Shown here: in pieces, positions 1-64,000 of the stretch
Position numbering within the stretch: position 1 is the stretch's first letter
How the letters are laid out: every line of letters starts with the position of its first letter
DNA from: Thermoplasmata archaeon
Lineage (GTDB): Archaea; Thermoplasmatota; SW-10-69-26; JACQPN01; JAJPHT01
NCBI GenBank assembly: GCA_034667685.1
Contig: JAXDQU010000025.1
Coordinates: 1-64,000 of the forward strand
DNA length: 64,000 nt
Reading direction: 5' to 3'
Program-made: the position numbers and the translations under genes
Notes under the pieces: model-generated
Database searches by the model: none
What the model saw: the letters and a program-made list of their open reading frames with translations, nothing else
What the model was told of the DNA's origin: nothing

Positions 1-71
1 AGACCCGGATCACGACTTCCTCGTCGTGATCCGGGTCTTCGTGATTCGGGATTTTCCCCGCCGGAGGCGGC
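1..71. repeat. REP/MITE-like palindrome, family R1 (left arm cut by window edge)
   Basis: AGACCCGGATCACGAC...GTCGTGATCCGGGTCTTCGTGATTCGGGATTTTCCCCGCCGGAGGCGGC is near-identical to the right arm of the hairpin at 55560-55664. Confidence 0.8.
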
Positions 72-588
72 CGCGCGGGCCGAAAACGCCAAGGTCCGCG
101 CCTGGCCGGGGTCGCGCATGGGCTACCGGCGCGCTCGCGATCACGTTCGGGCCCGCCGCCCGCTGGGGGCGGCTCGTCGTCGCGGGTCTCCTCGTCTTCT
201 TCCGCTCTTCGACCGCGCGTTCGGCTCGCACGCCGACCCGCGCGAGGTGGAGCCTTCGCCCACCGTGCGAACGCTGACGCCCAGCGAGGAGCAGCGGGAA
301 TGGATGCGGCGCTGAGGCCCCCCGCACAGTTTATCCACGACGTCGCCTTGTCGGGTTTCGCGCGGGGCGCCAAGGCAGCCCCGGAGACCTTCGTTTCCGA
401 TGGAAGGGCCGAAGGCAGCTGAAGCCCCTCTTTTCCGTTGGAGCGGCAGCCTCTCCGCCACCGTTGTTTTCGCAGCACCACGCTCCACCGGAGGTCCCGA
501 TCCGCACCGGAACCAAGGGGGTTTTTCCGGCGGGGACCGCCGAGCGTCCCAGCAGGTCCATAAACCAGCCGGGTCTCATGGCGTCCCC

Positions 589-801
589 ATGCCCCCGCAG
601 AAGCCCGCGGAAAAGTCGTACACCATGAAGCACGCGCTGGCCGACGCCGCGAAGATGCTCCAGGAGCAGTTCGGCGGCGCGGCCGACCAGCACGCGACGG
701 TGGCGCTCGCCACGTTCCTCTATACTGCGCACGAGCGCGAGGAGTTCCTCAAGAACCGCCCCGAGGCCGACGGCACCGCCTACGGCGCGCCGTTCCGATA
801 G
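589..801 (+). CDS. small hypothetical protein (70 aa)
   Basis: ATG at 589 about 25 nt after a CATAAA box; host-like codon usage. Confidence 0.6.
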   Translation: MPPQKPAEKSYTMKHALADAAKMLQEQFGGAADQHATVALATFLYTAHEREEFLKNRPEADGTAYGAPFR

Positions 802-997
802 CACGCTCCGTCGCACGCCGGCCCTGTCCGGCCTCGCTCCGGCTCGGCCTCCCGTCGGGCCGTCGTGCGACTCTGCGGCAGGGGGCTGCGCGCCCCCTGC
901 ACCCCGCGCCAGGGGAGGACCCCTGGACCCCCCTGTGGGCGACCCAGGCCGGGGGGCGCGCGGAAAGGCTCTTCTCCCGGCCTGGGATGGGCGTCGC

Positions 998-1870
998 GTG
1001 GCGCGTCTCGCGACCGTGCTCGAGTTCCTCAAGATCGAGCACACGCTCTTCGCGCTGCCCTTCGTGCTCGCCGGCATGCTCGTGGGCATGGGCACCCTGG
1101 GCGCGCTCGCCACCGCGGCGGGCCTGCGGACGTTCCTGCTCGTCCTGGTCGCGGCCGCCGGCGCGCGGACGCTGGGCATGACGCTCAACCGCATCGTGGA
1201 CCGCGCCATCGACGCGCGCAACCCGCGCACCGCGACGCGCGCGCTCCCCGCCGGCGCGATGAGCCTGCGCGCGGCGATCCTGCTCGCGCTCGTCGCCCTC
1301 GTCGCGCTGCTCGTCGCCAGCGCGCTGCTCAATCCCCTCGTCCTCGCGCTGAGCCCCATCCTGGCGCTGCTCTTCTTCGCGTACCCCTACGCCAAGCGCG
1401 TGACGTGGCTCTGCCACTTCGTGCTGGGCCTCGCGTTCCTCTGCGCGCCCGCGGGCGGCTACCTGGCCGTCACGGGCTCGTTCACGGGCTGGCTGCGCGT
1501 GCTGCCGCTCTCGCTCGCGGCGATGGCGTGGGTCGCGGGCTTCGATATCATCTACGCGCTGCTCGACGTCCCGTTCGACCGCATGCACGGCGTCCGCAGC
1601 CTCCCCGCGGCGTTCGGCGAGCCCACCGCGCGCCGCGTCGCGCTCGCCCTCCACGTGCTCACCGTCCTGCTGCTGGCCGTCTTCGCGCGCGTCCAGGGCC
1701 TCGCGTGGCCCATGTGGCTCGCGGTCATCGCCATCGGCGCGCTGCTCGCCTACGAGCACGCGAGCGTGGACCCCGCCGACCCGGTCGCGATCAACAAGGC
1801 GTTCTTCCAGGTCAACGCGGTCGTCGGCTGGGTCGCGCTCGCCGGCCTCGTCGCCGCCTTCCTCGTGTAG
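998..1870 (+). CDS. UbiA-family prenyltransferase (MqnP-like, menaquinone)
   Basis: KIEHTLFALPF, NRIVDRAIDARNPRT and GFDIIYALLD motifs; multi-TM; close to mqn genes; GTG start inferred. Confidence 0.85.
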   Translation: MARLATVLEFLKIEHTLFALPFVLAGMLVGMGTLGALATAAGLRTFLLVLVAAAGARTLGMTLNRIVDRAIDARNPRTATRALPAGAMSLRAAILLALVALVALLVASALLNPLVLALSPILALLFFAYPYAKRVTWLCHFVLGLAFLCAPAGGYLAVTGSFTGWLRVLPLSLAAMAWVAGFDIIYALLDVPFDRMHGVRSLPAAFGEPTARRVALALHVLTVLLLAVFARVQGLAWPMWLAVIAIGALLAYEHASVDPADPVAINKAFFQVNAVVGWVALAGLVAAFLV

Positions 1871-1933
1871 CCGCCGTGACAGACACACGCTCTGGCGAGA
1901 AACCGCATGGCGCGCACGGGCGCTCGCCGCGCG

Positions 1934-2452
1934 ATGCGCTTCGCGGCCCTTCTCCTCACGCTCCTTCTCGCCGCGGGCTTCGCGGGCGCCGGCGCCGCCA
2001 CGGGCTTCGTGAGCAGCAACAACCTCTGCCAGCCGCTCCTGGTCGTGGGCATCTCGCCCCCCGCGCCGTGCCCGAACGTCGCGCAGCAGGGGAGCGCCAC
2101 CGCGCTGGGCTGCGACCTCGCGGGCCGCTGCCAGGTGAGCGTCTCCGACGTGGGCACGGGCCAGGGCCTCGTCGTCACGAAGCGCCAGATGAGCGTCCGC
2201 GCGCAGGTCAACGACCTCTCCGAGCCCGCGGTCCAGCTCTGCGCCGTGTGGGCGGAGTCCGGCGACGTCTCGTGCGGCGGCAGCGCGACGCTGAGCCTCC
2301 CCGTCGCTCCGGGCTCGTGCACGCGCTTCCGCGTCGAGGCCGCGATGGAGGAGATCGGCGACGACGTCGTCCACGTGCTCGACGTCAATACGGCCTTCGC
2401 GCTCGACCTCTGCAACGACGGCTTCGGCGCGGCGCACGTGGAATACGCCTGA
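1934..2452 (+). CDS. secreted Cys-rich hypothetical protein
   Basis: signal peptide MRFAALLLTLLLAAGFAGAGA followed by several Cys. Confidence 0.7.
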   Translation: MRFAALLLTLLLAAGFAGAGAATGFVSSNNLCQPLLVVGISPPAPCPNVAQQGSATALGCDLAGRCQVSVSDVGTGQGLVVTKRQMSVRAQVNDLSEPAVQLCAVWAESGDVSCGGSATLSLPVAPGSCTRFRVEAAMEEIGDDVVHVLDVNTAFALDLCNDGFGAAHVEYA

Positions 2453-2460
2453 TGGCCACG

Positions 2461-2548
2461 GGGCTCAGGGCTCTGGACTCGGGACTCTGGGCTCCCGGTC
2501 GGCTCGCGCCCGGAGAGCCCTGAGCCCCGAGTCCAGAGCCCGAGCCCC
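2461..2548. repeat. palindrome built from heptamer repeats, family R2
   Basis: (GGRCTCN)x5, spacer, then (NGAGYCC)-type units; lies between convergent genes; second copy at 11429-11518. Confidence 0.75.
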
Positions 2549-2552
2549 ACGT

Positions 2553-3761
2553 TCAGGACGGATTCGTCTCCGCGCCTGCCGACCCGATGCGGATCGGCAC
2601 GCCGCGCCCGCGGTTGCCAACTTTCCCCAGGTGCACGCCGATCGTCCCCGAGGCGGGGCGTTCGTCGGGCGTCGCCTCGTCGAAGCGGCGCAGGAGGTTG
2701 TAGTACGTGTCGCGCTGCGCGGGGACGTAGCCGCCCTCGCGGATGTAACGCCGGGCCGCGGGCGGGTCCATGCCGAAGAGCGTGCCGGCCGCGCTGATGA
2801 CGTTCTCCTCCATGAGCACGCCGCCCCAGTCGTTGGCGCCGCAGGCGAGCGCGACCTGCGCGATCTTGGGGCCCTCCGTGACCCAGCCGCTCTGGACGTT
2901 GCGCACGTTGTCCAGGTAGAGCCTGCTGAGCGCGATCACGCGGAGATAGTCCTCCGTGGTCGCGTGGCTCACCTTCATGCGCGTGCTGCCGTCGGTCTTG
3001 AACGTCCACGGGATGAAGGCGGTGAACCCGCGCTGCCCGATCGCGTCGGCCTGGTCCTGCACGGCGCGGACGCGGTCGAGGTGCTCGACGCGGTGGGCCC
3101 ACGTCTCGCCCATGCCGAACATCATCGTCGCGGTGCTCGTCATGCCGAGCTCGTGGCACTCGTGGTGGATCTCCATGTACTGCGCGGAGCGGGTCTTCAG
3201 CGGCGAGACGCGGTCGCGGATCTCGTCGCTCATGATCTCCATGCCGCCGCCCGGCAGCGACTTGAGGCCCGCCTCGCGGAAGCGCTCGATCGTCTCGCGG
3301 AACGTGAGCCCCTCCTGCTTGGCGTAGAACTCGATCTCGGTCGCGGTGAGCGAGTGGACGTCCACCGTGGGATATCGTTCGCGCACGGCGCGGAAGAGGT
3401 CGAGCAGGTAGCTCATGGGCAGGTCGGGGTTGAGGCCGCCCTGGAGGAGGACTTGCGTGCCGCCCATCGCGACGAGCGGCGCGATCTTCTCCAGCACCTG
3501 CTCGATGCGCAGCGTGTACGCGTCCTTCTCCTTGCCCGTGCGGTAGAAGCCGCAGAAGTCGCAAAGGACGTTGCACACGTTGGTGTAGTTGATGTTGCGG
3601 TCGACGACGTACGTCACGACGCGCGGGTCGGTCACCGCGTTGCGGCGCGCGTTCGCCGCGGCCGCGAGGTCGAGGAACGGCGCCTGCGCGATGGCGACGC
3701 CTTCCTCGGGCGTGAGGCGGCCTCCCGCCACGGCCTTGTCGAGCAGCGCCTGCACGCTCAT
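2553..3761 (-). CDS. mqnC: cyclic dehypoxanthinyl futalosine synthase (radical SAM)
   Basis: VVDRNINYTNVCNVLCDFC, LLQGGLNP, TATMMFG, AFIPW, GANDWGGVLMEENV; start overlaps the mqnA stop (ATGA). Confidence 0.9.
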   Translation of the reverse strand: MSVQALLDKAVAGGRLTPEEGVAIAQAPFLDLAAAANARRNAVTDPRVVTYVVDRNINYTNVCNVLCDFCGFYRTGKEKDAYTLRIEQVLEKIAPLVAMGGTQVLLQGGLNPDLPMSYLLDLFRAVRERYPTVDVHSLTATEIEFYAKQEGLTFRETIERFREAGLKSLPGGGMEIMSDEIRDRVSPLKTRSAQYMEIHHECHELGMTSTATMMFGMGETWAHRVEHLDRVRAVQDQADAIGQRGFTAFIPWTFKTDGSTRMKVSHATTEDYLRVIALSRLYLDNVRNVQSGWVTEGPKIAQVALACGANDWGGVLMEENVISAAGTLFGMDPPAARRYIREGGYVPAQRDTYYNLLRRFDEATPDERPASGTIGVHLGKVGNRGRGVPIRIGSAGAETNPS

Positions 3762-4594
3762 GGCGCGACCTCCAGGGGCGCCAGCTTGGGCACGCGGTCG
3801 AGCGCGCCCACCTTCCTGGCCAGCTCGAAGTAGCGCGCGAGGCCCGCGAGCTTGGGCGCGTCGAGGTCGTAGTTGAGGTCGCGGAAGTAGCGCTCCATGA
3901 ACGCGCGCGGGAGGAAGAGCTTCCTGCGCGCGTGCTCCACGATGGGCGCGCGGTTCGCGCGGCCCCACGCCTTCGACGCGAGGAGCGCGTGGTGCGCGGC
4001 GCGCAGGTCCTCCGGGTGCCGGCGCGCGAAGTCCTTGCGCGCGGCCCACACGGCGAAGACCATCGGCGTGCCCGTCCAGCGCGTCCACTCGTCGGCCAGG
4101 TCGAGGCGCCCGAGGTTGGGATAGGCGAGCGAGGCGCGCAGCGCGGCGTCGCCGATGAGCAGGATGCCGTCGTAGGCGTGGCCGATCTCCTCGGGGTCCG
4201 CGTCGCCCTGCACGAGCTGCGCGTCGAGGCCGAGGCGCTCCTTCATGAGGATCTGGAGCAGCACGACGCTCGTGGCGCTCTCCCCGGTGACGCACACCTT
4301 GCCGCCCCGGAGCGACTCGACGCCGTTCCGGAAGAAGAGCGACACGCTGTGCACGAAGCCCGTGCTGTTGATCGAGAGGCCTGGCAGCAGGTCGAGCGAG
4401 TCGCCTTGCTGCGCGAACGCCACGCTGGAGACGGGGCTCACGTCGAGCTGGCCCGCGGCGAGCTGCGCGTTGAGCGTCGTGGGCGGCGCCTTCACGAGGC
4501 CCATGCCCGGCGGCATCGGGACCGCGCCGGTCTCCAGGCCGTAGTAGACGGGGAGCGAGTTGAGATAATCGATGTATCCCACGCGGACGGCCAT
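3758..4594 (-). CDS. mqnA: chorismate dehydratase (futalosine pathway)
   Basis: RVGYIDYLNSLP, SATSVVL, LLIGDAAL, DLADEW...TGTPMVFAVW. Confidence 0.9.
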   Translation of the reverse strand: MAVRVGYIDYLNSLPVYYGLETGAVPMPPGMGLVKAPPTTLNAQLAAGQLDVSPVSSVAFAQQGDSLDLLPGLSINSTGFVHSVSLFFRNGVESLRGGKVCVTGESATSVVLLQILMKERLGLDAQLVQGDADPEEIGHAYDGILLIGDAALRASLAYPNLGRLDLADEWTRWTGTPMVFAVWAARKDFARRHPEDLRAAHHALLASKAWGRANRAPIVEHARRKLFLPRAFMERYFRDLNYDLDAPKLAGLARYFELARKVGALDRVPKLAPLEVAP

Positions 4595-5710
4595 TCAGCT
4601 CACCGCCAGCGGCGTCAATTCGCGCGGGATCGGGTGATAGCTTCCGAAGGCGTACTCGGGCTCGAAGCCGGCCTGCGTGATCAGCGGCGTGAGGTCCTCC
4701 TTCTTGACGAAGGCCCACGTCCGCCCGCCCGCGGCCTGGAGGATGCGCTCCTCGAACGCCGCGCCGCCGATGTCGTCGACGCCGAAGTGGAGCGCGACCT
4801 GCGCCATGGGCTTGCCCACGGTCACCCACGGGAGCTTGACGTGGCTCACGTTGTCCAGGTAGAGGCGCGCGACCGCCATCATGCGCAGCGTGTCGAACGC
4901 GCTCGGGCCCGTCGCGCCGGTCTTGGCGTGCAGCTCCGTGTTCTCGGGGTTCCACGCAAGGCCAAGGAAGGCGTTGAAGCCGTGCGTGCGGTCCTGCAGG
5001 TCGCGGACGCGGCGCAGGTGGTCGATGCGCTCCTCCATCGTCTCGACGTGGCCGTAGAGGATGCTGACGTTGGTCGGGATGCCCAGGGCGTGCGCCGTCT
5101 CGTGGACCTCCAGGAACCGATCCCCGGCGATCTTCGTCGCGAGCATCCGCTTGCGGGCATCCGGGTGGAAGACCTCGGCCCCGCCGCCGGGGATCGAATC
5201 GAGGCCCGCCGCGCGCAGGCGCAGGAGCGTGTCGCGGATCGATATCTTCTCGCGCTTGGCGAGGAAGTCCACCTCGACGCCGGTCATGCCCTGGATGTGC
5301 GTGCCGGGGGCGACGCGCTTGAGCATGCGGAACATCTGCTCGAAGTAGGCGAGGTCGCATTCGGGCGTCAGCCCTCCGACGACGTGCCATTCGTTGACGC
5401 CGGCGCGGTAGGCGGCCTTGGCCTTCTCCTCGACCTCCTCCAGGCTCATGAGGTAGGCCTTCTCGCTGCCGCTCTTGGCGAAGAACGCGCAGAAGCCGCA
5501 GTCGGCGGCGCAGATGTTGGTGTGGTTGACGTTGAGGTCGGTGCGCGTGTAGACCTTGTTGCCGTGGCGCTTGACGCGCTCGCGGTGGGCGAGCCTGCCC
5601 AGCGCGACGACGTCCTGGACGTGGAAGAGGTCGAGCGCCTCCTCGTCGGTGATCCGCTCGCCTTGGGCGAGCTTGCGCTCCACGTTCGCGAGGAGGGCCG
5701 CGTCGCTCAT
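4595..5710 (-). CDS. mqnE: aminodeoxyfutalosine synthase (radical SAM)
   Basis: NHTNICAADCGFCAF, SIPGGGAEV, LYGHVET..ERIDHL..RDLQD, ARLYLDN. Confidence 0.85.
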   Translation of the reverse strand: MSDAALLANVERKLAQGERITDEEALDLFHVQDVVALGRLAHRERVKRHGNKVYTRTDLNVNHTNICAADCGFCAFFAKSGSEKAYLMSLEEVEEKAKAAYRAGVNEWHVVGGLTPECDLAYFEQMFRMLKRVAPGTHIQGMTGVEVDFLAKREKISIRDTLLRLRAAGLDSIPGGGAEVFHPDARKRMLATKIAGDRFLEVHETAHALGIPTNVSILYGHVETMEERIDHLRRVRDLQDRTHGFNAFLGLAWNPENTELHAKTGATGPSAFDTLRMMAVARLYLDNVSHVKLPWVTVGKPMAQVALHFGVDDIGGAAFEERILQAAGGRTWAFVKKEDLTPLITQAGFEPEYAFGSYHPIPRELTPLAVS

Positions 5711-5767
5711 CAGCCGCGGGGAGGGGGCATCGGCTTTTAAGGGTTCTACCCTCGCGACAACCTGTCT

Positions 5768-6601
5768 TCAGTGGGCGTGGGGCGCCGCGACGTCCGCGAG
5801 GGGACCGACGACCACCGGGAGCGCGCCGCGCACGAGCGCCATGATCTTGCCATCGAGGCTGCCGGCGGGGGCGGGCGTCCAGGTCCAGTCGATCCCGCCC
5901 TCCCCGGCTGCCTGGTCCAGGGGCGCCACGCGGCAGAGCGAGTCGCTGAGCACGACCATGGCGCCGGCGCGGAAGCCGCGGCGCTTGGCGACGGCGAGGA
6001 GGCCCGCGCTCTCCATCTCGACCGCGTGGACGCCGCGCGCGCGGTAGGCCTTGGCCTTCTTGACCGTCTCCCGGTAGGGCGTGTCCGTGGTCCACACGGT
6101 GCCGCACTGGTAGGCCGCGTCGGGGTCCTCGGAGAGCGAGCCCTCCAGCGCGGACTTCATGATCGGCGCCGCGAGGACCTCGTCCGTGGTCTCCAGGTAC
6201 GCGCGGCTCGTGCCGTCCTCGCCGATCGCGCGCTCGACGACCACGATGTCGCCGCTCTGGAGCAGCGGGTGGACGATGCCCGCGAAGCCGATGCCCACGA
6301 ACGTGTCGACGCCGCAGGCGTGGAGCTTGTCGGCCACGAGCGCGGTCGCGGGGGCGCCGATGCCGGGGTTGACGAGGATGAACGGCTCGCCGGCCCACGT
6401 GCCGCGGTAGAGCTTCGCGACGCCCGCCTTCAGGTCGGTGGGCTTGGCGTGCGAGAACTGGCGCGCGACCTCGAAGAGCGGCTCGCCCCACGTGAAGAGC
6501 GCGCGCGTGGGCACCGAGCCGGGCGCCACCTGCGCGCCGCCGTGCTCCGCGCGCCGCTTGAGGCCCGAGAGGGGGGTGACAAGCTCTCGGTCGTCGTCCA
6601 T
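5768..6601 (-). CDS. nucleoside phosphorylase (PNP/UDP family)
   Basis: GIGAPA, GIGFAG, VWTTDTPYRET, AVEMESA, VLSD motifs. Confidence 0.85.
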   Translation of the reverse strand: MDDDRELVTPLSGLKRRAEHGGAQVAPGSVPTRALFTWGEPLFEVARQFSHAKPTDLKAGVAKLYRGTWAGEPFILVNPGIGAPATALVADKLHACGVDTFVGIGFAGIVHPLLQSGDIVVVERAIGEDGTSRAYLETTDEVLAAPIMKSALEGSLSEDPDAAYQCGTVWTTDTPYRETVKKAKAYRARGVHAVEMESAGLLAVAKRRGFRAGAMVVLSDSLCRVAPLDQAAGEGGIDWTWTPAPAGSLDGKIMALVRGALPVVVGPLADVAAPHAH

Positions 6602-6740
6602 GCCCGCGGAATCAGCGCCCGCCTCTTATGTCTATGGTGAACGCCGTCGGGCCGCATCCTCTGGGACCTCTGTGTCCTCTGTGGCCGGAGCCGGATGGGG
6701 AAGGGACAAATCCTTGCGCAGGGGCAGGCTTGGCGAGGCG

Positions 6741-7562
6741 ATGGCCTTCGAGCCCGAAGCGGCCCGACGACAGCTCGTGGACTTCCTGCGCACCTACGCG
6801 CACGAGGCGGGCGCCGGGGGTTACGTGCTTGGCGTCTCGGGCGGCGTGGACTCCGCGCTCGTCGCCGCGCTCGCGAAGGAGGCCGTCGGCGCCCAGAACG
6901 TCCTCGGCCTGCTGCTGCCGCACGCGACCTCCGATCCGCAGGACGCGGCGCACGGCGAGCTCGTCTGCCGCCACCTGGGGATCCCCTTCGAGCGCGTCGA
7001 CGTCACGCCCATCGTCGCCGCGGCCGAGGCCGCGTGCGCGGCGCACAAGCCCACCGGCATGGGCGCGCACAACCTGCGCCCGCGCGCCCGCATGATGGTG
7101 CTCTACGCGCACGCCGCGGCCACGGGCAAGCTCGTCGCGGGCACGGGCAACAAGAGCGAGCTGCTCACGGGCTACTTCACGAAGTGGGGCGATGGCGCCG
7201 CCGACGTCTACCCGCTGGGCGACCTCTACAAGACCGAGGTGTGGGCGCTCGCCAAGCACGCCGGCCTTCCGGACGAGATCGTGCTCAAGCCTCCGACCGC
7301 GGGCCTCTTCGCGGGGCAGACCGACGAGGGCGAGATGGGCATCCGCTACGCGGACCTCGACAAGGTGCTCGTGGAGCTCGAAGGCGGGCACGATGCCGCG
7401 ACGGCCGCGCGCCGCAGCGGCGTGCCCCTGGAGACCGTGCGCAAGGTCGAGGCGCGCGTCCTCGCGGGCGCCCACAAGCGCAACCCGCTCGTGATCCCCA
7501 AGATGGGCTTCCGCACGCCCGGCTGGGACTGGCGCGAGCCGCGAAGGAGGGCGCAGCCGTGA
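6741..7562 (+). CDS. nadE: NH3-dependent NAD+ synthetase
   Basis: GVSGGVDSA, NLRPRARM, GTGNKSE..GYFTKWGDG, PTAGLFAGQTDE. Confidence 0.95.
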   Translation: MAFEPEAARRQLVDFLRTYAHEAGAGGYVLGVSGGVDSALVAALAKEAVGAQNVLGLLLPHATSDPQDAAHGELVCRHLGIPFERVDVTPIVAAAEAACAAHKPTGMGAHNLRPRARMMVLYAHAAATGKLVAGTGNKSELLTGYFTKWGDGAADVYPLGDLYKTEVWALAKHAGLPDEIVLKPPTAGLFAGQTDEGEMGIRYADLDKVLVELEGGHDAATAARRSGVPLETVRKVEARVLAGAHKRNPLVIPKMGFRTPGWDWREPRRRAQP

Positions 7563-8080
7563 GGCGCGTGCTGGCGATCAGCGGCTCGCCGCGCGAGAAG
7601 GGCAACACGACCGTGCTCCTCGACGAGGCGCTCAAGGCCATCAAGGGGCGCTGCGAGACCGAGGTCGTGGCGCTCGCGGACCATGGCGCGCCGGGCCGGC
7701 GCGACGCGGGCGCGTTTGATATCATCACGGCGAAGATGCGCGCCGCGGACGCGATCCTCCTGGGCACGCCCAGCCACTTCGGCATGCCCGCGGCGCGGCT
7801 CAAGGCGCTCCTCGACGCGACGTGGGACGACGCGCGCCGCGGCGCCTTCGAGGGCAAGGTGGGCGCCGCGCTCGCCGTGGAGTCGGAGAGCGGGGGCGAG
7901 CTGGCGTGCATGGGGCTCGCGCACTTCTTCGCCGTCCACCGCATGGCGTTCGTCGGCTACGTCGTGGGCCGCGCGGCGCGCGAGGGCGAGATCCTCATGG
8001 ACCTCAAGGCGACGCGCGACGCGCGGGCGCTGGCGAGCCGCGTGGCCGACTATCTCGAAGCGATCCCGCCACGGCGCTGA
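7559..8080 (+). CDS. flavodoxin-fold NADPH-dependent FMN reductase family protein
   Basis: ISGSPREKGNT and ADAILLGTPSH; GTG start overlaps the nadE stop. Confidence 0.8.
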   Translation: MRRVLAISGSPREKGNTTVLLDEALKAIKGRCETEVVALADHGAPGRRDAGAFDIITAKMRAADAILLGTPSHFGMPAARLKALLDATWDDARRGAFEGKVGAALAVESESGGELACMGLAHFFAVHRMAFVGYVVGRAAREGEILMDLKATRDARALASRVADYLEAIPPRR

Positions 8081-8111
8081 GTTCAAGCGGCGGGTCGCCT
8101 GTTACTCCGTG

Positions 8112-8858
8112 ATGGCGGATATCGTCTCTCACCTTCGGCGCACGATCCGGCAGCGGCGCATCGAGACCGAGGCCGACACGGAGGAGAGCGCCCGCGCCTT
8201 CCTCGCCATCCGCAAGGCGTTGGGCTACCTGGCGCTCTGGCTGCCCGCGGTCCTGCTCGTGGTCGCGCTGGTGGGCCGCGACTTCCGCCCCTCCATGAGC
8301 GCCTTCTACTACAACGGCGGGCGCACGCCCTTGGTCGGGACGCTCTTCGCCATCGGCGTCTTCTTCCTGGCATACACGGGGCACCGGAAGGAGCCGGGCG
8401 AGGCCTTCGCGCCGGACTTCTGGGTCTCGAAGCTGGCCGGCGTGGCGGTCCTCATAGTGGCCTTCGTGCCCACCCAGGCGCCAAGCCCCGACCTCGCGCC
8501 GTGGCCCTACACGGCCTCCAACGGGGGGCTGCTCCAGGCCGTCCACACGGGCTCGGCGGTCGTGTTCTTCGGATGCCTCGCCTTCTTCTCCATCGTCCTG
8601 TTCCGGCGGGGCGACGAGTCGGCCCCGGGCAAGCGGGCGCGCAACCGCATCTACCTCGCGTGCGGCTGGCTCATCGTCTTGGCCATCCTCGCCATCGCCG
8701 TCCTCGGCTGGGCCACCCACGGCGCGCCCGACCAGGTGGGCTCGCGCCTCCACCCGACCTTCTGGCTGGAGACGGTGGCCGTGCTGGCCTTCGCCGTGTC
8801 GTGGCTCACCAAGGGCAAGTCCGTCCTCGTGGTTCTCCTGGAGCGCGTCAGCGGCTGA
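8112..8858 (+). CDS. multi-pass membrane protein (DUF998-like)
   Basis: about 6 TM segments; SMSAFYY, VHTGSA and FWLETVA motifs. Confidence 0.65.
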   Translation: MADIVSHLRRTIRQRRIETEADTEESARAFLAIRKALGYLALWLPAVLLVVALVGRDFRPSMSAFYYNGGRTPLVGTLFAIGVFFLAYTGHRKEPGEAFAPDFWVSKLAGVAVLIVAFVPTQAPSPDLAPWPYTASNGGLLQAVHTGSAVVFFGCLAFFSIVLFRRGDESAPGKRARNRIYLACGWLIVLAILAIAVLGWATHGAPDQVGSRLHPTFWLETVAVLAFAVSWLTKGKSVLVVLLERVSG

Positions 8859-9852
8859 ACTCCACCGTCGTCTCGCCCGCGTCGCACGTGGCGCTCATGC
8901 CTTTGCGGACCCACGCGTGGCCGTGGGGGCAGGTCGCCTTCGCGAAGAATCGGTCGAGCCAGGCCTCGGCGAGCACGCGGTCGTCGCGCGTCTGGGCCGC
9001 CGCGCCGAACTTGCGCACCTCGTCGAGGATGCGGCGCGTCTCCGGCGTCGTGGCGTAGGGGGCGAGCTTCTCGGGGTCGGGCATGCCGCGCGCGCTGCCC
9101 ACCGTGGCGAAGCGCGGGTCGGTACGCGGCAGCGTGTAGGCGAAGGCGAGGCCCACGAGGAATCCGGCGAAGTGGCCCCACCACGCGATGCCGGTGCCCC
9201 CGCCCAGCGAGTCGCTGAGCGCGTAGACGAGGTTGAAGCCCAGGAAGATCAGCAGCACGACGAACGCGGGGAGCGTGACGAAGAAGAAGAGCAGCAGGAT
9301 CGGCAGCGGGTCCTTGGGGTGGCGGATGGCGAACGTGCTGAGCACCGCGAAGATGGCGCCCGAGGCGCCGATGGCGAGCGCGTTCATCGGCACGATGGCG
9401 GGCACGGCGAAGGCGAGGAGCGTGTGGGCCGCGAGCGCGACGAAGCCGCCCGCGAAGAACACCACGAGGAACTTGCGCTCGCCGATGCGCTCCTCCAGCG
9501 CGGGGCCGGCGGCGACGAGGATGAGCAGGTTGCCGAAGATGTGGAGCTGGAAGACCGAGCCGCCGCTGGGCGGCGCGTGGGTGAAGATGCTGGTCAGCGG
9601 CGTCCACCACGCCCCCTGCTCGATGCCCCTCACCGAGTAGCCCAGCTCCTGCTGCGTGCCGCCTTGCCCCGCGAGGCGCGAGACGAAGTCCAGCACGAAG
9701 ACGCCCACCATGATGAGCCCCAGCCCGTAGGCCTTCGGGACGTTCCGGCGGAAGACGTAGGCGAGGCCCGCGACGATGCCGAAGAGCTGGAGCTGCGGGA
9801 TGACTCCGTTGGGCACCAAGGGCACGGCGCCGCGAGCCGGGGCGGCGGGCAT
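8848..9852 (-). CDS. rhomboid intramembrane serine protease with C-terminal Cys-containing domain
   Basis: TSIFTH..HIFGN, GASGAI catalytic Ser, HFAGFLVG catalytic His. Confidence 0.9.
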   Translation of the reverse strand: MPAAPARGAVPLVPNGVIPQLQLFGIVAGLAYVFRRNVPKAYGLGLIMVGVFVLDFVSRLAGQGGTQQELGYSVRGIEQGAWWTPLTSIFTHAPPSGGSVFQLHIFGNLLILVAAGPALEERIGERKFLVVFFAGGFVALAAHTLLAFAVPAIVPMNALAIGASGAIFAVLSTFAIRHPKDPLPILLLFFFVTLPAFVVLLIFLGFNLVYALSDSLGGGTGIAWWGHFAGFLVGLAFAYTLPRTDPRFATVGSARGMPDPEKLAPYATTPETRRILDEVRKFGAAAQTRDDRVLAEAWLDRFFAKATCPHGHAWVRKGMSATCDAGETTVEFSR

Positions 9853-9950
9853 CAGGCTTTCGAGGCCCACCGGCGCAGGTCCCCCAGGGTCCTCCGGGCG
9901 ACCGGACGCGCCGCAGGCTATCATACCACCGGCGCGCGGAGCAGGGGGGC

Positions 9951-10232
9951 ATGAGCCAGGAAATCACGCTCGTGCTGGGCGACGTCCTTCGGATCGAGCG
10001 GCGCTACCTCGTCGATGGCGTCGTCACGAAGGTCACGGACGAGGGGCGCTTCGCGGGCGTCCAGAGCGTCGGCACGAGCGAGCACCTGGTGCTGGAGGAC
10101 GACGCCAAGGCCGAAGTGCGCCTGTTCCCCTTGACCGCCATCAGCGAGATCACCCTCGTGCAGGCGCTTCCGAGGCAACCGAAGCCCGCGGCGGGCCCCG
10201 CGCCGGGCGCCTGGGACCCGGGCGTGGCCTAG
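9951..10232 (+). CDS. small hypothetical protein (beta-rich, possibly Sm-like)
   Basis: host-like codon usage; G-rich SD-like stretch upstream. Confidence 0.6.
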   Translation: MSQEITLVLGDVLRIERRYLVDGVVTKVTDEGRFAGVQSVGTSEHLVLEDDAKAEVRLFPLTAISEITLVQALPRQPKPAAGPAPGAWDPGVA

Positions 10233-10516
10233 TCAAACTTCTTCTGGAGCTGGAAAAGCTCGAGCTCCAGCGTGGCGCGCAGCTCCTCGCGGGGGCGCGG
10301 GCCGGCCAGCGCGGCGGGCGCGGCGCGGGCGTGGATGACCTGCGTGCCCCCGGGCGCGTCGCGCAGCACGAACGTCGAGAGCGGCGTGTCGAGGCGGCGC
10401 GCTTCCTCGGCGCGGAGGCCCAGCTCGCCCTGCATCGAGGCCATGAGCGCCGCGAAGACCCGGTCGCGCGGCGCGCGCACCAGGATGGAGCCCGTCTCGC
10501 GCAGGAGCGGCGGCAT
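10229..10516 (-). CDS. hypothetical protein
   Basis: 95-aa ORF coupled to the upstream gene's stop. Confidence 0.55.
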   Translation of the reverse strand: MPPLLRETGSILVRAPRDRVFAALMASMQGELGLRAEEARRLDTPLSTFVLRDAPGGTQVIHARAAPAALAGPRPREELRATLELELFQLQKKFD

Positions 10517-11139
10517 CAGGAGCCCTCTAGCCCGGCCCCTTCTTCAAGGTGCGCCCGCACGCCTGGCTCGCGCGCCGCGTCGACGACGAGCAGCAGCGGG
10601 CCGCCGGCCTGCCTGGCGAGCGAGCGCGCGGTGGCGGCGACGTGCGCCTCGCGGGCGCGCTCCACGCGGTCGAGCCCCTTGATGCGCCGGAGCCGCGCGT
10701 CCCAGGCCAGCGCGAAGGCGCGCGCGTCGGGTGCCGCCGGCGGTCGCTTGGCGAGCTTGCGCTGCACGCGCCCGTAGCGCAGCAGGCCCCACGCGGAGAC
10801 CTCGGCGGCGAAGACCTCCTCGTAGCGCTCCTCGGGCAGGTCGGCGCCGTAGACCGGCACGCCCGCCTCGCGCGCCAGGCGCACCGCCTCCAGGAGGTCG
10901 GGCGGCGGGAGCGCGACGTCGCCGTACTCCTGCAGGCGCGCCGCGAAGGCCAGCTCGGCGTCGGGCAGGTCGTCGAACGGGTCGGCGCCTTCGACCGGCT
11001 GGTAGCGCAGCAGCGCGCCGGCGGCCTCGGGCGAGACGCCAAGCGCGACCGCGCGGGGCCGGGCGGCCTCGAACGCCTCGCGCACGCGCGCGGCCTCCGC
11101 CACGAGGCCCTGCACCGTGCCCACGAGGACGACGTCCAT
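10516..11139 (-). CDS. hypothetical protein, TraB/GumN-like fold possible
   Basis: MDVVLVGTVQGL...PRAVALG...REAHVA...LLVVD layout. Confidence 0.55.
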   Translation of the reverse strand: MDVVLVGTVQGLVAEAARVREAFEAARPRAVALGVSPEAAGALLRYQPVEGADPFDDLPDAELAFAARLQEYGDVALPPPDLLEAVRLAREAGVPVYGADLPEERYEEVFAAEVSAWGLLRYGRVQRKLAKRPPAAPDARAFALAWDARLRRIKGLDRVERAREAHVAATARSLARQAGGPLLLVVDAAREPGVRAHLEEGAGLEGS

Positions 11140-11150
11140 GCGGCTCCGCC

Positions 11151-11375
11151 TCAGCGGAACGCGTCGACCTGGTGGTTCTTCGACTCGACCGTCACGATGG
11201 CGCGGTTCGCGGCCAGGAGAAGCTGCTCCATGCCGACCTCCTTGACGACCCCCGCGGGGAACGTGACCATCACGGTCAGCTTCTTGCCGTCCACCTTGAA
11301 GGAGCGCTCGATGCTCACGGGACCCTCGAACTTCTTCGTCGCGTCCGCGGCGCCGCTCTCGGTGGGCTCGGGCAT
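11151..11375 (-). CDS. small hypothetical protein (74 aa)
   Basis: MPEPTESG... with strong host codon bias. Confidence 0.65.
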   Translation of the reverse strand: MPEPTESGAADATKKFEGPVSIERSFKVDGKKLTVMVTFPAGVVKEVGMEQLLLAANRAIVTVESKNHQVDAFR

Positions 11376-11428
11376 GATGCAGCGGCGAGAGCGGGTTCCG
11401 CTCTTCAAGGTATCTTCCCACCCTGGCT

Positions 11429-11518
11429 GGGGCTCTGGGCTCAGGACTCGGGGCTCCCAGTTGTTGTGCCCCCGGAGAGCCCCGAGTCCTGAGTCCTGAG
11501 TCCAGAGCCCCGAGCCCC
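11429..11518. repeat. palindrome built from heptamer repeats, family R2, copy 2
   Basis: GGGCTCT/GGGCTCA/GGACTCG ... AGAGCCC/CGAGTCC/TGAGTCC units. Confidence 0.75.
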
Positions 11519-11554
11519 AAAGCATCAAGCGGGGCTTGCGGCATCGCGCGCCCC

Positions 11555-12424
11555 ATGCAGGTCCAGAAGATCGGCGTCCTCGGCGCGGGGCAGATGGGGC
11601 ACGGCATCGCGCAGGTCGCGGCGCAGGCCGGATACCACGTCGTCCTCCGGGACGTCGAGCAGCGCTTCGTCGACAAGGGGCTCGACGGCATCAAGCGCAA
11701 CCTCGCGCGCCAGGTCGAGAAGGGCAAGCTCGGGAAGGACGTCGCGGACGGGGCGCTGGCGCGCGTCTCGGGCACGACGGACCTCAAGGCGCTCGCGGAC
11801 TGCGACCTCGTCGTGGAGGCGATCGTCGAGAACCTCGACGTGAAGAAGAAGGTCTGGCAGGAGCTCGACGCGGTCGTCAAGCCCGGCGCGGTCTTCGCGA
11901 GCAACACCAGCAGCATCCCGATCACGCTGCTCGCGGCGCAGACGAAGCGCGCCAGGCAGTTCGTCGGCATGCACTTCTTCAACCCCGTCCCCGTGATGAA
12001 GCTCGTCGAGCTGATCCGCGGCGTGGAGACGAGCGACGAGACCGTCGCGCTCGTGAAGGCCGCGGGCGAGAAGATGGGCAAGACCGTGCTCGAGGTCAAC
12101 GACTACCCCGGCTTCGTGAGCAACCGCGTCCTGATGCCCATGATCAACGAGGCGATCTTCTGCCTCTACGAGGGCGTCGCCACGCGCGAGTCGATCGACG
12201 GCGTGATGAAGCTGGGCATGAACCATCCGATGGGCCCGCTGGAGCTCGCCGACTTCATCGGCCTCGACACGTGCCTCGCCATCATGGACGTGCTCCACGA
12301 GGGGTTCAAGGACCCGAAGTACCGCCCCTGCCCGCTGCTGGTCAAGAAGGTCCAGGCGGGGCACTTCGGCCGCAAGTCGGGCCGCGGGTTCTACGATTAT
12401 GGAGAGGGAAGGATCGGGGTCTGA
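11555..12424 (+). CDS. hbd: 3-hydroxybutyryl-CoA dehydrogenase
   Basis: GAGQMG Rossmann motif, [28 protein letters not shown]. Confidence 0.92.
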
Positions 12425-12460
12425 TCCGACCCCGGTCCCGGGAGACGCGTCGACGCCGTC

Positions 12461-13033
12461 CTACACGCCCGTGCAGGACTCCGTGACCTCGCCCGAGTTG
12501 GGGTCGCGGTGCACGGTGTAGACGCCGACGCACTTGACGCTGCCCGAGGGGTCCTGGTAGACGCCGTCGCAGTAGCCATCGTCGTTGTCGTGGCTGTACG
12601 TGCCGGTGCACGTGCCCCACGGGATGGGGTCGGGCGTGCAGCCGTCGCCGCCGCCGAGCTGGAAGACGCGGACGGCGTTGATCTGCGCCGTGTTCTGGCT
12701 GACGCGGTAGTCGTTGTTGGCCGCCGCCACGTCGGTGGTGGTCGCCGCGTTGCCATCGGCGCTGTTGAGACAGCCTCCGGGCGTGGGGGTGCTCGGGCAG
12801 TTGCCCGCGGAGCCCGAGGAGGAGGCGGTGGTGACGTCGGGCGAGCGCGCGATCGCGAAGGAGTCCGCGTCGTACGAGAACGCGGCCGCGGAGGTCAGGT
12901 CAAGGTGCGTGTAGCACGTGAGCGCGATCGCGCTGTTCGTGTTGCGCACCGTGACGGGGTTCGCGGCGAGCGCGGTGCTCGCGGTCATCAGGGCGGCTCC
13001 GACGATGAGGAGCGTCACGAGGGGAGAACGCAT
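12461..13033 (-). CDS. secreted Cys-rich hypothetical protein
   Basis: signal peptide MRSPLVTLLIVGAALMTASTALA; 8 Cys. Confidence 0.75.
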   Translation of the reverse strand: MRSPLVTLLIVGAALMTASTALAANPVTVRNTNSAIALTCYTHLDLTSAAAFSYDADSFAIARSPDVTTASSSGSAGNCPSTPTPGGCLNSADGNAATTTDVAAANNDYRVSQNTAQINAVRVFQLGGGDGCTPDPIPWGTCTGTYSHDNDDGYCDGVYQDPSGSVKCVGVYTVHRDPNSGEVTESCTGV

Positions 13034-13392
13034 GGTGTTCAGGTTTCCTGCGCCGAGGCGCAAGCCGGACCACGCGCCGGGTGGGCATCTGCTTGCCAGC
13101 CCCGCGCTTGCTAGAAACGCCGCGGCTCCGAGCCACCTCCTTTCTAGAAACGCCGTGGCTGCGATGCGCGGGCCGAACCCGCGCGGCCCAGCCCCCATGC
13201 CCGGCGCCGCGCAACCTCCCTCCGGGCGCTCGGCCGCGGAGACCGCCTTGCCGAGACGGCTCGCACTTGTAGCGACCAGCGCCGGCTCCCTTCGCAACGG
13301 AGGACATATCCACGTTGCTGGATCGAGATTTGTTATCCATCCTCCACAACGCTTGTTCCTCACAGCCGTGTTACGCGGCCCGAGGCTGTAAC

Positions 13393-14559
13393 ATGCTTCG
13401 ATCGATGCTAATTACCACTGCACTCCTAACCACCGCGTTCACGGTCCTCGTCCCGACGGCTTCCGCCGCGGCCTCTTGCGGCGTGAGCACCCTGGCTCCC
13501 ACCTGTTCCTTCGACTGCAACGTAGGCGACTTCGTGACGGTCTCGCTGGCCGGCACGGGGGTGATCAACGGGGCTTGTGGAGGCGCGGCCGCGTCGTGTA
13601 CCGCGAGCCCTCTCAAGAATCCCTGCGTCGGCACCTCCGGTACGGGTGCCCCGGCGGCCCAGACCGGGAACGCGAATTGTCAGTTGACGGGCACCGGCGT
13701 GGGCTCGTGCGCCGCCGGTCCGCTCCCGAACTGCGGCTCGTCGAACCCCAACTACGTGCCCCAGCAGTCGGTCCACGCCTTCGTGATCGCCGGCAACTTC
13801 GGCGCGACGATCAACTCCCAGTTCGGCGGCGTCGGCGTGGCCAACGTGGCCGACACGTCCGGCTGCGCGACGGGCGACGGCGACAACGAGACCGGCCAGG
13901 GCGGCGCTCAGTTCCCTGAAACCAGCCAGGGCGCCTGCGACCCCGCGGCCCCCGTCGTCGGTCACCACCACGGTGGCGCCGGCGCGATCGCGACGGTCAC
14001 GCTCAACACGCTGATCCTGCCCATGGACTACACGTTCGGCACCGACGGCCAGGACCCGGCCGCTTGGCTCGCGGGCCAGCACTGCACCGGCAACAACGTC
14101 GTGTCGGACAGCTACGACTCGGATCCCTTCGACTGCGGCCAGGGCGTCACGGGCCACTACCCGGGCACGGGCACGAGCGCGACGCTCGGGCCCAACCCGA
14201 ACCCCCACGATGGCAGCACGACTGACCCCGACCCGTGGACGACCTCCTTCGGCAACCAGACGCAGGGCACCGCTCGCGCGGACCCCAACGGCGTCCAGTG
14301 CTTCGGCGTGCTCGATGGCAGCGCGTGGAGCTTCTTCGTGTTCGGCCCCAGCGTCTCGGGCCTGATCACGAACCCCCCGCTCGTGTCGACCAAGGGCTGC
14401 CCGGTCATCGGCGACAGCTCGTCGGTCGGCGGCGGCCTCGCGGGCACCGGCCTGCTGACCGGCCCCCTCGCGGGCGACGGCGAGTGCGGCCTGCACGGCG
14501 GTCTCGGCAGTCCCACCGTGGGCACCAGCACGCCCCTCGCGGGCACCATCACGGCGTAG
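13393..14559 (+). CDS. secreted protein family A, copy 1
   Basis: signal peptide; Cys-rich N-domain; core DTSGCATGDGDNETG...GTDGQDP...DPFDCGQG...DGSAW. Confidence 0.85.
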   Translation: MLRSMLITTALLTTAFTVLVPTASAAASCGVSTLAPTCSFDCNVGDFVTVSLAGTGVINGACGGAAASCTASPLKNPCVGTSGTGAPAAQTGNANCQLTGTGVGSCAAGPLPNCGSSNPNYVPQQSVHAFVIAGNFGATINSQFGGVGVANVADTSGCATGDGDNETGQGGAQFPETSQGACDPAAPVVGHHHGGAGAIATVTLNTLILPMDYTFGTDGQDPAAWLAGQHCTGNNVVSDSYDSDPFDCGQGVTGHYPGTGTSATLGPNPNPHDGSTTDPDPWTTSFGNQTQGTARADPNGVQCFGVLDGSAWSFFVFGPSVSGLITNPPLVSTKGCPVIGDSSSVGGGLAGTGLLTGPLAGDGECGLHGGLGSPTVGTSTPLAGTITA

Positions 14560-14584
14560 ATCATCGGCTGTGAGAACCAAACTC

Positions 14585-14625
14585 GGGGCGGGCCGCGTGG
14601 CCCGCCCCCCCTCTTTTCTTTTCCT
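14585..14625 (+). terminator. GC hairpin plus T tract
   Basis: GGGGCGGGCC GCGT GGCCCGCCCC followed by TCTTTTCTTTT. Confidence 0.7.
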
Positions 14626-14849
14626 TCTCCAAAAGGCAGCCTTGCTGCCAGCACGCGGGGCACTGCCAGTCTTTGCGTGCGCGCTCCGGGCGCGACGGGC
14701 CACGGCCGGCGCGGGGCCTGCGTGGGCGCGCCCGTGCAGATAACATGCTGCAGGCGAATGACACGTCTCAACGCCTCGCCTTCTGGGTTGTTACTAATCA
14801 TCCACAAAGGATGTGCACGCCGTCTGGTTGTTACTGGGCGAGGCTGAAC

Positions 14850-16013
14850 ATGCTTCGATCAACATTGATTGCGATCGCCCTCACCACCGTCGCGGCCTTC
14901 TCCATGCCCATCGGCTCCGCGACTCCCTGTGGGGTCAACCTGAAGAACTGCGGCGACGGAGTCTGCGCCGTGAACACCGGCGACTGCGACGGCGGGGTTT
15001 GCGTCGTCAACACCGGTCACTGCTACAGTGGCATCTGCGGCGTCAACACGGGAAACTGTGGACACCGGAAGGCCGTAGGTACCAGCTCCGGGGGCGGCGG
15101 CAGCGGCGCCGCCCGCGCGCCCGCGATTGGGGCCACCGTCCCCCCACTTCCGAACTGTGACTCAGCGAACGTCAACTACATCCCCCAGCAATCGGTCCAC
15201 GTCTTCGTGGCCGCTGTGAACGTCGGGTTTGTCCTCGACTCGGACGCTAGCATCACGGCTGTCGGCCACGTGTCCGACACGAGTGGTTGCGCCACCGGTG
15301 ACGGGGATCATGAGACGGGCACCGGGGGCGCTCAGTTCCCTGAGACCAGCCAGGGCGCCTGCGACCCCGCGGCCCCCGTCGTTGGCCACCACAATGGTAA
15401 CGTGGGCGCAACTGCGACGGTCCAGTCGAACACGGCGAGCCTGGCCATGGACTACCTCTTTGGCACGGACGGCCAGGACCCGGCCGCCTGGACCGCGGGC
15501 CAGCACTGCACGGGCAACAACGTCGTGTCGGACAGCTACGACACGGATCCCTTCGACTGCGGCCAGGGCGACACGGGCCACTATGAGGCGTCGACCGGCG
15601 CCCGCGTCTCCGCGACGCTTCAGCCCAACCCGAACCCCCACGACGGCAGCACGACTGACCCCGACCCGTGGGCGACCACCTTCGGCGCGGTCGCGCAGGA
15701 CGCGTCCCGCGCGGACCCCAACGGCGTCCAGTGCTTCGGCGTGCTCGATGGCAGCGCGTGGGTCTTCTTCGTCTTCGGCCCCAGCGCCTCGGGTCTGCCC
15801 CGCGCGACCGGCGGCCCCCTCCTCGACATCGAGGGCTGCCCCGTCATCGGTGACAGCTCGTCGGTTGGCGGCGGCCTCGCGGGCACCGGCCTGCTGACCG
15901 GCCCCCTCGCGGGCAACAACGAGTGCGGCATCGGCTCGGTCCCGGGCATCGACTTCGGCAGCCCCAGCGCGGGCAGCAGCACGCCCCTCCAGGGCACCAT
16001 CACGGCGCCCTAA
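14850..16013 (+). CDS. secreted protein family A, copy 2 (N-terminal CxVNxxxC repeats)
   Basis: signal peptide; four CxVN(T/L)xxC repeats; same core as copy 1. Confidence 0.85.
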   Translation: MLRSTLIAIALTTVAAFSMPIGSATPCGVNLKNCGDGVCAVNTGDCDGGVCVVNTGHCYSGICGVNTGNCGHRKAVGTSSGGGGSGAARAPAIGATVPPLPNCDSANVNYIPQQSVHVFVAAVNVGFVLDSDASITAVGHVSDTSGCATGDGDHETGTGGAQFPETSQGACDPAAPVVGHHNGNVGATATVQSNTASLAMDYLFGTDGQDPAAWTAGQHCTGNNVVSDSYDTDPFDCGQGDTGHYEASTGARVSATLQPNPNPHDGSTTDPDPWATTFGAVAQDASRADPNGVQCFGVLDGSAWVFFVFGPSASGLPRATGGPLLDIEGCPVIGDSSSVGGGLAGTGLLTGPLAGNNECGIGSVPGIDFGSPSAGSSTPLQGTITAP

Positions 16014-16795
16014 AGCCACGTCGGAAGCAGCCCGAGCTGCTTCGCGAAGAAGTAGAGTGATAGCAGCGAGCCCACGGCGATGATGAACGCGCGCAGGGCC
16101 TTGGGGTCCACGCGCTTCGAGAGCCGTGCGCCTCCGTATCCGCCCACGACGGAGCCCGCGACCATGAGCAGCGCGAGGGGCCAGACGACCTTGCCCGCGA
16201 CGATGAACGCCACGATGGCGACGCCGTTGATGAGCGCGCCGAGGATCGCCTTGAGGCCGTTCATGGCGTGGAGGTCCTCCATGCCCATCGCGCTGAACGC
16301 GGCGAGCATCATGATGCCGATGCCTCCGCCGAAGTAGCCGCCGTAGACCGCGACGCCCAGCTGCGCGAGGACGAAGGGCCACGTCAGGCGCGGTTGGTCG
16401 TGCGGGGCGCGGTCGCGCAGCCGTCGCGTGAGCGCGGGGCCGAAGGCGAACGTGAGCGTGGCGGCGAGCAGCAGCCACGGGATGAGCGCCGAGAAGGCCT
16501 TCTCGGGCGTGAGCAGCAGGAGCAGCGCGCCCAGGAGGCCGCCCAACGCGGAGACGACGCCCAGGAGGACGAGCGTTCGGCGTTCGAGGCGCAGCTCCTC
16601 GCGGAACCCGAACGCGCTGGCGACCGAGCCGGGCCAGAGCGCGACGGTGCTCGTCGCGTTGGCCTCGATGGGCGGGACGCCGGCGAAGAGCAGCATCGGG
16701 AAGGTGAAGAACGAGCCGCCACCCGCCACGGCGTTCTGCGCGCCGCCCCACGCGGCGACCAGGAAGAGCGCCACCAGGATCCAGAGCGGGGCCAA
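16010..16795 (-). CDS. TauE/SafE (TSUP) family membrane transporter
   Basis: NAVAGGGSFFTFP, ANATS, YGGYFGGGIG, NGLK. Confidence 0.88.
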   Translation of the reverse strand: MAPLWILVALFLVAAWGGAQNAVAGGGSFFTFPMLLFAGVPPIEANATSTVALWPGSVASAFGFREELRLERRTLVLLGVVSALGGLLGALLLLLTPEKAFSALIPWLLLAATLTFAFGPALTRRLRDRAPHDQPRLTWPFVLAQLGVAVYGGYFGGGIGIMMLAAFSAMGMEDLHAMNGLKAILGALINGVAIVAFIVAGKVVWPLALLMVAGSVVGGYGGARLSKRVDPKALRAFIIAVGSLLSLYFFAKQLGLLPTWL

Positions 16796-16885
16796 CGCGC
16801 TCGCCAGCCGAGCCGCCTGCTATCTGCCTTCCGCCCCTTTCTTTATGTAGGGCGGAGGCCCTCGAACGCACGCCGGAGGGCGTCG

Positions 16886-18004
16886 ATGCGGCGCACGATC
16901 TGGACGCTTTGGATCGCGGGTCTCACGCTCAAGCTGGTCAGCAGCGCGTGGGACGTCTCCTGGCACTTCGCGCTGCTGCGCGAGAGCATCTCCCCGCCGC
17001 ACGTGATCAACCTCGTCGGCTTCGTGCTCATCGCGCTCGCCTTCCTGCTTTCGTGGCGCGCCCGCACGCCGACGACGCAGCCCGCGCTCAACGTCACGCT
17101 CGTCGGCTTCGCCGTCTTCCTCGTCGCGATCCCCTTCGACGAGGCGTGGCACCGCGTCTTCGGCATCGACATCACGACGTGGAGCCCCAGCCACCTGATG
17201 CTCTTCTACGGCACCACCATCACGATCGCCGGCGTCGTGCTGCTCTACCTCGCCGAGGCGGGCTGGCGCCCCGGGCAGCGCATCGGCGAAGCGCGCCTCG
17301 CGCCGGGCCAGTGGGCCGCGCTCGCCGTCCTCCTGCTCTTCCTCTACGAGGCGATCGCCTTCCCGCTCTCGTACAACGAATACAGTGCGATCGGCGCGTG
17401 GAACTACTTCCACGGCTTCGCGCTCTACACGCCTGGATTGGAGCTGCGCGAGTACGCCAGCCTCATCCCAGACCCGTACCACGGCAACCTCCCGCACCTG
17501 CTCTACCCGGCGTACGCCCTCGCGGCCGCCGTCCTCTTCTGCGTCCTCGTGCGCCAGGTCACGGGCGTGCGCGGCAGCGCGCTGGGCATCATGACGCTCT
17601 ACGCGCTGGAGCGCGCGGCGGCCAACGGCCTCCTGCACGCGGCCGGCTGGCCCACGAGCGCCCTCCCCTGGTACGTCATCCTCGTGGGCGCCGCCGTCGA
17701 GGTCGCGTGGCTCGTCGCCGAAGGGAGCGCGGCGCGCCTCTTCACGACGCTCGTCCTCGCCCTCGCCGGCGCCTACGGCTACTGGTGGGAGTTCGGGCGC
17801 GACCTCGCCACCGGCGCCCCCGTCGTTTTCACCGTGCCCCTCGACTGGAGCACGCTCCCCTGGGCCGCCCTCGCCGCGGGCGCCGGCTTCCTCGCCGGCC
17901 AAGCTCTCGCGCAACGCCTCGGCCCGATGGTCGAGTGGGCCAACCGCGACCCCACGCCCTACGCCGGCGCGACGGCCGAAGCGTGGCTCACCGCGCGCCG
18001 GTAA
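16886..18004 (+). CDS. multi-pass membrane protein with two DxxWH...SPxH motifs
   Basis: WDVSWH..SPPH and FDEAWH..WSPSH; about 9 TM segments. Confidence 0.75.
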   Translation: MRRTIWTLWIAGLTLKLVSSAWDVSWHFALLRESISPPHVINLVGFVLIALAFLLSWRARTPTTQPALNVTLVGFAVFLVAIPFDEAWHRVFGIDITTWSPSHLMLFYGTTITIAGVVLLYLAEAGWRPGQRIGEARLAPGQWAALAVLLLFLYEAIAFPLSYNEYSAIGAWNYFHGFALYTPGLELREYASLIPDPYHGNLPHLLYPAYALAAAVLFCVLVRQVTGVRGSALGIMTLYALERAAANGLLHAAGWPTSALPWYVILVGAAVEVAWLVAEGSAARLFTTLVLALAGAYGYWWEFGRDLATGAPVVFTVPLDWSTLPWAALAAGAGFLAGQALAQRLGPMVEWANRDPTPYAGATAEAWLTARR

Positions 18005-18069
18005 CACGGCTCGGGGTTTCCTCGCAATCCTCCACAAGGACTGAACCGGTACGAGGTGATAACAGTGGT

Positions 18070-18822
18070 ATGCAATCGCCAGTGCTTCTCGCGCTACTTC
18101 TGCTCGCCAGCGTCATGCCCCCGGTTGCGATGACGACCGGCGTCCCGCCGCTTCCGCACTGTGACCCAACGACGAATATCGACTTTCTGCCTGCCCAGAC
18201 GATGCACGTCTTCATCGCCGCGAGCGGCGTCGGGACGGCGAGCAGGTCGCGGATGGGGGGTGGTCTGGCGACTGTGTTCGACACGAGCGGCTGCGCGACG
18301 GGCGATGGCGACAACGAGACGGGTGGGGGCGGCGCCCAGTTTCCCGAGGTCAGCCAGGGTGCCTGCGACCCCCGCGCCCCCGTCGTGGGCCATCACAATG
18401 GGGGTGCTGGCGCGACCGCGACGATCCGGACGAACACGCTGAACTTGCCGGTGGATTTCACCTTCGGCACCGACGGCCAGGACCCGGTGAAGTGGCTCAC
18501 GGGCCAGCCTTGCATGGGCGACGGTATCGTGTCGGACCTCTATGACTCCGAGCCCTTCGACTGCGCGCAAGGACTCACGGGCCACTTCCCGGGCGGCCCC
18601 AGCGCGACCCTCGCGCCCAACCCGAACCCCCACACCGGCATCGGGCTCGACCTCGACCCGTGGGCGACGTCCTTCGGCGCGATCGCGCAGGGCGCGGTCC
18701 GCGGCGACCCGAACGGCCTCGACTGCTTCGGCTTGCCCGACGGCAGCGCGTGGGCGTTCCTTCTCTACGGTCAGGGCGGGGGCACCAGCACGCCCATCAG
18801 TGGCAGCATCACGTCCCCCTGA
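18070..18822 (+). CDS. secreted protein family A, copy 3
   Basis: signal peptide plus shared core. Confidence 0.85.
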   Translation: MQSPVLLALLLLASVMPPVAMTTGVPPLPHCDPTTNIDFLPAQTMHVFIAASGVGTASRSRMGGGLATVFDTSGCATGDGDNETGGGGAQFPEVSQGACDPRAPVVGHHNGGAGATATIRTNTLNLPVDFTFGTDGQDPVKWLTGQPCMGDGIVSDLYDSEPFDCAQGLTGHFPGGPSATLAPNPNPHTGIGLDLDPWATSFGAIAQGAVRGDPNGLDCFGLPDGSAWAFLLYGQGGGTSTPISGSITSP

Positions 18823-18918
18823 AGTGCGTCTGGAGCGGACGCGGCGGCGGTAACGCGCCTCGGGATTTCCTCGCAATCCTCCACAACGGATGAACCGGGG
18901 CAGGGCGATAACAGGGCC

Positions 18919-19599
18919 ATGCGGTCGCCGATCCTCGTCGCGCTGCTCCTCCTCGCCAGCCTTCTTCCTGCGGTCGCGATGGCGGCGAATTGCGACTCGT
19001 CGAACCCCAACTACCTGCCTCAGCAGACGGTCCACATCTTCATCCCGGGCGTGCCCCAGGTCACGTTCGACACGAGCGGCTGCGTGACGGGCGACGGCGA
19101 CAACGAGACCGGCTTCTGGGCCGCCCAGTTCCCGGAGACCCGCCAGGGGGCGTGCGACCCGCCGGCCCCGTGGAGCGGCCACCACAACGGGGGTCCCGGG
19201 GCTACCGCGACGATCCTCTCGAACACGGGGAACCTGCCCGTGGAGTACACGTTCGGCACGGACGGCCAGGACCCGGCGGCCTGGGCCGCGGGCGTGGGCT
19301 GCACGAGCAACGGCATCATCTCGGACAGCTACGACACGGACCCCTTCGACTGCGGACAAGGCATCACGGGCCACTTCCCCGGCACGAGCGCGACCCTCGC
19401 GCCCAACCCGAACTACCATGCTGGCAGCGCAACGGACCCCGACCCGTGGGCGACCAGCTTCGGCCCGGTCGCGCAGAACGCGGTCCGCGGCGACCCGAAC
19501 GGCCTCGACTGCTTCGGCGTGCTCGACGGCAGCGCGTGGGCATTCCTCGACAAGGGCGCGACGAGCATGCCCTTCGTGGGCGCGATCACCGCCCCCTGA
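18919..19599 (+). CDS. secreted protein family A, copy 4 (minimal core)
   Basis: signal peptide plus shared core. Confidence 0.85.
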   Translation: MRSPILVALLLLASLLPAVAMAANCDSSNPNYLPQQTVHIFIPGVPQVTFDTSGCVTGDGDNETGFWAAQFPETRQGACDPPAPWSGHHNGGPGATATILSNTGNLPVEYTFGTDGQDPAAWAAGVGCTSNGIISDSYDTDPFDCGQGITGHFPGTSATLAPNPNYHAGSATDPDPWATSFGPVAQNAVRGDPNGLDCFGVLDGSAWAFLDKGATSMPFVGAITAP

Positions 19600-19686
19600 G
19601 CCACCCCGCCCGAAGGAGCGTCCCCTGCCAGGATTTCTCCAAAATCCTCCACAACGGCCGAACCTGCGCCTGGCGATGGTCCGCCC

Positions 19687-20598
19687 ATGAGGCCCCCCCT
19701 CCTCACCCCGGTCGTCCTCCTCCTGACCTGCCTTGCGCCTGCCTTCGTGGGGGCCGCTTCGGCCCCCAACTGCGACGGGCTCAACCCCAACTACCAGCCC
19801 GAGCAGCGGGTGCACGTCTTCGCGACGGCGGGCAACTTCGGCTTCACGGCGGACTCCAAGTTCAGCGGCTCCGGCACGGCGACCGCGTTCGACACGAGCG
19901 GGTGCGCGACCGGGGACGGCGACAACGAGACGGGCGTGGGCGGCGCCCAGCTCCCCGAGGTCGGGCAGGGCACGGCCTGCGACGCGCCCAACGGCCACCA
20001 CAGCGGCGGTCCGGGCGCGTCGGTCACCGTCGCGTCGAACACGCTGAGCCTCCCGCTCGACTACCGAGCGGGGACGGACGGCCAGGAGGCGGGGCTCGGC
20101 GTCGCCACGTCGGCCTGCACGGGCAACGGCATCGTGTCGGACAGCTTCGACACGGACCCCTTCGACTGCGGCCAGGGCATCGTGGGCCACTTCGACGCGA
20201 TCGCCCCGTTCTCGGCGACGATCCAGCCCAACGTGAATCCCCACGCGGGCGGCTTCCCCGATCCGAACCCGTGGGCGCTGACCTACGGCGACATCCCGCA
20301 GGGCACCTACTACGGCGACCCCAACGGCGGCCTCTGCCAGGGCGCGGACGACGGGAGCGCGTGGGCCTTCCTGATCTTCGGCCCGTCGCTCACCGGCCTC
20401 GGCACGGATCCCGTGCTCCTCGACCTTGAGGGGTGCCCGGTCCTCGGCGACGGCTCCTCGGTGGGTGGCGGCCTCGCGGGCACGGGGCTGCTGACCGGTC
20501 CTCTCGCTGGCAATGGCGAGTGCGGCATCCAGCTCGGCGTCGGCGTCCCCAACGGGGGGCTCAGCACGCCCCTCGAGGGCACGATCATCGACCCGTAG
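19687..20598 (+). CDS. secreted protein family A, copy 5
   Basis: signal peptide plus core plus the GCPVLGDGSSVGGGLAGTGLLTGPLAG insert. Confidence 0.85.
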   Translation: MRPPLLTPVVLLLTCLAPAFVGAASAPNCDGLNPNYQPEQRVHVFATAGNFGFTADSKFSGSGTATAFDTSGCATGDGDNETGVGGAQLPEVGQGTACDAPNGHHSGGPGASVTVASNTLSLPLDYRAGTDGQEAGLGVATSACTGNGIVSDSFDTDPFDCGQGIVGHFDAIAPFSATIQPNVNPHAGGFPDPNPWALTYGDIPQGTYYGDPNGGLCQGADDGSAWAFLIFGPSLTGLGTDPVLLDLEGCPVLGDGSSVGGGLAGTGLLTGPLAGNGECGIQLGVGVPNGGLSTPLEGTIIDP

Positions 20599-20605
20599 GC
20601 GCGGC

Positions 20606-21370
20606 TCACATCGTCATCGCGCTGCTCGTGGTGAGCGGCGGCACGATCGTCCCGCCCAGGCCGATGCGCGCCTGCGTGGCGCCCAGCGGCCCGTGCGCCA
20701 TCACGGTGAGGACGCCGTGGGCGGGCAGCGCGGCGGCAACGTGATAGCGTCCCTGGCCCAGGGGCGTGACGCTCGCGGGGAGCGCGTGGCCCTCGACGTC
20801 GAGCATGACGCGCGCGTCTTCCAGCGGGGCGCCGAGGCGGTCCACGGTGATATCAAAGCCGGCGGCGTCGGGCGGGACGAGCGGCACGTGCATCGCGTAG
20901 GGGTAGACGCGGAGGAGCCCCCACATGCCGGCGGCGGCGTGCTGCGCGAAGTGGCAGTGGTACATCCAGTCGCCATCGTGCGCGTCGACGCCGCCCGCGA
21001 CGACGGTAAAGCTGATGGCTTCGCCGGGGCGGATCATGCGCGTGTCGACGGTGCGGCCCGCGCTCGGGTCGAACCACGGGTGGCCGTGCAGGTGGAAGGT
21101 GTGCGTCTCCGCGGTGGCGGGGACCGTGACGGTGAGCTGCACCTTCTCGCCCACGTACGCCTCCAGGATCAGCGCGTCGTGGGTGCCGGGGTATTCCTGG
21201 AGGTTGAACGTGGTGCCCGACATCACGAGGTTGAACGCGCGGTCGGGCGGCGCGCTGAGGTAGACGTCCGTGCCGGGCACCTGGAGGGGGAAGACGTCCT
21301 GGCCGATGGCGGGCGCGGCGAGCGCGGGCACGAGCAGGAGCAGCGCGGGCAGGAGCGGCGCGAGCTTCAT
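20606..21370 (-). CDS. multicopper oxidase subunit carrying the T1 site (small-laccase domain-2-like) plus a C-terminal beta domain
   Basis: signal peptide; HTFHLHGH and WMYHCHFAQHAAAGM. Confidence 0.85.
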   Translation of the reverse strand: MKLAPLLPALLLLVPALAAPAIGQDVFPLQVPGTDVYLSAPPDRAFNLVMSGTTFNLQEYPGTHDALILEAYVGEKVQLTVTVPATAETHTFHLHGHPWFDPSAGRTVDTRMIRPGEAISFTVVAGGVDAHDGDWMYHCHFAQHAAAGMWGLLRVYPYAMHVPLVPPDAAGFDITVDRLGAPLEDARVMLDVEGHALPASVTPLGQGRYHVAAALPAHGVLTVMAHGPLGATQARIGLGGTIVPPLTTSSAMTM

Positions 21371-22203
21371 GGCGCGCTCACCGTCCCTTCGTACTCGGAG
21401 CCCGTGATATCGTTCTCCAGGCGCCAGCGGTACACGCCCTGCGCGTTTGGCGCGAGGAGGTGCTCGCTGAGGCCGGGCGCGGTCTGGAGCGTCTGGTCGT
21501 AGCCGTCGAGGTTCGTGACGCGGAGCGTCCACGTGCCGTCGCCCAGGCCCGCGAGCACGATCTCCAGCGTGCCCCCGCGCGGGACGGTCGTGGTGGGGCT
21601 CACGAACGGGGCGCCGCGGTCGGTGGTGTGGACGTCGAGGATGGCGTCGGGGCGCAGGTCGCCGCCCGCGCGGACGGCCAGCGCGCCTTCGAGCCCGCGG
21701 GCCAGGCCCTCGTTGCCGTCGGGCCCGAGGACGTGGTCGTGGTAGTGCCACGTGCCGTTGTACGGTGCGCGGAAGTGGTAGGTGAAGCTCCCGCCGGGCG
21801 GCGCGAAGCTGTCGAGGAAGCCCGGCGCCATCGCGTGGCTCATGCCGTCCTCGCTCGCCTCGAGGCTCATGCCGTGGACGTGGAAGCTGACGCTGGCGTT
21901 GGCGAGGCGCGCCTTGACGTCCTGCGGGCCGGGCAGGCTCCACACGGTCTGCCCGACGTGGTTGACGAGCGTGAGCGACACGCTGTCCAGCAGATTGATA
22001 TCAAGCGTGGGGCCGGGAATCGTGCCGTTGTAGGCCAGGCAGATGCCGTCCGCGGGCCCCGTGCCCGCCGGGCAGGGGAGGGCGACGACCTCCCACGTGA
22101 CGTCGCGCTGCTGCGGGCCCGGCGCGGGCGGGGGCGACCACCCGCTGCCCAGCCCCGCCAGGAGCAGGAGCCCCAACGCCACGAGCGCCGCGCGGCTGCG
22201 CAT
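21367..22203 (-). CDS. multicopper oxidase subunit (small-laccase domain-1-like)
   Basis: signal peptide; YNGTIPGP, SFHVHG, GTWHYHDH; second half lacks Cu motifs. Confidence 0.85.
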   Translation of the reverse strand: MRSRAALVALGLLLLAGLGSGWSPPPAPGPQQRDVTWEVVALPCPAGTGPADGICLAYNGTIPGPTLDINLLDSVSLTLVNHVGQTVWSLPGPQDVKARLANASVSFHVHGMSLEASEDGMSHAMAPGFLDSFAPPGGSFTYHFRAPYNGTWHYHDHVLGPDGNEGLARGLEGALAVRAGGDLRPDAILDVHTTDRGAPFVSPTTTVPRGGTLEIVLAGLGDGTWTLRVTNLDGYDQTLQTAPGLSEHLLAPNAQGVYRWRLENDITGSEYEGTVSAP

Positions 22204-22467
22204 GGCTCAGGCCCCGTCCATCGTGGGCGTCTGCGCTCGGAAGTCGAGAAGGAGCAGGACCGCTGGCGGGCGCAGGGCAATTGCCTCCCAGGCGCGGACC
22301 CGTGGGGCTCCCTAAATCCCTTTTCGGGACGATCGCTTCGCGTCCGCGCCGGAGGCGAGCGCCCCGGCAGAGCGAACCGGTACGGTCGGATCGAAATCCT
22401 CGACCCGCGACCCTTCGACGTCTGCCACAAAACCCCCAAGCGGGCGCCCGCCTAGGCGCCGCTCGGC

Positions 22468-22776
22468 ATGACCGAGGTTGTCCAGGTCGCCGATCCCGCG
22501 CGCATGGCCGCGCGCGCCGGCGAGTTCGCGCGCATCGCCAGCATCCTTGCCGAAGAGGCCAGCGCGCTTGCCCTGCTCCACTCTGGCCCTGGCCACGCAA
22601 GCAAGGTCGCCGCCCGCGCCGCGCAGCAGGCCCACGAAGCCGCCGAGACGCTCCGCGACCTCGCCGCCCGCGGCGCCGACCTCGAAGAGTCCGTCCGCGT
22701 CGCCACCTGGGCGCTCAGCGCCGCCGCCGTCGCGCTCACCCAGGCGAAGCTCAACACGCCGCTCTCCACGGTCTGA
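22468..22776 (+). CDS. Ala-rich helical hypothetical protein
   Basis: 102-aa ORF with plausible codon usage. Confidence 0.5.
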   Translation: MTEVVQVADPARMAARAGEFARIASILAEEASALALLHSGPGHASKVAARAAQQAHEAAETLRDLAARGADLEESVRVATWALSAAAVALTQAKLNTPLSTV

Positions 22777-23330
22777 GGGCTGGCGTCCGGCCACACTCCA
22801 CGAGCCGAGCTTGCTGGAAAAGCATCCACCGGCCTTCCTTATCTGTTAGTCTTTCCATGCTGGGCTGACGGCAACGCGCTAAGCGCGCGGTTCGCGTCGG
22901 GATGTTATCTGATGAGCCGCGGAGCCGAGAAGAATCGCTTGCGCATGCTTGCCTGCCTTGGCGCGACATTCCTGGTGATCGTGCCCTCTGGGGCGCTGGC
23001 CCGGCTTCGGCTGACGGCGCGATGACCGTCGACACGGGCCCGGTCCAAGGCGTCACGAACCCGATCACCGGGGCTGCCGCCGGTGCCGCCGCTGGCGTGG
23101 TCGGCGCCGCTGGCGGCGCGGTCTCAACCGTGTCCGACCTACGTTCCTGGGCGTCGTCGTCGGAGGAGCCACCGGTGACTTCTCGAACCATTGCTCCTAT
23201 CCGTTCTTGTCGAAGACTGGGCTGATGACTTCGGCCTTCGTCTCCGCCCAAGGCGATCTTGCTCTCGGAGTGGGACACTTGGAATCCGGGGGCCATCTCG
23301 GCATCGCGCAGTAATCCAGGAGCGACGGAA

Positions 23331-24113
23331 TTGAAGATCGGGGCCCTCGGGGCGGTCATGCTGATCGTGCTCGCCGGTTGCGTCAGCACGAGCAAGGTCG
23401 GCCCGCCATCTCCCCCGGCGGCCTCCTCCGTCCTCAAGCTGGCCGACGGCTACGCCAGCTTCCCGCTGATGGGACCCGCCACGGCCGCCGCGTGGGTGCA
23501 AGTCAACCGGAGCGTCGTGAGCCCATCGAGCAGCCGCGAAGGGGGATACGACGCGCGGATCGAGGTGGACGTGGAGGCGCATCAAGCGGTGCGCTTTGCC
23601 GTCTGCGTCTTCGAGAAGCTCGACCATGGAAGCCTCGCCCGGAAAGTCGCCGAGATCGCGGAGAACCCGGCCGAGACGGGAAGCTCCGAGCGCGCCGTCT
23701 TCCACGTGCCCACGCCGGACGTGGAGCTGCTGGTGGTCGTGGCCGTCGAGAGTCCCGTGGAGGTCGCGGACAACCGGACCACGCCCGTCGCGGGCGCCTA
23801 CACGGGCGGAGCGCTCACCTTCTGGGCCCGCCACTCGACGGGGCGAGGCTTCACCATCCTGAGCGTGAAGTCCGAGGACCAGGGCGCGGGCGAGCTGGAG
23901 GCCACCCTGGGAACCGCGGCGTCCGAGACGCACCGGGGGCCCTACGCGATGGGGACGACCTTCGAGGCCAACGTCGTCAGGCCCACGGAGGGTGGCGCGT
24001 CCGTCGCGCTCTCCTTCCGGCCCTACCTCGACCCGGGGACGAAGGTGACGCTGAAGATGGCGAGCATTCCGCTCGCGGGCGCAAGCATCCTTCCCGACGG
24101 CGCGTGGGCGTAG
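23331..24113 (+). CDS. putative lipoprotein
   Basis: hydrophobic stretch ending in the VLAGC lipobox; start (TTG 23331 or ATG 23358) uncertain. Confidence 0.6.
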   Translation: MKIGALGAVMLIVLAGCVSTSKVGPPSPPAASSVLKLADGYASFPLMGPATAAAWVQVNRSVVSPSSSREGGYDARIEVDVEAHQAVRFAVCVFEKLDHGSLARKVAEIAENPAETGSSERAVFHVPTPDVELLVVVAVESPVEVADNRTTPVAGAYTGGALTFWARHSTGRGFTILSVKSEDQGAGELEATLGTAASETHRGPYAMGTTFEANVVRPTEGGASVALSFRPYLDPGTKVTLKMASIPLAGASILPDGAWA

Positions 24114-24198
24114 GCGACACGGAAGCGGCCACGCTGCCAACCTCGTGCCGACGAGGCGGCCACAAAGGGGATGCGGCCCCCCTCGGAGCTTGGGGCGT

Positions 24199-24399
24199 AT
24201 GCAAACGCTCGGACTCGGCATTACCCTGCTCGTGATCGGACTGATCCTCAGCGTGCTCCCGTTCTTCGGGATCCTCGCTGGCCCCCTGATGTACATCGGC
24301 TGGATCCTGGTGCTCGTGGGCATCGTGCTGGGCATCTACCACTTCGTCACGGGCCGCAACAAGTACGGCCAGCCGAAGGGCCCCGGCCGGACGATCTGA
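24199..24399 (+). CDS. small two-TM membrane protein
   Basis: MQTLGLGITLLVIGL...; hairpin and T-rich tract downstream. Confidence 0.7.
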   Translation: MQTLGLGITLLVIGLILSVLPFFGILAGPLMYIGWILVLVGIVLGIYHFVTGRNKYGQPKGPGRTI

Positions 24400-24725
24400 G
24401 CAAGGGGGCGCACGCCCCCCGGGCGCCTCCGGACGCCCGCCTCCCCAAAATTCGAAGATTTTTTTTCTGTTTCTTTTTCAGCCTGAGATGGTGGGCTTCC
24501 GCCAGGGGAACCAATCGTAGCCCTTCGGCGGAGGCGATTCCGGCCAGCCCTCGTCATCCTCGCGCTTGCGACGCAACATGGATACGGCCACGCGGCCTCG
24601 TGCCGCAACAAGCTCGTGGCCACGTGGTCGATGCCCCCAGACGCGCTTCCTCGCGGCCTACCCGGCGCGGCGTGACGGGCCTTGCGCCAGAATCCATGAG
24701 CGCGTCGCGCGGATTCGCGGGCCCC

Positions 24726-25928
24726 ATGGACGCGATCGTCTACGAGGGCAAGAAGGAGATGCGCGTGAAGGGCAAGGACGCGCCGCGCATCGCCGAGCCG
24801 CACCAGGCCATCCTGCGCGTGACCTCGACGGGCATCTGCGGAAGCGACCTCCACATGTACGAGGGGCGCACCGACCTGGAGAAGGGCAAGCAGGTGGGCC
24901 ACGAGATCATGGGCGTGGTCGAGGAGGTGGGCGAGGCGGTCGCCAGCATCCAGGTGGGCGATCGCGTCGTGCTCCCGTTCAACATCGCGTGCGGCTTCTG
25001 CCGCAACTGCCACCGCGGCTTCACGAACGCATGCCTCACCATGAACCCCGACAGCCCCTCGGCGGCCTACGGCTACGCGGGCATGGGACCCTACAAGGGC
25101 GGGCAGGCCGAACGCGTGCTCGTGCCGCACGCCGACTTCAACTGCCTCAAGGTGCCCGGCGAGCCCTTCGACGAGCGCGAGGACGACTTCCTCCTGCTCT
25201 CCGACGTCTTCCCCACGGGCTACCACGGCGCGACGCTCGCGCAGGTCTCGCCGGGCAAGACCGTCGCGGTGTTCGGCGCGGGGCCCGTCGGCCTGGCCGC
25301 GGCGCACAGCGCGCTCCTCAAGGGCGCCAGCGTCGTCTACTGCGTGGACTTCGTCGAGGCGCGCCTCGCGAAGGCGAAGGAGCTGGGCGCCATCCCCATT
25401 GATATCAAGAAGGGCGATCCGGTCGAGCAGATCCGCGAGCACCGCAAGCGCACGTATCCGATGACGGGCGCGCTGCGCCCCGGCGAGGAGAAGTTCCTCG
25501 CGGGCGTGGACTGCGCGATCGACGCGGTGGGCTACCAGGCGCGCGACGACAAGGACACGGGCAAGGAGAAGCCCACGCAGGTCCTGGAGAACGCGGTGCG
25601 CATCCTCAACGCGGGCGGATGCCTGGGCATCGTGGGCGTCTACCTCGCGCCGGACCCGGGCGCCAAGGACGAGAAGGCGAAGCAGGGCGTGCATGCCCTC
25701 CCGCTCGCGGACTTCTTCCAGAAGGGGCTCACGATCGGCATGGGCCAGTGCCCCGTCAAGGCGTACAACGAGGAGCTGCGCGACCTGATCCTGGCCGGGC
25801 GCGCGAAGCCCGGGCGCATCGTGAGCCACCACGTGGGGATCGACGAGGCGCCCGAGGCCTACGCGAAGTTCGACAAGCGCGAGGACGGCTACGTCAAGGT
25901 CGTCATCCGCTTCGAGGATGCGGCGTGA
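24726..25928 (+). CDS. glutathione-independent formaldehyde dehydrogenase-like Zn-dependent MDR
   Basis: ICGSDLHMYEG, GHE, CGFCRNC..C, GGQAE, LSDVFPTGYH, GAGPVG, GQCPVK. Confidence 0.88.
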   Translation: MDAIVYEGKKEMRVKGKDAPRIAEPHQAILRVTSTGICGSDLHMYEGRTDLEKGKQVGHEIMGVVEEVGEAVASIQVGDRVVLPFNIACGFCRNCHRGFTNACLTMNPDSPSAAYGYAGMGPYKGGQAERVLVPHADFNCLKVPGEPFDEREDDFLLLSDVFPTGYHGATLAQVSPGKTVAVFGAGPVGLAAAHSALLKGASVVYCVDFVEARLAKAKELGAIPIDIKKGDPVEQIREHRKRTYPMTGALRPGEEKFLAGVDCAIDAVGYQARDDKDTGKEKPTQVLENAVRILNAGGCLGIVGVYLAPDPGAKDEKAKQGVHALPLADFFQKGLTIGMGQCPVKAYNEELRDLILAGRAKPGRIVSHHVGIDEAPEAYAKFDKREDGYVKVVIRFEDAA

Positions 25929-25929
25929 C

Positions 25930-26565
25930 CTAGCCGCGCCGGCGCAGGACGATCGCGCCCAGGACCGCGAGCACGCCCAGCGTGAGCGCGACCTCGAAGC
26001 CGGGCACGCCCTTGGCCGGCGTGGCGGAGGGCTGCACCGTCGCGGGCGTGGAGGCCTGCGTGGCGAGCTTGGCCTGGAGCGCCTGCACCTGCGACTCCAG
26101 CACGGCGATGCGCGCGTCCTGGTCCGCGGGCGAGCTCGCCTTGGGGAAGAACGAGTCCTTCAGCTCGTGCACGTCCTCCTTGGGCGGGATCGTGACGTCC
26201 ACGGCGCTGCCGTTGATCGAGCCGGTCAGGTGCAGCTTGTACGTGCCCGGCGCGGTGGGCGTGACGGTGCCGGTGTAGTAGCCGGGCTTGCCGAACTGGC
26301 CGCCGAAGTCCGAGAACGTGAACGTCTGGTTGGTGTAGGTGAGCGAGGCCGTGAGGTTCGATTCCAGGCCGGGCAGCAGCGCGCCGGTGGCGTTGTCGAA
26401 GACGCGCAGGTCGAGGCCGTTCTTGGTGTACGTGGAGGAGGGCTCGTTGAGGAAGCCGTAGACGAACTTCCATTTGTTGTCCGACGAGTAGGCCGTCATG
26501 TGGGCCGAGGCGACGGGCAGGAGCGCGAGCGTGGCGAGGATGGTCAGGATGGCGAACGTTCTCAT
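25930..26565 (-). CDS. surface protein with PGF-CTERM archaeosortase signal
   Basis: signal peptide ending ASA|H; C-terminal VPGFE + TM + RRRG. Confidence 0.85.
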   Translation of the reverse strand: MRTFAILTILATLALLPVASAHMTAYSSDNKWKFVYGFLNEPSSTYTKNGLDLRVFDNATGALLPGLESNLTASLTYTNQTFTFSDFGGQFGKPGYYTGTVTPTAPGTYKLHLTGSINGSAVDVTIPPKEDVHELKDSFFPKASSPADQDARIAVLESQVQALQAKLATQASTPATVQPSATPAKGVPGFEVALTLGVLAVLGAIVLRRRG

Positions 26566-26636
26566 GGGTCTCCCTCAAGCGGATTTTAGCAATCCTCGAA
26601 CACGCCACCCTCGTTTAACGATTTTCGAACCCGGGG

Positions 26637-27602
26637 TCACGGGCGGGCCCGGCGCGCCGCGACGACCAGCTCGGCCCGGCGCCAGAGCGCGGCGGCGTGC
26701 GCCTCGAAGTGGCGCGCGTTGAGGTGGCGCCGCGTCCAGGGGCGCAGCGCGTACGCGTGGGCCGGGTCCTGCGCCGCGGCGGCCGCGACCTGGCGCGCCA
26801 TCGCCTCGAACGTGGGGCTCGCCAGGAAGAGATGCGCCGCGTCGGGGAAGACCTGGACCATCAGCACGCCGTGGATCGCGGCTTCGAGGCGCGCCAGGTC
26901 GGGCGGGCGCGGGCGCACCTCCAGGTACGCGAGCGCGGCGTCGTCGGGCTGCGCCGTCCCGCCGTAGTGGACCGTGAGGATGCGCTCGCGCGTGAGCCGC
27001 TCCACGTCGCGGCGCGCCGTCCGCTCCGAGGCGCCCACCGCGGCGGCCAGCGCGGGGAACGCGATGCCGCTCCGGCCCACGACGCCCGCGAGGACGCGCA
27101 GCTCCCGCGCCGCGAGCGCGCGCGTGGTGGTGGCGCCGGCCGCGCGCTCGCGGTAGGCGAAGTGGACGCGCTTCGCCCGGCCCAGGTGCTGGAGCAGCGC
27201 GACGCGCGCGTCGAGCGCCTCGTCGGAGGCCGCGTGGACGACCGCGCCCCACTCGTCGCCGTACTCGTTGAGCGCCTTCACGTCCTCCAGGAGAAGCATC
27301 GCCGCGAGCGCCTCGGGGTCGCGCCAGGGCGAGGGGCCCGTGAAGACGACGCGCGCCCGGGCCTGGCCCAGCGCGGCGGCCTCGACGTCGAAGACCCACG
27401 GCAGGAAGAAGCGCGCCTGCGCCAGCGCCCGGATGCGCGGGCCCACCGTGTTGCGGTGGAGGCCCAGGCGCTGCGCGACCTCGCCCACCGAGCCCAGGCT
27501 GCTCGCGTAGAACGAAGGCCCGCCGCTGAAGCACTCGCGCAGGATGCGCAGGTCGAGCGGCCGGAGCTGCACGACGAGCCCCATCGGCCGCTCCGCCTTC
27601 AT
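26637..27602 (-). CDS. Lrp/AsnC-like regulator with two wHTH domains
   Basis: LRPLDLRILREC..EVAQRLGLHRNTV and FPALAAAVGASERTARRDVERL. Confidence 0.7.
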   Translation of the reverse strand: MKAERPMGLVVQLRPLDLRILRECFSGGPSFYASSLGSVGEVAQRLGLHRNTVGPRIRALAQARFFLPWVFDVEAAALGQARARVVFTGPSPWRDPEALAAMLLLEDVKALNEYGDEWGAVVHAASDEALDARVALLQHLGRAKRVHFAYRERAAGATTTRALAARELRVLAGVVGRSGIAFPALAAAVGASERTARRDVERLTRERILTVHYGGTAQPDDAALAYLEVRPRPPDLARLEAAIHGVLMVQVFPDAAHLFLASPTFEAMARQVAAAAAQDPAHAYALRPWTRRHLNARHFEAHAAALWRRAELVVAARRARP

Positions 27603-27681
27603 CCTTGCGCGGGGCGCGCCGGCCCGGGAAGCCCGGAATCTGGCAATCGCGCCCGCCCCGGATCGGCGCGGGACGAGAGGC

Positions 27682-27930
27682 TCAGGCGTTGAGGAGCACC
27701 GAGCACTCGACATGCAGCGGCGCGGCCTCGCCGTACTTCGGCGTGCACGCGTAGAGCGTGATCGGGTACGCGCCGCACTCCGCGCCGGAGCGGACGGTGG
27801 CGATCTCGATGGGGCCGACGCCGTACGTCGTCGACTGGCAGAGGGGCGGCATCGCGCCGGCGGACGGAACGAACGACGCGACGCCGGCGAGCGCGAGCAG
27901 GGCCACGAGGGCCAGGGGGGAGATGTTCAT
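27682..27930 (-). CDS. small secreted 4-Cys protein
   Basis: signal peptide; GGAGG SD upstream. Confidence 0.65.
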   Translation of the reverse strand: MNISPLALVALLALAGVASFVPSAGAMPPLCQSTTYGVGPIEIATVRSGAECGAYPITLYACTPKYGEAAPLHVECSVLLNA

Positions 27931-28044
27931 GGTGTGCCTCCGGCGGTCCGGACGCGGGCGCGCCGACATAAGCGGAGCGACCCCGCACCCCCGCGGCGCC
28001 GCCGTCGGAACCATGATCCGCGCGCCTCCCGTTCTGCGCCGCGC

Positions 28045-28149
28045 ATGAACGACGTCCCCCTCTCCATGCGCTGGGCCGAGCAGCCGAAGCAGCCCCTCCC
28101 GGGCCTGTCCAACTTCATGGACGACGTCTACCTGATGCACACCAACTAG
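28045..28149 (+). CDS. putative graspetide (ATP-grasp RiPP) precursor, 34 aa
   Basis: MNDVPLSMRWAEQPKQPLPGLSNFMDDVYLMHTN ends 37 nt before the ATP-grasp ligase. Confidence 0.7.
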   Translation: MNDVPLSMRWAEQPKQPLPGLSNFMDDVYLMHTN

Positions 28150-28186
28150 GACAGGTCCGGGCGCGCCGCGCCCGATCCTTCTTCTC

Positions 28187-29188
28187 ATGACCGCGATCGT
28201 CTTCACCCTGGAGCGCGACCCGTACTCGCGCCGGATGATCGAGGCGCTGCGCGCCCGCGGCATCCCCACGCTCGGCTTCGACCTCGCCGACCCTTCGCGC
28301 AACGGCCTCACGCTGGAGGTCGACGGGGACCGCGCCACGGGCACGATCCGCACGCCCGCGGGCGCCGTCGACCTCGCCGAGGCGCGCGCCTTCGTCAACC
28401 ATTTCCTCGTGGTGCGGCCGCCCCCCGTCGCCGAGCACGCGCGCCGCTTCGCGACGGAGGAATGGTTCTCCGCGCTCGTCGCGCTGCATCAGCTCACGCG
28501 CGACCGCCTCTGGGTCAACCCGCTCGACGCGTACCTGCTGGGCGAGTCGAAGCTCTTCCAGCTCCAGGTCGCGGCGCGCGCCGGCCTCGCCACGCCCCGC
28601 TCGCTGGTGTCGAACGAGCGCGCGCCCATCGAGGCGTTCGCCAAGGCGCACCCGGAGGGGCTCGCCGTGAAGCGCGTGAGCCACCCGTTCCCGCGCCTGG
28701 GCGAGGGCGCCGCGCACGAGTGGGTCCTCTACACGCACCGCGTCGCGCCCGAGGAGCTTCGCGGCGAGGCGCTGGCGCAGGCCCACCTCGCGCCGCTGGC
28801 CGCGCAGGCGTACGTCGAGAAGGCGACCGAGGTGCGCGCGTACGTCGTGGGCGAGGCGGTGCTCGCGTGCGAGATCCTCTCGCAGGAGGACGAGCAGACG
28901 CGCGACGACTGGCGCCGCTTCCCGCGCCGCGAGGGCGGAGGGCTCGACGAGGCGCGCTGGCGCTGCCGCCCCTACGCGCTCCCCGGCGCGGTGGCCGCGC
29001 GCCTCCGGGACGCCACGCGCGCGATGGGGCTGCGCTACGCCGCGGCCGACCTGATTGTAACGCCACAGGGCGAGCACGTCTTCCTGGAGGCGAACGGGAT
29101 GGGCGCGTTCGGCTTCGCCGAGGACCTCGCGGGACTGCGCGTCTCGGAGGCGTTCGCCGACCTCGTGGCCGCGTCGCTGGGCCTCTGA
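28187..29188 (+). CDS. ATP-grasp ribosomal peptide maturase (MvdC/MvdD-like)
   Basis: WVNP...SKLFQLQVA...PRSLVSN, QAYVEK..EVRAYVVG, DWRR, YAAAD, FLEAN. Confidence 0.85.
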   Translation: MTAIVFTLERDPYSRRMIEALRARGIPTLGFDLADPSRNGLTLEVDGDRATGTIRTPAGAVDLAEARAFVNHFLVVRPPPVAEHARRFATEEWFSALVALHQLTRDRLWVNPLDAYLLGESKLFQLQVAARAGLATPRSLVSNERAPIEAFAKAHPEGLAVKRVSHPFPRLGEGAAHEWVLYTHRVAPEELRGEALAQAHLAPLAAQAYVEKATEVRAYVVGEAVLACEILSQEDEQTRDDWRRFPRREGGGLDEARWRCRPYALPGAVAARLRDATRAMGLRYAAADLIVTPQGEHVFLEANGMGAFGFAEDLAGLRVSEAFADLVAASLGL

Positions 29189-29275
29189 TCCGCGCCTGGG
29201 ATCTCCGGAGCCGCTGCCCGCCTGCCCGCCACGCCTAGCGGCCAGCTTCAAACGTTCCTCGCGCGACTGGATGCC

Positions 29276-30163
29276 GTGGCGACACTCTCCGTGCGGGACC
29301 TCGAGGTCGCCTACGGCGCCAAGGAGGTGCTGCGCGGCGTCAGCTTCGAGGCGCGGCCCGGCGACATCCTCGCGATCATCGGCCCCTCGGGCTGCGGCAA
29401 GACGACGCTCTTCCGCGCGATCCTCGGCGAGGTCGAGCCCCAGCGCGGCGTCATCGCGATCGATGAGAACGACGTGACGCGCGCGCGGCCCGAGGCGCGC
29501 GGCGTGGGCATCGTCTACCAGAGCTACGCGCTCTTCCCGCACCTCACCGTCGCGGAGAACGTCGCGTACGGGCTGCGCGTGCGCCGGCGCAAGCGCGCGG
29601 ACGTGGAGAAGCGCGTCGCGGAGATGCTCGACCTCGTGCAGCTCGCGGGGCGCGGCCACGAGCCCGTCGAGAAGCTCAGCGGCGGCGAGAAGCAGCGCGT
29701 CGCGCTCGCCCGCGCGCTGGCCGTCGAGCCGCGCATCCTGCTTCTCGACGAGGCGTTCACGGCGCTGGACGCCTCCACGCGCGGCGAGGTCGTGCAGGAG
29801 GTGCGCGCGATCATCAAGCGCCTCCGCGTCACGACGCTGCTCATCACGCACGACCAGGAGGAGGCGTTCCTCTTCGCGCGGCACGTGCTGGTGCTCAACG
29901 AGGGAAAGGTCGTGACGCTCGACGATCCCGAGCGCGTCATGACGCACCCGCACCCGTTCGTGCAGGACTTCGTCAAGATGTGCGTCTTCCACCAGGCGAA
30001 GGTGGAGACGGACCGCGACGGCCAGGCGTACGTGATCACGGAGGGCGGCGCGCAGATCCCGATCAACATCCCCGGCGTGAGCGCGGGCGACGTCGTCCAC
30101 GTCATGGTGAAGAAGGGCGCGAGCCGCGAGACGATCGAGGTGTGGCCCCGCGATGAAGGCTAG
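29276..30163 (+). CDS. ABC importer ATPase (Fe3+/polyamine/oxyanion class)
   Basis: GPSGCGKT, QSYALFPHL, LSGGEKQR, LLLDE, THDQEEA. Confidence 0.92.
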   Translation: MATLSVRDLEVAYGAKEVLRGVSFEARPGDILAIIGPSGCGKTTLFRAILGEVEPQRGVIAIDENDVTRARPEARGVGIVYQSYALFPHLTVAENVAYGLRVRRRKRADVEKRVAEMLDLVQLAGRGHEPVEKLSGGEKQRVALARALAVEPRILLLDEAFTALDASTRGEVVQEVRAIIKRLRVTTLLITHDQEEAFLFARHVLVLNEGKVVTLDDPERVMTHPHPFVQDFVKMCVFHQAKVETDRDGQAYVITEGGAQIPINIPGVSAGDVVHVMVKKGASRETIEVWPRDEG

Positions 30164-31130
30164 CGCCTCCGCGATCCTGCTCGTCGTCCTCGCCGTGGGC
30201 GCCGTCGCCGCCGCGGCCGACCTGCATCGCGTCCAGGCCCAGACGCTCGTCGTCTACACGACCCCCGCGCTCAAGGACGTGCTGGAGAAGGATATCATCC
30301 CGCGCTACGAGCAGGCCACCGGCGAGCGCGTCGATCCGGTGTACGTGCCGGCGGGCGAGCAGTACAACCGCCTGCGCATGGGCGGCGACCGCCCCGAGGC
30401 CGACGTGTTCCTCCACGCCAGCCCGCTCTACCTGGAGCAGGGAAGCCACGAGGGTTACTTCGACGCGTGGAGCCTGCCCGAGGGCGCGCAGATCAACGCG
30501 ACGTACCGGAGCGACGATCCGGGCGCGACGTGGTACGCCTTCGCGTGGAGCCCGCTCGTGGAGGTCTACGGCCCCCGGCTGGGCGCGGCGCCCGACCTCG
30601 CCACGGCGGAGCTGAAGTTCGGCCTCGCGCACCCGCTGCTCTCGAACAACGGCATCTACAACGTCATCTACTACGAGCAGGTCAGCCCCGAGGCGGGCCG
30701 GCACGCGCTCGCGCGCACCACCGTGCAGCCCACCAACTCGCGCGCCACGATCGACGGCGTCGCGGACGGGAGCTTCGACGTCACGCTGGGCTACGAGGCC
30801 GTCGCGCTCCTCTACGAGGGCAAGGGCGCGCGCGTCGAGCACGACCTCCCGCTCCTCGCGGGCAACCGCAGCCTCGTCCCCGTGCTCTTCGTCGGGGGCC
30901 TCGTGCACGGCCACCCGCACGCCGACGCCGAGCGCTTCCTCCAGTTCCTCTTCACGAACCAGACGCAGGGCCACCTCGCGAAATATTTCCTGAGGCCGAC
31001 GCTTCCGGGCGCCAAGCCGCTCGCGAGCGGCCTCGACGCGCAGATGGCCGGCCTCGCGCCCATCACGTACGACTGGACGCGCTGGCAGGAGCTCGAAGCG
31101 AAGCTCCCCACCTACCGGGTGAAGACATGA
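30153..31130 (+). CDS. ABC substrate-binding protein
   Basis: signal peptide; TLVVYT, PEADVF, AERFLQFL. Confidence 0.8.
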   Translation: MKASASAILLVVLAVGAVAAAADLHRVQAQTLVVYTTPALKDVLEKDIIPRYEQATGERVDPVYVPAGEQYNRLRMGGDRPEADVFLHASPLYLEQGSHEGYFDAWSLPEGAQINATYRSDDPGATWYAFAWSPLVEVYGPRLGAAPDLATAELKFGLAHPLLSNNGIYNVIYYEQVSPEAGRHALARTTVQPTNSRATIDGVADGSFDVTLGYEAVALLYEGKGARVEHDLPLLAGNRSLVPVLFVGGLVHGHPHADAERFLQFLFTNQTQGHLAKYFLRPTLPGAKPLASGLDAQMAGLAPITYDWTRWQELEAKLPTYRVKT

Positions 31131-32017
31131 CGACCCTTCCCGCCCACGAGCGCCGCGCCCACGCCACCCGCACGCTGGAGAAGTCCGCCTGGACCGTCCT
31201 GGTCTGGGCGCTCTTCGCCCTCTTCATCCTGGGGCCCCTGCTGACCGTGGTCGCGTTCAGCCTCACGCACAACGTCTTCCAGGGCGCGCGCCCCAACAGC
31301 CTGGAATGGTACGCGCAGCTCCTGCGCGACCCGCAGCTCTACGGCCCGCTCCTGCGCAGCTTCGAGGTCGCGCTCATCGTCGTGATGGTGCAGCTCGTCT
31401 TCGGCACGCTCATCGCCTACAGCACCGTGCGCGGCCGCATCTTCGGCGCCGGGTTCCTCGACGCGCTCTGCAACATCACCATCGCGCTGCCCAGCGTCGT
31501 CATCGGCCTGGCGCTCCTGGCCTTCTACGGCCCCTTCGGCCCGGTGAGCACGTTCTCGACGTGGGTCACCGGCAGCCCCTTCACGCTGACGTGGACGCTC
31601 GCCATCGTCGTCTTCGCGCACGTCCTCGAGACGTTCCCCTACATGGTGCGCAGCGTCACGCAAGGCCTCCAGCGCATGGACGCCAACCTGGAGAGCGCCG
31701 CGCGCAGCCTCGGGGGCAAGCCCTGGCACGTCTTCCGCACCATCACGCTCCCCCAGCTGCGGCCCGCGCTCGTAAGCGGGGGCGTGCTCGTCCTCTCGCG
31801 CAGCATCGCCGAGTTCGGCGCCACCATCATCGTCGTGAGCGCCGTCCTCTCCACGGCGCCGGTGAGCATCTACAGCGCGGCGGAGAGCGGCAGCATGGAA
31901 TTGGCCGCGGCTTACAGCGTGATCCTCATGCTCGTGAGCTTCACCGCGTACGTCATCATGAACCGGTGGCTGCTGCGCGAGGAGAACGCTCGGGGACGCG
32001 CGGAGGGCGCGCCCTGA
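31127..32017 (+). CDS. ABC permease
   Basis: LPSVVIGL, LESAARSLG (EAA loop), SIAEFGA. Confidence 0.9.
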   Translation: MTTLPAHERRAHATRTLEKSAWTVLVWALFALFILGPLLTVVAFSLTHNVFQGARPNSLEWYAQLLRDPQLYGPLLRSFEVALIVVMVQLVFGTLIAYSTVRGRIFGAGFLDALCNITIALPSVVIGLALLAFYGPFGPVSTFSTWVTGSPFTLTWTLAIVVFAHVLETFPYMVRSVTQGLQRMDANLESAARSLGGKPWHVFRTITLPQLRPALVSGGVLVLSRSIAEFGATIIVVSAVLSTAPVSIYSAAESGSMELAAAYSVILMLVSFTAYVIMNRWLLREENARGRAEGAP

Positions 32018-32056
32018 AGGGGCAACGCTCTTGCCATCCGAGCGGCTCGCCCGGCC

Positions 32057-32962
32057 GTGGACGCGGTCCTGGAAGCGCGCGGCCTGACGAAGCGTTACGG
32101 GACGCTCACGGCCGTCGACGGGCTCACCTTCGCGCTGCCCCGGAGCGGCGTCATCGGCTTCGTGGGACCCAACGGCGCGGGCAAGACGACGACGATCCGG
32201 ATGCTCATGGGGCTGATCCGGCCCACGGGCGGCGAGGCATCCGTGCTGGGCGCCTCCGTGCGCCGGCCGCAGGACTACCTGCCGCGCGTGGGCGCGCTCA
32301 TCGAGTCGCCCGCGTTCTACCCGCAGCTCTCGGGGCGGCGCAACCTGCGCGCGCTCGCCATGCTCGGCGGGCAGGACCTCGCGCGCGTGGAGACGCTGCT
32401 CGCGCAGGTCGGCCTCGCGCAGCGCGGCGACGACGCCTACGGCTCCTACTCGCTGGGCATGAAGCAGCGCCTCGGCATCGCGGCCGCGCTCCTCCCCGAC
32501 CCGGAGTTGCTGATCCTCGACGAGCCCACCAACGGCCTCGACCCGGCGGGCATCCGCGAGATCCGCACGCTCCTGCGCAGCCTGGGCGACGCGGGCAAGA
32601 CGGTCTTCGTGTCGAGCCACCTGCTCGCGGAGATCCAGCGCATGTGCGACCGGCTGCTGATCCTGCGCACGGGCAAGATCATCTTCGACGGCACGGTGGA
32701 GGCGCTGCTCGCGCGCCAGGTGGGGCTCGTCGCGGCGTGCGACGACGCGGCCCGCACGCGGGACCTCATCGCGCTCTGCGAGGCCGCGGGCTACGCCGCC
32801 GAGCCGCAGGGCGACGCCGTGCTCGTGCGCGCGCCCAAGACCTGGGCCGGCACGCTCAACGCCTCCGCCATGCAGGCCGGCATCGTGCTGCGCGAGCTGC
32901 GCCCGCAGGCCGGCGACCTGGAGGAGACCGTGCTCACCATGACCGGCCAGGGAGGGCTCTAG
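32057..32962 (+). CDS. ABC-2 type exporter ATPase
   Basis: GPNGAGKTT, YSLGMKQR, LDEPTNGLD, SSHLL. Confidence 0.92.
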   Translation: MDAVLEARGLTKRYGTLTAVDGLTFALPRSGVIGFVGPNGAGKTTTIRMLMGLIRPTGGEASVLGASVRRPQDYLPRVGALIESPAFYPQLSGRRNLRALAMLGGQDLARVETLLAQVGLAQRGDDAYGSYSLGMKQRLGIAAALLPDPELLILDEPTNGLDPAGIREIRTLLRSLGDAGKTVFVSSHLLAEIQRMCDRLLILRTGKIIFDGTVEALLARQVGLVAACDDAARTRDLIALCEAAGYAAEPQGDAVLVRAPKTWAGTLNASAMQAGIVLRELRPQAGDLEETVLTMTGQGGL

Positions 32963-32963
32963 G

Positions 32964-33767
32964 ATGCTGCGCGCCTTCCGCGCCGAGTGGTACAAGCTCT
33001 GGCGCCGCGGCATGGTGCTCGGCGGCCTGGGCACGATGGTCGGCATCGCGCTCCTCGTGGTCATCCTCGTCTTCGCCAACGCGCAGGCCACGCCGCCGCC
33101 CGCGTCCGCGAACCCCAACGAGCGGCCGCTGCCCACGTTCGCCGCGCTCGCCGCGCAGAACGGCATGGTGCTCCCCTTCGGCTTCGCGGGCGGCCTGCTG
33201 GGCCTCATCGCGCTCGTCCTCTTCGCGCAGTCGCTGGGCAGCGAGTACCGCGACGGCACGCTGAAGGTCCTGCTATCACGCGAGCCGCGTCGCCTCCGCC
33301 TCCTGGCGGGCAAGCTCGCCGCGCTCGCGTGCTTCGTCCTCGTGGGCGTGACGCTTGCGTTCCTCCTGCAGAGCATCGCCGCGTTCCTCATGGCCGGCGT
33401 GCGCGGCATCTCCACCGCGTCGTGGACCACGTGGGACGCCATGCAGGTCGAGGGCGGCGTCCTCTGGCGCACCTGCGCCGCGACCCTCGCGCACGGCCTC
33501 CTGGGCGCGGCGCTCGCCATCCTCCTGCGCGCCGCCGCGCCCGCCATCGGCGTCGGGATCGGCTACACGCTCCTGGGCGAGCCGCTGATCCTCCTCGTCT
33601 GGCGCGACGGGCGCAAGTGGCTCCCCGAGCAGGTCTTCAGCGCCTTCGCCGCGGGCGGCAACGCCGCGCTATCGTTCGGCGCGGCGAGCCTGCTCGCCAC
33701 GATCTACGCGGCGGCGCTGCTGGCCGCGCAAGGCGGCGTGTTCTGGCGGCGCGACGTCACGACGTGA
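32964..33767 (+). CDS. ABC-2 type exporter permease
   Basis: RAEWYKL, GSEYRDGT; about 6 TM segments. Confidence 0.85.
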   Translation: MLRAFRAEWYKLWRRGMVLGGLGTMVGIALLVVILVFANAQATPPPASANPNERPLPTFAALAAQNGMVLPFGFAGGLLGLIALVLFAQSLGSEYRDGTLKVLLSREPRRLRLLAGKLAALACFVLVGVTLAFLLQSIAAFLMAGVRGISTASWTTWDAMQVEGGVLWRTCAATLAHGLLGAALAILLRAAAPAIGVGIGYTLLGEPLILLVWRDGRKWLPEQVFSAFAAGGNAALSFGAASLLATIYAAALLAAQGGVFWRRDVTT

Positions 33768-34733
33768 CCGCCTGGCCGTCGACGTCGACCTTCGCGAGGA
33801 TCGCGTCGGCCTTCGTGACGAGGCTCGCGGGCATCGGCGCGTGCTGGTTGGGCGCGTTGATCGCCTGCCCCTCGTGCAGGACGTAGTGGACGAACGCCAC
33901 GAGCGCGCGGGCCTTGCCCATGTCCGACTGGTGCTGGTGGACGACGATCCACGAGACGGCCGTGATCGGGTAGCTGTCGGCGCCGTGCTGGTTGGTCGCG
34001 CTGCCGGTGAGCTGGTCGCTGAGGGCCCAGTCGCTGCCCACGTAGCCCACCGCGTACGGCGTCTGCTGGACGGTGCTGGCCACGCCCGGATTTCCGTTGC
34101 GGGTCGTGGTGCTCGCCGCGGGCCACTTCACCGTGCTGCCGGTGCCGGGACCGCCGTTGGCCTTCGTCCGGCGCGCGTCGACCTTGTTGAGAGAATCGGT
34201 GAACGTCGCCGTCGTGCCGCTGCCGTCGCTGCGCACCACGACCGTGATCTCAGCATGGGGCAGGCTCGCCCCGGGGTTGAGCGCCGCGATGGCCGCGTCG
34301 TCCCAGCTCGTGATGGTGCCCAGGAAGATGCTCGCGATCGTCGCGCTGTCGAGCTTCAGGGGCGTCGTGCCGACCTCGGGACGTTGTAGGCGACGTCGAC
34401 GCCGCCCGCCACGACAGGGACGTGCAGCGCATCGGTCGCGTTCGCCATCTCCGCCGCCGAAAGGGGCGCGTCGCTCCCCGCGAAGTCGACGTGGTTGCCG
34501 ACGAGGCTCGCGCGCCCCTTGCCCGAGCCGTCCGCGAGGTAGCTGATGTGCACGTTCGCGTGCTGGTCCTGGAACGCCACGCGCCACTTCTCCAGGATCG
34601 GCGCCACGAACGTCGAGCCCTCGCCCGAAAGATCGCCGGCCAACGGACTCGAGGCCGCGGCGTCGAGGCGGTCGGAGGCGTCGTGTTGCTCGCGCAGCCG
34701 GCCAGCGCCAGCGCCGCGACGACGAGGAAAAAG
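33757..34733 (-). pseudogene. pstS: phosphate-binding protein PstS pseudogene
   Basis: LAGC lipobox, GST..GSGKG..DFAGSD and RSDGSGTT..YPI lie in three different frames; no start codon; apparent internal deletion. Confidence 0.8.
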
Positions 34734-34741
34734 GAAGGGAA

Positions 34742-34814
34742 TAGCCCCGCCTGGATTCGAACCAGGGTCGCAGGATCCAGAGTCCCGAATCATTGGCCAC
34801 TAGACCACGGGGCT
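34742..34814 (-). tRNA. tRNA-Gln(CTG)
   Basis: AGCCCCG..CGGGA CT CTG GA TCCTG..GGTTCGAATCC..CGGGGCT A cloverleaf; no CCA. Confidence 0.95.
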
Positions 34815-34871
34815 GTTGCGCGATTCGCCGGGAATGACCCCGGGGAAGCGCGCCTCCATTGCGGAACCCTG

Positions 34872-35342
34872 CTATAAGCGTGGCGGCGGGCGGCTTGGGG
34901 CGTCGGCGCGTTCGCGTTTCCAGGCGTGGTAGGCTTCGCGGCTGAGCGCGTCGGCGCGGGCGTTCTCGTCGCGGCCGATCTTGCGCAGCGTGGCTTCGCC
35001 GGGGAGGGCGGCGAGGAGGCGGCGCGCCCAGTCGCGCAGCGGGAGGAGGCGTTCGCTGGTCAGGTTCCAGCGCCCGGCGACGGTCTCGATGGCGAGGCGC
35101 GAGTCGCCTTCGATCTGGAGCGGCTCGGCGTCTTGCTTGTGGTCGGCGAGCCAGGCGAGGCCGCGGATCAGCGCGGCGAACTCGGCGACGTGGGCGTCTC
35201 CGCCTTCGCCCGGGCCCAGGGCGACGCCGTGCTCCTGGTGCGCGAGGGTGCCGTCGCGCTCGACGAGGAAGCCGTACGTGGCGATGCCGTCGGGGCGGAG
35301 GCGCGGCTCGTAGAGGCCGTCGAACTGGAGGCGCCACGCCAT
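34872..35342 (-). CDS. rnhA: ribonuclease HI (archaeal type)
   Basis: FDG, AEFAAL, GDSRL, RDENARADALS acidic motifs. Confidence 0.85.
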   Translation of the reverse strand: MAWRLQFDGLYEPRLRPDGIATYGFLVERDGTLAHQEHGVALGPGEGGDAHVAEFAALIRGLAWLADHKQDAEPLQIEGDSRLAIETVAGRWNLTSERLLPLRDWARRLLAALPGEATLRKIGRDENARADALSREAYHAWKRERADAPSRPPPRL

Positions 35343-35403
35343 GCCCGCGCGTGGGCGCTCGGCGAGGAAGCCTTTTGTGGCGGGGCCCACGATGGCGCGG
35401 CGC

Positions 35404-35476
35404 GGGCCGATCGTTCAGGGGTTAGGACGTCGCTCTTACAAGGCGAATGTCGCAGGTTCGAATCCTGCTCGGCCCA
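35404..35476 (+). tRNA. tRNA-Val(TAC), integration target
   Basis: GGGCCGA..TCGCT CT TAC AA GGCGA..GCAGGTTCGAATCCTGC TCGGCCC A. Confidence 0.95.
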
Positions 35477-35532
35477 CTTTCCGCGGCCACGAGGGATTTC
35501 GGCAATAGGCTTCTGTCCAAGCTTCCTTCGTG

Positions 35533-36471
35533 TCATTCTTCATCCTCTCCTTCGAGCGTGAACGGGTCCTTCCCCGGCCTCTTCTGCATGGCCTTGTCCA
35601 TGTCCTCGGGGTGGACCTCGGCGTAGATTTCGGTGCTCTTCACCGACGTGTGGCCCAGGTACGTGCGGACGTAGAGCAGGCTCCATCCCAGGCGGACCAG
35701 GTGGGTCGCGCGCGTGTGGCGCAGCACGTTGAAATTGACCTTGACGCCCACGGCCTCGCCGACGCGGTACAGGCAGACGCGCAGGTAGTCCGACGTCACC
35801 CGGCGGGCCGGCGCGGCGCCCGGCGCGTAGCCGCCGTTCCCGCTCTTGTGCGTCGTCGTCCAGAGAGCATCCGATTCCCCCTCGGGAACCGGCCGCACCT
35901 TGAGCCACGCCGCGAGCGGGCGCTTCGGGCTCCAGACCCACCGCTCCACCGGCAGCCAGCGCTTCAGGCCGCCCTTGGCCGGCTTCGCGATCCGGATACG
36001 CGACCGCTTCGGATCGAGGTCGCTCAAGGTCATGGCCGCGACCTCGCTGGCGCGCGCGCCCGTCACGTAGGCCACGAGCAAGAGAGCACGATGCATCTTC
36101 TCGGCCTCGGGGCTCGCGCACCTGTACCCGAAGAGCTTCCAGATCGCGTCCCGCGAAAGCGTTCGGAGCTGCGCGCGCGGCTCCTTGTGCGCCTTGAAGT
36201 GGACCTCCCGATGGAGCTTCCGCCACCGCAAGAGCGCGTTGAGCGCCTTCACGTCGTTGTTGTACGAGAACACCGTCGAGCGAGGCTCCACGCGACGCTT
36301 CGCCAAGTACGCCCGCCCCTCGCGCTCCGCGTCCGCCGCGCCCTTGACGAACACCGCGAGGTCAAGCCCGTGGACGCGGCGCGCCCGCTCCAGGCGCCGC
36401 AGCATGCGATCCACCGTGATGGGGCGCTTCCCCTCGTCCACGAGCAGGAACGTCCGGAACTCCTCGATCAC
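35533..36471 (-). CDS. tyrosine recombinase / integrase
   Basis: TGARASE, KPAKGG, NVLRHTRAT, LGH..STEIY; start could be further upstream (36564). Confidence 0.9.
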   Translation of the reverse strand: MIEEFRTFLLVDEGKRPITVDRMLRRLERARRVHGLDLAVFVKGAADAEREGRAYLAKRRVEPRSTVFSYNNDVKALNALLRWRKLHREVHFKAHKEPRAQLRTLSRDAIWKLFGYRCASPEAEKMHRALLLVAYVTGARASEVAAMTLSDLDPKRSRIRIAKPAKGGLKRWLPVERWVWSPKRPLAAWLKVRPVPEGESDALWTTTHKSGNGGYAPGAAPARRVTSDYLRVCLYRVGEAVGVKVNFNVLRHTRATHLVRLGWSLLYVRTYLGHTSVKSTEIYAEVHPEDMDKAMQKRPGKDPFTLEGEDEE

Positions 36472-36645
36472 ACGAGCCCGCGCGCCACCGAAGGCGCCCC
36501 GGACCCCTCCTACGCGACCTGCACACCCAAGATGCGCAGGCCGACATCGGCGCGCGCCATGCACAAGGCGTGCGCGCGCCCGCCGCTCCCGAACGCAGCC
36601 GTGTGCATCCGGACGCGGAGACCACAGAACACGCAGCCCAGGCGC

Positions 36646-37068
36646 CTACGCCTCCTGCGCCTTCGCGCCCGGCATCGGGATCAAGCCCGCGTCGAAGTAG
36701 CGGATGAACTGGTCCGCCCGCGGGCGCAGCAGCACCGGCACGTCGCCCAGGTTGTCCGCGCCGAACGCCTCGGCCATCGGACAGTTCGTCCACGAGTGGC
36801 ACTCCCACGTCTTGGGCGTCGCGATCTCCGCGACCGGCCGCCCGCCCGCACAGAGCAGCGCCGGCACGACCTCCCCGACGTACGCCTTCCACGTCTCGCC
36901 CGTCTCGATCACCGTCTCATCCGAGAGCTTCGCGCCGCGGAGGTTCGCGCCGTAGAGGTTCGCGCGGGCGCCTTCGGCGCCCCCGCTCTCGACCCACTTC
37001 TTGTGCGCGCTTAGAATGCTCTTCAGCTCGTCTGCCGTCGGGACCGTCACCAAATCTTTCCCCTCCAT
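36646..37068 (-). CDS. short pentapeptide-repeat protein
   Basis: ILSAHKKW..GARANLYGANLRGAKL, then CHSWTNCPMAEAF. Confidence 0.75.
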   Translation of the reverse strand: MEGKDLVTVPTADELKSILSAHKKWVESGGAEGARANLYGANLRGAKLSDETVIETGETWKAYVGEVVPALLCAGGRPVAEIATPKTWECHSWTNCPMAEAFGADNLGDVPVLLRPRADQFIRYFDAGLIPMPGAKAQEA

Positions 37069-37696
37069 GGGGAAGAGCCCCGCGCACCACCGAAGGCACG
37101 CGAGGCCCGACCATTCTCCACCCTTCTGGGATGCGTTCAAGCCCGCCCGAGGGGCACTACGATTGGAGGTTGGGATGCGTCTGGCTGCAACGCCCCCGGC
37201 CAGGCGGATGATAACTAACCGTAGGATGGGCCAAACGCGCGACGATCGCACGCCGCGCATTGCCCGCTCGTCGCCGAGATCGGCGCTTCGGCCCCACAGC
37301 CCGCGCACCGGGCCGGATCGTACCTCGACGCCGGCACGAACCCCACATGACGCCCCACCGCCGGCTGAGCACGCGCCTGCGAACGCACGCTCACGGCACG
37401 CCCTCCCCGAGCCCGCGCAACATCGCGCTCATGGCAGCCCCGAACTCCTCCCCCGCCCGCGTCAGCGCCTCGACCGCGCGCGCCCGCTCCTCATCGCCCC
37501 CGTCGCGCGTGCGGTACACGCGCACGGCCTCAATCCGCAGCATCGACTCGGCCACGTCCACGCGCTTCGCCTCCACCGAAGGCCCCCGCGGCTTCGGCCC
37601 CTCCAGCTCCGCGAACACCTCCGACGCCCGCGCCGCCGGCACCTACGCCACCTCCCGCTGCGCGGGTTCAAGCTCGGTGGGCACGTGCGGGCCAAC

Positions 37697-37957
37697 ATGG
37701 AGCCCTTGCGCGTTACCTTCGTCCTCCCGCCCGCCCTCGCCGCCGAGGTCCGCGCCTTCTGCTCCGACCAGCACGTCCCCGTGGAGGTTGCCGCGGCCTT
37801 CACGCTCGTCCTTCTCGCGCGCGGGCGCCTCGGGGAAGCGCCCGCCCACACGCTCCGGCTCGCGCTCGCCCAAGCCATGAGCGAAGGACGCAACATGGAC
37901 GACCTCCTCGCCAGCGTCCGCGACGGCGGCCCCAACGCCCTCGGCCTCTACCAGTGA
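37697..37957 (+). CDS. possible RHH-like protein
   Basis: MEPLRVTFVLPPALAAEVRAFC beta-alpha pattern; overlaps minus-strand ORFs. Confidence 0.4.
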   Translation: MEPLRVTFVLPPALAAEVRAFCSDQHVPVEVAAAFTLVLLARGRLGEAPAHTLRLALAQAMSEGRNMDDLLASVRDGGPNALGLYQ

Positions 37958-38043
37958 CCGGCGCCTCGGCGCGAGCGCGTTCACGATCTCCACCGCCTCC
38001 TCCAGCGTAAGCGCCTCCGGCGCACCGCACACCCCGCACACGC

Positions 38044-38211
38044 CTACGCAGCCCCCTTCTCGGTCTGCGCCTTCTGCGCGCGCCACGCCTGACAGAACGG
38101 GAAGAGCGCCGCCCGCAGGGCTTCCGCTCTGTCCTGGTAGCGGCCCTCCAGCACCATCGCGTCGATGTCAGAGAGGTGAGGGTCGGAGACACGCACGGGA
38201 ACCGATTTCAT
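38044..38211 (-). CDS. ribbon-helix-helix (CopG/Arc-like) regulator
   Basis: MKSVPVRVSDPHLSDIDAMVLEGRYQDRAEALRAAL. Confidence 0.8.
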   Translation of the reverse strand: MKSVPVRVSDPHLSDIDAMVLEGRYQDRAEALRAALFPFCQAWRAQKAQTEKGAA

Positions 38212-38236
38212 GGTCTGTTCCAGAATGGAACAGACC
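38212..38236. promoter_or_regulatory. operator palindrome between divergent RHH genes
   Basis: GGTCTGTTCCA-GAA-TGGAACAGACC, perfect 11-bp arms; AT-rich TTAATTGTA next to it. Confidence 0.75.
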
Positions 38237-38300
38237 GTTTCAGCCTTAATTGTATCGCATTGGATCAAACCGGAACGCAACCTACCGACATCGCTAACCC

Positions 38301-38645
38301 ATGCAACGGATTGCAGCGCGCGTGCGCTCTGAGAAGGATGAGGGCTCCGAGACTGGCGCCAGCACCCCGATCCGCATCGACAACTATCAGATTGAGTGGA
38401 TGGACGACTTCGCCCGCCGCTTCAAGCTCTGGGGCGGACGCCGGGAGATCGTCCGTGCAGCCGTCCGTGAGTTTGCGATGCGCCACGACCCCAAGCTCGG
38501 GGCGCCGGAAGGCGAGACCCCGGCCTTGCCCTCGCCCAGTCCGATGGACGAGGCGGAGATGCGCTCGCGTGGTCTGCGTCAGAGCGTTGAGAAGAGGATC
38601 GAGGAGGACCGCCAAGCGGCGGCCGAGGCCGAGAAGAAGCGCTGA
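38301..38645 (+). CDS. RHH regulator with C-terminal extension (repressor candidate)
   Basis: STPIRIDNYQIEWMDDFA...RREIVRAAVREF. Confidence 0.7.
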   Translation: MQRIAARVRSEKDEGSETGASTPIRIDNYQIEWMDDFARRFKLWGGRREIVRAAVREFAMRHDPKLGAPEGETPALPSPSPMDEAEMRSRGLRQSVEKRIEEDRQAAAEAEKKR

Positions 38646-38647
38646 CC

Positions 38648-38905
38648 TCAGCAGATGTCGTACTCGATGCCCGGCGGAATCGTATTCGGGTCGATGCCGA
38701 CGCAGAGCGGGACCCAGACGCCAGCCTTCGCGTCGAACCACATGCAGAACGGGACCGTGACGGAGCCCGGCGCCATCGGCCCGCCCGAGGGCCCGATTCC
38801 GGGCGCACATGGCGGCAAGGGCGTGTCGCCTGACGGCAACGCGCGCACGGGAGCCACGGCGAACGCGAGGAACAGGGCGACGAGCACGAGGGGGAGAGCG
38901 CGCAT
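38648..38905 (-). CDS. small secreted Pro/Cys-rich protein
   Basis: signal peptide; 4 Cys. Confidence 0.6.
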   Translation of the reverse strand: MRALPLVLVALFLAFAVAPVRALPSGDTPLPPCAPGIGPSGGPMAPGSVTVPFCMWFDAKAGVWVPLCVGIDPNTIPPGIEYDIC

Positions 38906-39004
38906 CTGACCGAAGGACGACGCGGCGCAGCATCAACCCTCCTCGAACCTTTCACAATCCACCTCGACTCAGCTTGAAGCGGCGGCCACCCCTTCGCGCG
39001 CGCA

Positions 39005-40156
39005 ATGGGTTGGCGCTTGGTGGCTCTACTGGTCGCAGCGCTCCTGCTGCCCAGCGCGAGCGCCGCCCCAATCGCCACCGCCGCGCTGACCCTGCCCGCC
39101 GCAAGCACGGTCACGGGGTCGCCCCTCGCCATCTGGGCCAACAACACCAACGCCCCCAGCACATTCGAGCTTCACGTGCCTCTGCTGCACGTCCACGCCG
39201 TCCAGCGCGACTACACGCGCGCCAGCACGATCCGCGTCTACGGCCACGAGACGTTCCCCACCTTCGACCTCCACAACGCCACCGTCACGCTCGACGCCGC
39301 GCCCCCTGGAGACAGCGCCTGGATCGGCATCTACCCAGACGCCCGCGCCCACCTCGCCTTCACCCTCACCGACGCCAGCACCGTCACGGCCGCGGGCCCT
39401 GAGCGCATCGGCCGAGGCGGCACCGTCACGCCCGACGCCGACCCCTACTACCAGCGCGACCTCGACGGCCCGCACCTTGACGCGACCGGCCCCGGCGCCC
39501 TCGCCTACGCCGGCCCGGCCGTCGTCAAAATCACAGGCGGAATCGTCCGCATCCACGCCAACGAGAACGACACCACCTGGCAAACGCAACCCTACGACCA
39601 AGACCCCGCCCTCACCCACCAGGGCACCGAAGCTCACCTCGTGCTCACGTTCGACACTGGCAGCTTCACGCTCGCCACGAGCGCCCCCCTCGTCGTCGCC
39701 CTCGCAAGCGCCCACGCCACATGGACCGGCACCGCCTACGCCGGCCCCATCCCCCTCGACGCATCCGGCGCGACCCTCACCTCTGCCCTCATCGCCGGCT
39801 CGCCCGCCGCCTACCTCATTCCCGACACGCCCGGGGCCGCCACGCTCACCCAGATCGCGACCGGCGCGCCCGCCCTTGCACCCTGGGCCATCACAGGCGC
39901 CCTCGCCCTCCTCCTGGCTCTCACGCTCGGCGCCCTCGCCCGCGCACGCCGAGACCGCCTCCGCGACTCCTGGATCGTCGCCCAGGCCGCCTACGCCGCG
40001 CGCGATGACGCCCTCGCCCGCCGCGCGCTCGTGCGAGCCCTCCAGAAGGACCCTCGACTCGCGCTCGACGTCGAGGGCACCTTCCCCAGCCTCTCCACCG
40101 ACCCGCGCATCCAACGCGCCTTGGAACGCGCCTACCAACGAGATGGACGCCTATGA
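39005..40156 (+). CDS. membrane-anchored surface protein with helical cytoplasmic tail
   Basis: signal peptide, Thr/Ala-rich beta ectodomain, TM, helical tail. Confidence 0.7.
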   Translation: MGWRLVALLVAALLLPSASAAPIATAALTLPAASTVTGSPLAIWANNTNAPSTFELHVPLLHVHAVQRDYTRASTIRVYGHETFPTFDLHNATVTLDAAPPGDSAWIGIYPDARAHLAFTLTDASTVTAAGPERIGRGGTVTPDADPYYQRDLDGPHLDATGPGALAYAGPAVVKITGGIVRIHANENDTTWQTQPYDQDPALTHQGTEAHLVLTFDTGSFTLATSAPLVVALASAHATWTGTAYAGPIPLDASGATLTSALIAGSPAAYLIPDTPGAATLTQIATGAPALAPWAITGALALLLALTLGALARARRDRLRDSWIVAQAAYAARDDALARRALVRALQKDPRLALDVEGTFPSLSTDPRIQRALERAYQRDGRL

Positions 40157-40542
40157 TCGCCCGCCCCCTCCTATTCGCCGGCACACTGCTCCTCGCGCTC
40201 ATCCTCCCCTTCCCCTCGCACAACCCCCCGTCGCAGGACCCGGCTCCCGCCGCGCCTCCGTCCCCCGATGTACGCGCCGGTCGCGTGGACGCGAACTGCA
40301 ACCTCGTCTCCGGCTTCGGTTTCACCGTGTCCGCGCTCGGCCCCGGCGACTGCCTCGTGATCTGGACGCCCGCGCTCCACGCCGCGAACTACACCGTCGT
40401 CGGATACACCGAGCGCGGGCTCAACACGTTCGCCGCCGAGAGCTACACGACCAACAGCACCGAGATGGAAGCCTTCAATAGCGGTTGCGGCCACGGCTGC
40501 CCGGCTCCCTTCGCCTTCGTCATGGTCGCCCCGCCCTCCTGA
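40153..40542 (+). CDS. secreted or membrane-anchored hypothetical protein
   Basis: N-terminal hydrophobic segment; 4 Cys; start overlaps upstream stop. Confidence 0.6.
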   Translation: MIARPLLFAGTLLLALILPFPSHNPPSQDPAPAAPPSPDVRAGRVDANCNLVSGFGFTVSALGPGDCLVIWTPALHAANYTVVGYTERGLNTFAAESYTTNSTEMEAFNSGCGHGCPAPFAFVMVAPPS

Positions 40543-40545
40543 TCC

Positions 40546-41049
40546 CTACGTGGGCAGGAGGCTGCTCGGGTTGACGACGTTCACGGTGAAGTTGCTGAAC
40601 TGGCCGAGGTTGTCGCCATTGTCCTGGTCGATGTAGACCTTCCAACGACCCGAGATGCTGTTCACGCCCGTGATCGGGACGAGCACGGCGAGCAAGCCCG
40701 ACGAGCCCCCCAAGCCCGCGATCGTCGGATGCTGCGCGCCGCCCACGCCGAAGCTCGCGATGTCCGTCTTCGTCCCCGTCACGACGTCCTGGAATCCCAA
40801 GTAGAGGTGGTACGCGACGCCGCCGCCGTTGTTGCCGGCCGTCCAGTCGATCAGCATCTGCAACGTCACGATGCCTTGGAACAACGCGGAGAGCTCGCCG
40901 CTCGTGTACATGTTGGTCCGCACGCCGCCGTTCGTCACCGTCTGAATCGGCCCCGCGACCGTCAAAGCGTTGTACGTCGAGAGCCCCGTGAGCTGGTTCC
41001 CCTTCGTCGGCTTCTGCCCAAGGCTCGCGTACGTGCCGCCCTCAGCCAT
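40546..41049 (-). CDS. beta-rich putative virion (spike/vertex) protein
   Basis: last gene of the tightly coupled minus-strand operon; Gly/Thr/Asn-rich. Confidence 0.55.
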   Translation of the reverse strand: MAEGGTYASLGQKPTKGNQLTGLSTYNALTVAGPIQTVTNGGVRTNMYTSGELSALFQGIVTLQMLIDWTAGNNGGGVAYHLYLGFQDVVTGTKTDIASFGVGGAQHPTIAGLGGSSGLLAVLVPITGVNSISGRWKVYIDQDNGDNLGQFSNFTVNVVNPSSLLPT

Positions 41050-41257
41050 CCTTCCCCCCCGGCATCTGGAGGTTCAAGCAATGCGCCTGACGCACGAGCC
41101 CGTAGCCCGCCGCGATCGCCCCCGCCGCGAGCAACAAGACCGCGCCGGGCGCCACGGGCGGCAAGTGCCCATAGATCGCCTGGATGATCACGGCGACGCC
41201 CGCGCTCACCAAGGCCATCGCGCTCCAGCAAAGCGCGCTCTGCACCGTCACCATCAC
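41042..41257 (-). CDS. small two-TM protein
   Basis: two hydrophobic helices; coupled overlaps. Confidence 0.6.
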   Translation of the reverse strand: MMVTVQSALCWSAMALVSAGVAVIIQAIYGHLPPVAPGAVLLLAAGAIAAGYGLVRQAHCLNLQMPGGKDG

Positions 41258-41820
41258 GCCACCGCCGCAACGGCATGCTCAGGATGTTTGAACGCGAACA
41301 CGAGGACGGCAAGGATCACCACAACGACAAGAACCCCGACCCCCACGCCCGCGAACTTCAAGCCCGAGCCCAAGCTGTCGAGACCCGACCCGGCGCCGCC
41401 CGCGAGATTCCCAACCCCACGCCCAGCATCGGCGATGGCCTGGCCCGTCGGCTGCGTCACGTCGCGGATGATGACCGGCACCTGATGCGCCACGTCCGGA
41501 ATCACCTGGACCGTGTTCACGCCCGCCTGCCCGAGCCGATTCCCGAGGTTGCCCAACCCCGCGTACGCGCCCTTGACGCCCCCCGAGAAGTCTTTGTAGG
41601 CTTGCCCCGCGCCTCCGATCACGTCGCCCGGCACGCTCGCGACCGCCACGGCGCTCCTGTTCGCCGCCGCACCAATCGCGCCCAGGCCACTCTTGTCGTA
41701 AGCCGCCGCGAACCCGTTCCCGACCGAGCCGGCCGTGTCGTGGACCGCCTTGCCCGCGCCGCCGATGGCCGCACCGACCTTGCTCTTCGTCTCGTCCGCC
41801 AAGTCGTTCAACCAAGACAC
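41254..41820 (-). CDS. Gly/Ala-rich amphipathic protein with C-terminal TM (virion membrane/pilot-like)
   Basis: GGAGKA/GGVKGA/GRGVGN helical repeats, then a TM. Confidence 0.6.
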   Translation of the reverse strand: MSWLNDLADETKSKVGAAIGGAGKAVHDTAGSVGNGFAAAYDKSGLGAIGAAANRSAVAVASVPGDVIGGAGQAYKDFSGGVKGAYAGLGNLGNRLGQAGVNTVQVIPDVAHQVPVIIRDVTQPTGQAIADAGRGVGNLAGGAGSGLDSLGSGLKFAGVGVGVLVVVVILAVLVFAFKHPEHAVAAVA

Positions 41821-41826
41821 CCCATC

Positions 41827-42438
41827 TCACCTCCCCACAAGCCTGATTCCCTTCGGCGTCTGGCGCGGCGCGACCACGGCTCCCGCGGCGTGTGCGCTCG
41901 CAGGCGCAGCCATCGTCGCCGGAGCATGCACCGGCGCCACCGGACCAACGAACGCCCCCTCGTTCTGCTGCGCGACGTGCGCCGCCGCGACGCTCGGCGC
42001 CGGCACGAAGAACAGACCCGACGCGAGGGGCTGTGCCTTCGCAGCCGGAGCCGGCGGACCCACCGGACCGTTCAGCGGGCTGTTGGGAGGCACGTACAAC
42101 GCGCTCGGCGGGCCCGTGTAGATGCTACTCCCATTCGCCAGGTTCAGGAAACCGCTCCCGGGAGGCCCAGCCGGCGTCTGGCTCACGATGGGAGACGCCA
42201 GGTCGGCCGGCGCGAGCTGCCACGTCTGGCCCGCGTCGTACCTCACCGGCGCACCCGGCGCGGAGCTCGACTGGGCCGGCCCCGGGTCCGTCGGGTCCAT
42301 CGTCCCCGCCGCGCTCAGATCGCCACTCGCGAAGCCCGCGCTCGCCCCGCCCTGACCCCGCGAGCCGAAGATCAACCACACCACGAGCGCCACCACGCCG
42401 ATCCCCAGCAACGCCACCATCGTCGATTCACGCATCAT
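41827..42438 (-). CDS. N-terminal TM, Pro/Ala-rich protein
   Basis: VALLGIGVVALVVWLIF followed by low-complexity sequence. Confidence 0.6.
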   Translation of the reverse strand: MMRESTMVALLGIGVVALVVWLIFGSRGQGGASAGFASGDLSAAGTMDPTDPGPAQSSSAPGAPVRYDAGQTWQLAPADLASPIVSQTPAGPPGSGFLNLANGSSIYTGPPSALYVPPNSPLNGPVGPPAPAAKAQPLASGLFFVPAPSVAAAHVAQQNEGAFVGPVAPVHAPATMAAPASAHAAGAVVAPRQTPKGIRLVGR

Positions 42439-42441
42439 CCA

Positions 42442-42810
42442 TCACCCGAACGTCCACTCGTGCCAAGCACCCAGCACCAGGCCCACGGTGCCCGAGACCT
42501 CGTAGTACGCGCCCGGCGGGACGAGGAAGCTCACGCGCTCCGCGAGCACCGCCGCAATCGCGCCGAAGTTGGTCTGCAAGTCGGTGTCCACGATCGTCGC
42601 GGGCGCCGGGTTCGCATCGCAGAAGGCCGTCGTCTGCGTAGAAGCAGCCGCCCCCGTGTTCTTGCTCGTCCGCACCATAACCAGGAGCGTCCGCCCCGAG
42701 AGGTTCTGGTACACCGTCGTGAGCGCGCGCGTCCCCGCGCCGCCCGCGCTGAGGTCCCCACTGTCCGTCGGCTTGTACAAGAGCCGGCCATCCGGCATGT
42801 CTTCCGTCAT
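42442..42810 (-). CDS. beta-rich putative virion protein
   Basis: TVYQNLSGRTLLVMV...SFLVPPGAYYEV; ATGA-coupled start. Confidence 0.6.
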   Translation of the reverse strand: MTEDMPDGRLLYKPTDSGDLSAGGAGTRALTTVYQNLSGRTLLVMVRTSKNTGAAASTQTTAFCDANPAPATIVDTDLQTNFGAIAAVLAERVSFLVPPGAYYEVSGTVGLVLGAWHEWTFG

Positions 42811-43352
42811 GAGTACCTCAACTCCAGGTTGCTGATCCACGAGACGGCGCCCCCGGCGTAGGCGCCATCCGTCGTCGCGCGGATCGAAATCGTGTCGCCC
42901 GGCGCGAACGCCACGCCCGCGCCCGTCGAGTCATGCCACGTCGCCGTGTCGTCGTTGAACGCGAACACCACGAAGAGGCCCGTCGGGGCGCCGTTCTTCC
43001 AGACCGTGAGAGTCAGGTTTCCAGCCGTCGCGCCGTTCGTGTAGCGCAAGACGCTGAAGCCATTGATTGTGCCCGCGCGCCGCATCTTGGGCGCGACGAT
43101 CGTGTTGTTCGTCGAATTCGAACCCGTCGCCGGATTGTAGCTCCGCGCGTCGTTCGCGACGAACGTCTGGGTCGACACCTGACCGATGATCTGGTCGCCC
43201 GGCTGCGAGCCGATCACCGCCATCGTGCCCCGCCGCTCCGGCGGAGTCGGCGGCGCAGGCCGCAGCGTCCCCCGCTCCCAAGCGTCGAACATCGCGCCCA
43301 GCATCTCACGCTGCTCGTCCGTCACGACGAGGACATGCTCACGCGGAGGCAC
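42807..43352 (-). CDS. beta-rich putative virion protein
   Basis: GAGGAGGG SD before GTG; LTLTVWKNG...VAFAPGDTISIR. Confidence 0.6.
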   Translation of the reverse strand: MPPREHVLVVTDEQREMLGAMFDAWERGTLRPAPPTPPERRGTMAVIGSQPGDQIIGQVSTQTFVANDARSYNPATGSNSTNNTIVAPKMRRAGTINGFSVLRYTNGATAGNLTLTVWKNGAPTGLFVVFAFNDDTATWHDSTGAGVAFAPGDTISIRATTDGAYAGGAVSWISNLELRYS

Positions 43353-43740
43353 TGAGCCCACCCTCCTCGACGATCTCGACCTGCCCCGCCACCAGCGCCA
43401 CACCCGAAGGCGTCACCGTGTAGTAGCGCACCAGGCCCACGCCCGACTGCGCGTTGAACGTGACCGAATCGTTCGGCCCCACCGTGCGCGGCGTGTCCCC
43501 ATTGAACACGAACGCGAGCGTCGACCCGCTACGGTTGAAGACCCTGATCTGCGTGCGGTACGGGAACCGCACGAAGGGAAACGCCTGCGCGAAGACGCGC
43601 GCGGCCGCCGTGCCGATCGCGAGGCCCCCCGCGCCGGGGTCCCAGCGCGACTCGGGCATCTGCACTTCCGGCGGAGCGGGCGCGACCGCGCCGCGCTGCC
43701 AAGACGCGAAGGGCTGGGGGTAGGGAGAACGGACGGACAT
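43339..43740 (-). CDS. beta-rich putative capsid-associated protein (133 aa)
   Basis: QIRVFNRSGSTLAFVFNG...VGPNDSVTF alternating strands. Confidence 0.55.
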   Translation of the reverse strand: MSVRSPYPQPFASWQRGAVAPAPPEVQMPESRWDPGAGGLAIGTAAARVFAQAFPFVRFPYRTQIRVFNRSGSTLAFVFNGDTPRTVGPNDSVTFNAQSGVGLVRYYTVTPSGVALVAGQVEIVEEGGLSASA

Positions 43741-43799
43741 AGGCAAGACGCGCGCCCCCACCGAAGGAGACCACGCGCCGCGGAGGAGAGGCGCCAGCT

Positions 43800-44333
43800 C
43801 TACGTGGACGAGCTGACGAAGCGCTGGTAGCCACGCGGGCTGTAGTTGTGTCCCACGGGCGGGATCACGCGCAGCACCGGCGCGGGCACGTTCGCGACCG
43901 TCGCCGGGTTGTCGTCCAGACCCAGCGGGTTCGTCTGCGTGCCGTTCACCGTCTTCGTGACGCGATCCGCCAGCGAGATCAGCTTGTCGAGCACGCGGAC
44001 GCGGCCCGTGTAGTCGCGGAAGCAGTCCGCGACGTTGAGCTGCACCGTGAAGTTGGCCGTGACCCACGTCGCGTGCGCGGCCGAGTCCAGGTACTCCAGG
44101 TCCAGCCACTCCAGCGCGTTGCCGTGCGCCACCAGGTTGCTGGGCGTCCGCACGATGCGGTCATTCAGCGTACCCTCCGGGTTGCCCTCCACGGCATCCT
44201 GGAGCACCGCGCGCGGCGACGTCGTCGCGTCGAGGATGTTGTACGGAATGTACTCGGTCGTGGCGATGTAGTTGCCCATCGAGTCCTTCACCGCGAAACG
44301 GTACATGCCCGCCGCGATCTCCGTCTGCACCAT
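43800..44333 (-). CDS. candidate major capsid protein (177 aa)
   Basis: near the head of the structural operon; SD-like GGGTGGTGGG; soluble and beta-rich; fold not verified. Confidence 0.45.
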   Translation of the reverse strand: MVQTEIAAGMYRFAVKDSMGNYIATTEYIPYNILDATTSPRAVLQDAVEGNPEGTLNDRIVRTPSNLVAHGNALEWLDLEYLDSAAHATWVTANFTVQLNVADCFRDYTGRVRVLDKLISLADRVTKTVNGTQTNPLGLDDNPATVANVPAPVLRVIPPVGHNYSPRGYQRFVSSST

Positions 44334-44348
44334 GAGAACCCACCACCC

Positions 44349-44570
44349 TCAGATGCCCTGGAACGCCGCGGGAGTCGAACCCAGGCCGCCGGAACCGCCG
44401 GCGCCGGTGACACGAGCCACGCCCGGCACCTTGGCCTGGAGCCAAGGCACGATGAAGCGGGAGGCCACGAGGTAGAGCAGGACGAGCATGACGATGCCCG
44501 CGAGAGCCAGACCCACCGACTTCGGCGAGAGCAGGTTCACGTGGGTCACGTCCACATTGGCAGAGGCCAT
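44349..44570 (-). CDS. small single-TM protein, first gene of the structural operon
   Basis: GLALAGIVMLVLLYLVA; SD GGTGAGG. Confidence 0.65.
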   Translation of the reverse strand: MASANVDVTHVNLLSPKSVGLALAGIVMLVLLYLVASRFIVPWLQAKVPGVARVTGAGGSGGLGSTPAAFQGI

Positions 44571-44681
44571 GTTGAGGAAACCTCACCCGCCCACGGCCCC
44601 GGAGCGACGATGAGGAAGCGTTGCAAGTAGAACAGGAATCCATATCGCCGCTCCGCACGTCGCGCACGACGGGAACGCACC

Positions 44682-44930
44682 TTGGCAACCACCACCCCGA
44701 GCGAAACGGAACAGCTCGACAAGAAGACCGAATGGATCCTCGGCAAGGTCCCCATGCTCCTCAAGGCGCTCGGAATCGGCCAAGCCGAACGCAAGGTGCT
44801 CGTGGACGGCATCCTCTGGGCCGTCAGCAAGGTCGGCGAGATCGACCAACGCGCCACCCGCACCGAACGCCTCCTCCTTCTCCTCGCGCAGAAGAACGGC
44901 ATCAACGCCGAGGAGGTGAACACCCAATGA
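44682..44930 (+). CDS. small helical protein
   Basis: coupled to the next ORF via GGAGGTGA; TTG start uncertain. Confidence 0.55.
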   Translation: MATTTPSETEQLDKKTEWILGKVPMLLKALGIGQAERKVLVDGILWAVSKVGEIDQRATRTERLLLLLAQKNGINAEEVNTQ

Positions 44931-45076
44931 GCGCCCCCGCGACCCCCATCTACACCTGCCCGGGATGCTACATCACCACGACGGAACCCGTTCCCCTCCC
45001 CGGCGACAAGCTCGGATGCCCCAACTGCATCGACACCTTCGCCACCAAGAACAACGCCATCCTCCAGGAGGCGTGA
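44927..45076 (+). CDS. small zinc-ribbon protein
   Basis: CPGC...CPNC. Confidence 0.65.
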   Translation: MSAPATPIYTCPGCYITTTEPVPLPGDKLGCPNCIDTFATKNNAILQEA

Positions 45077-45078
45077 AC

Positions 45079-45471
45079 ATGCCCAAGAAGAACACCGACG
45101 CCGAAGACGCGCGCCGCATCAAGGAACTCGCCGCCGCCGGCAAGTCCCAGCGCCAGATCATGCGCGAGACGCGCCGCAGCCTCGGCTTCGTGAACAGCGT
45201 CTGCACGGGCAAGAAGGACGACCTCCTCAGCGCCCCGAAGACCACGCCCGCCCCCAAGGGCGCGCCCAAGCCCCCGCGTGAGGAGGAAAACGAACGCGCG
45301 GGCGACGAGGAGGGCGAGGCGTTCACGCTCAACGAACCGGAACCCCCTACGGGGGTTCCGAAGCCCAAGAAGAACGCGCCCAAGGAACGCGAAGAAGAAC
45401 ACGACGAACAGCCCGACCAGGAGCCTCGCAAGCGCGAGTACCGGCTCCACCTCTGGGGGCCCGACGCATGA
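45079..45471 (+). CDS. HTH protein with charged tail
   Basis: RRIKELAAAGKSQRQIMRETRRSLGFV. Confidence 0.65.
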   Translation: MPKKNTDAEDARRIKELAAAGKSQRQIMRETRRSLGFVNSVCTGKKDDLLSAPKTTPAPKGAPKPPREEENERAGDEEGEAFTLNEPEPPTGVPKPKKNAPKEREEEHDEQPDQEPRKREYRLHLWGPDA

Positions 45472-45956
45472 ACGAATCCGCCCCCGAGCAGGTCGAGTAC
45501 GCCGACGACTTCGCACGCGCGGCCGCCGAAGCCGGCGACGCGCCCACGCCCGCGCAGCCAGCTCACACGATGCCGGGCCCCGCCCCTCCGGCCGAGCCCC
45601 CCGTCCAATACCCGCCCTTCCACCCCGACGACTGGCGCGACAACGCGATCGCGATGGGCATCAACGGCCTGGCCGACGGCCTCGCCGGCATGCCCGAGGA
45701 CACCGCCACCAAGGACAACCTGGGCGAGTCGATCGCCTTCGCCCTCGACTACTACACCGGCGGCAAGCTCCAGAACCTACCTCCCTACGCCCACGTCGTC
45801 ATCAGCGGCGGCAAGTACACCTTCCACGTCGTCATGCACAAGAAGAACAGCACCAAGGACGACGAGAACGACGACGCGGCCGCCGCCGAACTCGCCAAGC
45901 GCATGGAGGCCGCGCGCAAGGGCGGCGCCAACACCCAGGCGGTGAACAGCCCGTGA
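45468..45956 (+). CDS. hypothetical viral protein
   Basis: 162-aa coupled ORF. Confidence 0.6.
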   Translation: MNESAPEQVEYADDFARAAAEAGDAPTPAQPAHTMPGPAPPAEPPVQYPPFHPDDWRDNAIAMGINGLADGLAGMPEDTATKDNLGESIAFALDYYTGGKLQNLPPYAHVVISGGKYTFHVVMHKKNSTKDDENDDAAAAELAKRMEAARKGGANTQAVNSP

Positions 45957-46326
45957 TGGCCTTCCCGCTCCTGGAAGACCGCGCCTGGTGCGAACACCCC
46001 TGGGAACACCGCAACGCCGTCGTCCTCAACGGCGCCCCCTTCGTCGTCTGCACGATCTGCGGGGCCATCGAGGTGGCCCGATGAGCCCGCCCCACCACGC
46101 GCCGCGACGCGCCGGCCTGCGCGAGAAACGCGAGACCCTACGCGACCAAGCACCCCAAGGCGCATGCAAGGCCTGCTTCGCCTCTTGGCAGTACCCCGCC
46201 TCGATGCACGTCTACCGCTGGAAGGGCGCCCTCATCAGCATCGCCGCATGCGACGCCCACCGCGCCGAGGTCTTCGCAGCCCTCGACGCCGCCCAAGGCT
46301 GCCCGGGGGACCCGCGTGCCCGTTGA
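45956..46326 (+). other. two tiny Cys/His-rich ORFs (45956-46084 and 46081-46326)
   Basis: CEH..CTICG and CKAC..CDAH; overlapping stop/start codons. Confidence 0.5.
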
Positions 46327-46993
46327 GGCAGACCTGGAGAGCCACACGAGCATCTTCGGTCGCACGAGCAGCGGGAAGACGTACCTCTTCCGCGAAGCCA
46401 TCTGGAAGAAGACCAAGAAGCGCATCGTCTTCGTCAACACCCAACGCGAGCTGGGCTTCGGCCCCGAGATCAGCGCCCACAACTGGCACATCTCCCTGCT
46501 CACCAAGCCCGCCGCCCGCGTCAACCTCGTCCCGCCCCTCCTGAGCGCGCGCGCCAACGGCCAAGCTGCGACGCTCGATCTCTGCGCGCGCATCGTCGAT
46601 GACTGCATCGCGGTCGGCAACAAGGTCGCTCGCGACCGGCGCGGGCTCGTAGTCCTCGCCTTCGACGAGGCCCACCTCCTCAGCCCCAAAGGCAGCCCCG
46701 ACGACCCACTCCAGCGCGTCGCCACCAACGGCAACCGCTTCGGCATCAAGGGCGCCTTCATCACGCAACGCCCCGCCAAGCTCAGCCACACCGTCATCTC
46801 GCAGAGCATGACCAAGGTGCTCTTCGACCTCGACGACTACGAGCAGCCCTACCTTGACCACTACGCCGTCCCACAGGGCGTGCAAGAGTGGATCAAGGCG
46901 CCCGTGCCCAACGCGCCACCCGGCACGCCCAACCGACGCTTCGCCGTCCAGCAAGGAAAAGTCTGGACGCGCTGCCGCCCCTACTTAACGTGA
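46316..46993 (+). CDS. FtsK/HerA-superfamily ATPase (A32-like genome packaging candidate)
   Basis: Walker A GRTSSGKT, Walker B LAFDEAH, GNRFG, ITQRP; only 225 aa with no accessory domains. Confidence 0.8.
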   Translation: MPVEADLESHTSIFGRTSSGKTYLFREAIWKKTKKRIVFVNTQRELGFGPEISAHNWHISLLTKPAARVNLVPPLLSARANGQAATLDLCARIVDDCIAVGNKVARDRRGLVVLAFDEAHLLSPKGSPDDPLQRVATNGNRFGIKGAFITQRPAKLSHTVISQSMTKVLFDLDDYEQPYLDHYAVPQGVQEWIKAPVPNAPPGTPNRRFAVQQGKVWTRCRPYLT

Positions 46994-47201
46994 TCAGCGC
47001 CGGTGCGGGGCGTACGGGCTCTGGATCACACGCGGGTACGAACGCACCGCTCCCGCGCCCCCGCACCCCCAGCACGCCTGCGCGCGCATGGGCCCAGCGC
47101 CCACAGGCGTGCGCGGGACGAGAAGACCCAACCCCGCGCACGTCTTGCACGAACCAGCATGAGGCGCCCCGGCGGGCGCAGACGGACCCTTGGCCATGCC
47201 C

Positions 47202-47420
47202 TCAAGCTGCGCGCGGAGCTTCCATATGGGTTTCCACGAGCACCCACACCGCGTCCGCCCCATGCTTCCCTGTCACGACCGCGCGCCCCGACTTCTTCAA
47301 CGTCTCCGCGCACTCCCGCGGCGACCACCGACGCACCCGCACCGACACCTCCCCCGCCGTCGCCGCCCCGCCCAACTCCCGCAACGCGCCCACGATCGCG
47401 CTCCGCTTGCTGTACGTCAC
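47202..47420 (-). CDS. small wHTH-like protein
   Basis: AIVGALRELGGAATAGEVS...VW. Confidence 0.5.
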   Translation of the reverse strand: MTYSKRSAIVGALRELGGAATAGEVSVRVRRWSPRECAETLKKSGRAVVTGKHGADAVWVLVETHMEAPRAA

Positions 47421-48334
47421 GCGCCCACCGCCCGAATGACCCAGACCACGCCCAACACGAACGCGCCGAGGACCGCGAAGACGATGATGTGCCGCACGAT
47501 CTCGCGCGCCGAGAACGACGCCTCACCCGGATGGGCGTCGGGTCTCCGCTCGGCCTCGACGGGGCGCCTCGCTACCACAGCGCGGCCTCCATCGCCCTCG
47601 CCTCCGCCGTCTCCTCGTACTCAATGCGATCCGCGAACACCCGCGCCCTCGCACACCACGACGGCAGGACGAAGCACACGACCGGCGGCCACTCGCCGGA
47701 ATGACTTCTTGGCGTTTGGTCAGGCAAGGCCGGTCCCTCCACAGCGCGGGCAGCGCTTACCGTCGCGGACGTTGAGGGGGCCGAGGCTCCCTGGGGGGTA
47801 TTTGCGGTGCGGCCCCTTGTGGCCCTTCGGCATCGTGCAGAACGCGGTCCCGATGCCGTTGGCCCCCGTCCGCATCTCGCGCCCGCATTCCTCGACGCCG
47901 GCACTTCGATCCGTCACACGACCACCTCGGTGTCGCAGAGGGAGCAGCGCAGGACGAGCCGCCCGTTGGCCGCGACATAGAATGCTGCCGGCGGGCCGTG
48001 CGGGCGAGGACACGCCGGAAGGGGCATCCGCTGCCACGGCCAGCGCCATCGGCTCCTTTGCTTCGACGGTTCGCTCATGCGACCACGCTCCTGCATTTCC
48101 AACCGACTTCGACAACGCCTCGCAGCCACCCGAGCCTGAACATGCGCCAGCCCGGCGTCGTCGCTGCGAGCGTTCCGACCTTAGGCAGCCACCACGTCGG
48201 CGGCCCGTGCCGCACGCGGACGCTGAAGCCCTCCAATCGCTCGCTGCGCGGCGTCGCCCAGACGAGCCCCGCGCCGTCGTCCTCCGCGTACTTTCCGCCG
48301 AAGACGAGCGGCGGAACGCGGTCACTTCCTCCCG

Positions 48335-48991
48335 TCAGGAGACCACGCCCCCGAGGGTCCGCTGGGCCTTGGCGTCGTCGATGAGGCCATAGCTGTCGTT
48401 CTGCGCCCAGCTCGACGAGTCGGCCGAGTCCGCGCCGATCCGCTCCGCGAGCTTCAGCATCTCGACCGTGCCAGCGCGGGCGAGGTGAACCTTCAGGCCG
48501 AGCTCGCGCCCGGCCCGGGCGAACCGCTCCGCGTTCTTGACCTTCCAAGCCGGCGATCCACCGATGAAGACGCCCGCCACGAGGCTGGCGACCTCGGCGA
48601 GGTGCGCCTCGGTCATGTCGTCCTGCACGGCGAAGTACCACGGCCACCCGCCCGGGAGCGTGGGGCGCCCGAAGCCACGCAGCCAGTAGAAGCTCTCCCG
48701 GAAGCTCCGCTCGCCCTGGGCCGGGATATCCGGGACGACCCCGAAGTCCGGCCGATGCGTCACGGGGACCTTCTTGAGCGCCTTGGCGAACGCGCCCGCG
48801 TCGAAGTCCCAGACCCCCCGCCCCTCGCGCAGCGCGGCTTGCCACGTCGAGAACGCGCCGTTGTCCAGCGCCCACGGGATGCCCGGCTTCGGCGTCCTCC
48901 AGTCCGCGGCCGTGATGAGCACACCCATCCCCCGAGCTCGGACCTCCGCGAGCCCCGCCGGGTCGCCCTCGCTGCCAGAGTAGAGCCTCAA
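48335..48991 (-). CDS. TGT/DpdA-like TIM-barrel protein
   Basis: WALDNGAFS, VVPD, VFIGGS..WK, VHLARA, ADSADSS. Confidence 0.6.
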   Translation of the reverse strand: MRLYSGSEGDPAGLAEVRARGMGVLITAADWRTPKPGIPWALDNGAFSTWQAALREGRGVWDFDAGAFAKALKKVPVTHRPDFGVVPDIPAQGERSFRESFYWLRGFGRPTLPGGWPWYFAVQDDMTEAHLAEVASLVAGVFIGGSPAWKVKNAERFARAGRELGLKVHLARAGTVEMLKLAERIGADSADSSSWAQNDSYGLIDDAKAQRTLGGVVS

Positions 48992-49791
48992 GGGCCCACC
49001 TCCGAGCGCGACGGAAGGACCCCGACAAGGCGGGGCTTCTCGCCGCGAGCGTCAACGGTCATTTCGTCGGGCATGTCCCCAGCGTCGGGATTCGTCGCGC
49101 TGGGTGTGGGGAATCCGACCGGAATCCCCACACCCCCGTTTTCTGGTCTTGCGCCCTCGGCATTTTCGACCCCCGGTTTCCCCACACCCTTGCAGACCGG
49201 GCAGCGATCCTTGACGTGCTCGCGCGACCCGTCCGGGCGCGTCCTGAACTTGTGCTCCGCCCCGTACTCGACCGGCCGGCCCGCGGGGACCTCGGAGCGC
49301 GGGCCGTAGGTCCGCCCGTCCTCCCCGACCGTCATCACGTCGGCGGTGCGCTCCCGGATGAGATCCAACTCGAACTCCGCGAAGACGGCGCCCACGCCAC
49401 GGACCATCTTCGAGAAGGCGTCCTCGCGGATCACATTGGCCTGCGCCTGATCGATGAAGACCAACTCGGCGCCCCTGTTCACGAACACGTCGGCCACATC
49501 GAGATAGTGCTTCGCGCTCCTCATCGGCCGGTCCATCTTCGTGCAGTACACCCGGCGGATTTTCCCAGCCTTCACCGCGTTGAGCACGCGCTCCCACTCG
49601 GGACGGTTCGGGTCGCCGCCCTTCCCTATGTCGTGCGCCTCCAGCACCACGGCGTCTCCGGCCTGCTCAGCCACGGCGCGCGTGCGCTCGATCTGGACAC
49701 GCCACGAGCTTGGCGGCTCGTCGCCCTCGAACCTCGGCTTCCAGCCCTTCGGCGGCTTCGAGTTTCGCCCGTAGACTGCGACACCCGCCAC
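48988..49791 (-). CDS. serine recombinase (resolvase family)
   Basis: YGRNS, RPEW, KMDRPMRS, FAEFELDLIRER; C-terminal CPVC. Confidence 0.85.
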   Translation of the reverse strand: MAGVAVYGRNSKPPKGWKPRFEGDEPPSSWRVQIERTRAVAEQAGDAVVLEAHDIGKGGDPNRPEWERVLNAVKAGKIRRVYCTKMDRPMRSAKHYLDVADVFVNRGAELVFIDQAQANVIREDAFSKMVRGVGAVFAEFELDLIRERTADVMTVGEDGRTYGPRSEVPAGRPVEYGAEHKFRTRPDGSREHVKDRCPVCKGVGKPGVENAEGARPENGGVGIPVGFPTPSATNPDAGDMPDEMTVDARGEKPRLVGVLPSRSEVGP

Positions 49792-50583
49792 CTACGCCAC
49801 CTCCGGCGCGTTGGGGTCCATCGCGGGCGGCGTCCACACCTGGCGCGGCCCGGTCAGGCCCTTCACGATCTCGACGGCCTCGGCCAACGACAGGCTGGTG
49901 GGCACCACCTGCAGCTCGATCCGCATGAGGTCCGCGTGCTTCTGATAGAGGTGCGCCCAGGCGTTCTGGAACGCCTTCAGGCTCACGTCGGTGAGCCCGC
50001 TCACCTCGAACTGCTTGTAGTCCGCGTTCAACTCGACGCGCGCCACGCGCGTGTTGGGCGAGTCGAGCTCCACGCCGATCGCCGAGCAGTAGCCCGACAG
50101 CTTCGCGAAGAACGCATCCAAGTCCGTCGTGCGCAAGGGCGCGCTCGACGCGCTCACGCTGATGACCACCGTCGCCGTGGCCGGGTGGATATCGAAGTGG
50201 ACCTTGCGGTCGTGGATGAACTCCCGCTTCAGCAACGACTTCGCCCCCTCCGTCCGCTCGTACCCCATCGCCCCGAACGTCGTCTGGATCGCACCCGGGA
50301 GGGCTCTCCCCCCATTGGGAGGCAGTTTCGCGACGATCTGGAGCCCGTGCATCATCATCTCGGGCGCCTCGACCTTCGGCAACAGGTCCACGCTCGTCCA
50401 CGCGCGGTACAGGCCATGCGTGCCCGTCTCGACCTGCTGGCGCGCGCGCATCCGGTGCAGCTCCTTGCGCACGCCACCCCACGAGAGGCCCGTCGCCTTC
50501 GCGATGGCCTTCGGCGTGTCCGTCCTGGGGTAGATGCCGCGCAGGAAGAGCGCGATCTTCCGGGCCGCGCCCTTCTCTGGCAC
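49792..50583 (-). CDS. wHTH-fused putative rolling-circle replication initiator (Rep_trans-like)
   Basis: N-terminal wHTH (TPKAIAKATG..VRKELHRM..GLY); RVELNAD...LYQK...RIE; start uncertain. Confidence 0.55.
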   Translation of the reverse strand: MPEKGAARKIALFLRGIYPRTDTPKAIAKATGLSWGGVRKELHRMRARQQVETGTHGLYRAWTSVDLLPKVEAPEMMMHGLQIVAKLPPNGGRALPGAIQTTFGAMGYERTEGAKSLLKREFIHDRKVHFDIHPATATVVISVSASSAPLRTTDLDAFFAKLSGYCSAIGVELDSPNTRVARVELNADYKQFEVSGLTDVSLKAFQNAWAHLYQKHADLMRIELQVVPTSLSLAEAVEIVKGLTGPRQVWTPPAMDPNAPEVA

Positions 50584-51197
50584 GATGGGGTAGCGCCGGT
50601 CGTCGTAAGCTTCGAGCCTGCGCGACCTCCCACCCGGCAAACGCGGCGACTTTCCCGCCTCTTTGCGCGGCAGTCTACCCGAAAAAAATGGACGGGTCAA
50701 GGCAGCACGCCCCCCGCCTTCGGATCGGAAATCCGACACGCCGCCGCTTCGCTCGACGCCGCGCGCCGGGACCGCGACGCATCGCCCCTTCCATCGTGCC
50801 GGGCGTGGCACGTCGATCCATCCTCATGGACCGCGAGGTCGCACACGAGCGACCTGAGACGCTTCCCGTGGCGAGCGCATGTCACGCGCGCGCCCAACGC
50901 CAGATGCAGCGTCACGGCCGGACCCCCCACTGAGCCCGACGCGCTGCCCGCGCCTCGAAGAGCGCGCGCCTGCGCACCGCGTAGGCCCCCGGCGGGTGCC
51001 GCTGGCCCGTCGTCATCTCGCGCAGCCGCTCCACGTCGCCGGCGCTCACGTGCGCGCCCCCTCAACGAGCACGATGTCCCAGCGCGCGGGAGCGCGCACG
51101 ACCAGCGCGCCTTCGGTGGTCACGACGACGGCCGGCTGCTTACCGGGATTCTCTCGTGGCGTCGTTTCGCGGCCCTGCTCGGCCCATCGTCTCGGAA

Positions 51198-51278
51198 GGG
51201 AAGAAGGGAAACGCGGGGGAAGAAGGGAACAAGGGTCCCGCCCGTCTTCCCTTCTTCCCCCGCGTTTCCCTTCTTCCC
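51198..51278. repeat. perfect 32-bp inverted repeat right after attR
   Basis: GGGAAGAAGGGAAACGCGGGGGAAGAAGGGAA (51198-51229) and its exact complement (51247-51278). Confidence 0.85.
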
Positions 51279-51296
51279 GTCTTCCCTTGCGCGGCC

Positions 51297-53141
51297 TCAG
51301 GCGCACCCGTCGTCGGGATCGTTGAGCGGGCCGAGGCTGCGGCCGCCGACGCTTCCGCCGGTGGGGCTCTTGTTCGCCGAGACGAGGGTGGTGTCGTAGC
51401 AGTCGACGTCGCGCAGGTCGTACGCGTCGCCGACCTTGGCGACGGCGGCGTTCTGGGTGCCCGTGTTGGGGTCGAGGTTCCACGTGGCGGGGTCGCAGCT
51501 CCAGCCGTAGTCGCTCGGGGCGCCGGTGCCGATGCCGTTGGGGCAGAACTCGGTGCCGTAGGAGCCGACGTTGCCCGGCGTCGAGACGCCGCTGGCGGTG
51601 ACGATGGCGTAGGCGGCGATCCACGTGCCGGGGAAGGCGTCGGGCGTCACGGTGGGCGTGGCGCTGCTGCGGTCGATGCGCGCGGGGCCGGGGTTGGGCG
51701 CGGTGTTGGCGTACGTCGTGCCGGCGAACCACTGGTTGTCCTGGAACTCGGCCGAGAGGGGGCGCAGGCCCTTGTCGTTGGGCTCGCCGCAGCGCAGCGC
51801 GGGGACCACGGCGGGGTCGCCGGGGATCGGGTCGTCCTGGTTCACGGTGGCGACGCCGTTGCGGTGCGTGGCGAGCTGCCAGGCCGTCTCGGGGGCGCAG
51901 TCGCCGCGCTGCATGATGCCGTCGAACGTGAACTCGAAGTTGGGCGACCTCTTGCCGGTGGAGGCGACGTTCGAGGGGGCGCCGCCGTTGGCGGGCTCGA
52001 GGGGGTACTGGTAGACGTCGTGGCCCGCGTCGTTGGTGCCGTTGCAGTCGCCGGTGGTCTCCTCGGTCGTCTCGTTCACGGTCGCGGGCGCGGTGCCCTG
52101 CGGGTTGACGCTGGGCGTGCCGGGCGCGAAGACGATCACGTTGCCCCCGTCCGCGGGGCCGCCTTCGAGGGGCGTGCCGGTGGCGGGGTCGGTGTCGACC
52201 AGGGGCTTGGCGCCGCAGTCGAACTCGCCCGAGACGAAGCTGTTCGATCCGTTGGGGCAGGGCTGCGGGGGCGGGTTGGACGGGTCGCCCTTGCAGCTCT
52301 GGTCGGTGCCGGGCTCGTTGATATCGAGAAGGCCGCCGTCGGCCCAGAGCGTGGCCGGATCGGGGACCGCGCCCAGCGCAGGGACCTCGCCCACGGCGAG
52401 CTGGTAGACGTCGCTGGGGGTGGGGCCCACGAGGATGGACTCGTCGCAGACGGCCTGCTGGATCATGCCGCCGGTGTGGTGCGCCTGGCCGGGGCCGAAG
52501 ACGGGCAGGACGGTGCTCTGCGCGCAGTGGTCGTTGGGGGCGACGACGGCGTTGGGGGTGCGCGGCTGGCCGAAGTCGGCCCACAGGCGGACGCCCGCGT
52601 CGGGGACGAGGCGCCAGTCGGTGACGTTGTTCATGCGCTGGAGGTTGGCCGCGCTGCCCGGGACGATGGCGAGCAGCTCGGTGATCCAGCCGCCGTTGTT
52701 GTGGATCTTGCCGGTGTTGGCGGCGCTGTCGGGGAGGACGGGACAGATCGCGGGGTCGATGGGGAGGCCGGCGGCGGCCGAGGCGCTCGCCTGGTACTCC
52801 AGCATCGCGCCATCCGCCATGCCGATGAAGCCGTCGTGGTTGCAGTCGGCCCAGACGCCCAGGAGGGCGCGCCAGGTGCCGGGGCCCACGGTCTCGGTGT
52901 GGCCGCCCAGCGTGGCCGAGTTGGGGGCGACGATGCCGCCGTTGCCCTCGGCGATGTACGCGTTGAAGTAGACGTGGTCGGCCGAGGCTCCCGGGGCGGA
53001 GAGCCAGGCGTAGCCGCCGTCGCGGTCGTAGTGCGTGTCGGGCTCGCTCGATCCGTACGAGGCCCAGCCGGCGGACAGGCCCGCGGGCAGGCTCATCATG
53101 GCCGCGAGGGCGATGGCGCTGAACATGAGGGGGGTTCGCAT
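51297..53141 (-). CDS. large secreted Cys/Asp-rich protein family B, copy 1
   Basis: signal peptide; GVWADCNHDGFIG, HNNGGWITEL, VGDAYDLRDVDC. Confidence 0.85.
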   Translation of the reverse strand: MRTPLMFSAIALAAMMSLPAGLSAGWASYGSSEPDTHYDRDGGYAWLSAPGASADHVYFNAYIAEGNGGIVAPNSATLGGHTETVGPGTWRALLGVWADCNHDGFIGMADGAMLEYQASASAAAGLPIDPAICPVLPDSAANTGKIHNNGGWITELLAIVPGSAANLQRMNNVTDWRLVPDAGVRLWADFGQPRTPNAVVAPNDHCAQSTVLPVFGPGQAHHTGGMIQQAVCDESILVGPTPSDVYQLAVGEVPALGAVPDPATLWADGGLLDINEPGTDQSCKGDPSNPPPQPCPNGSNSFVSGEFDCGAKPLVDTDPATGTPLEGGPADGGNVIVFAPGTPSVNPQGTAPATVNETTEETTGDCNGTNDAGHDVYQYPLEPANGGAPSNVASTGKRSPNFEFTFDGIMQRGDCAPETAWQLATHRNGVATVNQDDPIPGDPAVVPALRCGEPNDKGLRPLSAEFQDNQWFAGTTYANTAPNPGPARIDRSSATPTVTPDAFPGTWIAAYAIVTASGVSTPGNVGSYGTEFCPNGIGTGAPSDYGWSCDPATWNLDPNTGTQNAAVAKVGDAYDLRDVDCYDTTLVSANKSPTGGSVGGRSLGPLNDPDDGCA

Positions 53142-53235
53142 GCCTCCAGACTCCGCGCGGGAGATCGCTCGCGGAATGATAACCCTTGCCACAAGTTCGC
53201 ACGCGGGAGAGAAGGGTGGACCTGGACGATCGCCG

Positions 53236-53276
53236 AAACAAGACAAAAGAGGGGCGGGGGCCGCGCCCCCGCCTCC
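53236..53276 (-). terminator. hairpin plus T tract after family B copy 2
   Basis: GGCGGGGGC GCG GCCCCCGCC then TCTTTTGTCTTGTTT on the minus strand. Confidence 0.65.
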
Positions 53277-53286
53277 GGATCCCGGC

Positions 53287-55155
53287 CTAGTGGCAGCCGT
53301 GCGCGGGGTCGTTGATCGCGCCCACGCTGCGGCCGCCCACGTCCTGGCCCGTCGGGTTGAGCGAGGAGCCCGCGCCGATGAGCGTCGTGTCGAGGCACAC
53401 GACGTCGCGCAGATTGTACGCGTCGCCCACGGTGGCGAGGTGCGAGACGGTCGGGACCTTCTGGCTCGTCGTCGGGTCGAGGTTCCAGTCCGCCGGGTCG
53501 CAGTCCCAGCCGAAGTGCGAGGTGGCGCCGGGGCCGATGCCCTCGACGCAGAACTCGCTGCCGTACGTGCCCGCGTTGCCCGGCGTGGCGACGCCCGAGA
53601 GCGTCACGGTCGCGTAGAACGTCCACCAGTCGGCGGTGAACGTGTCGGGCTTGTAAGAGGGGGGCGACGTGCTGCGGTCCAGGTTGTTCGGGTTGCGCGC
53701 GCCCGTGGTGGGCGCCGTGTTGAGGTACTGGACCTGCGAGTTCCACATGTCGTTGCCCGTCACGGCCGTCTGCTGGATGAGCGCGCTCGTGGGCTGGCCG
53801 CACTGGGCCGCCGGGACCGCGGAGGGGTCGCTGGCGCCCAGCGGGTCGTCCGGGAAGGGACCGCCGTCGACCGGGTTCGGGCCGGGGAACTGGCGGTGGA
53901 GCGACTGCCACGCGGTCTGCGTCTCGCACGCGCCGCGCGCCTGCGGGCCGTTCCACGCGAAGTTCAGGTACGCCGCGACCTTGTTGGCGATCTGCTGGTT
54001 GTCGGCGGTGTTCGTCTCGGTGACGCCGTTGCCGTACACGAGGCCCGAGGCCGCGAAGACCGCGCCGCTCGTGCCCGCGACGCCCCAGTCGGCGTCCGTG
54101 CCGCTGCAGTTGTCGAGCGTCTCCTGGTACGTCTCGTTCACGGTGCCCGCCGCGCTGCCCTGCGGGTTGACGCTCGGGGCGCCGGGCGAGTGGACCGTGA
54201 CGTCCTGGCCGCCCGTGCCGCCGATGGGATTCGGCGCGCCGGTGTCCGTCGCCTCGCTGGAGCAGTCCTCCTCGCCGGAGACGATCGCGCCGCCGCCGGT
54301 CTGATGCTCGTCGCCGAAGGTCGGCTTGTCGAGCGCGCCGCCGTTGGCCCAGAGCGTGCTCGGGTCGGGGAGCGCGCCCAGCGCGGGCGCCTCGCCCACG
54401 GCGACCTGGTAGAGCGTCGAGGCGGTCGGCGCGAAGATCGACTCGTCGCAGTTGACCTGCGTGAGCACGCCGCCCGTGTGGCTCGTCTCGCCCTTGCTGA
54501 AGGGGGGCACGACGTTGGCCTGGCCGCACGCGTCGGTCGAGACCTCGGCCGCCGGCGTGACGGGCTCGGAGCGCTCGCCCCAGACGCGCACGCCATCGTC
54601 GAAGAGAAGGCGGTAGTTCGTGGCGTTGACCGCGTCCTGCGCGTTGTCGCGGCCGATCAGGCTCTTCGCGGGGCCGATCGCGATCAGCTCGGTGATCCAG
54701 CCATTGTTGTTGTGCGTCACGCCCGTCGCGCCGTCGGGCTGCGGGGGGCAGACGCCCGGGTCGACCGCGGAGCCCGCGGCCGCGGCGGCCGAGGCCGGGT
54801 ACTCCAGGACGCCGCTGTCGGCGAGGCCGATGAAGCCGTCGTGGTTGCAGTCGGCCCAGACGCCGAGGATGGCGTTCCAGGACGCGTCGCCCACGGTGGA
54901 CATCCGGCTCTCCAGCGCGGCCGAGTTGGGCGTGATCGCGCCCGAGTTGACGCCCATCAGCTCGACGGCGTGGAAGTAGACGCGGTCGGTCGCGCTGCCG
55001 GGGGCGCTGCCCCACATGTAGCCGCCGTTCTGGTTGTAGGTGCCCTGCGGCTCGGTGGCGCCGTAGAAGGCCCACGTGGCCGAGCCCACGGGCGCGACCA
55101 TGGCCGCCGCGAGGGCGACCGCGCTCAAGGTGACGAAACGCTGCATGCTCTCCAT
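53287..55155 (-). CDS. large secreted Cys/Asp-rich protein family B, copy 2
   Basis: colinear paralogue of 51297-53141. Confidence 0.85.
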   Translation of the reverse strand: MESMQRFVTLSAVALAAAMVAPVGSATWAFYGATEPQGTYNQNGGYMWGSAPGSATDRVYFHAVELMGVNSGAITPNSAALESRMSTVGDASWNAILGVWADCNHDGFIGLADSGVLEYPASAAAAAGSAVDPGVCPPQPDGATGVTHNNNGWITELIAIGPAKSLIGRDNAQDAVNATNYRLLFDDGVRVWGERSEPVTPAAEVSTDACGQANVVPPFSKGETSHTGGVLTQVNCDESIFAPTASTLYQVAVGEAPALGALPDPSTLWANGGALDKPTFGDEHQTGGGAIVSGEEDCSSEATDTGAPNPIGGTGGQDVTVHSPGAPSVNPQGSAAGTVNETYQETLDNCSGTDADWGVAGTSGAVFAASGLVYGNGVTETNTADNQQIANKVAAYLNFAWNGPQARGACETQTAWQSLHRQFPGPNPVDGGPFPDDPLGASDPSAVPAAQCGQPTSALIQQTAVTGNDMWNSQVQYLNTAPTTGARNPNNLDRSTSPPSYKPDTFTADWWTFYATVTLSGVATPGNAGTYGSEFCVEGIGPGATSHFGWDCDPADWNLDPTTSQKVPTVSHLATVGDAYNLRDVVCLDTTLIGAGSSLNPTGQDVGGRSVGAINDPAHGCH

Positions 55156-55559
55156 GACTCCCGGCCGCGTCGCCAAGAGAGCCTCCTCCCGCCGCGGCCG
55201 CGAAAAGGCACGTCGCACGCTGGGGATCATGCTTCTGGGCAGAGCATATGCGCATAGCCGATCGCTGGGTGGACCCGGCAAGCGCTTTGGGCCCGGTGGG
55301 CCTCACGTCTAGAGAAGAGCATGCGGACGCCCGAGAAGATCCGCTTCGAACCGACCCGGCAGGGGAGGTGAAGCCGGATCCGACCCCCAGAAAAGATCCG
55401 GCTGGACGTGGACCGCAAGGAAGCCCACGCCCTGCTCGACGCGCTCTCCACCGCGCTCGCCGGCGCGCGGGCCGAGCCCTGGGCGCGCGACGCGGCCGCG
55501 CTCCGCGAATACCTGCGGCGGAGGATGCTGGAGCGCAGGTTCCTCTAGCGCGCATCCTG

Positions 55560-55664
55560 GCCGCCTCCGGCGGGGAAAATCCCGAATCACGAAGACCCGA
55601 ATCACGACGAGAAAAGCCGTGAGTCGGGTCCTCGTGATTCGGGATTTTCCCCGCCGGAGGCGGC
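55560..55664. repeat. REP/MITE-like palindrome, family R1, full copy
   Basis: 47-bp arms with 2 mismatches and an 11-nt loop; between convergent ORFs. Confidence 0.85.
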
Positions 55665-55678
55665 GATGCCCCGACAGA

Positions 55679-56629
55679 CTAGTTCGCCGTCAGCACGATC
55701 GCCCCGTTCGTCGTCTCCAGCTTCAGCGTGGTCTGCACGGCGGCGCCGTCGAACCCGTCGGAGCGGAAGCGCTTGTGGGTGCGCTCGTCCTGCGACATGC
55801 TGCCGCCCGTGGCGTGGAACGTGACCGCGCCGTTGGTGCTCTTGCCCTCGGCGTCGAGCGCGCCGTCGCGCGGCAGGTGCAGCGTGGCGACGATCGCGCC
55901 GTTGGTGCTCTTCGCGCTCATCGCGCCCGTGGCCGTGGGCGTGGCGTCGAGCTGCACGCCGCCGTTGGTCGTGTCGAGCGTGACGTCGGCTGCGGAGCCG
56001 GTGAAGCCTAGGCCGCCGTTGGTGTTGGAGAGGTCGACCTTGCCCGCGCGGAAGCCCGCGACGAGGATGCCGCCGTTGTCGCCCCGGACGCCCACGGTGT
56101 CGAGCGTGACCCACGCGGGGAGCGTCAGCTCGTAGCGCGTGCTGGAGACCTGCGCGCCCCCGGGCAGGCTGACGGGGAGCGACGCGCCGGCGGCCGAGGT
56201 CGTGGGCCCCGCGCGCACGGCGTGCTTGCCATCCTGCTCGTGGCTCCACGTCCAGGCGGTGTCGAGCCCCTGGTTCGCCATGTCCTGCGTGGGCGCCGCG
56301 ACGCGCACGAGCGCCTTGAAGCTCCACGCGTCGCCCTCACCCGCGCGCACGACGGTGCCGCCATTCACCGAGACGAGGTCCACGTCGAGGTGGTCGACGC
56401 CCACGCGCCCCGTGACGGTGAGGTTGCGCTCCGCGCAGAACTGCGGCGGGACGCTCGTGCCGCTCCCGCAGTCGACGACCCGGTCCACCTTCTGGACGTC
56501 GGCCGTCATGCCCTCCACGCGATCCGCCGTGGGCGGCGGGGGCGTGCCGGAAGGTTGCTGCTGCGGATCGGGTGTGATGCAGCCCGCGACGAGGGCGAGG
56601 AAGAGGGCGAGGGCAAGGAACGCGCGCAT
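55679..56629 (-). CDS. lipoprotein with DUF4097-like beta-strand repeats
   Basis: LVAGC lipobox; repeated (S/T)NG(G/A) motifs. Confidence 0.75.
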   Translation of the reverse strand: MRAFLALALFLALVAGCITPDPQQQPSGTPPPPTADRVEGMTADVQKVDRVVDCGSGTSVPPQFCAERNLTVTGRVGVDHLDVDLVSVNGGTVVRAGEGDAWSFKALVRVAAPTQDMANQGLDTAWTWSHEQDGKHAVRAGPTTSAAGASLPVSLPGGAQVSSTRYELTLPAWVTLDTVGVRGDNGGILVAGFRAGKVDLSNTNGGLGFTGSAADVTLDTTNGGVQLDATPTATGAMSAKSTNGAIVATLHLPRDGALDAEGKSTNGAVTFHATGGSMSQDERTHKRFRSDGFDGAAVQTTLKLETTNGAIVLTAN

Positions 56630-56720
56630 GAGGGGCTCAACCGGGTCGGCCGCGTCGTCATTTGTGGCGCGGCCCTTGGAAGGACCGGAAGGTTCCTCTT
56701 GAACCCTGGCAGCCAAGTGG

Positions 56721-59642
56721 TTACGCGATGTAGACCGCCGGCTTGCGCACGTTGGCGAACCGCGCCTTCCCGCCCAGGTCGTCGAGCCCCGGATCGTCCG
56801 CGCCCTGCACGAGCACCTCGCAGCCGAACTCCGCCCGCAGGAACGGCACGCTCTCGCGCAGGATCGCCGCCTCGTCGAGCGCCAGGCCGCGCGCCGCCAG
56901 CTCCGCCTCGCCCAGGTTCGCGAGCGCCTTCACCGCGTCCGCCGCGAGCTTGGGCGCGTCCTTGGCGCCCTTCGCCCTGATATCGGGGTCCGCCATCGCG
57001 GCCTTCATCATCGCGGGCACGGTCAGCTCCTTGCGCCGCGCGAGGTCGACCGCCAGCTCGTGGAACCGGCGCTTCCAGGCCGGCGCGGTCGTCAGCGCCA
57101 TCTGCTTGGGCACGATCTTCGTCACCTTCAGGATGTTGCGCACGTCATCGAGCAGGTCGCGCACGAACCGCTCGCTCTCTTCGAGCGCGGGGTCCGCGGC
57201 GCCGGCGGGGACCGGATACGCGACGTCGAGCGCGGAGCCGGGCCACCCGCGCGCCTCGTGCACCTCGCACGCGACCGCGGGCACGATGGGCGTGAGCAAG
57301 GCGTTCTGCACGCGCGAGAACCGGTCCCACACCTGCTGGTGCGGCGTGCCGCCCGCGCGGCGGACGTACCAGCTCCACTCGCGCTGCACGTCGTGGAAGC
57401 CCGTCTTGATCGCGCTGCGGAAGTTGGCCTCCTCCATGTTCTGGCGCGTCTCGGCCACGAGGCGGTCGAGCGTGCCCAGGAACCAGCGGTCGACGGTGGA
57501 GAGCGCGCCCTCGCGCGTCTCGGGGTCGCCGGTCGCCAGCTCGACCCAGCCGCGCAGGAGGCGGCCCGCCTTGGCGGCGACGTCGCGGTCGAAGTTCGCG
57601 TCGTCCACGCCCTCGCCCGCGAACGTCAGCGCCCAGCGCGTGGCCGAGGCGCCGTAGCTCTCGAGCGCCTGGCGCAGCGTGATGAAGTTGCCGCGGCTCT
57701 TGCTCATCTTCTCGCCGTCGACCATCACCCAGCCGTTGACGCCGATCGCGCGCGGCCACATCTTGGGATCGTCCCACACCGCGGCGTGGTTGAACACCAT
57801 GAACGTGAGGTGGTTCTGCACGAGGTCCTTGCCCGAGTTGCGGAAGTCGAGCGGATACCAATAGCTGAACTCGGCGCGCGCCTGCTCGACGATCGCGGGC
57901 GTGACCGTCCCGCGCGCGGCGTGCTTCGCGTCGCCCTTGCCCAGGAAGACGAAGTCGAAGAAGGCGTCCGAGAGGTCCTTCGCGTCGACGCCGCTCCTCG
58001 CGGGGCCGCCGCTGGGGCTCTGCTTCTCCAGGAGGTGCGCGACCGCGTAGTAGGCCATGTAGACCGTGCTATCACTGAGCGACTCGATGAGCCAGCGCGG
58101 GTCCTGCGGCAGGTGCGTGCCCAGGCCGTGCTCGCGCGTGCAGGCCCAGTCGCGCAGCCAGTCGACGACGTACTCGAACTGCTTGCGCACGGCGGGCGGG
58201 TAGAACTGCATGCGGTCCATCGCCGCGTGCGTCTCCTTCTTCCAGGCGTCCTCGCCGTAGCGGATGAACCACTGGTCGCTGACGATCTTCACGACGCTGG
58301 GCGTGAGGCACCGGCACACGACGGGGGCGCTGGGCCAGTAGCCCACGACGGCCTCGTGGCGCGAGACGAGCCACGCCCGGATCCTCTCCTTGGCGTCCGC
58401 GACCTTCAGCCCCGCGAAGGCGAGCGCGTTGGGCAGCATGACGCCCTCGTAGAAGCCGGCCTGGTACGCCTTCTCGGTGGCCTCGGCGATCCGGGCCGCG
58501 TCCTTGTCGTCGCGCGCGCCGGTCTCCGCGATCGCGCGGGCCGCGCTCTCCGTCCCGTACTTCTGCGTCTCGATGACGGGGACGACCGTGATATCACGGG
58601 CGATCGCGCCGATGGGTCCTTCGAGCGCCTGCGCGGCGCGAAGCGAGAGGAGGTCCTGGGGCGAGTCGGAGGGCACGCTGGTCACGATGCCGGTGCCCTT
58701 CTCGTGCTTGATGAACGCCGCGGGCAGGATCGGGATCGACGCGCCGGTTCCGGGCGCCTTCACGCGCAGCCCAAGGAGGTCGCCCCCGCGCGCCGTGGCG
58801 TGCGGCTGCGCCAGGTCCTCGAATTGATAGCGCAGGTCGGCCGCGGCCTTGGCGTTGAGGATCCACGTCTCGGCGCCGCGCTTGACCGCGACGTACTCAT
58901 GCTCCGGGTCGACCCAGGCGTTCGTCTGGCCGAACACCGTATCGGGGCGCAGCGTCGCCGCCACGAGGAAGACGTGCCCGTCCAGGTGGAGCTTCTGCGG
59001 CGTCTCCAGCGCCATCTTGTAGAGCGTCCACTCCTGCGGCGTCTCACCCTCGCCGCTGTAGCGGTCGTGGTCCGCGACGACGGCGCTGTCCTTCGGGCAC
59101 CAGATGACGGCGTGGCGCCCCTTCGCGACGCGCCCCTTCTCGCCCAGCTTGCGGAACTGCCACTGCACGAACGCGTCGTAGTGCGGGTTGAGGTCGGTGG
59201 TGATGAACTCGCGGCGCCAGTCCACGTGCATGCCCAGGCGCGTCACGTCCTCGCGCCACAGCGGCGGGAAGTAGCGCACCCAGTGGACGGGGTCGGCGAA
59301 CCGTGGGATCTCCGAGGCGGGGATGCCCTGGTCCTGGAGGATCTTGATCTGCTGCGCGTCGCCCTCGCGCACGCGGTTGGCCGCCGCGACGATGGGCGTG
59401 CCCGTGACGTGGAACGCGAACGGGAAGAGGACGTTGTGCCCCTGCATCCGGTGATATCGGATCATGAGGTCGCTGCGCAGCATCGTGAACGCGTGCCCCA
59501 CGTGCGCGAAGGCGTTCATGTACGAGTACGGGTAGGTCGCGAAGAACTTCGGGCGGCCGGGCTGGACGCGCGGCTCGTGCGCGCGTGCCTTCGCCCAGCG
59601 CTCCAGCCACTTCGCCTCGACCTGCGGAAGCTCGCTCGTCAC
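56721..59642 (-). CDS. leuS: leucine--tRNA ligase (archaeal type)
   Basis: YPYSYMNAFAHVGH, ATLRPDT, GTGIVTSVPSDSP, IESLSDST, GKDLVQNHL, KMSKS. Confidence 0.95.
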   Translation of the reverse strand: MTSELPQVEAKWLERWAKARAHEPRVQPGRPKFFATYPYSYMNAFAHVGHAFTMLRSDLMIRYHRMQGHNVLFPFAFHVTGTPIVAAANRVREGDAQQIKILQDQGIPASEIPRFADPVHWVRYFPPLWREDVTRLGMHVDWRREFITTDLNPHYDAFVQWQFRKLGEKGRVAKGRHAVIWCPKDSAVVADHDRYSGEGETPQEWTLYKMALETPQKLHLDGHVFLVAATLRPDTVFGQTNAWVDPEHEYVAVKRGAETWILNAKAAADLRYQFEDLAQPHATARGGDLLGLRVKAPGTGASIPILPAAFIKHEKGTGIVTSVPSDSPQDLLSLRAAQALEGPIGAIARDITVVPVIETQKYGTESAARAIAETGARDDKDAARIAEATEKAYQAGFYEGVMLPNALAFAGLKVADAKERIRAWLVSRHEAVVGYWPSAPVVCRCLTPSVVKIVSDQWFIRYGEDAWKKETHAAMDRMQFYPPAVRKQFEYVVDWLRDWACTREHGLGTHLPQDPRWLIESLSDSTVYMAYYAVAHLLEKQSPSGGPARSGVDAKDLSDAFFDFVFLGKGDAKHAARGTVTPAIVEQARAEFSYWYPLDFRNSGKDLVQNHLTFMVFNHAAVWDDPKMWPRAIGVNGWVMVDGEKMSKSRGNFITLRQALESYGASATRWALTFAGEGVDDANFDRDVAAKAGRLLRGWVELATGDPETREGALSTVDRWFLGTLDRLVAETRQNMEEANFRSAIKTGFHDVQREWSWYVRRAGGTPHQQVWDRFSRVQNALLTPIVPAVACEVHEARGWPGSALDVAYPVPAGAADPALEESERFVRDLLDDVRNILKVTKIVPKQMALTTAPAWKRRFHELAVDLARRKELTVPAMMKAAMADPDIRAKGAKDAPKLAADAVKALANLGEAELAARGLALDEAAILRESVPFLRAEFGCEVLVQGADDPGLDDLGGKARFANVRKPAVYIA

Positions 59643-59761
59643 GGGCGCCGCGAACGCCCCGACCCTATTTATCCGGTTCCGCCCAGCAAGACAATCCTTG
59701 CCAACGGACACGGCGAGGCGCGGCGTTGCAGGCCGCGGCGGTCCTCCGCCAGGAACCTGAC

Positions 59762-61726
59762 ATGAACGTCCGAACCGGAAGCACCCTCTTGGCCCTCGCG
59801 CTCGCGGTGGCCCTCCTTCCCGCGACCCTCGCGCACACCTCGGAGGGCGCGCTCGTCCTTCACCCGGGCGACGCGCCCGTGGGCGTGCTGCGCGCCGACT
59901 CCCTCGACGTCCCCGCGGGCGTCTCCGTGCAGGCCGCGGGACCCCTCTCGCTCGTGATCGACGGGCCCGTCACGATCGCGGGCACGCTCGCGGCCGCGCC
60001 CGGCGCGCCCCTGGAGATCGTCGCCGCGGGCGACGTCACGATCCAGGGCGCGCTCGTGGGCGGCGCGGGCGCGGACGGAACGGCCGTCGCGACCCAGGTC
60101 GTCGGCGGCATCGCGCACCTCGCCGGCGAGCGCGGCGCGGACGCGCCCGGCGTCTCCCTCCGCACGCCCAGTCTCCTCGCGCTCGCGCCAGGCGCGCGCC
60201 TCGAGACCGGGCGCGGCGGCGAGGGCGCGAGCCTCGTCCTCGACCACGCGATCGACGGCGCGCCCCTCGGGCTCGTCGCGCGCGCGGGCGACGCGGGCCA
60301 TGGCGGCGCGCTCGCGCTCGACGCAACCTCCTACCGCCTGGAGGGCGCGATCCTGCTGGGCGCGGGCGGCCAGGGCGGCGCGGCGATCGCGAACCTGGGC
60401 CACGACGCGCTCCCGGGCTTCGCGCTGAGCGTCGTGGGCGGCCACGGCGGCAACGCCGGCATGCCCACGCTCGCCCACGGGCCGAGCCTCGGCGCGATCC
60501 CCGGCCTCGGCGGCGCGGGCGGCCAGGGCGGCGACGCGCTCGCCATCGCCCCCCAGGGCGGCGGCGTCCGCGAGGCGTCCGGCAGCTGCGGCGACAACGG
60601 CGAGGACGCCACCGACTCCGCCTCCACGGGAAGCGAGGCGCAGTCCGTGACCGTCTCGGGCACCGCGGGCGGCGACGCCCCCGCCGGCTGCGCGGGCAGC
60701 CCGGGCGGACCCGGCGGCCAGGGCGGCTTCGGCGGCCGCGGCGGCTCGGCCACCGCGCAGGGCGGCAGCGGCGGCGAGGACTGCCGCTCTCCCCACATGC
60801 CCGACGGCGGCTCGGCCACGGCCTACGGCGGCCGGGGCGGCGCGGGCGGCGACGGCGGCGCGGGTGGCGCAGGCGCGAGCGGCTCGGGCGGCTCGCCCGG
60901 CCAGCCCGGGGGCACCGGCGGCAGGGCCGGCTCGGGCGGCATCGGCGGCCAGGCCATCGCGCAGGGCGGCCAGGGCGGCGACGACGAGTGCTGGTTCAGC
61001 GACGACGACGGCAACGGCGGGAGCGCCTTCGCCGTGGGCGGCAACGGCGGCTCGGGCGGCGATGGCGGCGCGGGAGGCGCGGGTGGCGCGGGAAGCATGA
61101 ACCCGAACCCGTGCCTCTGGGGCCCCGGCGGCATCGGCGGCGCGGGCGGGTCGGGCGCGTCGGGCGGACCCGGCGGAGCGGCCAGCGCGAAGGGCGGGTA
61201 CAACGGCGACGGCGACGCCGGCAGCCAAGCCTCCGCCAACTCGCGCGCGGGCCACGCGGGCGCGGGCGGCTCCTCGGGCGGACCGGGCGCGCACGGCGCG
61301 GACCCGGCTCCGTGCTGGTGGTGGCAGCCGGTGCCCCAGTGGGACGACCAGGACGCCATCGTGACGAGCGCGGGCCAATCCGCCAGCGACGGCGCGACCT
61401 CCGGCTCGGCCACGCTGGGCTCGGGCTTCGACCAGGCCAGCGCGGCGGACGATGGCGCCGAGGCGGCCTCCCACGCGGCGCAGGGCACGATCCCGCCGGC
61501 GCCCCAGATCATCGCCCCGGAGCCCAGCTGCACGCCGGCCTACACCGTCCAGGCGGGCACGACCACCACGGGCAGCGTCGGGCCCACGTACTACGTGATG
61601 CCCAACGGCGCGCTCGTGGAGGAAAGCAACCGGCAGCCGGGCCTCCAGTGCGACCCGCCCAGCCCCGCCAACCCGTGGGGTCCCGACGCGGTCGTCGTGC
61701 CGCCCTTCGACACGCCGGTCGAGTAG
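59762..61726 (+). CDS. secreted Gly-rich PGRS-like protein
   Basis: signal peptide; long GGxGGxGG tracts with interspersed Cys. Confidence 0.8.
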   Translation: MNVRTGSTLLALALAVALLPATLAHTSEGALVLHPGDAPVGVLRADSLDVPAGVSVQAAGPLSLVIDGPVTIAGTLAAAPGAPLEIVAAGDVTIQGALVGGAGADGTAVATQVVGGIAHLAGERGADAPGVSLRTPSLLALAPGARLETGRGGEGASLVLDHAIDGAPLGLVARAGDAGHGGALALDATSYRLEGAILLGAGGQGGAAIANLGHDALPGFALSVVGGHGGNAGMPTLAHGPSLGAIPGLGGAGGQGGDALAIAPQGGGVREASGSCGDNGEDATDSASTGSEAQSVTVSGTAGGDAPAGCAGSPGGPGGQGGFGGRGGSATAQGGSGGEDCRSPHMPDGGSATAYGGRGGAGGDGGAGGAGASGSGGSPGQPGGTGGRAGSGGIGGQAIAQGGQGGDDECWFSDDDGNGGSAFAVGGNGGSGGDGGAGGAGGAGSMNPNPCLWGPGGIGGAGGSGASGGPGGAASAKGGYNGDGDAGSQASANSRAGHAGAGGSSGGPGAHGADPAPCWWWQPVPQWDDQDAIVTSAGQSASDGATSGSATLGSGFDQASAADDGAEAASHAAQGTIPPAPQIIAPEPSCTPAYTVQAGTTTTGSVGPTYYVMPNGALVEESNRQPGLQCDPPSPANPWGPDAVVVPPFDTPVE

Positions 61727-61752
61727 AAACGCCCACATCCGGATCGGCCGGC

Positions 61753-62445
61753 GTGGACGCGGAAGGCGTGGACGTGGACCGGCTCAGCGGCCAGCTCAAG
61801 GCGCTCGCGCACCCCGCGCGGCTCGACCTCCTGCGGCTGCTGCGCCGGCCCAGCGCGCCCCTCGACGTGGTCGTGCGTCCGCGCCGGGCCGATCCGAACC
61901 TCCAGGCCGAGCGCGCCATGTCGCGCCAGGGCGTGGACGAGCACCTCCGCCCGCTCCTGCGCGCCGGCGTCGTCACGCGCGTCGAAGGCGAGGGCCCGCC
62001 GCGTTACGTCACGAGCGCCCAGCGCCTCTTCGCGCTCGTCGAGGACCTGCGCAGCCTGACCGCGCTGGAGCCCGAGATGCGCGTCGACGTGAACGCGACG
62101 CTCGCCGCGCGCCCCGCCGAGGCGCCCCTCTGGCCCGCGGCGCCGCGGCTCGTGCTCCTGGGCGGACCGTGGGAAGGACGCGCGTTTCCCCTGGCGGGAC
62201 CGGGCCCGTGGAGCGTGGGCCGCTCGCGCGAGCGCGACGTCGCGCTCACCTACGATCCCTTCGCGAGCGCCGAGCAGGCGCGCGTCGAGCGCGACGCGGA
62301 GGGCGGCTTCCGCCTGGTCTCCGAGCCCGCGGCGCGCAACCCCGCGCGCCTCAACTTCGCCCCCCTTCCGCCCGGCGAGGCGCGCGGCCTGCGCGCGGGT
62401 GATATCATCGGCGCGGGGCGCTCGCACCTCATCGCGCAGCTTTGA
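61753..62445 (+). CDS. ArsR-type wHTH regulator fused to an FHA domain
   Basis: LKALAHPARLDLL..MSRQGVDEHL; WSVGRS..DPFAS..RN..LRAGDII. Confidence 0.8.
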   Translation: MDAEGVDVDRLSGQLKALAHPARLDLLRLLRRPSAPLDVVVRPRRADPNLQAERAMSRQGVDEHLRPLLRAGVVTRVEGEGPPRYVTSAQRLFALVEDLRSLTALEPEMRVDVNATLAARPAEAPLWPAAPRLVLLGGPWEGRAFPLAGPGPWSVGRSRERDVALTYDPFASAEQARVERDAEGGFRLVSEPAARNPARLNFAPLPPGEARGLRAGDIIGAGRSHLIAQL

Positions 62446-64000
62446 GCGCCGCGCGGAACGCCGCCGCGCCCGCGGGCCGGCGCCGGGGCTCCTTCGCGAG
62501 CGCGCGGGCCAGGAGCGCCTCCAGCCGCGCCGGCACGCGCGGGTGCGGCAAGCGCGGCGCGTCGTCGAGCACGCGGGCGCGCGCCTCCAGCGCGCTTACC
62601 CCGGCGAGGTCGAGCGGGTGCTCGCCCGTGAGCAGCCGGTAGAGCACGGCGCCCGCCGCGTAGACGTCGGCGGCCGCGCGCGGCGCCTCGCCCGCCGCGA
62701 CCTCCGGCGCCATCGTCGCGAGCGAGCCCTCGACGGCCGCGCCCGTGAGCGTCGCGCCCGGGTCCGCCGCGCGCGCCGAGCCGAAGTCCGCCAGCACGCC
62801 GCGCCCCTCCGCGTCGAGGAGAAGGTTCTCGCACTTCACGTCGCCGTGCACGAGGCCCGCCGCGTGCAGCGCCTCCAGCCCCTCGAGCAGGTCGTCCGCG
62901 AGCGCCAGCGCTCGCTCCGGCGCCAGCGGCCCCTCGCGCGCGAGCAGGTCCGCCGCGCTCCCGCCCGGCGCGCGCTCCATCACGAGGAACGCCTCCCCCT
63001 CGCGCCGATCGACCTCCAGGAGCCGCACCACGCGCGGGCTGCGGACGGCCGCGAGCGCGCGCGCCTCCGCGACGACGCGCGCCCCCTCGCGCGCGGAATG
63101 ATATCGCTTCACCACCACCTCGCGCCCGGTCTGCGCGTCCGTCGCCAGGCGCACCGTCGCGGTGGCGCCCCGGCCGATCTCGGCGCCCAGCACGTAGCGG
63201 CCCACCGTGTCGCGCGACTCCAGGCCGCGCCGGAGCAGCTCGTCCTCCCGCGCGCTCACGCCCAGGTCGCGGCGCAGCTCCGCCAGGAGCGCCTCGGCGT
63301 CGCGCCCCTTCGCGCCGCGCGCCGCCGCGAGCGCCGCCGCGTAACGCCGGGCGCGCTCCGAGACCGCGCGCGGATCGTCGGCCGCGAGCAGCGCGCGCGT
63401 CGCAAGGAGGTCGAGCGGGCCCCACGCGGCCGCGATCGCCACGAGCGCCACGGCGCCCGCAGCCGCGAGCCCCAGCGCGCTCTCCCCGAGCGCTGCCAGC
63501 CCCGCGAGGCCCGCGCAGGCGCCCAGCGCCGCCGCGAAAAATGCGCGCAGCGCCGAGCGGGCCCGCGCTCGCTCGCGCTCCCCCGCGCCCGCGAGGCCGT
63601 AGCGCGCCACGGCGAGCACGACGGCGGAGACGAAGAGGAGCCGCAGCAGCAGCTCGGGGCCCGCGTAGCCCGGCAGCGCGCGCAGCACGTCCGGGCGCGC
63701 CGCGAGCAGGCCGTCGAGCCCGCCCAGCGAAGCCAGGAGAAGCGCCACGAGGCCGAACGCGCGCGCGAGCCCGCGCAGGTGGAGCAGCACGAGCGCGCCC
63801 CCCACGAGCGCCGCGCCGGCGCGCAGGGCGAGCGTCGGCTCCCCGAGCGCGCGGGGCGAGAGGACCGCGAAGGCGAGGAAGAAGCTCCCCGCGTAGAGAA
63901 GGAACGCTCCGAACGCCGCGCCCAGCAGCGCGGCGGCGCGGCGCCCCGTCTCGGGCTGCGCCTCGTCCCGCGCCTCCCGCGCCGCGGCGACGACGAACGC
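62429..64000 (-). CDS. membrane-bound Ser/Thr protein kinase (5' end beyond the window)
   Basis: GRGATATV, VVVK, HGDVKCEN, DFG, MAPE, DVYAAG; multi-TM N-terminus; frame open to 64000. Confidence 0.9.
   Translation of the reverse strand, partial: AFVVAAAREARDEAQPETGRRAAALLGAAFGAFLLYAGSFFLAFAVLSPRALGEPTLALRAGAALVGGALVLLHLRGLARAFGLVALLLASLGGLDGLLAARPDVLRALPGYAGPELLLRLLFVSAVVLAVARYGLAGAGERERARARSALRAFFAAALGACAGLAGLAALGESALGLAAAGAVALVAIAAAWGPLDLLATRALLAADDPRAVSERARRYAAALAAARGAKGRDAEALLAELRRDLGVSAREDELLRRGLESRDTVGRYVLGAEIGRGATATVRLATDAQTGREVVVKRYHSAREGARVVAEARALAAVRSPRVVRLLEVDRREGEAFLVMERAPGGSAADLLAREGPLAPERALALADDLLEGLEALHAAGLVHGDVKCENLLLDAEGRGVLADFGSARAADPGATLTGAAVEGSLATMAPEVAAGEAPRAAADVYAAGAVLYRLLTGEHPLDLAGVSALEARARVLDDAPRLPHPRVPARLEALLARALAKEPRRRPAGAAAFRAALKAAR

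Follow-up and report, generated by a model that had tools for sequence, protein, structure and literature searches.

The 34-codon open reading frame (ORF) located upstream of an ATP-grasp ligase gene and this ligase gene itself probably form an archaeal graspetide (omega-ester/amide RiPP) unit of two genes, a reading to which we assign a probability of about 0.72. The presence of a conserved 34-codon gene before the gene of a peptide-cyclising type of ATP-grasp enzyme makes a small, new family of ring-forming ribosomal peptides the most likely explanation of this locus. The archaeal origin of the DNA, proposed in its preliminary description, is supported by LeuRS, which attains the archaeal equivalog cut-off, and by the nearest Atlas clusters, which are 100% archaeal; the coordinates given there for the 34-codon ORF and the adjoining ATP-grasp gene are right as well. 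The features discussed below are listed with their positions in the window, i.e., in the whole 64-kb stretch of DNA that was analysed:

27682..27930, minus strand: gene of a small secreted protein, divergently oriented; 82 aa including a signal peptide, and four conserved Cys in a part of about 56 residues (4-Cys protein)
28009..28017, plus strand: box richer in A/T, AACCATGAT, 28-36 nt upstream of the ATG of the peptide ORF
28045..28149, plus strand: putative precursor peptide gene, 34 codons (MNDVPLSMRWAEQPKQPLPGLSNFMDDVYLMHTN) and TAG, assigned from codon-position G+C content, the match in locus L001 and relatives
28057..28080, plus strand: predicted leader recognition stretch, residues 5-12 (PLSMRWAE); P[LI][SA]MRWAE in 4/4 peptides
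28081..28104, plus strand: variable Pro-rich linker, residues 13-20 (QPKQPLPG), with invariant K15 and P17
28105..28146, plus strand: predicted core, residues 21-34 (LSNFMDDVYLMHTN), with its boundary deduced from the alignment of four peptides
28158..28174, plus strand: G+C hairpin in the gap that separates the stop codon of the precursor from the ligase gene (-20.2 kcal/mol, z -2.0), followed by CUUCUUCUC
28187..29188, plus strand: graspetide-type ATP-grasp ligase, 333 aa, assigned from NCBIfam, PDB sequence and fold matches

The length of the 34-codon ORF is uninformative by itself, since its frame stays open from position 27544 (201 codons) in the G+C-rich DNA of the window (71.4% G+C), where long open stretches occur in every frame. 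Its sequence properties indicate, however, that it is a real, conserved gene. The G+C content of its three codon positions, starting at the ATG at 28045 and covering 34 sense codons up to the TAG stop at 28147-28149, is 0.59/0.32/1.00, while that of the 34 in-frame codons directly upstream of this ATG is 0.82/0.79/0.76; the relevant values for the ligase gene, which starts 37 nt downstream of the peptide ORF on the same strand, are 0.78/0.50/0.97. Comparison of the window with the related locus L001 by blastn and tblastx limits their homology to positions 27700-29190. This common stretch is about 82% identical at the DNA level, while the flanks differ, those of L001 carrying other genes. The peptide ORF is the best-conserved part of it: 31 of its 34 residues are identical in both loci, as are 29 of the 31 codons for these residues, and both the start and the stop are kept in L001, while the spacer upstream does not align and contains an indel of about 69 nt. 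A conserved peptide gene next to a ligase homologue, which the preliminary description proposed to look for, is thus present in L001, where the two genes stay together (1/1 close loci compared). The window contains one copy of the precursor gene and one of the ligase gene, and no second candidate of either.

A search of 1.84 billion representative proteins with the peptide returned four matches at E<=0.001, three of which (P0021, P0022, and P0024) belong to the same peptide family. P0021 is the L001 peptide, encoded at the same place as that of the window, and P0022 and P0024, of 35-36 residues, were found with E of 1.2e-6 and 2.6e-4, respectively; the fourth match, P0023 (1132 aa), had no aligned stretch and was dropped as spurious. 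Among the four peptides of the family, 17 of 34 positions are invariant, identity goes down to 59-62%, replacements are conservative (L/I, S/A, V/I, H/W, L/M), and the C-terminus is shared, as all of them stop one residue past an invariant Thr. A protein search with a 40-residue in-frame query found P0021 only among proteins of 22-70 residues and none among longer ones, and phmmer searches of 26,772 stop-to-stop ORFs of 80 loci with the peptide detected only that of L001 (1.8e-18; the next E was 3.3). No similar motif was seen among the short ORFs, a noisy set, of the loci that neighbour the ligase clade in the tree (Patescibacteria, Acidobacteriota, and others), and none of the precursor families of Pfam or NCBIfam matches the peptide.

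The alignment of the four peptides suggests a leader and a core separated by the linker, the length of which differs by one residue in P0024. In the N-terminal part P5, M8, R9, W10, A11, and E12 are invariant, so that the PLSMRW stretch, earlier compared with a leader motif, is conserved throughout the family; the likeness is based on the general leader motif 'Phhx(1,2)h' and on the PFFARFL motif of microviridin (PMC8939145, section 5). The core follows the pattern [LM]SNFMD[DN][VI]YLM[HW]T[NSG], and its SNFMD[DN][VI]YLM[HW]T part differs from the microviridin TxKYPSD, as had been noticed from the single sequence. Of the residues proposed to take part in ring formation, the nucleophiles K15, S22, and T33 are invariant in 4/4 peptides, S22 and T33 being conserved hydroxyl donors. 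Of the two proposed acceptors, only D26 (codon 28120-28122) is invariant in 4/4, while D27 is replaced by Asn in 3/4, which leaves D26 as the sole core acceptor. Since D26 is the only conserved acid of the core, a single ring is predicted, and the core is unusually poor for a graspetide.

At synonymous sites the peptide ORF is more conserved between the window and L001 than the ligase gene (29/31 vs. 184/262 identical codons, P 0.0017), which could point to an added constraint at the RNA level; an Rfam search of the whole window found only two tRNAs and no family over the conserved peptide-ORF stretch. L001, too, has a hairpin at the position of the one that precedes the ligase gene, but its stem is another (z -0.65); that the hairpin may set the precursor to ligase ratio is an idea too weak to be claimed. 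Upstream of the ORF, the place aligned to the box AACCATGAT is occupied in L001 by AACGTTATG within a G+C-rich spacer that shows no other conservation. This box may act as a TATA-like element of the archaeal type, in which case the mRNA would be leaderless or nearly so.

The affiliation of the ligase is indicated by sequence models, solved structures, and fold. Its best NCBIfam model is TIGR04187 (6.4e-47, 160.3 bits, residues 3-327 of 333; curated cut-off 350 bits), followed by end-to-end matches to MvdD (1.5e-36) and MvdC (3.2e-36) with 125-126 bits (cut-offs 425-475), and the grasp-with-spasm model matches with 8.7e-18. The RimK model gives 3.5e-7 and 29.9 bits vs. its cut-off of 143.4, and covers residues 109-229 only. 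The ligase scores under every curated NCBIfam cut-off and has no Pfam match at E<=0.01. All five PDB sequence matches at E<=0.001 are graspetide ligases, with MdnC as the best one (5e-23, residues 2-328), and no RimK or LysX chain occurs at this threshold; the alignment with MdnC starts at residue 2, within the pre-ATP-grasp part at the N-terminus. The structure model of the ligase (pLDDT 79.6, pTM 0.82) has its best fold matches in 5ig9, 7m4s, 7mgv, 9bou, 5ig8, and 7drp. All ranks before 33 are MdnC, AMdnB, CdnC, PruB, MdnB, or PsnB entries (E 4e-25 to 9e-19), while LysX, ArgX, and RimK occupy ranks 33-49 (E 3e-14 to 9e-12). Residues K122, Q125, K212, E215, R217, D241-W242-R243, D288, E301, and N303 are invariant over 11 ligase sequences. 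The enzyme is a member of the graspetide ligase superfamily with intact nucleotide and Mg motifs, in agreement with its initial assignment as MvdC/MvdD-like and not RimK/LysX.

Within this superfamily the ligase is placed in a very small clade on a long branch, which shares no more than 36% identity with any other sequence found and is represented by 8 clusters among 5.8 billion proteins. In a tree of 98 rows (80 locus ligases and 18 database proteins), built without a RimK outgroup, the clade of 8 has an SH-aLRT of 100 and a stem of 0.84. The tree does not settle its sister group, and the program warns of long-branch joins. It omits the fragment P0005 as well as P0002, a presumed duplicate of the L001 ligase, since P0002 is 79% and the L001 ligase 80% identical to the ligase of the window.

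The mechanism that we propose assumes that the 34-residue peptide would be the substrate of the ligase. Its N-terminal P-L-S-M-R-W-A-E would dock on the enzyme, like the PFFARFL helix of microviridin precursors on MdnC, and the enzyme would phosphorylate the side-chain carboxylate of D26. The attack of a conserved side-chain nucleophile on the acyl phosphate would then produce one macrocycle with the loss of one water. In most known graspetides, the donor is located N-terminally to the acceptor. The preferred ring would have the same orientation, being the S22-to-D26 ester in S-N-F-M-D, while a T33-D26 ester or a K15-D26 amide would be the alternatives. We infer that the peptide is bound, cyclised, freed of its leader, and exported, and that the product is active; protease inhibition would be the default guess, by analogy with microviridins. 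Prediction of the complex of the peptide with the ligase gave a score of 0.37 vs. 0.00 for the best control, which was graded as weak support; at least 47% of the contacts are common to its runs, with the partner pLDDT of at least 47. Of 157 solved complexes, 116 reach the pass mark of this prediction, as do 2 of 215 mismatched pairs. Only 18 of the 157 pass with a score of 0.60 or lower, and both passing mismatches are in this range. As similar complexes have been solved (5ig9 and 7mgv), the pass may reflect likeness only.

The ABC-2 exporter encoded at 32057-33767 (ABC ATPase and ABC-2 permease in Pfam), suggested in the preliminary description as a possible exporter of the peptide, is unsupported as a member of the system, as nothing outside 27700-29190 is common to the window and L001 and the exporter is not linked to the pair there; in the window, a three-gene ABC importer (29276-32017) separates it from the ligase. 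Neither a protease nor a transporter accompanies the precursor-ligase pair in both the window and L001, and no isoaspartyl methyltransferase gene neighbours the ligase according to Pfam and NCBIfam. The divergent gene of the 4-Cys protein falls within the sole stretch common to the window and L001, and its product is 67% identical to that of L001 5421-5663 (minus strand). This protein has no Pfam, NCBIfam, or PDB match, and its Atlas scores are at most 0.77, with TM of about 0.5 or lower. It is conceivable, but rather unlikely, that the 4-Cys protein, the precursor, and the ligase form a three-gene cassette for a minimal single-ring archaeal graspetide of an undescribed ring type, with the 4-Cys protein as a functional partner. 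The ring might, for example, be a lactone of the five residues S-N-F-M-D, a T33-D26 ester of reversed orientation, or a K15-D26 lactam extending back into the linker. The 4-Cys protein would be a target, a carrier, or an immunity protein. If this is true, archaea would have their first graspetide amenable to experiment, with a precursor among the shortest known.

Alternatively, the small ORF might encode a conserved micro-protein or be a regulatory uORF. The substrate of the ligase would then be the product of a distant gene or the 4-Cys protein, modified prior to export. The unusual conservation of synonymous codons and the hairpin after the ORF, as in attenuator-like arrangements, would fit such a role, and another substrate is hinted at by the 4-Cys protein gene as the third member of the conserved cassette and by the complex prediction, which supports the pairing of the peptide with the ligase only weakly. 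We consider this explanation improbable. The amino acid pattern is held at 59-62% identity, with conservative replacements and a fixed C-terminus, and is arranged in a two-part leader and core layout with invariant donor and acceptor residues. The 4-Cys protein has a signal peptide and no leader-like motif, and the window offers no second precursor or ligase.

Far less probable is that the enzyme belongs to the RimK/LysX type and joins amino acids to a C-terminal carboxylate, the peptide being a LysW-like carrier or unrelated. Graspetide models match the enzyme end to end, as opposed to the partial, low-scoring match of the RimK model, no such chain is found by sequence at E<=0.001, the pre-ATP-grasp N-terminus aligns with that of MdnC, and the peptide has neither a zinc ribbon nor an acidic C-terminal tail. 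In its favour, the ATP-grasp fold is shared, LysX, ArgX, and RimK being present in the fold search, and one database source labels P0005, a fragment of a close relative, 'glutathione synthase/RimK-type ligase-like'. Just as improbable is that the frame is open merely by chance, owing to the high G+C content, and that a non-coding element accounts for the conserved stretch. The 201 open codons, the very high conservation at the DNA level, and the return of P0021, but not of the window's own peptide, by the search of 22-70-residue proteins could be cited in its favour. They are opposed by G+C of 1.00 at third and 0.32 at second codon positions beginning at the ATG, by the start and stop conserved in L001, by protein-level relatives among 1.84 billion sequences, and by the lack of an Rfam family over the stretch.

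Under the preferred reading, that of a graspetide precursor and its ligase, a close known counterpart is microviridin (group 1; MdnA with MdnC/MdnB; 5ig9 and 5ig8). MdnC is the best solved relative of the ligase in both sequence and fold (fold TM 0.79-0.85). Both systems have a short precursor with a Pro-hydrophobic-x-x-Arg-aromatic stretch near its N-terminus and a core at its C-terminus, and the full-length bacterial relatives that come closest by E-value (Burkholderiales L012 and L039) carry PFFARFL/KYPSDGDD precursors. In contrast to microviridin, the pair described here has one ligase, about 26% identical, instead of two, no acetyltransferase, a leader-to-core spacer of about 8 residues, and a core without TxKxPSDx(D/E)(D/E) that contains one conserved acid instead of three; neither the PFFARFL leader nor this core is present, and the MvdC/MvdD cut-offs are not reached. 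The best model, TIGR04187 (GRASP_SAV_5884), describes actinobacterial graspetide ligases, which we take to be the aspartimide-bearing graspimiditide group, and the ligase stays under its cut-off.

As far as literature searches show, graspetides have been characterised from bacteria only, and archaeal ones are entries of bioinformatic censuses. PMC8939145 and PMC13097080 list predicted loci of Haloarcula and Methanolacinia (group 7/cluster171), Halopiger (cluster4730), Thermoproteota, and Theionarchaea. They are all bioinformatic predictions and likewise combine an archaeal host, a graspetide-type ligase, and a small adjacent predicted precursor, but the precursors are unrelated in sequence to the peptide studied here. 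MRWAE, SNFMD, YLMHT, and YLMWT were not found in the accessible supplements of both papers, nor were SMRW, AMRW, RWAE, NFMD, FMDNV, and FMDDV among the archived precursor alignments of the first one (PMC8939145, file 2). By their description, two precursor clusters of Makarova et al. 2022, 281 and 1028, the cores of which allow one ester bond only (PMC8939145, section 5), resemble the core with D26 as the single acceptor. The small size of the pair (34 and 333 residues) and its one conserved acceptor make it well suited to a first test of whether ligases of archaea act like bacterial ones, and it could show how small the leader and core can be for enzymes of this class. The picture of how graspetide systems work is unchanged by it. 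Since archaeal graspetide candidates are already in print, the pair would represent a new small group and not a new kind of system, while its ligase, at most 36% identical to anything found, adds a distinct branch to the family.

The short open reading frame (ORF) and the ligase gene lie exactly at the coordinates that had been assigned to them:

28045-28149 (+), precursor ORF: ATG at 28045, 34 sense codons (MNDVPLSMRWAEQPKQPLPGLSNFMDDVYLMHTN), TAG at 28147-28149
28187-29188 (+), ligase ORF: 333 codons, start 37 nt past the precursor stop

ORF length is uninformative at this locus of the window (G+C content of 71.4%), because the reading frame of the precursor, counted from 27544, runs 201 codons without a stop, and long ORFs occur in all six frames. 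Position by position in the codon (1/2/3), the G+C content of the precursor ORF is 0.59/0.32/1.00 and that of the ligase gene 0.78/0.50/0.97, as opposed to 0.82/0.79/0.76 in the 34 in-frame codons directly upstream of the former, and coding periodicity therefore starts at the ATG at 28045. The locus L001 of contig JAJPHT010000050.1 has, at the corresponding place, an ORF for MNEVPLSMRWAEQPKQPLPGLSNFMDNVYLMHTS, complete with start and stop codons. The precursor ORF is the best-conserved stretch in the DNA alignment of both loci, and the spacer 5' of it is unalignable, with an indel of about 69 nt. On three independent lines, namely codon composition, conservation in L001, and the existence of distant relatives, the 34-codon ORF is a gene.

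Conservation of the precursor ORF extends to synonymous positions. Where the residues of 28045-28146 of the window and 5846-5947 of L001 agree, the codon is also the same in 29 of 31 cases, compared with 184 of 262 in the ligase genes (binomial P 0.0017). A constraint on the RNA, strong selection on codons, or a recent exchange could account for this excess. In both loci, the interval that separates the precursor and ligase genes contains a G+C hairpin with a pyrimidine run after it (28158-28174 in the window, about 5961-5976 in L001). The hairpin stems differ in sequence, and the fold z values (-2.0 in the window, -0.65 in L001) are weak statistics.

When 1.84 billion representative proteins were searched exhaustively with HMMER, the 34-mer had four matches at E<=0.001, three of which are relatives of the peptide:

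P0021, L001-type peptide, E 5e-15
P0022, 35 aa, E 1.2e-6
P0024, 69 aa as called, the matching part being the last 36 residues, with Met first, E 2.6e-4

The fourth, P0023 (1132 aa), is repetitive, has no aligned stretch, and was discarded as spurious. In a word-based search, P0021 was the sole match among proteins of 22-70 residues, with none among longer proteins. Across the four peptides, 17 of 34 positions are invariant, and the C-terminus always lies one residue past an invariant Thr.

The ligase has no Pfam match at E<=0.01. It aligns end to end with the NCBIfam models TIGR04187 SAV_5884 (6.4e-47, 160 bits), MvdD (1.5e-36), and MvdC (3.2e-36), and it matches the grasp-with-spasm maturase model at 8.7e-18 and the RimK model at 3.5e-7 in residues 109-229 only; each of these matches is below its curated cut-off. 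The five solved structures found by sequence at E<=0.001 are MdnC, AMdnB, MdnB, 9bou (named PruB in the fold search), and CdnC. An AlphaFold2 model built from an 11-sequence alignment (pLDDT 79.6, pTM 0.82, low confidence in residues 162-181) has MdnC, AMdnB, CdnC, PruB, MdnB, and PsnB as its first predicted fold matches (E 4e-25 to 9e-19, TM 0.65-0.85), and LysX, RimK, and ArgX appear from rank 33 on (E 3e-14 and worse). Residues K212, D288, and E301-x-N303, as well as the D241-W-R243 stretch, are invariant in the 11 ligase sequences, three of which are distant bacterial ones; we take K212, D288, and E301-x-N303 to be the positions expected for nucleotide/Mg binding in ATP-grasp enzymes. The end-to-end alignment with graspetide maturase models and the partial RimK match bear out the preliminary description of the enzyme as MvdC/MvdD-like and speak against a grouping with RimK/LysX.

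A ligase-alignment scan of 185,579 species genomes gave 599 pattern matches, of which 534 were confirmed. Among the best 80 of these 534 loci, L001 is the only close relative (80% identity), and it is beside its ligase that a short ORF of the kind proposed as a check is present. The remaining 79 are bacterial (30-42% identity to the ligase), with no detectable relatives of the peptide. Eight close relatives of the ligase (P0002-P0009, 50-79% identity; P0005 is a fragment) were found in 5.8 billion protein clusters, and the next match falls to 36%. A phylogeny of 98 ligases was built from the 80 loci and 18 database proteins, with P0002 and P0005 excluded. The ligases of the window and L001 group there with P0003, P0004, and P0006-P0009 in a single clade (SH-aLRT 100), whose stem measures 0.84 substitutions per site; the tree does not settle which lineage is its sister, and the program flags long-branch joins. 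Of the five bacterial loci of best E-value, the two in which the filter displayed a precursor (L012 and L039, Burkholderiales) are microviridin clusters of the ordinary type, with PFFARFL in the leader and KYPSDGDD in the core.

The four peptides comprise a conserved N-terminal P[LI][SA]MRWAE, a variable, Pro-rich linker in which K15 and P17 are invariant, and a strongly conserved C-terminal block [LM]SNFMD[DN][VI]YLM[HW]T. The likening of PLSMRW to the PFFARFL leader helix of microviridins fits in position and chemistry (Pro, hydrophobic, Arg, aromatic), whereas the fit to the general motif 'Phhx(1,2)h', reported in PMC8939145 for about half of graspetide precursors, is only loose. All nucleophiles suggested earlier are invariant (hydroxyls S22 and T33, amine K15). 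As to the suggested acceptors, D26 stands as the only invariant acid of the block, since D27 is Asn in three of the four peptides. With a lone invariant acid and three invariant donors, one ligase-made ring on D26 is predicted. It would preferably join S22 to D26, the donor being N-terminal to the acceptor, with T33-D26 and K15-D26 as alternatives. By analogy, one may guess at protease inhibition as the product's activity.

The predicted precursor-ligase complex (score 0.37, best control 0.00) lends weak support to this pairing. Of the solved complexes, 116 of 157 pass the mark applied, as do 2 of 215 mismatched pairs; at scores <=0.60, only 18 of the 157 pass, and it is there that both of these mismatches lie. 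Agreement between runs was at least 47% of contacts, with a partner pLDDT of at least 47, and the pass may reflect mere likeness to similar solved complexes.

Comparison of the 13 kb of L001 with the window by blastn and tblastx confined the match to 27700-29190. The common stretch comprises three genes, i.e., the precursor, the ligase, and a divergent one encoding an 82-residue protein, in the following surroundings:

27682-27930 (-) in the window, 5421-5663 (-) in L001, small secreted protein: 82 residues, signal peptide, four conserved Cys, 67% identity
window, upstream of the unit, HTH regulator
window, 29276-32017, downstream of the unit, ABC importer
window, 32057-33767, past the ABC importer, ABC-2 pair
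L001, upstream of the unit, alpha/beta hydrolase
L001, downstream of the unit, HVO_0163-type HTH regulator

As the flanks differ, the idea that the ABC-2 pair exports the peptide finds no synteny support, and neither a protease nor a transporter is kept with the precursor-ligase pair between the two loci. The four-Cys protein, for which no family match, solved relative, or Atlas lead was found, is retained despite the differing flanks.

Judging by its genes, the window is archaeal, as the preliminary description held, because the LeuRS gene (56724-59969, -) scores above the cut-off of the archaeal equivalog TIGR00395 (883 against 648.5 bits; bacterial model, 116 bits), the Atlas clusters nearest to it are 100% Archaea (Nitrososphaerota, Thermoproteota), and matches to a XerA-type recombinase and a Thermoproteota-type RNase HI, both below cut-offs, agree. 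L001 is deposited as 'Proteobacteria bacterium', although its cassette DNA is 82.5% identical to that of the archaeal window and its regulator is of HVO_0163 type; L001 may be mislabelled, or the cassette may have moved between domains. Elsewhere in the window, 629-5767 contains futalosine-route menaquinone genes (MqnP-like prenyltransferase, VitK2_biosynth protein, MqnE/MqnC-type radical SAM enzyme), 25930-26565 (-) encodes a surface protein with a C-terminal PGF-like sorting signal (weak Heimdall-CTERM match, E 8e-4, below cut-off), and 62432-64000 (-) encodes a Ser/Thr protein kinase domain protein continuing past the window end. The region 35404-50823 is probably an integrated mobile element: a tRNA-Val directly adjoins a tyrosine integrase (35536-36645, -), and beyond these lie some 14 kb of ORFs that match no family, and a resolvase (48991-49791, -).

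Archaeal graspetide candidates are already published predictions. The portions of the supplements of Makarova et al. 2022 (PMC8939145) that were searched list ligases of Methanolacinia, Methanoculleus, Haloarcula, Halopiger, Methanosarcina, Nitrosopumilus, and DPANN, some with precursors. Carter et al. 2026 (PMC13097080) predict 21,584 graspetides in 43 groups, one described as exclusive to 'Thermoprotea', with table rows for Thermoproteota and Theionarchaea. MRWAE, SNFMD, YLMHT, and YLMWT are absent from the searched portions of both supplements, as are six shorter variants from the searched precursor alignments of PMC8939145. At the level of titles and abstracts, no experimentally characterised archaeal graspetide was found, and the locus belongs to a domain in which such systems are predicted but, as far as is known, yet to be studied.

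The locus falls outside the SAV_5884 subfamily, the RimK family, and the microviridin group, since it lacks the scores and motifs that define them, in keeping with the earlier remark that the core is unlike that of microviridins. The observation behind the proposed archaeal graspetide-like precursor-ligase locus is real, and its main reading appears to hold: with an MdnB/MdnC-type ligase, a short adjacent precursor kept in L001, and a core with conserved donors and a conserved acceptor, as well as a conserved stretch that would serve as the leader, the locus would work like a graspetide system. Systems of this kind are well known, and the locus seems to represent a small new group of them, one that has its own ligase clade and a precursor family not seen before. 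Its unusual traits are the shortness of the precursor and the conservation of only one acceptor.

Follow-up and report, generated by a model that had tools for sequence, protein, structure and literature searches.

The tRNA-Val integration site and the element's borders

Within the 64,000-nucleotide stretch of DNA analysed here (the window), 15,710 bp (35477–51186) lie between two exact copies of a 13-bp sequence, CCTGCTCGGCCCA, that is the 3′ end of a tRNA-Val(TAC) gene. Approximately 30 ORFs with coding-type GC3, predominantly on the minus strand, are found between these att cores, and the features of the locus are as follows.

35404–35477 (+): tRNA-Val(TAC), called by ARAGORN; the target of integration, whose 3′ end the left border of the element restores
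35464–35476 (+): attL core, 13 bp, exact repeat
35533–36564 (−): intact tyrosine integrase (PF00589, 8e-21); its true start is possibly downstream of 36564
36646–37308 (−): 220-aa protein with a pentapeptide-repeat-like stretch (phrog_7713, 4e-8; PF00805, 0.003, under the cut-off)
38648–38905 (−): 85-aa Cys-rich protein with a hydrophobic N-terminal segment (hydropathy, translation)
39005–40156 (+): 383-aa protein with a signal-like N-terminus and a C-terminal TM anchor (hydropathy)
40153–40542 (+): 129-aa protein with a hydrophobic N-terminal segment (translation, hydropathy)
40546–41049 (−): 167-aa soluble protein, closing the structural-like operon (GC3 0.94)
41042–42438 (−): three small membrane proteins, of 71 aa (2 TM helices), 188 aa (Gly/Ala-rich, C-terminal TM) and 203 aa (N-terminal TM, Pro/Ala-rich)
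42442–43740 (−): three small soluble proteins, of 132 aa (42442–42840), 138–198 aa (42807–43223/43403) and ~133 aa (43339–43740), from frame plot and translations
43800–44333 (−): 177-aa soluble protein (GC3 0.95), from which the conserved family of alignment A3 is defined
44349–44570 (−): 73-aa basic protein with one TM helix, opening the structural-like operon (translation, hydropathy)
44682–46326 (+): four small genes preceding the ATPase gene, of 82, 168 (weak HTH match), 162 and 112 aa
46316–46993 (+): stand-alone FtsK/HerA-type ATPase, 225 aa (phrog_2666, 2e-15)
47202–48129 (−): about four small ORFs, of 72, 53 (TM helix), 110 and 71 aa, the last two uncertainly coding
48335–48991 (−): DpdA-like DNA/tRNA-guanine transglycosylase homologue, 218 aa (phrog_15826, 5e-22)
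48988–49791 (−): serine recombinase of the resolvase/invertase type, 267 aa (PF00239, 2e-19)
49792–50811 (−): 339-aa orphan protein of no known family
51174–51186 (+): attR core, 13 bp, exact repeat

The identical attL and attR cores lie on the same strand and are the only two exact occurrences in the 64-kb window, and any match to the repeat was found in 0 of 100 dinucleotide shuffles. A search with the 21-nt tRNA end, allowing up to 3 mismatches, returned only the tRNA end itself, so the repeat does not extend beyond 13 bp. The integrase starts 56 bp from the attL core and has XerA/XerC-like NCBIfam matches that fall under the family cut-offs. An intact integrase adjoining the tRNA and attL, with a direct repeat equal to the tRNA 3′ end, is shared with integrated archaeal elements of the 'pNOB8-type' mode, a likeness limited to integration that does not address the cargo.

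In two genomes of the same genus, the tRNA-Val locus is present without the element. One of them (G009:C36) has a tRNA-Gln/tRNA-Val pair followed by a different gene, with synteny returning at window position ~55,320, and in the other (G011:C211) a peptidase S51 gene comes after the same pair, with the integrase absent. Comparison of the element's interior with eight other genomes of the same family gave no DNA match longer than ~65 nt among the matches listed, and its own genome (G000) holds a single copy. With an integrase beside a tRNA gene, direct repeats of the tRNA 3′ end and absence from relatives, the interval has the features of a tRNA-integrating tyrosine-recombinase element, and the evidence supports a mobile element that has integrated and is framed by two copies of the tRNA 3′ end. 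A previous interpretation made from the letters of the window (the sequence-only reading) had described this duplication and the integrase at attL, had pointed to related genomes for an empty attB, and had required that the region not be syntenically conserved across relatives, all in agreement with these results.

Two soil metagenome runs from different studies contain the element with identical sequence. In the contigs of both runs it is integrated in tRNA-Val at a depth equal to that of its flanks, indicating one copy per genome. Neither an excised circle junction nor an empty site was found in these contigs, which are unable to reveal rare excised forms. The host is a soil archaeon (archaeal SSU model, 1498 bits) with a GC content of 70%, as the high-GC archaeal assignment of the sequence-only reading had it, and its proteome is neutral rather than acidic, so it is not a halophile.

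Accessory genes

The product of 48335–48991 is, by sequence similarity, a homologue of DpdA-like transglycosylases: its tblastn matches, at 29–35% identity, are phage genes whose annotation reads DpdA-like tRNA-guanine transglycosylase, while PDB and NCBIfam gave no match. DNA modification of the DpdA type takes such a transglycosylase and a supply of preQ0; QueC is encoded by the host, which could thus make the precursor for a 7-deazaguanine modification. The 339-aa protein beside the serine recombinase is, by position only, a candidate replication initiator; it matched nothing in Pfam (E ≤ 10), PHROGs, NCBIfam, PADLOC, PDB or phages, and its top matches in an ESM feature search were to DUF7845 with a score of only 0.77. 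The 383-aa protein, a candidate surface or spike protein, has weak paralogues on contigs C50 and C96 of the same genome and no family match in Pfam, PHROGs or NCBIfam. Coding signal is poor in several ORFs at 47,400–48,130 and 50,700–51,100.

Searches with Pfam (30 ORFs) and PHROGs (20 of those ORFs) found none of the Caudoviricetes hallmarks (HK97 capsid, portal, terminase or tail genes), barring two exceptions: the PHROG matched by the ATPase, phrog_2666, is labelled 'terminase large subunit', which is the RefSeq label of the SH1-type ATPase, and one ORF has a weak tail-fibre match (E 0.003). This lack of tailed-virus genes, the count of about 30 ORFs, the resolvase and the possible DNA-modification gene had all been put forward from the sequence and are borne out here. 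The RCR-type Rep that had been proposed with them is not, as no such family was matched in Pfam, PHROGs, NCBIfam, PDB or phage searches.

An ATPase homologous to alphasphaerolipovirus packaging ATPases

The ATPase noted previously as a stand-alone FtsK/HerA protein has specific viral relatives. In a phage collection of 50,697 records, all eight matches were packaging ATPases of SH1, PH1, HHIV-2 or HCIV-1, and hhalign aligned the ATPase profile (A1) with those of the four alphasphaerolipoviruses at 98.3% (E 1.1e-14, 153 columns). Protein sizes are close (225 aa versus 240 aa for the alphasphaerolipovirus enzymes), and the five relatives of the ATPase measure 220–226 aa. By profile comparison, then, it is genuinely homologous to the packaging ATPases found in these single-jelly-roll, internal-membrane haloarchaeal viruses and is of the type that characterises Helvetiavirae and Halopanivirales (Sphaerolipoviridae, Simuloviridae and Matsushitaviridae). 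Similarity to the ATPase of SNJ1 is weaker (64%, E 6e-5, 54 columns), and there are weaker partial matches to cellular and defence HerA proteins, which we count against a viral reading.

A divergent operon and the 177-aa protein family

Transcribed divergently from the ATPase, the operon at 40546–44570 (−) has nine ORFs, five for soluble proteins and four for proteins with 1–2 predicted TM helices, consistent with the nine-gene operon of small proteins in the sequence-only reading. Apart from the weak tail-fibre PHROG, which falls among the proteins of 42442–43740, none of them had a match in Pfam, PHROGs, PDB sequences or sphaerolipovirus capsid proteins. The proteins of 42442–43740 lean towards beta structure by a rough propensity measure that did not pass its control. 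The 71-, 188- and 203-aa membrane proteins have no family match, and the 167-aa protein found only itself among 5.8 billion proteins.

By comparison, the 177-aa protein has relatives. Among 27 matches at E ≤ 1e-3 in 1.84 billion representatives, 20 (itself included) were short single-domain proteins, and this family is rare and unannotated, with about 20 full-length members of 163–186 aa. Within a sample of 401 genomes of the phylum, it was found in two, the present one and one from another genus (G008). There the core layout is repeated, with the 177-aa family protein placed after a small TM protein and facing an HTH gene and a divergent 250-aa P-loop ATPase. For an ATPase homologue and a 177-aa homologue, each 60% identical, a longest contig of 10,147 bp was reported in both cases. 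None of five query sequences found a relative in IMG/VR, supporting the earlier view of the element as unclassified; it is also very rare.

We regard the 177-aa protein as a candidate major capsid protein. Its A3 profile has no PDB-sequence or PHROG match, and its ESM Atlas model is unusable (pLDDT 0.35). Twelve element proteins and A3 were compared with VP7/PB7 and VP4/PB2 profiles, giving a best probability of 6.8% over 14 columns in a comparison so insensitive that known members fail as well (control SNJ1 PB2 versus VP4, 0.9%). The product of the gene that comes next has no more than ~150 aa, which falls short of a VP4-like large capsid protein (221–239 aa).

Comparison with known virus groups

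The alphasphaerolipoviruses SH1, PH1, HHIV-2 and HCIV-1 (Sphaerolipoviridae, Helvetiavirae) share the homologous ATPase of the same size. In PH1, as here, the ATPase operon diverges from one that opens with a small basic membrane protein and continues with a protein of ~180 aa, so that where PH1 has VP12 followed by VP7, the element has its 73-aa TM protein followed by its 177-aa protein. The differences are considerable: alphasphaerolipovirus genomes are linear, 28–31 kb, lytic and found in halophiles, whereas the element is 15,710 bp, integrated and in a non-halophilic host; no counterpart of their capsid proteins, VP7 and VP4, could be detected in the element; and they lack the integrase, resolvase and DpdA, all three of which it carries (the last as a DpdA-like protein). 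Helvetiavirae are characterised by two adjacent SJR capsid proteins (~160–185 and ~220–290 aa), for which sequence comparison gave no element match and also failed on its control. These viruses also have an internal lipid membrane with small virion membrane proteins; in the element, TM helices are predicted for four operon proteins.

Simuloviridae are temperate, with a circular genome of 16–19 kb and about 30 ORFs (PMC12642351). The element resembles their member SNJ1 in size, in its ~30 ORFs, in its small packaging ATPase and in its small structural and membrane proteins (PMC12642351; AY048850), and it is integrated, therefore temperate-like. However, SNJ1 is an episome of a Halobacteria host whereas the element sits in a tRNA gene; the HUH RepA and MazE-type switch proteins of SNJ1 belong to families not matched in the element; and beyond the weaker ATPase similarity, no resemblance to the PB7 and PB2 capsid proteins was detected there.

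A probable dormant virus and competing explanations

Since its packaging motor is like that of membrane-containing tailless viruses, the element is probably a dormant virus. Our favoured reading, with some reserve, is a temperate tailless archaeal virus, integrated and quiescent, whose motor is of the Helvetiavirae type and whose capsid proteins escaped recognition; it would belong to an unclassified, very rare and probably membrane-containing group. The sequence-only reading had also seen a virus here: the mobile element, the packaging-ATPase homologue, the simulovirus-like size and ORF number and the unclassified status agree with it, while its RCR Rep and the excised circle, for which it had looked to attP-junction reads, were not found. 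Its term 'intact' applies to the open reading frames only.

An integrative plasmid or other non-viral element, forming no virion and using the ATPase with the membrane and secreted proteins for DNA transfer, partition or a surface function, is a rather unlikely alternative. Plasmids typically carry a tyrosine integrase, a serine resolvase and an orphan replication-like protein, each of the two runs shows a single copy of the element per genome, and neither a relative in IMG/VR nor a capsid, portal or other virion hallmark (Pfam, PHROGs, PDB sequences, profile comparison) speaks for a virus; yet the specific relatives of the ATPase are equally small and package the genomes of viruses, and known conjugative FtsK/VirB4-type ATPases are much larger. 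Matches of the ATPase in a plasmid collection were weak and partial (11 HerA-like records, E 6e-4 to 8e-4, 39–51% coverage), and its linkage to a conserved small soluble protein and a TM protein, seen in two divergent elements, is how the sphaerolipovirus morphogenesis module is arranged.

That the element is a defective remnant, a former virus that lost particle formation or excision, we judge improbable: the main genes are open and full-length relative to homologues (ATPase, 225 versus 220–226 aa; 177 versus 163–186 aa), the att cores are identical and the same sequence recurs in runs of two studies. The repeat of just 13 bp, the poor coding signal in several ORFs and the lack of an excision product at flank-level depth would suit such a remnant, the last being also what contigs blind to rare excised forms would give. 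A pleolipovirus-like membrane-vesicle provirus with no icosahedral capsid, the 383-aa protein as its spike and the small TM proteins in its membrane, shares tRNA integration and a size of ~16 kb with SNJ2-type betapleolipoviruses as part of one source describes them (PMC13107129), and could draw on the numerous small membrane proteins, the signal-plus-anchor protein and the DUF7845 (Rep-Arvir, pleolipovirus Rep) matches of the 339-aa protein, but is very improbable given that PF25227 (DUF7845), the replication endonuclease of that group, found nothing genome-wide at E ≤ 10, that PHROGs gave no match to pleolipovirus proteins such as the spike and membrane families, that the ATPase is specifically related to those of icosahedral viruses, and that five soluble small operon proteins would be unexpected in a vesicle-type virion.

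Under the favoured reading of a quiescent tailless virus, the integrase would recombine the 13-bp attP core with the tRNA end, excision would yield a 15.7-kb circle, the 339-aa protein may initiate replication and the serine recombinase may resolve multimers. The DpdA-like enzyme could insert a host-made 7-deazaguanine base in viral DNA and so blunt restriction. An icosahedral shell, over a membrane holding the small TM proteins, would be formed by the 177-aa protein, either by itself or together with a small neighbour. As PRD1 and sphaerolipoviruses do, the virus would fill its preformed particle through one vertex, with the ATPase pumping in the DNA. More tentatively, the element, its G008 counterpart (G008:C417) and the ~20 metagenomic 177-aa-family proteins could possibly represent a new archaeal virus group of family level or higher, keeping the Helvetiavirae-type ATPase and membrane-protein layout with a shell of an undescribed capsid family, tRNA integration in non-halophilic soil archaea and 7-deazaguanine DNA.

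A related small ATPase is also encoded in another genome of the host genus, on G012:C71, with 26% identity across 168 aa (E 1e-6). None of the G012 proteins matched the A3 profile, and a 221-aa protein beside the ATPase matches PH1 VP4 (BLASTP, 1.4e-9) and SNJ1 PB2 (4e-5), so that this sphaerolipovirus-like element has a recognisable VP4-like capsid protein, unlike the one in the window. Together with 'Huracanviridae' of ANME-1 archaea, a likeness drawn from their description, it places tailless-virus modules in non-halophilic archaea; for 'Huracanviridae', SJR capsid proteins related to Helvetiavirae are reported in part of the source (10.1101/2022.07.04.498658).

Insertion site, borders and gene content

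Both borders of the element proposed by the sequence-only reading, an exact 13-bp duplication of a tRNA 3′ end, were recovered. Leaving aside its final C, tRNA-Val ends in 13 bases (CCTGCTCGGCCCA) of which the 64-kb window contains exactly two copies, on the same strand; none of 100 dinucleotide-preserving shuffles contained any match. No repeat longer than 13 bp was found, and the 21-nt tRNA end with up to 3 mismatches matched only itself in the window. The element thus delimited measures 15,710 bp (35477 to 51186). Window G+C is approximately 70%, and GC skew is constantly negative from 36 to 51 kb, which fits genes lying mostly on the minus strand; at 60001-64000, G+C rises to 0.78-0.82, far over the 0.70 found elsewhere in the window. 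Because the raw ORF list at such G+C (149 ORFs of at least 50 aa in 20 kb) is mostly noise, genes were picked by third-position GC and frame plot, which kept about 30 ORFs in the element, in line with the earlier count.

Features of the insertion site and element (window coordinates)
34742-34814, tRNA-Gln, beside tRNA-Val (ARAGORN)
35404-35477, plus strand, tRNA-Val(tac) (ARAGORN)
35464-35476 and 51174-51186, same strand, exact copies of the 13-bp core (attL and attR)
35533-36564, minus strand, tyrosine recombinase (integrase), intact, PF00589 at 8e-21, beginning 56 bp from the attL core
40546-44570, minus strand, structural-like operon, divergent from the ATPase operon
46316-46993, plus strand, 225-aa ATPase with Walker A GRTSSGKT, Walker B DEAH and a TQRPA motif
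48335-48991, minus strand, DpdA-like gene, phrog_15826 at 5e-22, with a weak queuine tRNA-ribosyltransferase match
48988-49791, minus strand, serine recombinase, PF00239 at 2e-19
49792-50811, minus strand, 339-aa protein, a candidate replication initiator solely on account of its position and size

When a 19.9-kb query spanning the element was compared with nine genomes of the host family, the matches lay in the flanking DNA, at tRNAs, RNase HI and multi-copy genes on the right, and the interior had no DNA match longer than about 65 nt among the matches listed. Empty sites had been proposed as a check, and two genomes of the same genus carry the tRNA pair without the element. On contig C36 of G009, tRNA-Gln and tRNA-Val (86-89% identical) are followed by one unrelated gene of ~600 bp, with synteny picking up at window position ~55,320 and running to 59,681; on contig C211 of G011, the same pair precedes a peptidase S51 gene, with no integrase. 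The element is missing from both relatives with a readable site, and its copy number in the source genome is one.

Between attR and the return of synteny lie two tandem paralogues (51297-53246 and 53287-55281, both minus strand) encoding acidic proteins (~650 aa, pI 4.2-4.3) that begin with a signal-like segment and match no family. They belong to a multi-copy family in the source genome (contigs C117, C6 and C33) and in G009, where they are not at this site, the unrelated ~600-bp gene standing there instead. A larger element reaching ~55,300 was rejected, and the right border kept at 51186, because these genes are members of a host family with many copies and the att core does not occur again. 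The point where synteny resumes is marked by a small ORF conserved with G009 (55321-55548), the start of which is apparently part-duplicated, with similar stretches gagaagatccgcttcga and gaaaagatccggctgga ~60 bp apart in the window. Immediately right of attR is an 87-bp palindromic repeat (51195-51281; arms of 41 nt, 93% complementary) that has the look of a REP/MITE-like element; dozens of copies are scattered over many contigs of the source genome on both strands, and Logan assemblies break at it.

State in sequencing runs

The element is present in two runs (X1 and X2) from two studies; the source sample may be X1, and X2 has 97% of the sampled words. The attL junction is bridged by contigs of both runs with zero differences (region 34500-52500), and attR is bridged by one X1 contig, by 41 letters. 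Contig depth did not differ between the element and its surroundings; inside versus outside it was ~8.4-9.1 versus 9.5-9.7 in X1 and 6.0-7.4 versus 7.4 in X2. No contig of either run carried the circle joint (51186 to 35477) or skipped the element, contigs being prone to drop rare forms; listed joints with sides of 20-27 letters were discarded, as they look like noise from repeats or other organisms. These data show a stably integrated, single-copy state, and contigs do not address rare excision. No RNA run containing the element is listed among the sequencing runs.

The packaging-type ATPase

The 225-aa ATPase is the gene that matters most here. It matched phrog_2666 at 2e-15 in PHROGs, and in a phage collection of 50,697 records all eight matches were the packaging ATPases of the alphasphaerolipoviruses SH1, PH1, HHIV-2 or HCIV-1. 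Aligning the profile of the element's ATPase and its five relatives (A1) with that of the four viral proteins gave a probability of 98.3% (E 1.1e-14, 153 columns, 27% identity), and the lengths are nearly equal; the ATPase of SNJ1 (Simuloviridae) is more distant (64%, 54 columns). Matches to HerA models were partial and far under cut-offs. A HerA-type defence island was rejected, as the 225-aa protein has no extra HerA domains and PADLOC matches were partial.

Members of this family are very scarce. We found five relatives (54-68% identity) in 5.8 billion clustered proteins, all from Logan assemblies, and searches of IMG/VR, of JGI metagenomes and of GTDB species genomes with the single sequence and with A1 found none. 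The A1 profile did match 213 of 401 genomes in a sample of the phylum, nearly all partially and to cellular HerA frames of 450-850 aa; near-full-length matches in small frames occurred in G190, G012, G003, G045 and G384.

The structural-like operon and the candidate capsid protein

Genes of the structural-like operon (40546-44570, all minus strand)
Gene 1, 73-aa basic protein with a single TM segment
Gene 2, 177-aa soluble protein (43800-44333), GC3 0.95
Genes 3-5, soluble proteins of about 133, 138-198 and 132 aa
Genes 6-8, membrane proteins of 203, 188 and 71 aa
Gene 9, 167-aa soluble protein, GC3 0.94

Two genes convergent with the operon encode a 383-aa protein, which has a signal-like N-terminus and a C-terminal anchor, and a 129-aa secreted-type protein. 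Apart from one tail-fibre match (E 0.003), no Pfam or PHROG family was found for the operon and convergent proteins, and no homologue was found for the 167-aa protein. Chou-Fasman predictions of beta-leaning soluble proteins were given no weight, since the same method made the known beta protein VP7 half helical.

The 177-aa protein has two close relatives, and scanning all 1.84 billion representatives with HMMER returned 27 matches at E <= 1e-3. Seven of these, long multi-repeat proteins (SprB, Big_9 and similar) sharing only a short hairpin-like motif, were rejected as relatives and left out of the family alignment (A3), as were two truncated matches (126 and 111 aa). Once the two close relatives were added, A3 comprised 20 sequences (163-186 aa, 23-69% identity); ten of them were looked up, all unnamed entries from Logan, ENA or NCBI. 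Two of the 401 genomes in the phylum sample encode a member: the source genome and G008, of another genus in the same family. The G008 copy, its gene cut by the contig end, lies on a second element with the same arrangement (C417, 1-5711). There the family member and a TM protein share one strand; on the opposite strand are an HTH/zinc-ribbon gene, one further gene and a 250-aa P-loop ATPase (FtsK/HerA-like), whose alignment to A1 spans 176 columns (E 1e-3, probability 22%). Searching G008 with three other operon proteins gave no match and did not recover the remainder of that element. An ATPase relative and a 177-aa homologue, each 60% identical, have longest contigs of the same length (10,147 bp), which suggests that the two share one contig.

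Comparisons with known capsid proteins were negative. The 177-aa protein had no match in the phage collection (E <= 1), the A3 profile had none among PDB sequences (E <= 10) or against VP7 or VP4 profiles, and A3 members reached at best E 0.05-0.1 in PHROGs. No related locus was found with alignments A2, A6 and A7 in IMG/VR, with A7 in metagenomes or with P0037 in genomes. Twelve element proteins and A3 were also run against widened capsid profiles built from four alphasphaerolipoviruses, from SNJ1 and from the G012 proteins; the highest probability was 6.8%, over 14 columns, in a test that its controls show to be weak (SNJ1 PB2 against VP4, 0.9%; SNJ1 PB7 against VP7, 32%). The ESM Atlas model of the 177-aa protein (pLDDT 0.35, feature matches up to 0.83, TM up to 0.42) was not usable. 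The gene next after it can code for some 150 aa at most, which leaves that position without a large capsid protein of VP4 type (220-290 aa).

The main argument for regarding the 177-aa protein as a candidate capsid protein is module linkage, with an order like that of sphaerolipoviruses. In PH1, VP12, VP7 and VP4 lie opposite the ATPase operon, and the element likewise has a small ATPase, a small membrane protein and a ~175-aa soluble protein; this linkage also mirrors the SNJ1 order of ATPase, VP6, PB7 and PB2.

Relation to known viruses and interpretation

On present evidence the element works like members of Simuloviridae and Sphaerolipoviridae. It lacks several of their defining features, namely the episomal state, an HUH Rep, a halophilic host and a recognisable VP4/VP7, and should not be filed in either. 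A clearer case is an element on a 10.6-kb contig in G012, of the same genus (C71, 1-10643; chiefly 3069-3935, minus strand, and 6443-7620, plus strand). Its small ATPase matches the window's (26% identity over 168 aa, E 1e-6) and that of PH1 (E 1e-10), and divergent from it are genes for 164-aa and 221-aa proteins, the latter matching PH1 VP4 (BLASTP 31% over 117 aa, E 1.4e-9; hhalign 86.8%) and SNJ1 PB2 (E 4e-5). No tRNA was found on this contig, which has the appearance of a virus or provirus of Helvetiavirae type from a non-halophilic archaeal host; such a module would mean that bona fide Helvetiavirae-like viruses infect this non-halophilic lineage. By comparison, the window's element has the same motor without the recognisable capsid proteins.

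The tailless viruses known to contain a membrane and single-jelly-roll capsid proteins are those of halophilic archaea, of Thermus and, as one candidate family, of ANME-1 archaea. As the 'Huracanviridae' of ANME-1 are already reported as candidate SJR viruses of non-halophilic archaea (10.1101/2022.07.04.498658), the host range is less novel. No description of the element's group was found in the literature on such proviruses, supplementary tables aside.

We consider the element probably, with considerable room for doubt, to be the genome of a temperate virus, quiescent and apparently complete, from a group that is rare and unclassified, with a Helvetiavirae-type packaging ATPase, tRNA integration, a DpdA-like gene and capsid proteins that are extremely diverged or of a new family. 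An integrative plasmid with a virus-type ATPase is rather unlikely; it would be the outcome if the 177-aa fold proved not to be capsid-like, leaving an unusual plasmid with a borrowed viral ATPase and narrower interest. A pleomorphic virus and a dead remnant are minor alternatives. Together with the clearer VP4-bearing element of a sister genome, a temperate virus here would place the viruses of this packaging motor in poorly sampled high-GC soil archaea. If the 177-aa family is a capsid protein, it would be a new structural solution on an ancient motor and bear on the evolution of the Varidnaviria morphogenesis module. The element would then also be an integrated member, with a DpdA-like gene, in a group from which the known temperate viruses are episomes.

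Other enzymes, host and further small ATPases

Both recombinases of the sequence-only reading, an integrase at attL and a resolvase, stood up to profile search, and the serine recombinase N-terminus (VYGRNS) looks like a catalytic-serine motif. Its possible DNA-modification gene holds as a statement of homology to DpdA-like proteins: tblastn matched eight phage records, best in two Erythrobacter phages (34-35% identity, 89% of the query), and five of six mycobacteriophage records call the match a DpdA-like tRNA-guanine transglycosylase. Two host QueC genes score above the Pfam cut-off, which makes a supply of 7-deazaguanine precursor plausible. A second DpdA-like gene on contig C51 of the source genome (16955-17557; 33% identical over 212 aa) may belong to another mobile element.

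The proposed RCR-type Rep was not confirmed. The 339-aa protein matched nothing in Pfam (E <= 10), PHROGs, NCBIfam, PADLOC, PDB sequences or the phage collection. An ESM feature search placed DUF7845 clusters on top (0.77, a lead only); this is the Rep-Arvir family of rolling-circle endonucleases (PMC13107129), and its Pfam model, PF25227, has no match anywhere in the genome at E <= 10.

The source genome (3.48 Mb, 124 contigs, 99% complete), in which the window is contig C25, has an archaeal SSU rRNA (1498 bits across the whole model). Its proteins lack an acid shift (flanking RNase HI, pI 7.0), so the host is not a haloarchaeon, and the runs containing the sequence are labelled soil metagenome.

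Two of the small ATPases matching A1 at nearly full length, in G190 (contig C38, locus positions 9298-10047, minus strand) and G003 (contig C5, 9553-10236, minus strand), are 228-250 aa long, and these loci may be further elements of the same kind as the window's. In G190, same-strand ORFs of 168, 129 and 129 aa come next.
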